A stretch of DNA of 36,089 bases, taken from IMG/VR virus record IMGVR_UViG_3300025168_000267, positions 1 through 36,089 of that record, one strand, 5' to 3'. Position numbers and translations under genes: made by a program. This document shows, in pieces, positions 1 to 36,089 of the stretch (position 1 is its first letter; the number at the start of each line of letters is the position of its first letter). Source of the stretch: a virus (lineage: Duplodnaviria > Caudoviricetes). Below the pieces are notes generated by a model. The model searched no databases. It was given only the letters and a program-made list of their open reading frames with translations, and had not been told where the DNA came from.

Positions 1-138
1 GGTGCTTTACAAAGTAATGCTACTGTTGCAGGAACTATTGGTGAATATTTACTTCTTGAACCATCCACCCTTTCAACGGGTGCGGTTGTTACAGGTGACT
101 TAGGAACTTTTAGAGTACGAGCATACGGTCTTCTATGA
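1..138 (+). CDS. Partial gene (3' end), probable virion/head accessory protein
   Basis: Frame 1 is open from the window edge: ...GTIGEYLLLEPSTLSTGAVVTGDLGTFRVRAYGLL, stop TGA at 136-138. It lies directly upstream of the structural genes. Confidence 0.55.
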   Translation, partial: GALQSNATVAGTIGEYLLLEPSTLSTGAVVTGDLGTFRVRAYGLL

Positions 139-143
139 GGTGA
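137..143 (+). promoter_or_regulatory. Archaeal-type Shine-Dalgarno (GAGGTGA), representative of many sites
   Basis: GGTGA occurs a few nt before starts at 148, 3655, 5599, 8486, 10802, 14580, 26539 and 26643, and on the minus strand before 29530, 31250 and 35929. Confidence 0.8.
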
Positions 144-147
144 GTAA

Positions 148-465
148 ATGTTAAGAGTAAAAAATATCACAGGTGGAACTAAAACAATCTTTGGGAGTCA
201 ATACTTAGGTGGATTGACTTATGAAGTTGATGAGCGTTTGTTGGAATTTTTTATTAAGAATGGATTTGAAATCTTGGACTCCGTTGAAACAGAATCTACA
301 TTGGTTGAAGAAACCATTGTTGAGGAAGTTAATGAAACGGAAGTCCTTGATTTCTCTTCAATGACTAAGCGTGAATTACAGGCTTGGTTAAAAGAACAAG
401 GCATTCCTTTTAAATTGTCCGACAATAAATCATCTTTACTTAGTTTGACCGAAGAAGAAGAGTAA
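148..465 (+). CDS. Small acidic protein with C-terminal HeH/LEM/Rho-N-like helical domain
   Basis: The C-terminus DFSSMTKRELQAWLKEQGIPFKLSDNKSSLLSL fits a helix-extension-helix motif. Such genes are common after capsid genes. A strong SD is present. Confidence 0.7.
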   Translation: MLRVKNITGGTKTIFGSQYLGGLTYEVDERLLEFFIKNGFEILDSVETESTLVEETIVEEVNETEVLDFSSMTKRELQAWLKEQGIPFKLSDNKSSLLSLTEEEE

Positions 466-480
466 GGTTTAATACCTAAC
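466..480 (+). promoter_or_regulatory. Putative archaeal TATA-like promoter (GGTTTAATACCTAAC)
   Basis: TTTAATA lies in one of the few intergenic gaps, about 40 nt before ATG 511. A similar motif occurs at 10760. Confidence 0.35.
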
Positions 481-510
481 GCTTCTTAACGATAAATAAG
501 AGGGAAGGAT

Positions 511-984
511 ATGGCATATAATTCGACAAAGACACAGACAGCAAATACAATAGTAGCCAGTAATGGTGGTAATTTTGAAGGGGTAAATGTTTTTAATGGT
601 TCAACTGCCGCTATTGTCTATATTGCAGATAATAGTGTAGCGACTATCGCTCAAACCTGCACTTATAATAATGACCCGACAGTGACAGTAGAGGATTCTG
701 CTTCATTATTAGTCGGTGATTTAGTATTTGGTACAGGAATACCTCTTGATGCTAAAGTAGCATCTATTACAGATGCGACTACAATCGAAATTACAGCATC
801 CACTACCGGTGGAGATACAACTGGACCAATTAGTTTTGAAAGACTTAGTAATACAATTTGTAAGTTTCATATAGCGGCAGATACAACTTATTTTTATAGA
901 GGTTTTGATGTTGTTTGTAGAAACGGTATTAAGATTGTTTCGAGTAATTGGGCTAATTTAGAAGTTTTTACACTACACAATTGA
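511..984 (+). CDS. Virion structural protein with an inserted beta-rich 'GTGIP' module
   Basis: T/G/S-rich, with the segment TCTYNNDPTVTV...LLVGDLVFGTGIPLDAKVASITDATTIEI. It lies within the structural operon. Confidence 0.6.
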   Translation: MAYNSTKTQTANTIVASNGGNFEGVNVFNGSTAAIVYIADNSVATIAQTCTYNNDPTVTVEDSASLLVGDLVFGTGIPLDAKVASITDATTIEITASTTGGDTTGPISFERLSNTICKFHIAADTTYFYRGFDVVCRNGIKIVSSNWANLEVFTLHN

Positions 985-994
985 GGTGGTGTAA

Positions 995-3655
995 ATTCCT
1001 ACTAACATTCCAACCTTTCGTGACCTAACACTTAATAGTCAATGGAATATTCAAGTGGCTACTGAATACATGGTAGATTTTATTACTGAAAAAAGTAAAG
1101 CAGACCTTCCGGGTTTTATATCGACAGACCATACAGGTAAAAGGGGTCTAAGGGGCTATGACGATGATACATTTGATAGTATTAATCGCAAAGCCTTTGA
1201 AGGTATAAAGAGTAGTAAAATTATTGATTTTTATAATAATACCGAGGCCGACCAAATAGAGGAAGCCCTTACAGAAACAATAAGAGGGCCTGAAGGAGAC
1301 CTTACAATAAAGGATGCTTTAGAGGGTAATGCCCGTAATTTTTTTACAACATTAGATTTAGAAGACCCCAATGTAATGAGAGCAATAGGTCAATATGGCT
1401 TTGCTCAAGCAATATCGGCGGGAGGTTTAGTAAAACCCCTAAAGGCTTTGTTATTTACTGAAAAGGATGGTAATAAGCGTGTTTTAACTGGAGATGCAAA
1501 AAATTGGAAAACACGACAAATGCTCGAAGGTTTAAAGGATGCACAACTTACTTATTATAGAGATGCCGCTAATCGAATGTTAAGTGTAGATTATTACGAC
1601 GACATGAAGGGATTAATTGGTGACAAAATAGAATTAACCAATAATGAACACGATGCTTTTGGTAGAGAATTTACCAGTTGGTCTCAAAGTAATATGCCCG
1701 AAATTCCAGTAGAAGAAAGAAGTGATTTAAAGGGAGAGGTTTATTATCAACTTCCAAAGCCGGGAGATAAATATGTCATAGGTATGGGTGGACTTTCTAA
1801 TGAAGATGTAGGAAGTGTTTTAGATGTTATTCGTGAATTGGCTTTAAGTAAATGGAAGAATCTTATGAAAAAGGCCGTAAATGGTTTAATCAAATTAGAT
1901 GGTTTAAAACCACGGGTAGTGGGTATTACATCGGAAGAATTAACAGAAATACTTGGAGGGGCTAAAAATGTCCGAGAGCAATTAACAACAGAATTAAATA
2001 ATTTAGTTGATGAAGTTGATGAAAGTGGTAAGCCTAAAGAAATGCTTGCGGGTCGTAGGGGAACAAGAGAAAGAATTACACCCGGAAATTTAAGTTCGGA
2101 TAAACCGGATTTTACGAGAGATTTTAGAGCAGACAAACCCGATGAATATGATGAAATGGGAAGACTTATTAAACCACCTGTAAAAGATAGTGATTATGAC
2201 CCAAGCAATCTAACAGTGGAAAGAGATATTCAAATAATTGAAACTGTTGATAAAGATGATATTGTAAATGAGTTAACTCCTATTACTAATGCAAAACAAT
2301 TTATAGATAATTCCACTATTGATGTAAGAGTTAATAAAAAAAGTAAAGTATATACAGTTACAACAAATGAAGAAGATTGGAATTTGTATGAAAACTTTTT
2401 AGGAGTCACCGATGCAGACAAGGCAGTTATGAAAATTTCAAGCCCCGGAAAATTTAGTGGAAAAATGAAATTAGATTTATTAGGTGAGGATATTGAAGAA
2501 CCAGAAGAAGGATTTTCAGTAGAAGTAATTCGAGAAATGTTAAAGACTGAGGAAGGTAGTAAAAAATTATTTACTAATATTAAGGATTCTTTAAATTCTA
2601 TTCTTGATGATAAAGATGTTATTTTAAGATATTACTATTTAGTCGCAGAAAAAGACGATATTGATAATAAAAAAATTGACGAAATAATTCAAGATTTGGA
2701 AACATACTTAGGTAGTTTGTCGGAAGAAGAATTATTAGATTTACTTGAAAACTATAATAGTGAAGAAAGTGAAAGTCTAAGAGGGTTCTTAAGACCGTTT
2801 AATACATTACTTAAAGATATTAATGATGATTTTAATAGTCATACAGAAAATGTAAAGCAATTAAAAGAAGAACAAATTAGAAGTGACGAAGAAGCAGAAG
2901 ATATTGAAGTAGAAGCAGAAACTCAAGAAGACCGGATGGACATTCAAACCAATACTGCTATCGAAACATTTGTAAATTTCTTAGAGGCTTACGAAAAAAG
3001 TAGTGCAAAGTTAAGAGATTATAGACCACCTGAAGATTCGATGGAAGATTTACAAAATGCTATGGATGAATTTTTGGCTACACCAGCAGGACTTACTTTT
3101 AAGAATAAATATGTAAAAGTTTTAGACGGTGCAGATTTAAATGAAATGAATAGACCGGCAGTATTACAAAAACTTGAAGAACATTTTAATCTCAAAGAAT
3201 CAAAATTAGATGAAGGTTCTTCCGAAATTATTGAATCATTAATTAAGGATGATATATTACAACAATATAAATTAGTTGATATATTTACCAATATAATTAC
3301 AGGTAATTCTACAAATCCTAAAGAATGGACACAGATGGCAAAATATACTTCTGCTGGTAAAATACAATTTAGATTAATTTTTACAGTAGGAGAAACAGGT
3401 ACTAAAACACAAGCAGAAATTATATACAATCAACAATTTCAAATTAAGCCAACATTAACTGAGCGTTCTTCAAGAATAGATTTTACCGACAACAAACAAC
3501 AAGCCGCCGCTTCAATAGACAGAAAGGGTGGACAAAGAAGTATGACCGCACTTGGAAGAGAAATTAAACAGAACGGCTTTGGAACAAACATAAAAAGGAA
3601 AGAGTTTATAGATAAGATAGTAGAAAGACTACAACAGTTGGAGATGGTGATTTAA
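995..3655 (+). CDS. Large acidic hypothetical protein (~886 aa; possible internal/ejection protein); start probably ATT at 995 rather than GTG 1055
   Basis: Long ORF whose frame stays open up to ATT at 995, preceded by GAGGTGGTGTAA. E/D/K-rich and helical; no recognisable motif. Confidence 0.7.
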   Translation: MPTNIPTFRDLTLNSQWNIQVATEYMVDFITEKSKADLPGFISTDHTGKRGLRGYDDDTFDSINRKAFEGIKSSKIIDFYNNTEADQIEEALTETIRGPEGDLTIKDALEGNARNFFTTLDLEDPNVMRAIGQYGFAQAISAGGLVKPLKALLFTEKDGNKRVLTGDAKNWKTRQMLEGLKDAQLTYYRDAANRMLSVDYYDDMKGLIGDKIELTNNEHDAFGREFTSWSQSNMPEIPVEERSDLKGEVYYQLPKPGDKYVIGMGGLSNEDVGSVLDVIRELALSKWKNLMKKAVNGLIKLDGLKPRVVGITSEELTEILGGAKNVREQLTTELNNLVDEVDESGKPKEMLAGRRGTRERITPGNLSSDKPDFTRDFRADKPDEYDEMGRLIKPPVKDSDYDPSNLTVERDIQIIETVDKDDIVNELTPITNAKQFIDNSTIDVRVNKKSKVYTVTTNEEDWNLYENFLGVTDADKAVMKISSPGKFSGKMKLDLLGEDIEEPEEGFSVEVIREMLKTEEGSKKLFTNIKDSLNSILDDKDVILRYYYLVAEKDDIDNKKIDEIIQDLETYLGSLSEEELLDLLENYNSEESESLRGFLRPFNTLLKDINDDFNSHTENVKQLKEEQIRSDEEAEDIEVEAETQEDRMDIQTNTAIETFVNFLEAYEKSSAKLRDYRPPEDSMEDLQNAMDEFLATPAGLTFKNKYVKVLDGADLNEMNRPAVLQKLEEHFNLKESKLDEGSSEIIESLIKDDILQQYKLVDIFTNIITGNSTNPKEWTQMAKYTSAGKIQFRLIFTVGETGTKTQAEIIYNQQFQIKPTLTERSSRIDFTDNKQQAAASIDRKGGQRSMTALGREIKQNGFGTNIKRKEFIDKIVERLQQLEMVI

Positions 3656-4743
3656 TGGTTAAAGTAATGACACCTTCGGATTCCGGTCTAAATGTGGTTA
3701 ATTATACAACAGGTGGCGGTGCATATACAACTGCTGTAAAGGTAGCCGCACTGTTAGGTATTTCGGATTTTACTTCCTCAACTTCCCCAACTTTAGCCGA
3801 GGTAGGGGATTTGATGAGAAGGTCCGAAGACTTCATAGATGAATTTACAAACTCTTCTTGGAGAGATAACTTAGTAGAAAATGAATTTCACGATTTTACG
3901 AGAAGTAATAATTACAATTATTTTTACGAAGATTACATCGGCAAAATTAGACTCCACCATGAGAATACTCGAAAAATTTTACGAATCGCTATTTGGGATG
4001 GTTCAGTTTATACAGATATTGCCTCGGTGGTAGCAACATTAACAGTAGATGATTTTACCAATCTTACATCTATTGTTCTTACAGGTGGAGGTTTAACTTG
4101 GACTCTATCACCCGACAGTTCAGGTATTACTGATAATGATAAGTTTAACAAGGCTTACGGGCAAAGAACTACTGCACAGGACATTTGCTACCTTATCAAT
4201 GAACAAGTGCCTACAATCACCGCCCCCTTTACAGGAGGAACTGCTAAAAAACTTTTACAAGATGGAACTAGCGTATATAATATATCCGATTTCTTTTATG
4301 CTAACTTAGAAGAAGATGAAACGATTACAATTGTTTCTTTACTTCCCGGTTCGGATGGTTCTAATTGCACACTCACGGTTAACGGGGGAACTAATTCTCG
4401 CACTCAATTTACAAATAAAGAAGACTATGACCGTAATGCGGCATGGTGGGATATGAAAGATACGGGAGATATTTTTTTCCGTAGTGAATTTCCTACACAT
4501 CATAAGCATTCAGTAAAGGTTACATATACTTGTGGACAAACACGAGTTCCTGCCGTTATTGAAGATGCGGCTACAAAACTTACCGCCTGTGAACTTATCA
4601 CAAGTGATGATTCTTATGTTTTATTAGGAAATGATTCTACTAATGGCATAGATTTAAAAAGTAAATACGATTCCTATAAAGCAGATGTGGATAAAATTCT
4701 ACGCATGAAACGCCGAGTGGTGTACTATTTGGACAGTGATTGA
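3655..4743 (+). CDS. Head-tail adaptor/connector protein (SPP1 gp15/HK97 gp6-like) with inserted domain
   Basis: N-terminus YTTAVKVAALLG...RSEDFIDEFT and C-terminus VKVTYTCGQTRVPAVIEDAATKLTACELI are typical of adaptors. Its position between head and tail genes agrees. Confidence 0.7.
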   Translation: MVKVMTPSDSGLNVVNYTTGGGAYTTAVKVAALLGISDFTSSTSPTLAEVGDLMRRSEDFIDEFTNSSWRDNLVENEFHDFTRSNNYNYFYEDYIGKIRLHHENTRKILRIAIWDGSVYTDIASVVATLTVDDFTNLTSIVLTGGGLTWTLSPDSSGITDNDKFNKAYGQRTTAQDICYLINEQVPTITAPFTGGTAKKLLQDGTSVYNISDFFYANLEEDETITIVSLLPGSDGSNCTLTVNGGTNSRTQFTNKEDYDRNAAWWDMKDTGDIFFRSEFPTHHKHSVKVTYTCGQTRVPAVIEDAATKLTACELITSDDSYVLLGNDSTNGIDLKSKYDSYKADVDKILRMKRRVVYYLDSD

Positions 4744-4744
4744 T

Positions 4745-5593
4745 ATGTGGGAAAGTCTACTAAAGCAAAACAAAATTCAAAAGGCTGGAAAGCGTACTAA
4801 TTATAAAATGTATAGAGATGCTTTACGAACAGCAGCATTTACGGTTATGGAAAATAAACCTGCTGGAACAGAATTTTCCGCTAAGGATTTAATTTTAATG
4901 GAAGAAGAGATAACAGAAATTGCTAAAACTTTGGTTCCTGCAAGATTATTAGGTGGATTTGCTCAATTTAGAAAAAATAAATTTGACGGTCAAATGATAG
5001 TAGCGGCAAGAATGATGGTCGCTAATGGTATGGCTGAAAAATTAGAAACAAGTAGGGTGGGATATAAACTTACAGGGCAGATGAGAAAGTCTAAAGATTA
5101 CGGTAAGTCTCCAAAAAAAATTAGCCCTGAAATGGAAGAAGACATAGAAGAAGTTGTAGCCGATAACGAGTTTGAAAATAACCCCACTCTTTCGGACAAA
5201 GTTAAACACATACTAATGGAAGGTCGTAAAAGCAATAAACCTGCAAGAACTCAAGAAGAAATGGATGAGTTTAAAAGAAAATATCCTAATGTTGATAAGG
5301 CTGAAGGTGGCTGTGGCTGTGGTTGTGATGGAGAAGATGTTTCTAAGGCTTCATCACAATGTACTAAAAGAACAAAAAAGGCAAGTTCTACTCGAAAGGG
5401 TAAAAAATGGATGGCTTGCGTTCCTAATGGTAAAGGTGGATATAAGCGTGTTCATTGGGGGCAAAGAGGTGTTTCAGTAACAGGAAAGCGAGGAAATACT
5501 AAGCGTAAAAAATCTTTTAGAGCAAGACATAAATGTTCTACATGTAAAGGTGGGGATTATTCAGCCCGTTGTATGGCTTGTAGGGATTGGTGA
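4745..5593 (+). CDS. Basic multi-domain protein with MWESLLK tag and C-terminal Cys/Lys-rich 'RKKSFRARHKC' domain
   Basis: ATG at 4745 follows GTGAT. The C-terminal KKWMACV...VHWGQRG...KRKKSFRARHKC...SARCMACRDW resembles a small basic domain I recall from marine viruses (DUF6321-like, unverified). Confidence 0.7.
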   Translation: MWESLLKQNKIQKAGKRTNYKMYRDALRTAAFTVMENKPAGTEFSAKDLILMEEEITEIAKTLVPARLLGGFAQFRKNKFDGQMIVAARMMVANGMAEKLETSRVGYKLTGQMRKSKDYGKSPKKISPEMEEDIEEVVADNEFENNPTLSDKVKHILMEGRKSNKPARTQEEMDEFKRKYPNVDKAEGGCGCGCDGEDVSKASSQCTKRTKKASSTRKGKKWMACVPNGKGGYKRVHWGQRGVSVTGKRGNTKRKKSFRARHKCSTCKGGDYSARCMACRDW

Positions 5594-5598
5594 TTAAA

Positions 5599-6630
5599 AT
5601 GTGGTTGGATATACTTAAAAAAGCAAGGGGGCGGTCAACAACAATTACGGGAAGTGCTTTAAGAGAAGTTCTTAATGACTATATTCAATCAACCGGCAGT
5701 TTAGATTTGTATTTTGTAGAAGAAGTAATAGAAAATATTTATGAAGATTATAAAGAAAAAGATAATCCAACTAAAAAAATTGGTGAAAAGAATTTTAGAA
5801 TAAAAGCAAATAAATTTTTAAGTGGATATTTGCCGGAAGAGTATGAAGTTTTAAACTATGGCAAGAAAATACTTCCCGATGGTAGGCCTAATCCCAAATG
5901 GATTATTGGCTCATTGAACCGTATTAGAATAATAGTTAAGAAAAATATAAATGAAGACCTTGAAAAAATTCGCACTCGAAGTGGAGATAGATTAAAACTT
6001 CGTGATTGGGAAGGGTTTAAAAAAACCTTAAGAGCAGGTCTTAATGCCACAGTTCCAAGAGATATTTACAATCGTAAGTCTAATGTAAGATTAACTGATG
6101 GTGACTTTGAAGACAATAAGGCTGTACTTAATGTTTCTTTTAGGTCACTACAAGGAGATAGAAGATATATTCATATTAATTTTATAGAAAAAGATGGAGA
6201 CTATTACTTTACAACAATAGAAGGTAATATTCAACTTTTTGACAGTGAAGTAATACAAACTGAAGCCCAGTTAAGAGAACGAGTTATAGACTTGGTGGAA
6301 GAAATCTATATACAAGAACAAGAGGAATACGATTTAAGAGATAAGAATGAAGAAGAACTTACTGAAGAAGAAAACATTCGACAGTTAGAAGCCTCTAATC
6401 CTGATTCTTATTGGGATAAAGAAAGGGCTATGATGGTTCCCAAAGAAAAACCTCCGGAAGAAGAAGAAACAAGAAATTTAAATTTAGAAGAGGCGGCTAA
6501 ATTGGGTGCTAAGGCTAAAGAAAAGGCTGATAAATTAAAAAATTTACTTGCTGAGAGAAAAAGAAAAAAAGGTAAGGGTAAGGATATTAAACCACTAAGA
6601 GGAAAGCGAGGTCGTAGAGATGTTTCGTAA
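5599..6630 (+). CDS. Hypothetical protein with MWLDILKK tag, acidic region and basic tail
   Basis: ATG at 5599 follows GGTGAT. The ORF is about 343 aa. Confidence 0.7.
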   Translation: MWLDILKKARGRSTTITGSALREVLNDYIQSTGSLDLYFVEEVIENIYEDYKEKDNPTKKIGEKNFRIKANKFLSGYLPEEYEVLNYGKKILPDGRPNPKWIIGSLNRIRIIVKKNINEDLEKIRTRSGDRLKLRDWEGFKKTLRAGLNATVPRDIYNRKSNVRLTDGDFEDNKAVLNVSFRSLQGDRRYIHINFIEKDGDYYFTTIEGNIQLFDSEVIQTEAQLRERVIDLVEEIYIQEQEEYDLRDKNEEELTEEENIRQLEASNPDSYWDKERAMMVPKEKPPEEEETRNLNLEEAAKLGAKAKEKADKLKNLLAERKRKKGKGKDIKPLRGKRGRRDVS

Positions 6631-6826
6631 AATTTTAGAAAAAATGCGTTTGGTTCAACTCGACATGGAAAGTATTTTAGAAACCGTTGTTCAGCAAAAT
6701 GAAGACATACAGGATTACACCGAAAGAACTTTGGGTGAAAAAATGAGCGACGAGATAATGGAACAGGTTATCGAACAAGAAGTTGTTCAAGTTATCCAAA
6801 GAAGAATTGAGGAGGCGTTTGAATGA
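6620..6826 (+). CDS. Small acidic helical hypothetical protein (neck region)
   Basis: 68 aa, overlaps both neighbours, and has GAGGT upstream. Confidence 0.65.
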   Translation: MFRKILEKMRLVQLDMESILETVVQQNEDIQDYTERTLGEKMSDEIMEQVIEQEVVQVIQRRIEEAFE

Positions 6827-7881
6827 CTTGGTTTGACACTATCTCTAAGAAAAAAGAGAAAGGTATGCGTAAATTAGAAGATGCTTTGCTTGTCGAAGGA
6901 TATAAAATTATTGAAACGAGTAAGGGTAGGGCAAAGCATACTAAAATTAAAGTTAAGCGTTTATCGGAAGTAGACGACCCGAATGCACAAGAAGTACAAA
7001 CAACTGTAAGTCACGCTGTTGCTAATGGGAGAAAAAATGCCGCTATGATTGTAAATGAAATTATTAATAAATTTGCAGGAAGAAAGCGTAGAGGGCAAGG
7101 TTCATTTAAATTATCTAATGATAAAATTAATAGATGGCAAAGTATTCTTAAGATAGAGCCGAAAGATAACCCACTGTCGGATGAGTTTGAAACACCGGAA
7201 ATACCACCAAGAAGAACACCGTTAATTTCATCTTTGGTAGCAAAAAATCAACACTTGGCATCTGTAACTGTAATATTAGATAAATTTAAATATGCTAAAA
7301 TGCTTTTTTTAGTAGACAAGACTAACGAGGGTCTTGATATGTTAAGGGTGACGGGTAAATGGTGGATTTATGATAACTCTTATGTTCTTTTAGCATTTGA
7401 CACTTTAGGGATGAAGAAGTTATTAGAGGAAAATGATACAAATTTAGTAACTCAAGATATAGATTTATTTTTAGACGCTGTGTTAGAATTTTATTTAACA
7501 ATAGATTCCAATTACGAAAAAAGAAAAAACGCCTTAGAAGTTTATGCTACTTCAATTTATGACAGTATAATTATAGAAAGTCAAAATAAGGGTAAAAAAA
7601 GACAATATATAGATGCTACTGTTGAAGAAGCGGTAAAAATTTTAGATAGATTTGAAGGTAAAGTAAAACCCATAGAAATAGTTATTCAACAAACCGTAGA
7701 AGATATAGAAGAAGGCGATACAGAAGTAGATTGGGAAACTTTATCGGAGTTATATGATACAGATATGTTTCCGGAAGATGATGAAGATGATGAAGGTACT
7801 GTAGGCGGATATATGACACCTGAAGATTATGCAGAATCAAGAACGGAAGAAACATTAAGGAGGCTAAGAAACCGTGGATGA
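6823..7881 (+). CDS. Protein with MTWFDTISK tag, N-terminal HicA-like domain and acidic C-terminal domain
   Basis: RKLEDALLVEGYKIIETSKGRAKHTKIKV...TTVSHAVANGRKNAAMIVNEI fits the HicA alpha-beta-beta-beta-alpha pattern with a His. An internal WQSILK repeat of the tag follows. Confidence 0.6.
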   Translation: MTWFDTISKKKEKGMRKLEDALLVEGYKIIETSKGRAKHTKIKVKRLSEVDDPNAQEVQTTVSHAVANGRKNAAMIVNEIINKFAGRKRRGQGSFKLSNDKINRWQSILKIEPKDNPLSDEFETPEIPPRRTPLISSLVAKNQHLASVTVILDKFKYAKMLFLVDKTNEGLDMLRVTGKWWIYDNSYVLLAFDTLGMKKLLEENDTNLVTQDIDLFLDAVLEFYLTIDSNYEKRKNALEVYATSIYDSIIIESQNKGKKRQYIDATVEEAVKILDRFEGKVKPIEIVIQQTVEDIEEGDTEVDWETLSELYDTDMFPEDDEDDEGTVGGYMTPEDYAESRTEETLRRLRNRG

Positions 7882-8467
7882 AGTTACATATTTAGTTACA
7901 CTACTTGATGAATATTGGAATACTGCTGTAACCGCATTAGGTTCTACCATTCCTGCAATTCATAGAGTCAAACCGCAAATTATGGATATACGAAGTATGG
8001 ATTCTACTCGTAATGCAGCAAAGCCCGGAAGAGGTGGTAATAGAGTAAGAATTAGTGCGGCTTCGGAAGTTACAGCAGATGGAGTTACACCTTCTTTAGA
8101 TGTTATTGTAGTTATGCAAAACTCCCAAACAATAGAATATCCTACTACTACATTCGATGTAAGAAATGAAACTCACGAAATGTCTGTAAGTATTCGTACA
8201 AAGCAAGACGATAGACGAACTAACGATAATGCAAGAATAACTCCTTCCGGTTCTACCTTTGGTAGAGACAGAATAGAAAACCTTTATAAGATAGTTCGAT
8301 ACATCATTGAAACAAACCGGAGGGGCTGGTTTCGTAATGCGGGGATTTTAGAAGAAAATATTAAAACTCTCTTATTAGGAAGCAGAACTGACAGTAATGA
8401 TAAAAAATCAAGAATATTTGGATATAGAATAAATGTAACTATGAAAAGATACGCCGTTAGTTTGTAA
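7874..8467 (+). CDS. Probable tail terminator/tail completion protein
   Basis: Lies immediately upstream of the tail tube. The pattern MSVSIRT...IENLYKIVRYII...YRINVTM fits this class. Confidence 0.55.
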   Translation: MDEVTYLVTLLDEYWNTAVTALGSTIPAIHRVKPQIMDIRSMDSTRNAAKPGRGGNRVRISAASEVTADGVTPSLDVIVVMQNSQTIEYPTTTFDVRNETHEMSVSIRTKQDDRRTNDNARITPSGSTFGRDRIENLYKIVRYIIETNRRGWFRNAGILEENIKTLLLGSRTDSNDKKSRIFGYRINVTMKRYAVSL

Positions 8468-8485
8468 GTAAAAGGGTGATTAAAA

Positions 8486-10759
8486 ATGGTAAATAACGAA
8501 ATTTGGATGGACAGCGGGGCGATGGTATCTATGATACCTGAACAAGATATATACTTGGGAATTTTTAAAGAGACTGGGGAAACAGATAATGGTTCTACAT
8601 TGACAGTTACATTAAATGATACCTTTACAGGTTTATTTTCTTTGGTTACTAATTTGTATAGAGGGTGTGTATTAGAACTATATTTACAGGCTGATGATAC
8701 ATTCCAAGACAAAGTAATTATCTCATCTAATACTGCTACCACACTTACTTTTAACGATAGCGTTATTGCAGGTATGACAGCAACATCGGAACTTTATTAC
8801 GGTATTATTAAATCAGAAGGCGCACCTGTTCCAGCACCAAAAGGTTCAGGTTCTTCGGTTTTAGAAACTGCTACTATTACAACTGCTGGAAATGATTTGT
8901 TAGCAAGTCAAGCAGTAATAGCAAATGCAGCAATTACTGGAGTTACAGGTTTAACTACAACGGGTGCTGAACTTCAATTAACACTTTCTTCTCATTCTTC
9001 GGATATTACTATGTTAGTAGCCACCTCTAATGGTTCTAATTATCAAACAGGTTTTCTTACTATTCAATTAGCATCTGCAACTGGAGATTCTACATTAGGT
9101 GTAGTTTTCGATACTTCTGCTGGAACAACTAAAGCGGGAAGTGCATTTGATGATTTTGTTGAAGTAAATGTTCCCGACAGTGCTACGGCTATTCAAATTG
9201 CTACTGCTGTTCAAACCGCTTTAGCAAATAAAAATGTTACAGTTACAAGAGCAGGTGCTAAACTTACTATAACAAATAATACAGGGGGATATGTAGGTGG
9301 TGGAGTAATGATTGCTATGGCTGATTCAGCCGGTGCAGTTACAGACTTCGGAACTTTATCAAATGATGTTGATGGTGGAATTGTTACAGCAGTTCAAATT
9401 ACAAACGCAGGTTCTTCTGTTTCCGGTAGCGGAAATTTAACAATTACAAGTGCCGCAGGTGATGATGCTGTTTTAGCATTAGCCGCAGGTGCTTCTTCAG
9501 GTAATCCTCGACTTCTTGCAGATTCGTGGTTAGGGCTTACAGATACAGTAGGTATTCCTACAACAAGTATTGCAGTTACACCTATTAATATTTCTTCAGG
9601 TTCTCGAAATATTGCATACAACCTTAAAGGTGCAGAATCTACAGCAAGTGGTAATTTGAATGTTTCAGCAAATCACTTTACATGGCTTTACTACGCATTA
9701 GGAGATATGGATATTACATCTGCTTTAAATGAAACAGCAGTTACACTTCCTACTCTTGATGCAGGAAAGGTAGGTGCGGCAGTTGATAATATTGCAGGTG
9801 AAGGTGCAACTGGAAATAACTTTATTTACGATTCTGCAAGTCCAAGTCCCGGTGGAAAGAAATTTTATCGAGTTGTTGGAACTACAATTTGTCCACCTAT
9901 TCATAGGATTGATGATGATTATACAGCCGCAGATTTAAAGGCAGTTAACCACACTTTGACAAATAAAATTACTTACGAATTTAGTGAATCGAATGAACAA
10001 ACTTTACCAACATTCGCATTAGAATATTCTCTAAAGAAACCTTCGAGTATGTCAACAGTGGCAACAGATGTTTCGGGAACAGGTATTTCCGAAACAGTAT
10101 TTACAAAGATTTTCCCCGGCTGTATGGTTGATACACTTAATTTAACAGCAACAGCAGGTGAACCAGTTAGTATGAATATAGCATTTTCTCCTAAGAAAAC
10201 ATTTACAGCACCTAATAACTACGATACTGCAAATGCAAAAACAGATGTTAAGGACTTCGTTAACTTTGGTTCTCCAAAGGGAGGGGCGGCAAATGTCACA
10301 GAATCACAACTACAACCGTTTTTCTTCTCCGATGGTTCTATTGAAATGTTCGGACAGGATTATATTAGAATTGAAAGTATTGATTTGTCCATTAGCAACG
10401 CACTACAAGAGAAGAGATTTATTGGTCGAACAGACAACACAAGCATGGCTCATATTCCTACACAGCGAATCTATGGGCTTTCTTTTACAGGACTTGTAAC
10501 AGATAATGCAATTTTTGAAGAACTGAGGAATACTTCTGCAACTTCTCTAAGTGGAACTGATGGAAACCAAATCAAGTTAAACTTTGTAAAGAATGGTGCT
10601 ACTACTGAAATCTTGTCTATGGTCTTTCAAGACTACATGGTTGTTGAAGCAGACTTCCCCCTCTCAAATGATAAAGGCCCAGTGGCCGTTACATGGAGAA
10701 TACAACCTCTACAATTAAAATCTTGCACACACGCAACAAATTGGATTATACAAGGATAA
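8486..10759 (+). CDS. Major tail (tube) protein with large decorative insertions
   Basis: C-terminal tube-like motifs include LPTFALEY, FPGCMVDTLNLTATAGEPVSMNIAF and IESIDLSISNALQEKRFIG...RIYGLSFTG. It is followed by the chaperone and tape measure genes. Confidence 0.75.
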   Translation: MVNNEIWMDSGAMVSMIPEQDIYLGIFKETGETDNGSTLTVTLNDTFTGLFSLVTNLYRGCVLELYLQADDTFQDKVIISSNTATTLTFNDSVIAGMTATSELYYGIIKSEGAPVPAPKGSGSSVLETATITTAGNDLLASQAVIANAAITGVTGLTTTGAELQLTLSSHSSDITMLVATSNGSNYQTGFLTIQLASATGDSTLGVVFDTSAGTTKAGSAFDDFVEVNVPDSATAIQIATAVQTALANKNVTVTRAGAKLTITNNTGGYVGGGVMIAMADSAGAVTDFGTLSNDVDGGIVTAVQITNAGSSVSGSGNLTITSAAGDDAVLALAAGASSGNPRLLADSWLGLTDTVGIPTTSIAVTPINISSGSRNIAYNLKGAESTASGNLNVSANHFTWLYYALGDMDITSALNETAVTLPTLDAGKVGAAVDNIAGEGATGNNFIYDSASPSPGGKKFYRVVGTTICPPIHRIDDDYTAADLKAVNHTLTNKITYEFSESNEQTLPTFALEYSLKKPSSMSTVATDVSGTGISETVFTKIFPGCMVDTLNLTATAGEPVSMNIAFSPKKTFTAPNNYDTANAKTDVKDFVNFGSPKGGAANVTESQLQPFFFSDGSIEMFGQDYIRIESIDLSISNALQEKRFIGRTDNTSMAHIPTQRIYGLSFTGLVTDNAIFEELRNTSATSLSGTDGNQIKLNFVKNGATTEILSMVFQDYMVVEADFPLSNDKGPVAVTWRIQPLQLKSCTHATNWIIQG

Positions 10760-10774
10760 GTTTAAAGACCTACC
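10760..10774 (+). promoter_or_regulatory. Putative TATA-like promoter (GTTTAAAGACCTACC)
   Basis: Intergenic, about 40 nt before ATG 10802; resembles the motif at 466-480. Confidence 0.3.
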
Positions 10775-10801
10775 CTTATTATTAACAAAAGGTGAGAACC
10801 T

Positions 10802-11170
10802 ATGGATAGAAAGACAGTAAAAAATAAGAGTGCTTTATTTGCTACGGCAGACCCTAAACTACATTATGTTAAGGTGTCACCCAAAAGTGATGAATACCTA
10901 AAGATATGGATTAAGGAACCTACCTTTTTACAATTAGAAAAGGCACAGGCGAAATTAATTAACCTAAATGCTAAAACAAAGGACATTTCTCTTGAAATGG
11001 ACACACTGTTCCGTTATCTATGGGAAGCGTTTGTTGAAAAAACCGAACCATCCCTAACGGCAATTGAAATTTTAAGGTTAAGTCCTTATGTTGGAAATCA
11101 AGTTAAGGATATTCTCCCCGACCCCTTCGATTTAGAGGGGGATGAAGATTTAAAAGAAAGTTCCGAATAG
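10802..11170 (+). CDS. Tail assembly chaperone (gpG-like)
   Basis: 122 aa, between tube and tape measure. It has a slippery heptamer near the 3' end. Confidence 0.75.
   Translation: MDRKTVKNKSALFATADPKLHYVKVSPKSDEYLKIWIKEPTFLQLEKAQAKLINLNAKTKDISLEMDTLFRYLWEAFVEKTEPSLTAIEILRLSPYVGNQVKDILPDPFDLEGDEDLKESSE
11149..11155 (+). other. Programmed -1 ribosomal frameshift site T TTA AAA
   Basis: An X XXY YYZ heptamer in the correct phase of the 10802 ORF. The -1 frame is open and continuous with ORF 11173-11358. Confidence 0.8.
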
Positions 11171-11172
11171 CG

Positions 11173-11358
11173 TTGAGGGGAGGGAAAATTGCTGACCCTA
11201 CTATCGCTTCTCGCATAACTTTATATATCTTGGCAAAGGAACTACATATTAGTCCGGCTGAGGCATACCAAATGCCTTATTCTATGGTCCGTGATTTTAT
11301 GGTTTTATTTACTATCACAAAAGAAGCCGAAGCCGAAGCACTTAAAAAGCAGGTGTGA
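11173..11358 (+). CDS. Tail assembly chaperone C-terminal extension (gpT-like, expressed by frameshift)
   Basis: Only a weak TTG start with no SD. LAKELHISPAEAYQMPYSMV is typical of gpT segments, and it is in the -1 frame relative to the upstream ORF. Confidence 0.75.
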   Translation: MRGGKIADPTIASRITLYILAKELHISPAEAYQMPYSMVRDFMVLFTITKEAEAEALKKQV

Positions 11359-11360
11359 AT

Positions 11361-13850
11361 ATGGGATTAGAAAATATCAGAAAAACATTATCCGATATGA
11401 CGGCTGATATTTCTAATGTTCAAACAGCCATTACAGAAACTTCGGAGGCTTCCGATTCTCTCACTCAAAAAATTGCAGGTTTAGCATCTGCAAATACAAA
11501 GGCAGGTTCGGTTTGGTCTGTAATTGGTAGGATGAGTTCGGGTTCAGGTCTGTATGATATACAAAATAAAACTCGTTCTATTGCTTTCTTATTTAAAGTG
11601 AAGCAAAATTTCGATAAGGATAGAATTAAGAATGAAAATAGAATTAATGAAATTTTATCCAACGGTATTAAAAGAAGAGAAAAACTTTTTCAAATTACAA
11701 AATTAGCAAACATTGATGAAATAAAGGCTCTTACTAAAAGTAAATTATTACACGATGATACTTTAAAATTACAGATGAAGCAATTTGGATTTGCTGAAGC
11801 GGTAACTAAGGAAGCCTTTAGAGCAAATAAAGCACTTGAAGAAAGTGTGCTATCGGAAGCATCTACTTTAGATGCAAGAGATTATGGTCGAAGAGCAGAT
11901 AAAGGTTCTCTTTTTAATAAATTAGGTGGGCCATTTGGTGGTAATTTAGGAGAAAGGCAAGATATGGCTGTCGGTATTGATAGTAAGACTGATGAACTTA
12001 ATCAACAACTTAACAATTTAAAAGAGATAAAAAACCTTAAAGAAAAACAAAGACAAGAAAGAGAAACCATTGAAGATAAGTTACAAGATAATTATAATAA
12101 AAAAGAAAGGGCTAAAGAATTAAAAGCATCTTTAGCAAGAGCAAAGAATGTAAAATTCAATGAAGTTGCTTCAAGTAAGTTAAAAAAATACAAAGAACAG
12201 GAAATTATAGATGAATTAAGAAAAATTAAACTTCTTGATAATGGATTAAAAGCATCCGAAAGAAGATTAAGAGAGGCAAAGGAACAGGAACACCTTACCC
12301 GCATGGTTTCAGAAAGTGGAATGAGTGGAGCCGCAGGAAAAGCAGCAAGAAAACAACATACTACACAACAAAAATTGGTTGAAAACATAGAAAAAGAGAT
12401 TTATAATAATAAAGTGACACGGTTAGCAATAGCCCAAAATCAAGGGGCATTAGAAAAAGAACTTGAAAAAATAACTGAGGATGAAACAAAGGAATTAAAA
12501 AACCTTAAACTGAAAAAAAGTAACCAAAGAAGAATAATTAAGAAGATAGAAAGGGAACTTCAGAATTCTAAAGAATTAACACTTGCTGAAGAGCAAGAAT
12601 TAAGAGATGAACTTTCAGTACAAAAGGAAATACAAGGGGTTGTAAATCAAGAATTAGAACAGTCCGAACAATTGATTAAAGCGTATAACGGTGAACTCAA
12701 TGTATTAATTAATGCGGCAGAAGAAAGTGGAAAGGTTATGGTTGATAGAATTGATACTCAATTTGAAGTATCAGATGATGGAGAAATTATAGGACCATCA
12801 AGATTTTCTAGCGGAAGAGTTGAAACAAAAACTCGTAAAGGTAGCAAACTTTCTTTATCGGAAAGGTTTAATCCTAAAAAAATGTTTGAAAGAGCCAATG
12901 AAAGATATAAAGAAAATACTGGAAAGGAAGGTGAAACCAATCTCAAAACCTTTGTAATGGATAAGTTGGGAATAGACAAAAGAAAAATATCCAACATATT
13001 TAAATTCGCAAAGTTAGGTTTTGCACTATTTGGTAAGGTATTACTTATAATTACCGGCATTGGGGTTCTCGTATATATGGCAAAGCGTTTAGGTATCTTT
13101 GATAAAATTTCGGAAGCATATGATTTCCTTGTTACATCGGGAATAATAGACGATATAAAAGAAACATTTAGTGAACTCATAGGTGGTGTCTCAAGTGTTT
13201 TGGGTGGTTTGTTTGATTTGGCAGACGCTTTATTTTCAGGTGGAGAAAACGGAAGTGTTATGGAGGCTCTTAGTAAAATTTTAGGAGGGCTGTGGAAAAT
13301 AGTTTCAAAAACATTAGAACTTACTCTTAAACTCTTACTTGCTTCATTGGGTAGTATTGCCTTTTCTATTGTAAATTCAGCGATTTCAAATGTTAAATCC
13401 TTTTTTAGTACATGGAAGGCTGATGGTCTAATGGCGGCATTAGGAAAGTTGGGTGAATTTTTAATAAAAAGAGTATTATTTACAATAATTGCTTCTGCTG
13501 TTGGTGCTGGTATTGGATTCTTTTTCGGTGGACCTCCGGGGGCTATTTTAGGTGCAAAGGCTGGAGGAATGGTTGGAGGATTAGCGGCGGCTATGGAAAC
13601 AGGGGGAACTACATTTAAAGCCGGTAATTATTTAGTTGGTGAAAACGGACCTGAAATTATTTCTCTGCCCGGAAATACAACAGTTCATAATAATAATAAC
13701 ACACAAAGAATGTTAGGTAATAATATTAATGTGACAGTACAAGGAAGAGTAGGTGCATCGGACCAAGAACTTAACGAAATAGCAAGAAAGATAGGACAAA
13801 AGGTTAGCCTTGAAATGAACCGATACAGCAACAGTGGATATAGAGGATGA
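11361..13850 (+). CDS. Tail tape measure protein
   Basis: Long coiled-coil region, hydrophobic/Gly-rich segments (GAGIGFFFGGPPGAILGA) and C-terminal GG...YLVGENGPE motif. It follows the chaperones; ATG 11361 comes after AGGTGTG. Confidence 0.85.
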   Translation: MGLENIRKTLSDMTADISNVQTAITETSEASDSLTQKIAGLASANTKAGSVWSVIGRMSSGSGLYDIQNKTRSIAFLFKVKQNFDKDRIKNENRINEILSNGIKRREKLFQITKLANIDEIKALTKSKLLHDDTLKLQMKQFGFAEAVTKEAFRANKALEESVLSEASTLDARDYGRRADKGSLFNKLGGPFGGNLGERQDMAVGIDSKTDELNQQLNNLKEIKNLKEKQRQERETIEDKLQDNYNKKERAKELKASLARAKNVKFNEVASSKLKKYKEQEIIDELRKIKLLDNGLKASERRLREAKEQEHLTRMVSESGMSGAAGKAARKQHTTQQKLVENIEKEIYNNKVTRLAIAQNQGALEKELEKITEDETKELKNLKLKKSNQRRIIKKIERELQNSKELTLAEEQELRDELSVQKEIQGVVNQELEQSEQLIKAYNGELNVLINAAEESGKVMVDRIDTQFEVSDDGEIIGPSRFSSGRVETKTRKGSKLSLSERFNPKKMFERANERYKENTGKEGETNLKTFVMDKLGIDKRKISNIFKFAKLGFALFGKVLLIITGIGVLVYMAKRLGIFDKISEAYDFLVTSGIIDDIKETFSELIGGVSSVLGGLFDLADALFSGGENGSVMEALSKILGGLWKIVSKTLELTLKLLLASLGSIAFSIVNSAISNVKSFFSTWKADGLMAALGKLGEFLIKRVLFTIIASAVGAGIGFFFGGPPGAILGAKAGGMVGGLAAAMETGGTTFKAGNYLVGENGPEIISLPGNTTVHNNNNTQRMLGNNINVTVQGRVGASDQELNEIARKIGQKVSLEMNRYSNSGYRG

Positions 13851-13854
13851 TATA

Positions 13855-14574
13855 ATGGCAATTAGTACAAACGATGTTTTAGGAAATATGGGCGGAGATT
13901 CTTATTCGGTAGACCATGCAGTATTTTTAAACTTTGCAGCAAGAGAAGAAGGCACTTCTTCAAGCATTACAAATCGTATTATGTTAAAATGTGATACAGT
14001 TGGTATTTCTACTAATAGAAATATTCCTTCTTTTCCCGTTCCCTTTTCAGGATTGGTAAGAGGGGAGTCAACTAATATTGCCATAGATTTAGGTATTGCT
14101 TCAAAATCTATTCAGTTGGGCGGAGTAATTACAGACCAAATTATTAGCAAACAAAAAGGAAGTGATGATGTTATTAATGTTTCTATGACAGCACAGGAAA
14201 TAGCACAATTAATATCCTCGTCAGTGGACTCTTCCTTTCTTCAAAGTATGCAAAATTTAAATGAATTAATTATTCTCTATCCTTCTCGTGTAGGAAATAA
14301 TTATACTTATCATACCGGAGTGGATGAAAATACAAAACATGCAGATTTACCTTTAGTGCCTTTTACTTGGAAATCACGCACACTTGATGAAGCAGGGTCG
14401 GCGGCAACAGGAAATTTTCCAAATCCAAATGCTAATGAATATGAAGGAATTACAGGTTTTATATCTCAATTTGGGTGCGAGTTTGCGGGTGGACAGTTAG
14501 TTACATTTAATCTCTCATTTACTGAATCAGTTGTAGCAAGTGGTTCAGCAATTAAAGATGCGATTGGTGGGTGA
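13855..14574 (+). CDS. Probable distal tail/tube-initiator protein
   Basis: Directly after the tape measure. Beta-rich, with IDLG...SIQLGGVI and GFISQF...VTFNLSFTE patterns. ATG 13855 follows GAGGATGA. Confidence 0.55.
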   Translation: MAISTNDVLGNMGGDSYSVDHAVFLNFAAREEGTSSSITNRIMLKCDTVGISTNRNIPSFPVPFSGLVRGESTNIAIDLGIASKSIQLGGVITDQIISKQKGSDDVINVSMTAQEIAQLISSSVDSSFLQSMQNLNELIILYPSRVGNNYTYHTGVDENTKHADLPLVPFTWKSRTLDEAGSAATGNFPNPNANEYEGITGFISQFGCEFAGGQLVTFNLSFTESVVASGSAIKDAIGG

Positions 14575-14579
14575 TTAAT

Positions 14580-15611
14580 ATGTATAATATAAATTCTACA
14601 GAAAAAAAATCATTACAATTTCCTGCTATGTCCGATGGATATGTTCAAATTCCGTGGGGTGACGGCTCTAATACTCCTGCACAAAATGTGGGGCTTTGGG
14701 GACACACAGGAGGTATAACTTTAGAATTTTTAATTACACCTTATGATATTTACAATAATTCCGTCACACCTTACTCAGGAAGTCAAAAATCTTTATCTCA
14801 ATCTACCAAAGGTTTAGCGTATCTACAAGCATCTTCAAGAAGAGAATTATTTATGAATGTACTTTATAATACCAATCTAAAGGTTACATTAGAATCATTA
14901 ACGGGTTCTTCTACACCAAATACCCCAGCCTCATATTCTATATCATTTACAGTGGTTATTGGAACTACTTCTACAACTATTACTACTGAAAACATTATTA
15001 CACCTGAAGTAATTGATAATACTTCATCCGCACCTACTGATTATCTTTATTCATCTCACACTCCCTTTGCCCTCAAATCTGCAAGAACTGTAAGTTCTGT
15101 AAGTAGTAATACTATTAATCTATCAGGTTCATCTGCTTCCTTTGTGGTAGGTGAAAAAATTTATACTAATGCGGGAGCCTTAATAGGAACAATAACAACA
15201 CTTGGTTCAAACTCCGTGACAGTAAGTTCTATAACAAATACACCAAGTAACTCCACCCATATTTATACCGAATTACTTAAAGAGCCTACCTATGTTGATG
15301 TTCCTCATCATATAGCCGTAACTTATTCCCCTGCTGGAACTATGGTAATATATTACGACGGACAGGAAGCAAAAAGAGGAATTCATTCATTAGGTGGAGA
15401 TTTTTCATTTCATCCTTCCGATATTTATTTGGCTCAAAATCCCACAGGTAGTTATAACGCAAATCGTAGAACACAATTTATAGGAGAGTATCACGAAATA
15501 GCGATTACCGGAAGTGTTAATAAAAGTTTTAGAAGCACTAATAGCCTATTACCAAATTTTAAGAACACTTTATTATATATGGATTTTGAGGAGGCTAACT
15601 TAGATGGCTGA
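14580..15611 (+). CDS. Tail tip protein with LamG/concanavalin-A-like domain
   Basis: ITLEFLITP...HHIAVTYSPAGTMVIYYDGQE...DIYLAQ...QFIGEYHEIAI match the LamG-like jelly-roll signature. Confidence 0.7.
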   Translation: MYNINSTEKKSLQFPAMSDGYVQIPWGDGSNTPAQNVGLWGHTGGITLEFLITPYDIYNNSVTPYSGSQKSLSQSTKGLAYLQASSRRELFMNVLYNTNLKVTLESLTGSSTPNTPASYSISFTVVIGTTSTTITTENIITPEVIDNTSSAPTDYLYSSHTPFALKSARTVSSVSSNTINLSGSSASFVVGEKIYTNAGALIGTITTLGSNSVTVSSITNTPSNSTHIYTELLKEPTYVDVPHHIAVTYSPAGTMVIYYDGQEAKRGIHSLGGDFSFHPSDIYLAQNPTGSYNANRRTQFIGEYHEIAITGSVNKSFRSTNSLLPNFKNTLLYMDFEEANLDG

Positions 15612-18600
15612 AAATGTATATGTTCTTAACACTGGTGTAGATATTCCTGATAATTTTGCTTTGCGAACAGCCTCTTTTAATGTTAAGACTTCTACTAATC
15701 CAAGAATAGTAACTCAAGAAGCAAATGATAGTGATGTGCTTGGTATTTATTCATATGAAATTCACACTGACGATACTTCTGCTTCTATGGGAAGTGGGAC
15801 AGTTTCGGGTAGTCTACTTAATAGATTATTTCCACTTGGTTCACAAGTCACAGATGTTACAAAGTATGCGACTAATTTATTTGAAAACCCCGGATATAGA
15901 ATTACAATAGACACTGGAACTGCTGGTGTAACTCTTGCGGCTGATAGAGATTACTTTGTATTAATATACGCTGATAATTTACTTAAACATCACATAGCAA
16001 GAATTACTGAAAAGCAGGAATACGAGGGTGATATTTTTAACTTTGACTTTGAACCTGCCCTACCTGAAAATATATCTGCCGGAACTAAAGTCGCAATATA
16101 TCAAGGCCCTTTTAATATAAACAAATCGAGTTCGGGTGCTGATGATGTTGTAGCAGTAGCGTATGGATTGCTAAATGATACTGCTACCAGTGAAGAGAGA
16201 CATGATAAATATGTTGAAGCAAGTCGCCCCACTTTTTATTTTTACAATGGTAAAACTGCTCTCGACCATGACAGAAAATATACTGTTCTTAAAACAAGTA
16301 CGAATGCGGCTGGTGGTAGTCTTGTTAAAAAAAGTGTTTTTGTTACTGACAGCCCTACATCGGGATATATTTTAGACAAAAGTATATTTACACAAAATGC
16401 TAATTTGGTAGATAATAATAAATTAAACGACAGACTTCTAAATGGTTCTTCTGCGACTACACCAAGAGGGATAAATAGTGGTACAGCACAAGGTTCTTTA
16501 TACGATTTCGACCATACTACATGGGCAGGTTCATCTAAAAACTATGATGATTCCGATGGAGGTTTAAAAACTTATATTTCCTATATAGATTCTCCATTAA
16601 GAACGCAAAGTCTTTCTACACCTTACCAACTTACTACTAAAAAAACAATTACTAATAAGGGTAATATGTTTGAGGCAAAGTATTACGATACAGAAAGAAT
16701 GCTTGAGAAAAAAATAAATGAAAATGAGAGTATTCAAATTAAAGAACTAATTGGTAGTAAAGAGATTAGAGATGAACCCACAGCACAACTTCCGGGGACT
16801 TATGACAGAGTTGCTACAAACTCTTTTAGAGCAGAAGGTTTAGATTCGGGAGTTGACTTGAGAACATTGTTAGGACTAAGTGCGCCTTTTGAACCCATAC
16901 TTATAGATGGAGTGTATTATATTATTTCATCAATACAAGCACCTTTAGATGGCAACCAGCAATTTTCTGTTACACATAAAAGAGCAATTGCCTCTACTGC
17001 CTACGAATCAGTAGGAACATTAAGTACAGACCTTCTTGGCAAGAAAGCATTTAGAAAGGTATGGTCTCCTATAACATTAAGGTATTTAATTGGGCATGAT
17101 ATTGATACAACAGCAGGTGGTACTAGTGGCCTTACAAGGAATGGAAAAGATTTAGTTGTCACACCGTCTACTGTTTTTCAAACTACCGCACACGCTCTTG
17201 ATTCGGACATACATGGATTGGAATATGTATATGAAGGAAGGTATTACGGGTATAATGCTAAGGTTATAACTGGCGATAAACCTAACGGATATACAAGTTT
17301 AGACTTTGAACCCGAATCTTCCTACTACTCAAACTCTCATATTTTAAATTCACTTAAGGGTAATTTATTAGTGTATAGGACTATCTTTGAAGGTAAGATT
17401 GAATCAACAGAAACTAAGGTTGAACAGGGTCAATTTAAATATGAGATAACTGGTAGAGATGTAATAGGCGACCTTTTAAATACTGCTGTAAATACCAATT
17501 ATACTTATTCCGATGAATTCGTTTATAGTACAATGAACCCTTTTAATAAAAATTATACAGACATAGGAAGAAATGTTAGTAGTATTTCAGGTGCAGTAGT
17601 TACAGCCGATGGTGCGCCTAATGTAAATTTTGGAGATGTTCTTTATCTTAAGGGAACTCACGCTAGTTTAGACCCTTCTTATTATTTACTCGGCGTGGTA
17701 AAAAGTGTAAGTGGGAATAATATTACCTTAGTTAAAGATTGCTATATACGCAAACACACTACCTTCGTTGGAGATACAACATTAGCCACTGATATATACA
17801 AGGCGAGAAGAAGTGTATTGGCAGGTAAGACATTAGAAACTTCTCTTAGAAATACCGATAGGTCTACGACTTTAATAGGTAGTGCCGATAAGGGGGCAGT
17901 ATTTACAACTGGAAAATATTTTGATTACGGAACTGTGTATGCCGATAATGGTAAATTAAATACGATTACAAGTAGGACAATAGAAGGCTGTACTTTTAGT
18001 AATACTTCAACAACCATAACAACACCTACGAATGGAACTGTTGATTTGGTAGCGGGAATGTTGGTAAGGGGAACAGGTATTCCTGATAAAGCGACTATTG
18101 TTAGTATAACAAACACAACCACTTTTACCTTATCGGCTAATACAACTTCTGCTTCTGCAACAGGGGGCAACTCTTTAATTTTTGGAGACCTAAATGGTTT
18201 TGAAATTAATAATTTAATTACAACAATTAGCGACGATGCCGATTATACCGACTCACCAATTGCTTTTGATTTTCACTATAACACTATTTCTTCTATGGTT
18301 GACTTTCCAGTATTAAGTGAAGTAGACACAAAGGATGGATTAACACAGTTTGAGATAGGTTATGTTTCCCCTATTGTTGTAGGTAGAATAGAAACAGATA
18401 ATTTATTAGATACCTTTATTGAAAGTAGTGATACTGCACAAGCGAGTAGAAAGAATAATAGTATTTATTTAATTAACGGACAGGGTATGCCTCTCGGTGG
18501 TTTCTTACATTTACTTGGCGGTGAAGTTAATGCTGATAAATCACCCAAGACATTTAATAATGACTTTGAAGAAGACCCTACATTAAACTTAACGGTTAAT

Positions 18601-21600
18601 AGTCAATATGCTTTAAGATTTAATACACCTATTTGGCGATATGTAAATAAGTGTTTTGGGAGATTAACCAGAAATCTTGCTACTAAAATAACAAGTGCTA
18701 ACACTTCTTATCCATTTCACTACAATGACTACTATGAAAAGGTAAGTAATTATCATTTTTATGCTTCCGGCTACAAAGCAAGTGTTGGTAGAATACCTAC
18801 GGCTGATGAACATAAGGATGATACAGATACCGATAAACCTTACAGGATAGAACTACCGACAGAAAGAACCGGTCTTTTACCAGCAGTAGGTTCGAGGTCA
18901 TACGATATTACCCGCTATCCTGATAATTTTAATACTTCTGAAAATCACTACGGGAGAAGGTTAGAAATTGACGACACCGGAATTAGTATGGTTGATAGAT
19001 ATAAGGCTACATATGAATTATATGATAACGATAGTGGCCCTTTACATATTTTTTCCATAGGTGACATTTATCCTGAAAGTAAAAAGAACCCTAATAATAT
19101 AGGATTTACCGAAGGAACTTATAGTAGAAGTATTGCTGACTACGGGGTTGTTTTTAAGGGGCAACCCAAAGGTGCTGAAGTGGTTCTTAGTCATACTAAT
19201 TGGTCTGGAGTTTCTACTATTAAAAATAGATTAAACGATGATTATTTTTATCAACCTATTGAATCTTCTCAAGGTGATTTAAAGAGAATGAACCTTGTAA
19301 GATTAACTGATGTTACTTATGACATGATGATGAACGAAGTAGACTATGAAAATTACAAATTTGATAATTTTGGTGGACCTAAAACACATCAAATTATCAG
19401 TGAACAAATTACCAAAAATAGTCACATAATTAAAAGTTTTACTGAATCAGGATTTAGCCCAATTGATATTACACTTACTTCTAATATTTCAGCAGGAACT
19501 ACTATTGCAGTAAATGATGATGGCTGGTTTGAGCCATCCGGCGATTATATATTTACTCTCTATACTGACCCCTTTAATTCGTATTCAGCAAATAGCGCAC
19601 ACAATGATTTTGATTACGGAGTCCCATTATTAATAGGGCAGGTTGCGAGTGTAAGTAGTAATACTATTACTATTCCTGCTATGGGTCCTTTACACCCAGT
19701 AGTAGGTTATACTTCCGGTTCAAAACTTTATGTTACAGTTAAGTTAGCCGCAGAAAACGCAAATACAAATACTTTGAGTATTTCTGGAAATAATAGAGAA
19801 CAATTTCCTATAATAAAAGTAACAGAAGTAGATAATGGTGATGGTGTAATGGACCATAATTACAATAGAACTATGGCTTTGGTTAATATCGGTGATGGTT
19901 CTACTAATGACGGGGATATGGAACAAGGTAGCGATGGTAGTAATATCGCTGAAGAAAATAGATTCCCACTTGATGTTGATGATGCTACTGTTGCTGGAAC
20001 ACTTCACGATGTTAACGGCATTGTTAAACTTCCCTATATTCCTGATTCAGTAACAGAAGGAAGTCATTTTAACGGTAATAATGGACTCGAAACAACTACC
20101 GGAACTAACACCCATATGTTTAGATGGAATTTTGATGCTAACTTTAATGGTGCTGTAATGACTATTACAAATGGAAAGGCTTTAGACTTTTTCCAATCGA
20201 GCGGGGTGGGTAAAATGTGGTTTCAAAACAATACTATAGATATAGGTTCTACTACAACTTCACTGGTATTTAGCCTTACAGTTGGTTCGGACAACAGTTA
20301 TAACCGAACAACATTAAGATTAACGAATGTTACTAATACGGCATTAACCTTTGTTACAGATACAGGGAGTACAAGTCCGAGTTGGTCTAATTCGGATGAA
20401 ACAAATTGTGTATTAACAATAAAAGGTCACTCTACAACAGTAACTAAAACTGCACAGAGATTATTCCCAATAAGAGCAATACAGGATAGCAAACATGGAG
20501 GTGCATTTACATTTAAAAATATGCACCCAGTTATTTTAGACATACCTATCTATTCTGGAAATACAGGTTCCGACACATTAGGAACAAGTATTGAATGTAA
20601 GGCTACTGGTGCTATCATTACAGAAGAACCTGAAAGTATTTCACATTTTTCTATACAAGTAGGTGGATTTAAACACGATGAAAGTGTATATGATGTAGAC
20701 GGATTAGAAATTTTAGTTCATAACGATTCAACAAGTAGTTCTGCTACCCCCGGATTATACGAAAATAATATTGGTGGAACTAATTTTGAGGGAGTAAGAC
20801 CTGTAGAAGTTTTATTCAAACCATTTATAGATGTATCGGATTTTACAGTAACAACACATGCCGATGATGCTGGTTTAAAAACTACTGAAAAGATTTTAAC
20901 TACTACTATGAAGGTAGATGTTTTAGATAGAAATTCTAGTAGTGGTACTAATGAATGGTTATGTTATTCTAATAATTTGACAGGTTACTATTTATATGGA
21001 AATGATAAATTACATAAAGTTATTTCTCATACTGTTGCTAAGGATTCTACAACATTTAAACATTATTTAAAAATAGATAACGCAAGTTCTACTCCAAGTG
21101 GTAATTTAACTCTTATGAAAATTAACCAAACCTGCACTTACGATTATTCACCTAAAGAAATACAATTAAATAAGCCTTCTTATCTTTACACTAAAAAACC
21201 CGGACATGATAAAATGACAGATAAAGTGCCTTCAGCACTTGATATAAGAGGTGGGAAAGAAATTCTTAATGGTGCATATTATTTAAGTGGTATCGCAAGG
21301 GGAGGTATTGAATCTTTATATACTGTAATTGAACCTGATGGCACTGGAGGTAGTTATTTAATACCTCGGACAAATTCTGATATTTCATTTACAAATAGTT
21401 TTTCAACCGGTAGCGAACATTCAGTGTATATAACTGACGGTATTAATTCACTAAGAACTTCTATGTTTGTAAGTAATAATAAGGCGTTGTCATTTACAGA
21501 TATGAAAGAGATGAAAGGCACACCTTCTATCGGAAGTATTTTTACTATTACTACTAACCAAAATCCAGACTTTAAACCTGAATCAATTAGTATCTGCGCC

Positions 21601-22476
21601 CCGTTTAAGGTCGTGAGAGAAGCAGAAGAAATTGCTGATGATATTTTATCTAAGGTTGGATTACCGTATAATAAATCAGATAATACCGACAGATATTATT
21701 TAGCGGCAAATTACACAGGAGAGAATGCTCTTACTGCCACTAATAATGCCTTGTCATTTAAAGGTTTAAAATTAAAAACAGCAGGGCAGGATATAATTAT
21801 TACCAGTGATGAAGATGAAAAGGATTATAGAGATATTGTTTTTGATGAAGATGATGATAAATATTCTATCGTTAGTATTAAAAAGGACAAAACTCTGTAC
21901 GATAGATTTAATAAAGTAATTTTATACGGAGATGGAGTTAGAGGGGTTGCTTCTAATTACAGGGATATTAAAAAACGCAATAGAGAATATGTTAAAGAAG
22001 TCTACGACTTTTCAATTGTAGATTCAAAACAAGTACAAGAAAAAGCAATTAAATTATTAAAATTATTTACAAATTTACAGGAAGCCGTTGAGATTGAAGT
22101 TGGCAATAGAATACCTTTCTTAGAATCAGGACATATAGTTACAGTTAGTTTCCCAACCGAGGGTATTAATAGAGGGGAATATGTGGTAATAGAAGTTAAT
22201 AGAGAAATGGGCTACCCCGTTAAAATACTGCTCGGACAATATAATAGAGATTTAGCAAATACATTTTCCATGTTGCTTTCGGAAACACGCAATTTACAAG
22301 GAAGGTCGAAGCAAAAAGTTTATACGAGTGTGACCTCTCCTAATGTTGATATACAAGCGATGAAGGTGAAATTAGTTAAGGCGAGCATAACTAAAACAAC
22401 CCAAGCAACTGCCAGCAGTGGTTCAACATTAGGATTAACAAAGGCATTAGGTTTGGATTCGGGGATGGGACTATGA
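15604..22476 (+). CDS. Giant (2290 aa) tail hub/baseplate-adhesin protein
   Basis: Hub-like segments TIFEGKIE...YEITGRDVIGDLLN and C-terminal FNKVILYGDG...FLESGHIVTV...EYVVIEVNRE flank T/S/N-rich beta domains. Confidence 0.7.
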   Translation: MAENVYVLNTGVDIPDNFALRTASFNVKTSTNPRIVTQEANDSDVLGIYSYEIHTDDTSASMGSGTVSGSLLNRLFPLGSQVTDVTKYATNLFENPGYRITIDTGTAGVTLAADRDYFVLIYADNLLKHHIARITEKQEYEGDIFNFDFEPALPENISAGTKVAIYQGPFNINKSSSGADDVVAVAYGLLNDTATSEERHDKYVEASRPTFYFYNGKTALDHDRKYTVLKTSTNAAGGSLVKKSVFVTDSPTSGYILDKSIFTQNANLVDNNKLNDRLLNGSSATTPRGINSGTAQGSLYDFDHTTWAGSSKNYDDSDGGLKTYISYIDSPLRTQSLSTPYQLTTKKTITNKGNMFEAKYYDTERMLEKKINENESIQIKELIGSKEIRDEPTAQLPGTYDRVATNSFRAEGLDSGVDLRTLLGLSAPFEPILIDGVYYIISSIQAPLDGNQQFSVTHKRAIASTAYESVGTLSTDLLGKKAFRKVWSPITLRYLIGHDIDTTAGGTSGLTRNGKDLVVTPSTVFQTTAHALDSDIHGLEYVYEGRYYGYNAKVITGDKPNGYTSLDFEPESSYYSNSHILNSLKGNLLVYRTIFEGKIESTETKVEQGQFKYEITGRDVIGDLLNTAVNTNYTYSDEFVYSTMNPFNKNYTDIGRNVSSISGAVVTADGAPNVNFGDVLYLKGTHASLDPSYYLLGVVKSVSGNNITLVKDCYIRKHTTFVGDTTLATDIYKARRSVLAGKTLETSLRNTDRSTTLIGSADKGAVFTTGKYFDYGTVYADNGKLNTITSRTIEGCTFSNTSTTITTPTNGTVDLVAGMLVRGTGIPDKATIVSITNTTTFTLSANTTSASATGGNSLIFGDLNGFEINNLITTISDDADYTDSPIAFDFHYNTISSMVDFPVLSEVDTKDGLTQFEIGYVSPIVVGRIETDNLLDTFIESSDTAQASRKNNSIYLINGQGMPLGGFLHLLGGEVNADKSPKTFNNDFEEDPTLNLTVNSQYALRFNTPIWRYVNKCFGRLTRNLATKITSANTSYPFHYNDYYEKVSNYHFYASGYKASVGRIPTADEHKDDTDTDKPYRIELPTERTGLLPAVGSRSYDITRYPDNFNTSENHYGRRLEIDDTGISMVDRYKATYELYDNDSGPLHIFSIGDIYPESKKNPNNIGFTEGTYSRSIADYGVVFKGQPKGAEVVLSHTNWSGVSTIKNRLNDDYFYQPIESSQGDLKRMNLVRLTDVTYDMMMNEVDYENYKFDNFGGPKTHQIISEQITKNSHIIKSFTESGFSPIDITLTSNISAGTTIAVNDDGWFEPSGDYIFTLYTDPFNSYSANSAHNDFDYGVPLLIGQVASVSSNTITIPAMGPLHPVVGYTSGSKLYVTVKLAAENANTNTLSISGNNREQFPIIKVTEVDNGDGVMDHNYNRTMALVNIGDGSTNDGDMEQGSDGSNIAEENRFPLDVDDATVAGTLHDVNGIVKLPYIPDSVTEGSHFNGNNGLETTTGTNTHMFRWNFDANFNGAVMTITNGKALDFFQSSGVGKMWFQNNTIDIGSTTTSLVFSLTVGSDNSYNRTTLRLTNVTNTALTFVTDTGSTSPSWSNSDETNCVLTIKGHSTTVTKTAQRLFPIRAIQDSKHGGAFTFKNMHPVILDIPIYSGNTGSDTLGTSIECKATGAIITEEPESISHFSIQVGGFKHDESVYDVDGLEILVHNDSTSSSATPGLYENNIGGTNFEGVRPVEVLFKPFIDVSDFTVTTHADDAGLKTTEKILTTTMKVDVLDRNSSSGTNEWLCYSNNLTGYYLYGNDKLHKVISHTVAKDSTTFKHYLKIDNASSTPSGNLTLMKINQTCTYDYSPKEIQLNKPSYLYTKKPGHDKMTDKVPSALDIRGGKEILNGAYYLSGIARGGIESLYTVIEPDGTGGSYLIPRTNSDISFTNSFSTGSEHSVYITDGINSLRTSMFVSNNKALSFTDMKEMKGTPSIGSIFTITTNQNPDFKPESISICAPFKVVREAEEIADDILSKVGLPYNKSDNTDRYYLAANYTGENALTATNNALSFKGLKLKTAGQDIIITSDEDEKDYRDIVFDEDDDKYSIVSIKKDKTLYDRFNKVILYGDGVRGVASNYRDIKKRNREYVKEVYDFSIVDSKQVQEKAIKLLKLFTNLQEAVEIEVGNRIPFLESGHIVTVSFPTEGINRGEYVVIEVNREMGYPVKILLGQYNRDLANTFSMLLSETRNLQGRSKQKVYTSVTSPNVDIQAMKVKLVKASITKTTQATASSGSTLGLTKALGLDSGMGL

Positions 22477-22817
22477 TTACAAAACAAGCAAGGGCTACAA
22501 TAAAAGCAGATGTAATTTCTACATACACTCATTTTGAAGTAGGAACAGGTGGAGATTCTACAAACCCTAATGCTAATTCTTTAGACGCACCTTTAGCAAA
22601 CAGGGCTACTGTAACTTCTGTTTCAAGTGGCGAGTCCTCGGTAGATTTTTCTTTTACAGTGCAGGGTTCTACATTTGTAGGACACACGATTAAAGAAGTA
22701 GGAATCTTTTCAGCATCAACGGGTGGTAATATGTTGTTAAGAGTTAATTACGATGGCATTGGGCCATTAACATCACTCGATGAAATAGAATTTATTATAA
22801 CAGTGGAAGTGGACTAA
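22473..22817 (+). CDS. Small tail-tip/fibre attachment (collar-like) protein
   Basis: MITKQAR...FEVGTGG...IKEVGIF...GNMLLR resembles tail-collar/fibre N-terminal domains. Confidence 0.6.
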   Translation: MITKQARATIKADVISTYTHFEVGTGGDSTNPNANSLDAPLANRATVTSVSSGESSVDFSFTVQGSTFVGHTIKEVGIFSASTGGNMLLRVNYDGIGPLTSLDEIEFIITVEVD

Positions 22818-25165
22818 TGACAATAACAACAGCGAATCAAAAGGGAATAACAACATTGGGTGGAACTACTGGATTAGTAGACCAAACAGATAAAATGCAC
22901 AGTGGGCTTATAAAGGCTTTAGAGGTATTTGGACAGGGTAGAAAAATTATAGGTCATGCTGGATTTGAAATATATGATTCCGGCTCCTATGTGGGTTATA
23001 GACTTAAGCAACCTATACACTTTATAGATTTAGGTCGCCATGTTACATATGAAACAAATTTAGAAGTTTCATATACTTCTCAACAAAGAGATGCTAATTA
23101 TGATAAATACGATTGGGTATTATTAAATCCTAATCATGGTGGTAATCCTGAAATTATTATTGTAGGTGGGACTCTCGACGGTGCTAATGCTTTAGTTTCA
23201 GATATATCTGCAAATACAATTCCCGTTGCTTTGATTAAAGTTCCCGCAGGAACAGATACCGACGATACTACTGGTTATAAAGCACAGTTATATACATTTA
23301 ATAATAGACGACAGGATTTATCACTTGGATATGATGATGGGGCTACGCCACCTTATTACAAAAATACATTAACTGCTACTTCAGCCGCAGGAGGAACTAC
23401 CTTTACTAACACTATTGGGGATTTAATTTTTGATAATACAGATAATAACGACCAAATTGTTATGAGGTTGGGAACTGATACTGCCACTACTGGTTTTGAA
23501 GTTAGAAACGATTCCGATACCGCTGCATTTAAAGTTAATGGTTTATCCGCTACCGATGTTGTGGGTAATTTAGTTGTCACACAAGGTTCAGCAGGTGGAC
23601 AAATAGCCCTTAAGATTGATAATGATGATGTTGATAAAGTTGCTTTAGGTATTGAAGCCGCAAATACAACTGCTAATGTTTTAGATATTACCGCTAATGC
23701 TGTAACTACTGGTACTGCTATTAGAAATTCTTCAACTGCATTAACTACTGGTGCGGCTATTGATTTAGTTTCTACTTCTACACCTGCTGATGGAAACGGT
23801 TCTATACCTCACACTTTTAAAACTACTCAAGCGGGAACTGGAACTCACACAGTAAAGGGATTACTTGTAGATGTAAATAAGACAGGGGTAACAGATAATG
23901 GAAAAACAAATACTCTTACCGGAGTGCATATAGATGTTGACGATTCCGCTACAAATAATTCAGTGGGAACTGTAACCATGACAGGTTTAGATGTAGATGT
24001 GAACTCGGCTAATGATACTGGGACCTTAAAAAACATTGGATTAGATGTTAATGTTGTTGGTGCAGATACTAATTATGCCGCTTTATTTAATGGTGGTAAT
24101 GTTGGTATTGGAACAACAGCACCAGCAAGAGCATTAGAAGTAGAAGCCACTTCAAACCCCGGAATTAGAATACAAGAAACGGGTCAATCGGGATATTTAG
24201 AAATGTTTGGTTTAGCAGATAGCCAAGCACAGATTAAAGCCACTAACGCAACTTCGGGAGAAACATGTAGTCTTGATTTAGATGTTTCAACTGTATCGGG
24301 TAATAATCAAGAAATTCGTCTTTTTAGAAATTCTAATACCGCCAGTGATGCTTACTTTAGAATAAAAAGACCGGGGGTAAATACTAATGTTTTAACAATA
24401 TATTCGGATAAAGACGGTACGGACCATGAAATGCAATTAGATGGAAAACTTTCTGTTGGAACAACAACGAAAGACCCTAATGCTATCCTTACAGTTGAAG
24501 GGGCAATTTCTTTAGATGAAATAGGGGCCTCGCCTACTAATACTGCTGATAGAGCGCAACTATATGCAATACAAGGAGATAGACATTTGCGTTATGTAGA
24601 TGGTGCTGGTGTTGATTTACCTATATTATTAGGAGGAAAACATTCTATTTGGATTCCCGCAGAAGCAATTAGTCCGAGAAGTAATGCAGGTTGTGGTGCT
24701 TTGGCTACAACAGCCGCCGCTACAAATGGAAGACCTGATATTAGAGCATTACCTTTTGATAAAGATTCTGATGAACATGGACAATTTACAATAGCGATGC
24801 CCGGAACTTGGAATGCGGGAACTTTGACAGCACAATTTTATTGGACTTCAACTTCTTCAACAACTTCCCATGATGTAACTTGGGCTATTCAAGGTGTTTC
24901 TTTAGCAAATGATAACCCAATTGATACTGCTTTTGGAACTGCTGTGGTTAAACATGATACAGTAATAGCGGCTAAAGACCTTCATATTAGTGGTGAAACA
25001 GGTGCAATAACTGTTGCAGGTGCAGGTGCAGGTGAATTAGTTTGTTTTCAAATTTATCGAGATGTTGATGGAAACGGAACTGCCGCTAATGATGATTTAA
25101 ATGTTGATGCTTTATTAATGGGAGTTAGAATATTTTATACTATCTCAAGAGGAAATGAGTCGTGA
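22817..25165 (+). CDS. Tail fibre/receptor-binding adhesin
   Basis: GNVGIGTTAPARALEV and GKLSVGTTTKDPNAILTV fibre repeats, beta-helix-like GLDVDV repeats and a C-terminal globular domain. Confidence 0.75.
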   Translation: MTITTANQKGITTLGGTTGLVDQTDKMHSGLIKALEVFGQGRKIIGHAGFEIYDSGSYVGYRLKQPIHFIDLGRHVTYETNLEVSYTSQQRDANYDKYDWVLLNPNHGGNPEIIIVGGTLDGANALVSDISANTIPVALIKVPAGTDTDDTTGYKAQLYTFNNRRQDLSLGYDDGATPPYYKNTLTATSAAGGTTFTNTIGDLIFDNTDNNDQIVMRLGTDTATTGFEVRNDSDTAAFKVNGLSATDVVGNLVVTQGSAGGQIALKIDNDDVDKVALGIEAANTTANVLDITANAVTTGTAIRNSSTALTTGAAIDLVSTSTPADGNGSIPHTFKTTQAGTGTHTVKGLLVDVNKTGVTDNGKTNTLTGVHIDVDDSATNNSVGTVTMTGLDVDVNSANDTGTLKNIGLDVNVVGADTNYAALFNGGNVGIGTTAPARALEVEATSNPGIRIQETGQSGYLEMFGLADSQAQIKATNATSGETCSLDLDVSTVSGNNQEIRLFRNSNTASDAYFRIKRPGVNTNVLTIYSDKDGTDHEMQLDGKLSVGTTTKDPNAILTVEGAISLDEIGASPTNTADRAQLYAIQGDRHLRYVDGAGVDLPILLGGKHSIWIPAEAISPRSNAGCGALATTAAATNGRPDIRALPFDKDSDEHGQFTIAMPGTWNAGTLTAQFYWTSTSSTTSHDVTWAIQGVSLANDNPIDTAFGTAVVKHDTVIAAKDLHISGETGAITVAGAGAGELVCFQIYRDVDGNGTAANDDLNVDALLMGVRIFYTISRGNES

Positions 25166-25646
25166 TATTATGTTTGGTAGAACAGTAAATGGATTTGGTT
25201 CTTATGCAAATAGAACAGTAGCGGTTTCAGCAGTATCGGATATTTACAGTGAAGATGATAATGGAACAGGTGCAACAGGTGATGGTAATAGTAAGTTCAC
25301 TAAAACCGTAGGAGGTTCTGCAACACATAATCAAAGGGTATTAGACCCATTAGAAGTTACAGCAGGTCAAGCAATTACAGTTGGATTAAATGGTGAATGG
25401 ACTGGAACAGAAACTTCTATCGCTTGGAGTATATTAGAAATAGATAATGGACTTGGTTTAGTAGCAAGTGTTTCAGTAGCGGTAGATGGTTCTTCTGCGG
25501 CTACAACTGCGGCCTTTGACCCAGTATTTACTATTGCGGCAAGTGCAGGGCCGGGTGAACAAGCCGCTTACAGACTTACATTGGCTGTTACTAATTCCGG
25601 TGGAACTACTACTAAAAATTGGGACTTTTTAGTTATCTTCCCTTGA
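25155..25646 (+). CDS. Ig/PKD-like virion accessory protein
   Basis: G/A/T-rich; C-terminal YRLTLAVTNSGGTTT resembles a PKD/Ig terminal strand. Confidence 0.5.
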   Translation: MSRDIMFGRTVNGFGSYANRTVAVSAVSDIYSEDDNGTGATGDGNSKFTKTVGGSATHNQRVLDPLEVTAGQAITVGLNGEWTGTETSIAWSILEIDNGLGLVASVSVAVDGSSAATTAAFDPVFTIAASAGPGEQAAYRLTLAVTNSGGTTTKNWDFLVIFP

Positions 25647-25661
25647 TGATAGACAAATATT

Positions 25662-25679
25662 AAATAGTCGTTACTATTT
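25662..25679. promoter_or_regulatory. Inverted repeat AAATAGT-cgtt-ACTATTT overlapping a TATA-like TATTAAATA
   Basis: Perfect 7-bp arms in the intergenic gap upstream of the membrane-protein genes. Confidence 0.4.
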
Positions 25680-25699
25680 GGTTTATAACAGTGGTAGCC

Positions 25700-25909
25700 A
25701 TGTCTGATTTAGATGAAGTCCTTGAACGAGATTCGGATGGTAAAATAAATTGGCTTGTTTCAAAGGTGAATGATATTGATACGAGAGTTCATACAATCGA
25801 AACAAATCATTTATTTCATATGGAAAAAGACATGGTTATGCTAAGAAGGGGAGTCTTCCTACTCGCCGCAATTGGAATTACATATTTAACAGGAGTGCAA
25901 ATACTATGA
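25700..25909 (+). CDS. Small coiled-coil protein with C-terminal transmembrane helix (XhlA/holin-like)
   Basis: IDTRVHTIETNHLFHMEKDM is followed by hydrophobic GVFLLAAIGITYLTGVQIL. Confidence 0.6.
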   Translation: MSDLDEVLERDSDGKINWLVSKVNDIDTRVHTIETNHLFHMEKDMVMLRRGVFLLAAIGITYLTGVQIL

Positions 25910-26349
25910 AAGAAACAAAAGATACATTTAATGACCGTATGGTTAAAAGAACAGTGTTACCAGCAATTTATTTATGGCTTCTTGCCGCAGGTGCAGTAGT
26001 AGGTATGGGTATATGGAAGCCTGATGTTGTATTAACAAACCTTGACGGTTTTATTGCACTTATCGCAATTATCAGTGGTGTTTCAGCACCAGCCTTACAA
26101 ACAGTTCTTCGTATGTGGGAATCTGAACAGACTATCGAAATTGATAACATGGGTGTTGAAATGGAACACGAAAGAGAAAGAGATGCACTAAATAAGCAAC
26201 ATGTAATTGATTTAGAAAAGGCTCGACAAAAGCATGAACAGGAAATGCTTACAGCGGCTCAAGAACATAAGCACATCGTTGAGAAGCATAAGGAAACTAT
26301 TGTCAAACTTACACCTATTCATAAGATGGGCGAAGATACTGAGGAATAA
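25906..26349 (+). CDS. Two-TM membrane protein with His/Glu-rich coiled-coil tail (holin-like)
   Basis: TM1 is VLPAIYLWLLAAGAVVGMGIW and TM2 is GFIALIAIISGVSAPAL, followed by a charged helix. Confidence 0.6.
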   Translation: MKETKDTFNDRMVKRTVLPAIYLWLLAAGAVVGMGIWKPDVVLTNLDGFIALIAIISGVSAPALQTVLRMWESEQTIEIDNMGVEMEHERERDALNKQHVIDLEKARQKHEQEMLTAAQEHKHIVEKHKETIVKLTPIHKMGEDTEE

Positions 26350-26351
26350 AT

Positions 26352-26552
26352 ATGTGGCGAGATACTTTGAAAAAGGATGCTGAAACTTATTTTAAGGAAA
26401 AAATTGCTGAGTATGAGCGTAGACTTAAAAGAGACCCCAATGATACTAAGGCTAAAGATGCCTTGAAGTATTATAAAGAACAATTATCTCTTGCACCCGA
26501 AAGATTACGAGCATTTAAAAATATTAAGGTGAAGAATAATGACTCGTTGTAA
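26352..26552 (+). CDS. Small protein with MWRDTLKK tag and TPR-like helical hairpin
   Basis: GAGG SD upstream. EKIAEYERRLKRDPNDTKAKDALKYY resembles a single TPR. Confidence 0.65.
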   Translation: MWRDTLKKDAETYFKEKIAEYERRLKRDPNDTKAKDALKYYKEQLSLAPERLRAFKNIKVKNNDSL

Positions 26553-26646
26553 TTATTTAGATGCTTGGTTTGATGAACAGTCAAAGATAGTAGATAAAGA
26601 AGAAGAAGAAACTAAAAAAGATTTTGTCACAGGTGAGAAGAAATGA
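26539..26646 (+). CDS. 35-aa microprotein MTRCNYLDAWFDEQSK... (not in ORF track)
   Basis: AGGTGA SD at 26527-26532; its stop overlaps the next ATG (ATGA). Confidence 0.6.
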   Translation: MTRCNYLDAWFDEQSKIVDKEEEETKKDFVTGEKK

Positions 26647-26903
26647 AATGGGAAAACTTATTAAAGATTAAAACATTGAGCGATAGAGATGGAAATTACA
26701 AAGTGTCTGATTTATACAGTCCTTCTAAGTTTAGTGATATTGTTCATAGTGATTTAAATGAATATCACAATATGCGTGATTTTAAAACTATTAGTTTTGA
26801 CGGCAATCATCCACATGTCGGAGGCGCACATCAGTATTTTAAACCAAATAATACAAAGGAAGCAGTTTGTATGCGATGTATGGTAAGGATGAATTCTCAA
26901 TAA
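26643..26903 (+). CDS. Small protein with MKWENLLK tag and possible Zn-binding H..H..CxxC
   Basis: AGGTGA SD upstream; contains HPHVGGAH...CMRC. Confidence 0.65.
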   Translation: MKWENLLKIKTLSDRDGNYKVSDLYSPSKFSDIVHSDLNEYHNMRDFKTISFDGNHPHVGGAHQYFKPNNTKEAVCMRCMVRMNSQ

Positions 26904-26916
26904 AGGAAGTAAAAAA

Positions 26917-27093
26917 ATGAGTTGGTTTGATATTGTTAAATATAATCGAGAACATTATGTTCGTGCAGGTCGTAAGCATAATGACCCTGAAACAATTAGT
27001 GTTCATCAAAGAATTTTAGAATTAGTAAATAACCGTAATATTCCAAGAAGAGAATTAGGTGCAAGAATAAAACAAGTTTTAGAAGAGGAATAA
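26917..27093 (+). CDS. 58-aa protein with MSWFDIVK tag (not in ORF track)
   Basis: Translated by hand: MSWFDIVKYNREHYVRAGRKHNDPETISVHQRILELVNNRNIPRRELGARIKQVLEEE. AAGGAAG lies upstream. Confidence 0.65.
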   Translation: MSWFDIVKYNREHYVRAGRKHNDPETISVHQRILELVNNRNIPRRELGARIKQVLEEE

Positions 27094-27128
27094 CTTTAGG
27101 CTAAAAAATCAAATCGAAAAATTTGCAT

Positions 27129-27157
27129 AAAAAAAAGCCCCGACCCCCTATCGGGGC
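27129..27157 (-). terminator. GC hairpin plus T-tract between convergent operons
   Basis: GCCCCGA-CCCCCTA-TCGGGGC forms a 7-bp stem at 27137-27157. The A8 run at 27129-27136 reads as a U-tract 3' of the hairpin on the minus strand. Confidence 0.6.
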
Positions 27158-27253
27158 CGAGGCCAAAAAAAGTATATATCTAACTGTTATTATTCTTTAT
27201 AGGGTATATGACCCCCAGAAACAAACAGAACATTTTTTTAGTTTGAAACTCAA

Positions 27254-27847
27254 TTACCAATCCAAATCAATCTTAACCAACTCTCCTAAGTCTTCATCGA
27301 AGAAACTTAGATTACCATTTTCCACACCCATTTTCCACACATCTAAGGTAAGTTGAGAATCCTTTAGGCAATACTTTGCCACATCTTCATACTTACCTTC
27401 ACTCCACCATCGAACAGCCGCAAGACCATCTCCTGATTTTTTAGAATCTAAATTGCACTTAGCAAGATTATCTAACTGTATTCGCTTACCTGCCGCCTTT
27501 GTCATCATTCTTGATGTGTCAATGCAACGGGTTTCTTTATCTTCGAGATACTTACGAACAATATAAATGTCCATTGAATCTCGCAACGCTGGTAAATCAA
27601 AGGCAACAATATTATGCCCTAACAACTTACCACCTTTTTGAAAGTGGTCGTCTAAGTCATATTTAAGTTGTTTCAATTCTTTAACAACTGCACCTTCAAC
27701 TTCAACGGCTTTATCAATATAAACCGTGTTATTCTCTCCATCCGTGGTAGTTACACAAGTAACTTTCCACATATGGGTATTCTGCCAACCGCCAATATCT
27801 GCGGCGGTATTTCCTGTTTCTATATCAAACGACAATACATTATTCAT
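27254..27847 (-). CDS. DEDD/RNase H-like 3'-5' exonuclease (YprB/RNase_H_2-like)
   Basis: Exo I/II/III motifs: SFDIETG, LGHNIVAFDL and YCLKD. Confidence 0.85.
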   Translation of the reverse strand: MNNVLSFDIETGNTAADIGGWQNTHMWKVTCVTTTDGENNTVYIDKAVEVEGAVVKELKQLKYDLDDHFQKGGKLLGHNIVAFDLPALRDSMDIYIVRKYLEDKETRCIDTSRMMTKAAGKRIQLDNLAKCNLDSKKSGDGLAAVRWWSEGKYEDVAKYCLKDSQLTLDVWKMGVENGNLSFFDEDLGELVKIDLDW

Positions 27848-28028
27848 TTTTTTTCACTTCCATATTTTTAATTAAATCAATGGGATAATTCATGTCCATC
27901 ATTTCTATGACTTTCAATAACATTTCATCGTCAATGTAATTAACGAATAAATCAATTAAATCTTCCCTTGAAACTTCTTCTTCATCAAGCACTTGTCTAA
28001 AGCGCAATATTCTATTTTTCATATACAT
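27840..28028 (-). CDS. Small acidic hypothetical protein
   Basis: 62 aa, translationally coupled to both neighbours. Confidence 0.6.
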   Translation of the reverse strand: MYMKNRILRFRQVLDEEEVSREDLIDLFVNYIDDEMLLKVIEMMDMNYPIDLIKNMEVKKNE

Positions 28029-29530
28029 TATTCCTTCCTCCTAATATACACTCGGTTGTTCATCTTTTTATTCTCGAACAAATGTTCTACATTGTTCCAT
28101 TCCCTATAAAAGGTTGGGCGACTTTTCTTAGTCATTTTCATGTAGTTATTAACTAATTCTGTTTTTGATACCCAACCATCCTTTTTAGTAGCAGACTGAT
28201 AAACCTTAGCAATTACCAATTCTCTACCTTTTTCAGCCATTCTCTTAGGACTCTTTTTCAACTTATCACTGAACCAAGTAGTAATAGAATCAAAACTTTG
28301 GTCTGTAAGTATTCTTGCTTGGTCGATATGTCTTGCTGTAATTTTTGTACTCTTTTCTGCACAAGCACAAAGAGCCGCCGCATTACACATATTATTAATC
28401 GTATTCATTAAGAATGTATTTAAAGCCGCATAAATGTGGTCGGGGAAACCATCCATGTATTTTCTCATACCACGCCAAACGGTCTTAAGTCTTTTCTGTG
28501 CATCGGGAGTAAAGGTTGTAATCAATCTTTTGTCCCCCGTTTCTTTATATCTTGCGTCTGCCCAAGAATAAATATCGTAAAGCATTTCCGAAAACTCTAC
28601 TGTAAAGGCATCCGAACCGTTTTCATCTTCAATGATATTACCAACCATATCTAAATATTCTTCTTCCATTTGCATTTTTAATGATTCGGGAACTTCTCTT
28701 ACATATAACCACATACGCTGAAAGACACCCTTAGTAAGAATAACCTTTTCTAAACCCTGTGGAGGTAATGTTGTAGCCCATAAACTGCGTTGGCAATCTA
28801 CAACTAAATCCTTACCCCATTCAGTTAAACGCTTTTTAATTAAGTGGGTATCGGAATCTAAACGATTCATAAACTTTTGAAACATCATTACAGTATCTTG
28901 CTTGTGCTGTGTTTCCTTGAAGATACCCGAATGTTCAAACTCATCAAAGGCAATAATACCGGAACCAAACAACGCCCCGTTGATATTAATATCAATTTCT
29001 TCAGGCATTGGGTTTCCATCAATGTCTAAGTTTTCTTCACCTCTAACCCAATCAGGATTAGGTTGACCCATTTTAATAGTGCCTAATAATGCTTGGTCTG
29101 TAAATGCGTCGGGATTTTGAAGGGTAAATTCATTAACACCAGTTAGTGGTCCTCTTGGATTTTCTCCCCTCATCGGGTGTTCATTTATTAACTCAAATGT
29201 TTTAGCCCAAACAGGTGACAAGAAATCAAACATTGTAGTCTTTCCACTACGGGCTGTTTGAATCCAACAGTAATGTATTCTTGGGTCAAGAGAAAGACGA
29301 CCTACGGGAACTCGTAACTTGTCTTTCAAGACCTGACCGAGAGTTGTAAAGAAAGCCATTGTAGCCGGATAATCATTATACAATGAAAACTGAGTTACAA
29401 CTTCTGTCCATCTTACTACAACTTCAGGCATAGTTACAGAACCACGCCTTTCTATTTCTATATCTATATTCTGCATCTTTTCCAATGCTTCATATAATTC
29501 CCATTCATCTACTTCTAAATCTTCTGCCAT
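28028..29530 (-). CDS. MCM-like AAA+ ATPase, probable replicative helicase
   Basis: Walker A variant QTARSGKT, Walker B IIAFDEF, sensor-like SLWATT, Arg-finger-like GVFQRM and a C-terminal winged-helix-like region. Confidence 0.7.
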   Translation of the reverse strand: MAEDLEVDEWELYEALEKMQNIDIEIERRGSVTMPEVVVRWTEVVTQFSLYNDYPATMAFFTTLGQVLKDKLRVPVGRLSLDPRIHYCWIQTARSGKTTMFDFLSPVWAKTFELINEHPMRGENPRGPLTGVNEFTLQNPDAFTDQALLGTIKMGQPNPDWVRGEENLDIDGNPMPEEIDININGALFGSGIIAFDEFEHSGIFKETQHKQDTVMMFQKFMNRLDSDTHLIKKRLTEWGKDLVVDCQRSLWATTLPPQGLEKVILTKGVFQRMWLYVREVPESLKMQMEEEYLDMVGNIIEDENGSDAFTVEFSEMLYDIYSWADARYKETGDKRLITTFTPDAQKRLKTVWRGMRKYMDGFPDHIYAALNTFLMNTINNMCNAAALCACAEKSTKITARHIDQARILTDQSFDSITTWFSDKLKKSPKRMAEKGRELVIAKVYQSATKKDGWVSKTELVNNYMKMTKKSRPTFYREWNNVEHLFENKKMNNRVYIRRKE

Positions 29531-30210
29531 TAGTATTTCACCTCTTGTTCTTCATTTAACGCATTTGATATATTGGTGGCCGTCACTTTACCAATACCTT
29601 TTACTTTCATAATTTCCTTAACTTCGCATGTAGCGATTTCTAATAATGACCCGAACTCCGATAAGAGAATACGAGCCTTTTCAATTGTAACTCCTTGAAT
29701 GGTGCAAAGTAAATCTAAGCGCACATCGTCTGTTCTTGTTTTCTTAGGTAACATCTTATGTAAATCAATTTCTTTATCACAGTGATGTTCACAAGCGACT
29801 ATGAAATGTGCCGCCGATTCTACATCTGCTACCCAAATAGGTGTTGTTTTAGTATTCAATGCTATACTAGATAATGCCCCTATAAACATTTTTTGCAGTT
29901 TAAGTCTCCACCCTCTATTGTTATAAGAGTTTTTTACATGGTTGAGATATGAACCAGCATCCGATAGATTACCATAAATGATAATATAATTTCTTCCATA
30001 AGAATCTTCCATGTTGCTAATTTGATTAAACATTCTTTTATTACGCACTGATTGTAAAAAGTCTTCAACGCTTTTTGCCTCAATACACACATCGCCTATA
30101 ATGTAATCTCCTACTTCTAAGAATACTTTTTTTGCCTCGATATTAGATAGCATGGCATATTGTATTACCAACTCACTTAACACCGAATCTTCTCTACTGT
30201 CTATCATCAT
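29530..30210 (-). CDS. ERCC4/XPF-type structure-specific nuclease with tandem HhH
   Basis: IDSRE, VGDY..., IEAKSVEDF and (HhH)2 IQGVT/VKGIGKVTA. The start at 30210 overlaps the primase stop. Confidence 0.9.
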   Translation of the reverse strand: MMIDSREDSVLSELVIQYAMLSNIEAKKVFLEVGDYIIGDVCIEAKSVEDFLQSVRNKRMFNQISNMEDSYGRNYIIIYGNLSDAGSYLNHVKNSYNNRGWRLKLQKMFIGALSSIALNTKTTPIWVADVESAAHFIVACEHHCDKEIDLHKMLPKKTRTDDVRLDLLCTIQGVTIEKARILLSEFGSLLEIATCEVKEIMKVKGIGKVTATNISNALNEEQEVKY

Positions 30211-31250
30211 TCTAAGGCCCCCTGTGGGTATCTCCAGCACTTTCCTATGCAATACCCCTTACTGATTAAAGTTTGACAAGACGGGGCCATATAACGCTTA
30301 TTTACCACATAGGAAACAGCCTGTCTTGTAATTCTTTCATCGTAGTCAATCCATACATCTTCATCCGATGCTATCTTTTTAATTTCTCCTGATATAATAC
30401 CTATAATATCTACAAGAGCATCTCCACCTACTTCTCTCGGTGAACAGTCTAAACCCTTCTCAACAACTGCTAAGTCGGATAAGAACTCATTATACCATTG
30501 AACCAAGTAATGTCGAGATTCATGTAATGGATTATGAGTCATTACTGCCGCATTGAGACAAGGGAGAATAGGTAAATCACCCGGACTCTCAACATAATCT
30601 ATTTCAATTTCTGCCGCTTCCATCTTTTTAACTTGAGGCCATTCTACCAAACCTTCACCATACCAAATAGGAGGTTGCTTTCGGGGCTTTCTTGCTAAGT
30701 CTGTAATATGTGATAACGGCTTTTTTAAATCGCTACGGATTAAATTTATAGAAAACAATTTAGCACCTAAATGAAAGGTGTTTTGTGTTCTTCTCAAACG
30801 AGCAGTATTAATAACTCGGTTGTCTAAACGGGGTGACTTTCCACATACATCGTGACATATGTTAAAGAAAGCCTTTACTCTTCTTAGGTCAAAGGTTCTT
30901 TTACCATAAACGAATATATAAAACCCTCGACCACTAAAAGCCATGTTATGTTTGTAGTTGTTTTCTGTAAGCCACTTATGTAGTCTTTTCATATCTTCCC
31001 ATGCTTCGTCTAAAGATTCATTACCGTGTGCATCAATGTCTAAAAACAACCTGTCGATAATTACCGTATGTTCAAGTCCTCGGTCTTTAGAGAACTCTTC
31101 GTAATCATAAACAGAAGTATAAACATTCATGCGACCATTATGCGCCTTAACGAATTGCTTGTATTTTTCTTTGTTTTGCACTACAATTCTTCTCGGTTGT
31201 ATTGCGTTTTCTAATGGGCTACCTGCCCACATTTCTCTCGGATAATTCAT
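30207..31250 (-). CDS. Fused archaeo-eukaryotic primase (PriS catalytic plus PriL-like Fe-S domain)
   Basis: AEP motifs LFLDID, FSGRGF and D...RLRR, plus PriL-type LPCL...HESRHYL...PSCQTL..GYC..C. AGGTGATG SD precedes ATG 31250. Confidence 0.85.
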   Translation of the reverse strand: MNYPREMWAGSPLENAIQPRRIVVQNKEKYKQFVKAHNGRMNVYTSVYDYEEFSKDRGLEHTVIIDRLFLDIDAHGNESLDEAWEDMKRLHKWLTENNYKHNMAFSGRGFYIFVYGKRTFDLRRVKAFFNICHDVCGKSPRLDNRVINTARLRRTQNTFHLGAKLFSINLIRSDLKKPLSHITDLARKPRKQPPIWYGEGLVEWPQVKKMEAAEIEIDYVESPGDLPILPCLNAAVMTHNPLHESRHYLVQWYNEFLSDLAVVEKGLDCSPREVGGDALVDIIGIISGEIKKIASDEDVWIDYDERITRQAVSYVVNKRYMAPSCQTLISKGYCIGKCWRYPQGALE

Positions 31251-31258
31251 CTCATCAC

Positions 31259-31360
31259 CTAATCTATCATATCTAAAAAGTCCCTTGCTTCGCATATCGA
31301 GCAAAGTTCTTTATCTTTGTCTGTAAGTTCAGCCTTACAGTATTTGCATTTCTTTTTCAT
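31259..31360 (-). CDS. 33-aa CxxC-CxxC zinc-finger microprotein (not in ORF track)
   Basis: MKKKCKYCKAELTDKDKELCSICEARDFLDMID, with AAGGTG upstream. It fills the gap between neighbours exactly. Confidence 0.7.
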   Translation of the reverse strand: MKKKCKYCKAELTDKDKELCSICEARDFLDMID

Positions 31361-31711
31361 TTACAACACCTTCGTATCTTTTTTAATCTGCTTTTTCAAC
31401 TCTTCCTTTGTAAGAGTAATCTTATCCTTTTGTTCTTCTATTGTAGGAGGAACTTGAGGAACTTGCGAAAGCATTACAGGTGCTTCATCAATAAGTTCAA
31501 GCATTTGCGACTTAGCATAAAAGGTAGCCTTTTCAGTCCACCAACTTTTTACTAAATCTTTTTGTTCTTGCCCTAAGAAATCAAGCATCTCTTCCCAAGA
31601 AGGTTCTTCCATAGTAGATATAATATGTTTGATAACATCATCCATTTTCATTAACTCTTTGAATGTCCACTTGTATTCTGTAATCTCTTTGACAATTTTA
31701 GAACCAATCAT
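31361..31711 (-). CDS. Hypothetical protein (~116 aa)
   Basis: Likely start MIGSKIV after GGAGGGGG; overlaps the nuclease stop. Confidence 0.65.
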   Translation of the reverse strand: MIGSKIVKEITEYKWTFKELMKMDDVIKHIISTMEEPSWEEMLDFLGQEQKDLVKSWWTEKATFYAKSQMLELIDEAPVMLSQVPQVPPTIEEQKDKITLTKEELKKQIKKDTKVL

Positions 31712-32597
31712 AATTTGTTCCCCCTCCTGTTGCTTCGCAGTGGTCGAAGTGTCCACAGTGGACACACTTCTTATGGAAGTATGAAAAGTCAAACTGCTTA
31801 TTCATGTATGCGTCTATTAGTTTTTGTATAGAGTTTATCACCGAAGTAGTAGAACGCTTCTTAGTCTCTTCAACATATATGTAATTGCTCTTAGGAAAAA
31901 TCCAACCCCAGTGTGTAATTCCCACAGCGGGATTTAATCCTAAACTAATAAGTTCTTCTTCATCTGCATTTTCATAAAGTAATTGATAGAAAGCCATTTC
32001 TTTTCTCATGTTTGTTTTCTTACTATCTTTCCACGCACCTGTTTTTAATTCAAATGGAATGTAACCATTATCATCAAAAAACATTCTATCAATAATCCCC
32101 TGCAAATGAATATTAATACCGTTAATTCTAAAACGAGCATTAAGTAATATTTCATTACCAATGGGAACAAAGTGTTCTACTGTTCCTTCGTGAACACACT
32201 CAATAAATCTTTGTGCTTGCCATGCTGACAAAGCCCTGTATAAATCTCTAGTGTCTTCATCTTTACCTTCGGGGTAGTAATCCCTAAAGTGTTTAACCAG
32301 TTTGTTAGAATCATCAATGTAAGGCATAGCCTTTTCAGTGTCAACCATTTTCCAGAAGTCTTCTTGAGCATTGTGAACTATTGTTCCTCTAAACATGGCC
32401 TCTGAAGTTTTCTGCTGTTTTTTACCTTGAGCGAATGGGTCGTAACTATATTTGTATGACCCATTACAAAAGTTAAATGTTCCCAAAGAAGACTTTGTAA
32501 TCTTCAATGTTGGGCCATCAATATCATCGGGATTCCATTGATATGTAAATCCATTGTCAAGGTCTTTCTTAGTCCATTCTGTAGCGTATTCATCCAT
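31698..32597 (-). CDS. Cas4-like PD-(D/E)XK nuclease with Fe-S cysteines
   Basis: KSSL..F..C, GTIVH, GIIDR, ELKTG and C-terminal CVHCGHFDHC. Confidence 0.85.
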   Translation of the reverse strand: MDEYATEWTKKDLDNGFTYQWNPDDIDGPTLKITKSSLGTFNFCNGSYKYSYDPFAQGKKQQKTSEAMFRGTIVHNAQEDFWKMVDTEKAMPYIDDSNKLVKHFRDYYPEGKDEDTRDLYRALSAWQAQRFIECVHEGTVEHFVPIGNEILLNARFRINGINIHLQGIIDRMFFDDNGYIPFELKTGAWKDSKKTNMRKEMAFYQLLYENADEEELISLGLNPAVGITHWGWIFPKSNYIYVEETKKRSTTSVINSIQKLIDAYMNKQFDFSYFHKKCVHCGHFDHCEATGGGTNYDWF

Positions 32598-33081
32598 TTC
32601 TTTCTACTTCCTTAAGTGCATCAATTAAGGCCGATGCTTCACCTCTTGTCATATTCTCTCGAATAGATTCTTCTCCACCTAATTTAATTATGTAATTTCT
32701 TTGGGCGTCGGTCACTGGACCATTATGGTTCTTAACAGTCTTTGTTTGAGTAATACCCTTTTCTTCAAAAGCGGCCCTACGCAAACTGGCTGTTGTATTA
32801 TCATGGCATTCTCTACAAACTTCCACAACATTACTACGAGAATGGATAAGGTATTCTTGTCCAATTTCTCTACATCTATGTTGTGAAATAATGTGATGCC
32901 ACTCTGTTTTTCCTTCAGCAAAACAAATACTACAAAATCCCTGCTTTTTCCAAAATTGTCTCTCTTCTTTGACAACTTTCAAAAATTCCTGTTCAATCAC
33001 TTCTATTTCATCTTGCTTCTTTCTTTTACGAGCCTGTAATGCTCTCAATGTTTTATAATATGTTCCTTCTTTTTTTCCCAT
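32590..33081 (-). CDS. HNH endonuclease with C-terminal small helical domain (DUF3072-like)
   Basis: CSIC..EWHHII...NVVEVCRECHD, and C-terminal PVTDAQRNYI..LG...MTRGEASALID. Confidence 0.8.
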   Translation of the reverse strand: MGKKEGTYYKTLRALQARKRKKQDEIEVIEQEFLKVVKEERQFWKKQGFCSICFAEGKTEWHHIISQHRCREIGQEYLIHSRSNVVEVCRECHDNTTASLRRAAFEEKGITQTKTVKNHNGPVTDAQRNYIIKLGGEESIRENMTRGEASALIDALKEVERNG

Positions 33082-33082
33082 G

Positions 33083-35542
33083 TTACCACCATTCCTCTAA
33101 GGTTTTTTGGTTTATATCTTTTTTGATGAGTTTTATAGGCCACTCCATGCTATCAAATATTAACAAAGCCTTCTTAATAATTTCTCCGTTGGCGATGAAC
33201 TCCCAATCAGGTGTAAATTTTCCCTCAATGTCCTTAAATTTTAAGAACGAAATATATTCACACGATTTAGATACACCATTTACGATGTAGCACTTCTCAT
33301 CCAAGTCTGCATTATTTACTTTAAAGTAATAATACGCATCACCCTTCTTAATTTTACCAAACCCTTGTTGATTATGGTAAATAATTCCTGCCGAACCTCC
33401 TGCAATCATATCGTAGTCTTCGATATTTCTTCTAAGTCTACTTCTTTTACTAATTTCAGACAATTTTGGTTCACCTTTTATGACCTTTGCATACTCTTTA
33501 TTACAATAATCAATGATAGACTTTTTGTTATCAAAAGATGCAACCATTTTTAGTAAATTTTCTTGAAATTTCTTTGCTATTTTAGTTTCATTTGACTTTT
33601 TCATTTCAAAGCCCATTACAAAGAACTTATCTTCGTCTAAATACTCTCCATCCTTCCAAGAAAGATAACCGCAGTAGCGATTTTTCTTCTTAGAAAGGAA
33701 AAACTTACTGGCAAACTTTTCAAACTCTAATTCTACCGGTTCTCGGAAGATTTCTTTTGAAATATAATCATTTAACAAAACTCTTAGTTGTTTTGCATCT
33801 TCTACATCACGAACCTTCACGAAAACAGAATCAGTGTGTCCATAAATAACCTCGTAGCCCAATTCTTGTGCTTTAAAAGCAGTTTCTCGCATAGCATGAC
33901 GAGCAGAAGCCGTAATTGATTGAACCATTTCCATATCTGCCCAACCAAAACCTTCTTTTGCGAGAATACCGTAGAAAGCATTTACCGCCCTCTTCGTAGC
34001 CATTTGTGCTGAATCCCACTTAATATAATCTTCGTCTGTTTTAGCCTCTTTACGCAAATTTTTGTATTCATCCCGCAAAGCCATCATGTCAATAACTGCT
34101 TGAGGTAAAAGCCCAAGTGTATCTTTTTCGTAGTAATAAGTAGGCTTCTCTTCAAAGTCTCCTAAATGCTTAGGTGTATTTACCCACACCGGATAACCAT
34201 GCCCACGCTTAGTTTCCCAAGAGATATTTACTGCGGCCATCATTGATGGGTATAGGGATTTGAAATCAAATACAGCAACATTTTCATGTATGCCATAAGT
34301 TCCCTCAATATCAGGATTCATAACGAAAGCACCATCGTATCTTTCCTTCTCAGTTTTAACACCTGTTGGGGGAATCCACCCGGATTTACGCATAAAATAT
34401 ACTCCACCCATTTGAGAATTATGATATGTATTCTCGAAAGGACATACGATAAGTCTTTGTAGGGCAAGACTGTTTTCACTTACATTCAATTTGTTATCAA
34501 TGTTCACACACAAATCTACATCTACCTTAGCATATTCAAGGTAAGTCTTAGTGTCTTCTAACCATGCCCGTTCATAGAACTCTAAGTCCTCAAACTTTGA
34601 ACTTGAAACCTTTCGTTCACCAAGAACAAGGTTTGCACAATCATCTAACTTTAGTGAAGGTAGTGTGCCGTTTTGAGAATCAGTCCAAAGGCGTTCAAAT
34701 CTATCCATTAGACAGAAAGTTAATCTGCCACGAATAGGCTGTGCGCTATTAAAGTATTTTTCATCTCCTGTGCCTTTTCCTAATTGCCAGCCCGTAGTTT
34801 CTCCATTACTGAACTTTCTACGAACATCTTTAATCTCATTACAAGGAGACATGCGATTAGGGTCAATACCTAATTTACACATACGCTTAATAATTTGAGG
34901 AATATCGTAGCCGAGAATATACCAGCCGATAATCATATCAGGGTCTTGCTCTTCCATCATTTCGATAAATGCGTAAAACATTTCTGTTTCACTTTGATAA
35001 ACCTGCACATAATCAAGACTGGAAAACTGTTCGTTTGTTAACTCTAAATGAGCCTCTTTAGGAAACCAAGTCATTACTGTGTTCTTTTTAGTAAATGAAT
35101 CGTAGATACTTAGCACTGTTGTTTTACCATCATGCACCCCACCTACTTGAGATTCAATATCAAAATACCACTTACGGTGTTCGTATTCTTTAATCTCAGT
35201 CATTCGGTCAACTGCATAAAGACGCTTAATATCAACATCTGCTTGATAGGTAGCAATCCCTTCTTTATGAAATTGATTCATAAGAGTCCATCGGTCTTTA
35301 GGGTTATTGTAAATTATTTTCTTTAAACTTTTACCGTGAAGACTTGTCCAATTACCCATTTCATTTTCAACGGGTATTGCTCTTTTCTTTCCATAGTTAT
35401 TAACAACCATTTGAGATTTATACCAATGAGAGGCGGCAGATATAAAGAAATAAGGTTTGTAGTCCTTTACTGTTTCTTCTTTTCTTTCTCCGTCTTCTCT
35501 CCATCGTAGATATATATTACTCCCCATTGTGTCTATTATCAT
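33083..35542 (-). CDS. polB: Family B DNA polymerase
   Basis: Exo motifs YFDIE and YAKVD; polymerase motifs DFKSLYPS, KRAVNAFYG, YGHTDS and KKKNRY. Confidence 0.95.
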   Translation of the reverse strand: MIIDTMGSNIYLRWREDGERKEETVKDYKPYFFISAASHWYKSQMVVNNYGKKRAIPVENEMGNWTSLHGKSLKKIIYNNPKDRWTLMNQFHKEGIATYQADVDIKRLYAVDRMTEIKEYEHRKWYFDIESQVGGVHDGKTTVLSIYDSFTKKNTVMTWFPKEAHLELTNEQFSSLDYVQVYQSETEMFYAFIEMMEEQDPDMIIGWYILGYDIPQIIKRMCKLGIDPNRMSPCNEIKDVRRKFSNGETTGWQLGKGTGDEKYFNSAQPIRGRLTFCLMDRFERLWTDSQNGTLPSLKLDDCANLVLGERKVSSSKFEDLEFYERAWLEDTKTYLEYAKVDVDLCVNIDNKLNVSENSLALQRLIVCPFENTYHNSQMGGVYFMRKSGWIPPTGVKTEKERYDGAFVMNPDIEGTYGIHENVAVFDFKSLYPSMMAAVNISWETKRGHGYPVWVNTPKHLGDFEEKPTYYYEKDTLGLLPQAVIDMMALRDEYKNLRKEAKTDEDYIKWDSAQMATKRAVNAFYGILAKEGFGWADMEMVQSITASARHAMRETAFKAQELGYEVIYGHTDSVFVKVRDVEDAKQLRVLLNDYISKEIFREPVELEFEKFASKFFLSKKKNRYCGYLSWKDGEYLDEDKFFVMGFEMKKSNETKIAKKFQENLLKMVASFDNKKSIIDYCNKEYAKVIKGEPKLSEISKRSRLRRNIEDYDMIAGGSAGIIYHNQQGFGKIKKGDAYYYFKVNNADLDEKCYIVNGVSKSCEYISFLKFKDIEGKFTPDWEFIANGEIIKKALLIFDSMEWPIKLIKKDINQKTLEEWW

Positions 35543-35690
35543 TTTCAATCACTTTCCATTCTTCAATCTTAAAACTTATTCCTTCACTTTGAAGGTATTC
35601 CATGAACAGATATTCTAAATGCTCTCGCAGATATTGAGGGTCTGTCCAACCCTCTTCGGTATCAATATAACCATTGACATAAATTAACAT
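35517..35690 (-). CDS. 57-aa acidic hypothetical protein (not in ORF track)
   Basis: MLIYVNGYIDTEEGWTDPQYLREHLEYLFMEYLQSEG...; TAATG coupling to the upstream gene. Confidence 0.55.
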   Translation of the reverse strand: MLIYVNGYIDTEEGWTDPQYLREHLEYLFMEYLQSEGISFKIEEWKVIENDNRHNGE

Positions 35691-35929
35691 TACAAGTCCT
35701 CCATTAAGTCTGCGAACTCTTCGCCGTATTTAGTGGCTAACTTCAATCTCTCAAAGTCTCTCATTAGCCTTTCAATATATACAGCCGCATCCATTAGTTC
35801 TTCCTGTAAATGAATAAGCCATTCAAGTGTGTTTAAATCAGTGCGTTCCATTGTCACGCCGTATTTATTCTTACCCACTTCGGCTCTTTCACGAATCTTT
35901 TTAATTACTTGTTCTTCGTATTTGCTCAT
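35690..35929 (-). CDS. MazG-like/all-alpha NTP pyrophosphohydrolase-type small phage protein
   Basis: RAEVGKNKYGVTMER.DL...WLIHLQEELMDAAVY carries an EExxD acidic motif. Confidence 0.55.
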   Translation of the reverse strand: MSKYEEQVIKKIRERAEVGKNKYGVTMERTDLNTLEWLIHLQEELMDAAVYIERLMRDFERLKLATKYGEEFADLMEDL

Positions 35930-35933
35930 GTGT

Positions 35934-36089
35934 TCACCAACTTAAACCGCTTGGGTATCGAGAAGGATTGTAGCCCCCTCCTATATTCCATACAATAGTG
36001 TAGCCTAAACCCTTCCAATACTTCATAATAGAATCCCAATGATGTTGATTATTAAAGTTAAGACCTGAAGAACACTTCATTCTTCCACT
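35934..36089 (-). CDS. Hypothetical protein (partial, or starting at ATG 36080)
   Basis: Open frame ...MKCSSGLNFNNQHHWDSIMKYWKGLGYTIVWNIGGGYNPSRYPSGLSW; its stop contains the SD of the next gene. Confidence 0.45.
   Translation of the reverse strand, partial: SGRMKCSSGLNFNNQHHWDSIMKYWKGLGYTIVWNIGGGYNPSRYPSGLSW

Follow-up and report, generated by a model that had tools for sequence, protein, structure and literature searches.

A tag resembling the C-terminal helix of head scaffolds marks unrelated late proteins of a magrovirus and likely docks them in the prohead

Why do six late genes with otherwise unrelated bodies begin with nearly the same peptide? The 36,089-nt window analysed here (the whole stretch of DNA) is part of the genome of a magrovirus, a virus of marine Poseidoniales archaea. 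An initial annotation had reported near-identical starts at 4745, 5599, 6823, 26352, 26643 and 26917, forming one cluster in the neck module and a second at the end of the structural operon, the last ORF ending at 27093. We confirmed all six coordinates and peptides and the positions of both clusters. Five of the six ORFs fit the strict motif W-x-x-[ILVMT]-[ILVM]-K; the exception, at 6823, starts with WFDTISK, a degenerate copy, and carries a full internal copy, WQSILK, at residues 105-110.

The adaptor gene, the two clusters and the sites within them all lie on the + strand. Cluster 1 (4745-7881) is located between an untagged head-tail adaptor gene (3655-4743; phrog_442, E = 5e-4), whose protein had no match among 50,697 GenBank phage records, and gene 7874. 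It contains ORF 1 (4745-5593, 282 aa, MWESLLK at 4745-4765), which could also start at an in-frame GTG lying three codons further upstream (4736), ORF 2 (5599-6630, 343 aa, MWLDILK at 5599-5619) and ORF 3 (6823-7881, 352 aa, MTWFDTISK at 6823-6849, internal tag at 7135-7152), together with a conserved untagged 68-aa gene (6620-6826) that is also found in relatives where the tagged genes are missing. Cluster 2 (26352-27093) lies directly ahead of the convergent early block and contains ORF 4 (26352-26552, 66 aa, MWRDTLK at 26352-26372), ORF 5 (26643-26903, 86 aa, MKWENLLK at 26643-26666), for which no homologue was found among the loci searched, and ORF 6 (26917-27093, 58 aa, MSWFDIVK at 26917-26940), the final gene of the structural strand. 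The head genes lie beyond the window, and the evidence on scaffold, protease and capsid protein comes from relatives, the closest of which (G001) has an adaptor 93% identical to that of the window.

Judged from the sequences, the tag is a real, protein-level feature that is confined to the structural strand, carried by dozens of unrelated soluble bodies and kept at fusion junctions. In 10 genomes a strict tag opens 131 of the 530 genes on the structural strand and none of the 396 on the replication strand, the late-strand enrichment that the initial annotation had anticipated. Since the motif was defined after the window data had been seen, the nine other genomes are the fairer test, with 126/505 structural-strand and 0/383 replication-strand genes tagged; being related, these genomes are not an independent sample. 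In the window alone the strand difference (5/25 vs 0/13) is not significant (Fisher P = 0.14). Shuffling the residues of the window's 38 called proteins 20,000 times yielded a mean of 0.066 tagged starts and a maximum of 2, compared with 5 observed. Each genome has 3 to 24 strict tags over tens of families, and the bodies of the 131 tagged proteins fall into 62 single-linkage clusters. No core structural family bears the full tag, in agreement with the earlier remark that no recognisable structural or replication gene starts this way.

Comparison of sequences shows that the two halves of the tag each recur in core head proteins of the relatives. The first half, M-S-W-x-D/E-I, forms the C-terminus of 51/51 distinct protease-scaffolds and 35/35 mini-scaffolds. 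Internal matches to M[SDTN]W.[DEQ][ILVA] number 17 in ∼214,000 residues, and 16 of these form the C-terminus of either the protease-scaffold or a mini-scaffold of 74-78 aa, covering all 8 genomes that have these proteins. The scaffold tails lack the Lys and have a polar residue at the tag's L/I position, so the match between tag and tail covers only five residues. A first position-weight scan, from which two 'mcp' and several 'portal' rows picked by loose patterns were left out, ranked the scaffold tails high in some genomes, but not among the six highest in G001 and G006. The second half, hydrophobic-hydrophobic-Lys, precedes the Peptidase_S78 domain (E = 1e-11) in 51/51 of the relatives' proteases, to which the scaffold is fused. 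It is also present in the capsid protein, where Lys26 is invariant in 56 sequences, in contexts such as NLLK/A and NILK/S (slash after the Lys), and is followed by A, S, G or Q. The shorter pattern [ILVM]-x-K-[AS] occurs 40 times in 1,770 scaffold residues vs 179 times in 65,440 replication-strand residues. The initial annotation had suggested looking for the motif in scaffold and protease, and it is there, in halves.

We propose, with a probability of about 0.65, that M-x-W-x-[DE]-I-L-K is a portable magrovirus tag: by copying the head scaffolds' conserved C-terminal helix it likely docks unrelated late proteins as cargo within the prohead during assembly, and it is likely cut after its Lys. 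The M-S-W-x-D/E-I half would probably bind the site used by the scaffold tail, and the capsid protein's inner face is the most plausible place for it; that the scaffold tail binds the capsid protein here is carried over from other viruses. In P22 the C-terminal helix-turn-helix of the scaffold is reported to bind the coat protein's N-arm (10.1101/2022.12.13.520362), and similar sites have been noted for T7 and HK97. Like the P22 scaffold, all 51 magrovirus protease-scaffolds have a conserved helical motif at the extreme C-terminus; unlike it, the same motif also serves non-scaffold proteins as a portable N-terminal tag, and the likeness drawn here is one of position. A co-fold of the G001 capsid protein (56 rows) with residues 1-32 of ORF 6 (42 rows), run without controls, gave a score of 0.00 and a mark of 0.32 and is counted neither for nor against docking.

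In a second step, to which we give similar credence as to the first, the S78 (HK97-type) protease would cut after hydrophobic-x-Lys, as in HK97, where the cleavage site is reported as K103/S104 (PMC10275583), removing the tags, splitting fused cargo into modules and leaving the freed bodies in the mature head. Whether part of the cargo would then be ejected with the DNA we consider an even bet. The magrovirus enzyme belongs to the same Pfam family as that of HK97, Peptidase_S78, and conserved hydrophobic-hydrophobic-Lys sites are found in capsid protein, protease and scaffold. Unlike in HK97, the magrovirus capsid propeptide is only ∼26 residues long, the scaffold is fused to the protease and dozens of accessory proteins have a tag that includes a cleavage-type site. 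The tag's terminal Lys is invariant, and the residue after it is diverse (small in 37/131), unlike at capsid Lys26, so some tags may not be cut.

The architecture of the large ORFs bears on where such cuts could fall. ORF 1 is a variable N-terminal module, for which we searched for shorter homologues and found none, fused to a basic Cys-rich DUF5754 module that is a separate tagged gene in relatives; two predicted protease sites of the form V-x-K/A lie at the junction (5291-5350; VDKA at 5291-5302, VSKA at 5339-5350). In ORF 2, module A (residues ∼18-114) is followed by a conserved module B after an L-E-K site (5959-5967); module A is repeated 0-3 times among homologues, and a Lys site lies ahead of module B in 34/34 of them. 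Alignment of 29 ORF 2 homologues indicates that the tag residues are under selection, with W2, I5 and K7 at least 90% conserved and the next ∼110 residues without any such column. A model of ORF 2 (pLDDT 66) had no Foldseek match at E ≤ 0.001. In ORF 3, an alpha-beta-beta-beta-alpha module (6850-7116) that has an invariant His is fused to a second body, which is interchangeable; the half downstream of WQSILK is a separate tagged gene in relatives. Among 16 ORF 3 homologues flagged as extending past the module, a count that includes one pattern mismatch (P0059), 12 have an internal tag after the first module, two of which stand 2 residues from the C-terminus. In some of the proteins that carry an internal copy, the tag at the N-terminus has been lost. 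The tag had been described as an N-terminal signal, and 131 gene starts carry it; since it also occurs internally and at C-termini, it appears to be a docking motif and not strictly an N-terminal leader.

The parallel drawn earlier was with the T4 capsid-targeting sequence, a short N-terminal peptide on the diverse and polymorphic internal proteins IPI-III that is reported to encapsidate them into the scaffolding core and to work on foreign proteins as well (PMC3012670). The magrovirus tag is likewise a short N-terminal peptide that late proteins without other resemblance have in common. It differs in its number per genome, its mimicry of the scaffold C-terminus, its internal and C-terminal copies and its occurrence in an archaeal virus. 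The T4 cleavage site ends in Glu and the gp21-type protease is Glu-specific, whereas the magrovirus tag ends in Lys and its protease is a Peptidase_S78. We conclude that the tag likely works like the T4 sequence and is not a member of the T4 family. The idea of an address tag is strengthened by the match of its halves to scaffold tails and Lys sites, by its restriction to the structural strand and by tag gain; packaging and cleavage we infer. Tag gain is seen in two families whose structural-strand copies are tagged and whose replication-strand copies are untagged, and this, with domain swapping, is suggestive of tag-driven loading of foreign proteins.

What the cargo would do is less clear. 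Of 132 tagged proteins scanned against Pfam, 122 had no match; the rest gave matches to DUF5754 (6) and a zinc ribbon (1) and three matches below threshold. No known inhibitor or enzyme family was found in the 132 proteins scanned against Pfam, 70 against PHROGs and 30 against NCBIfam, the last giving no match at all. The only recognisable class of candidate cargo is small modules predicted to bind DNA or RNA. The suggestion that these proteins are effectors countering host defence is thus unsupported by the scans, and we consider such a role possible but less likely than not. The other main possibility, to which we assign a substantial but minority chance, is that the head is loaded with filler, that is, DNA-condensing, charge-balancing or scaffold-helper proteins, some of them destroyed by the protease, and not with injected anti-host effectors. 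This reading differs from our own solely in the role of the cargo. The absence of enzyme families from the scans is consistent with it, as are the recognisable bodies, which are Lys/Arg-rich Cys modules (DUF5754, phrog_727) and small helical modules, and the charge of the tagged bodies as a whole, strongly basic in 32 and strongly acidic in 33. However, the turnover of tagged genes is rapid (58/147 tagged vs 53/383 untagged genes belong to single-genome families, and the number of tagged genes at the neck locus varies from 0 to 7 among relatives), which is more typical of host conflict than of filler, and the predicted topology of one module, in which a His is invariant, is HicA/dsRBD-like.

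That module is the first of ORF 3. The HicA toxin has an alpha-beta-beta-beta-alpha topology with a conserved His ahead of the second strand, and the model of the ORF 3 module (pLDDT 79; His invariant in 9 aligned members) has both. HicA profile matches were not significant (E = 0.015 for one of 9 members; 15.6 bits vs a cut-off of 27 for one of 22 homologues), no Foldseek match reached E ≤ 0.001, HicA was not among the matches listed, and PDB sequences yielded only designed proteins at E ≥ 0.3. We regard the module as weakly HicA-like. An ESM Atlas search with ORF 2 and this module gave no usable feature match, the structure rows being unnamed or sub-threshold.

The basic phrog_727 module is shared with proteins of T4-like cyanophages (syn9 gp114 and S-SCSM1 gp029, iE down to 1e-22), with 70-86% identity over ∼40 residues in most of 366 phage records. 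The cyanophage multi-module proteins sit among neck and terminase genes and, unlike the magrovirus proteins, lack the W-tag; their module is embedded in a long protein, where linkers that contain Glu, and not a Lys tag, precede it. S-SCSM1 gp029 bears the RefSeq annotation name 'virion protein', an indirect link of the shared module to virions, and 45 S-SCSM1 proteins are reported from mass spectrometry, with identities shown in a figure. The largest tagged magrovirus protein has 806 aa; proteins of this size, and at least 20 species per head, would make a heavy load, which speaks against loading.

Two further readings, both of which we consider unlikely and about equally so, do without the scaffold site or without packaging. 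The tag could be a recognition site for the prohead protease only, which would recruit proteins via the protease or mark them for cytoplasmic activation or destruction without capsid binding. The Lys and its two hydrophobic residues do match the capsid and protease sites, and Pro never directly follows the tag's Lys (0/131, 4.3 expected), but the Trp half is missing from those sites and present in the Lys-less scaffold tails, and cutting a C-terminal tag with 2 residues after it would free nothing useful. Alternatively, the tag could be a docking helix for another late hub that scaffold tails also bind, such as the portal, terminase, viral chaperonin or a host protein, and its bearers would be active within infected cells, unpackaged. 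The tag is predicted to be helical over residues 2-11, short amphipathic helices bind many surfaces, and a chaperonin-like gene is reported in some of these viruses (PMC5434244). Against this, host-directed proteins are usually early and the tag never occurs on the replication strand. The exact octapeptide matched 29 times across 185,579 prokaryotic species genomes; none of these matches fell in a tagged-gene cluster or carried an archaeal record title, so that in this form the tag is no host motif.

A DNA-level cassette of ribosome-binding site and first codons, spread by recombination without protein function, would fit the clustering of tagged genes and their shuffling between relatives, but is largely refuted. 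The 62 unrelated tagged genes encode the tag in 60 different 18-nt versions, codons at most positions are used at close to background frequency (with a slight deviation for Leu at W+4, P = 0.026, and one for Ile at W+4 on only 7 cases), no upstream 8-mer is common to more than 13 of 147 tagged genes, and the motif persists within fusions and at scaffold C-termini; the initial annotation was right to place conservation at the protein level. A secretion signal, membrane anchor or N-terminal degron, to which N-terminal placement and an amphipathic pattern might point, is equally improbable, since a transmembrane-like window is found in 0/131 tagged vs 37/399 untagged structural-strand genes and copies occur internally and C-terminally, some in proteins without the N-terminal one. 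PIP/APIM clamp-binding motifs and class III signal peptides were both dropped, the former because the spacing does not match, the latter because the tag has no hydrophobic stretch.

In the literature searched we found no description of such a tag and no cultured magrovirus, and hence no virion proteome or N-terminal sequence. HVTV-1, a halovirus and the nearest cultured relative examined, has the Lys sites and lacks the tag in the 25 genes listed for a 40-kb region. Magroviruses infect one of the most abundant microbial groups of the surface ocean, and their structural region is largely unannotated. If the scaffold-mimicking tag acts as proposed, one motif would give a location to about a quarter of magrovirus structural-strand genes, and it would be the first capsid-targeting tag in an archaeal virus, with a visible origin in reuse of a scaffold anchor that is not evident for T4. 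It would also supply a set of candidates for proteins injected against Poseidoniales defences, and a handle of eight residues by which proteins could be loaded into HK97-type capsids. More speculatively, and in our view at less than even odds, the system may be open, such that the product of any gene gaining the eight-residue mimic is loaded into the head, processed and carried into the archaeal host cell. As much as a third of the structural-strand genes would in that case encode an injected arsenal in rapid exchange, and RNA- and DNA-binding proteins that serve host takeover or anti-defence, drawn from early genes, would be part of it.

Cluster 2 also contains a conserved 35-aa ORF (26539-26646) with a W-F-D-x-x-S-K stretch. 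Neither this ORF nor the internal tags had been listed in the initial annotation. The stretch resembles the degenerate tag of ORF 3, and the ORF has homologues in 6 of the 9 other genomes.

The record's 36,089 bases all lie within the window. Genes for the neck, tail tube, tape measure and tail occupy the + strand (1-27093), and the − strand encodes PolB, primase and nucleases of the ERCC4 and PD-(D/E)XK types. A G+C-rich hairpin at 27136-27164, with a terminator-like score on the − strand, separates the convergent structural and replication blocks. IMG/VR relatives of the window (33 loci) encode an HK97-type capsid protein, an S78 prohead protease, a portal and an ATP-dependent ligase; the best GenBank matches of their protease are the haloviruses HCTV-5, HVTV-1 and HCTV-1. 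The window fits a magrovirus of Poseidoniales, a group with published descriptions (PMC5434244, PMC11706807, PMC10160649), by gene content and halovirus affinities rather than by a tree. The head genes lie outside the window, and the nearest complete relative is G001 (90.8 kb; adaptor 93% and PolB 90% identical).

The initial annotation reported a shared peptide at the starts of six ORFs (4745, 5599, 6823, 26352, 26643 and 26917), and all six were found. We called genes in the window and in nine related records with one custom caller, and scored a start as strictly tagged when W..[ILVMT][ILVM]K had a Met 1-6 residues upstream. The tag is real. It begins 131 of 530 genes on the structural strand (the strand with the capsid and tail genes, which takes in some possibly non-late genes) compared with 0 of 396 on the replication strand, and a looser form begins 147 and 1, respectively. 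Enrichment held in the relatives with the window left out (126/505 vs 0/383), and individual records have between 3 (G003) and 24 (G007) strict tags. Within the window alone the strand bias is not significant (P = 0.14); five tagged starts were observed there against at most two in any of 20,000 shuffled trials.

The first half of the tag, M[SDTN]W.[DEQ][ILVA], opens 39 genes of the structural strand; a further 17 copies, in ∼214,000 residues, are internal. Of the internal copies, 16 lie 7-11 residues before a C-terminus, which belongs either to the protease-scaffold fusion or to a protein of 74-78 residues encoded upstream of it, by inference a mini-scaffold. In the wider set of loci analysed, this half ends 51/51 distinct protease-scaffolds and 35/35 mini-scaffolds. 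In P22, the helix-turn-helix at the scaffold's C-terminus binds coat protein (10.1101/2022.12.13.520362). The tag would probably dock at the scaffold's site in the prohead; docking on another hub is a main rival. In all relatives with this region, the head module includes a gene for an ATP-dependent DNA ligase (L036:17582-19663, −, in G001), flanked by the mini-scaffold region on one side and the protease-scaffold on the other.

The second half of the tag, hydrophobic-hydrophobic-Lys, lies just ahead of the S78 domain in 51/51 proteases and recurs at capsid protein Lys26, which is invariant in 56 sequences. The scaffold part has [ILVM]-x-K-[AS] at about eight times its density in replication proteins. 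In HK97, type member of the protease family, cleavage falls at K103/S104 (PMC10275583). Conservation of the tag ends at its Lys, and Pro never follows (0/131 observed, 4.3 expected); the residue that follows the tag's Lys varies more than the one after capsid Lys26, which counts against uniform cleavage. Sequence comparison establishes the tag as a scaffold-tail look-alike joined to a Lys site that head proteins also have. Cleavage after the Lys would be likely, and a second main rival holds that the tag is a protease site only.

Each of the three larger tagged genes in the window is a fusion. In ORF 4745, the C-terminal part (DUF5754) corresponds to a stand-alone tagged gene in four relatives (L002, L017, L021 and G007), with two V-x-K|A sites at the junction. 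A stand-alone untagged homologue of this module, gp56 of Pelagibacter phage Kolga (L151:2426-2665, +), is close to a head morphogenesis gene. Among 34 homologues of ORF 5599, 30 have a strict N-terminal tag; module A is variable, missing or repeated, and a Lys site precedes module B in all 34. ORF 6823 has a full internal tag at residue 105. A search of 1.84 billion representatives found 23 homologues; 12 of the 16 extending beyond the first module share the internal tag, with unrelated bodies downstream. In two homologues the internal tag is 2 residues from the C-terminus, and the N-terminal Trp has been lost from several homologues that carry an internal tag. The motif therefore appears active wherever exposed, as a docking motif would be. 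The 866-residue acidic protein encoded at 1055-3655 (+), without a family match, diverges between close relatives far more than neighbouring genes do; its start is untagged and W-K-N-L-M-K occurs at residue 267.

Two families have tagged copies on the structural strand and untagged copies on the replication strand: a small helical family, with both kinds inside G001 and inside G006, and ORF 6823's first module, with both kinds inside G007 and untagged replication-strand copies in G007 and G009. This module (6850-7116, +) has a predicted alpha-beta-beta-beta-alpha fold with an invariant His; a resemblance to HicA or dsRNA-binding domains is a lead only, and all profile and fold matches were below threshold. 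The neck locus of relatives holds 0 to 7 tagged genes. A 35-residue ORF at 26539-26646 (+), in which a Cys close to the start precedes W-F-D/N and a charged helix, is conserved in 6/9 other genomes, usually adjoining tagged genes; it may be a tag variant or may regulate loading.

The 131 tagged bodies form 62 BLAST clusters. Pfam (E ≤ 0.001) gave no match for 122 of 132 tagged proteins and DUF5754 for six; a PHROGs scan of 70 returned families of unknown function only, and an NCBIfam scan of 30 gave no match. One 54-residue tagged protein matches 366 GenBank phage records, chiefly T4-like cyanophages, in which long proteins encoded amid neck and terminase genes (syn9 gp114; S-SCSM1 gp029) contain the module, preceded by Glu-containing linkers. 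RefSeq annotation names S-SCSM1 gp029 'virion protein'. Mass spectrometry detected 45 virion proteins (PMC9602691), which are marked in a figure; the text consulted does not confirm gp029 as one of them. The adjoining gene, gp030 (L150:3921-4241, +), starts with a peptide of ten residues, the last of them Glu. This peptide presumably resembles the T4 targeting peptide.

Overall, we favour loading of tagged proteins into the head, with a probability of about 0.65. Ejection of some cargo would have roughly even odds, and an anti-defence function would be doubtful; that the cargo is filler is a further main rival. A shared DNA cassette is largely excluded: conservation proved to be at the protein level, with 60 distinct 18-nt encodings among 62 cluster representatives and, beyond the ribosome-binding site, no common upstream DNA found. 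A secretion or degradation signal is also largely excluded, and 0/131 tagged proteins have a transmembrane-like stretch. The sequences establish a portable protein-level motif under selection, carried by soluble proteins of the structural strand.

The T4 capsid targeting sequence is a precedent (PMC3012670). The analogy first drawn with it stands for a probably similar way of working and fails for membership, as sequence and protease type differ. HVTV-1 has Lys sites in the capsid N-terminus and scaffold, and no W-tag among 25 genes looked at. We found no published description of the tag in the magrovirus, capsid-targeting, scaffold-mimicry and archaeal/haloarchaeal virus literature outside subscription papers (e.g. 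the Aoguangviridae description); the portions consulted of the main text, without supplements, of PMC5434244, PMC11706807 and PMC10160649 hold no relevant 'motif' or 'N-termin' passage.

The exact octapeptide, back-translated, was searched in IMG/VR and GTDB genomes. GTDB gave 29 loci, none with two tags, and IMG/VR at least 129. Among the 129 IMG/VR matches listed, magrovirus homologues, at least one per locus, occur in 87, and at least two tags in 67; many of the remaining listed loci are just ∼600 bases long. Arrays of tagged genes (L192-L194) lie on an IMG/VR contig of 184,733 bases, double the usual genome length, which is either a concatemer or a larger relative. In G007 (L138:8193-13961, +) and G008, about seven tagged genes in tandem share an N-terminal stretch longer than the tag, a family of 14 members in the two genomes.
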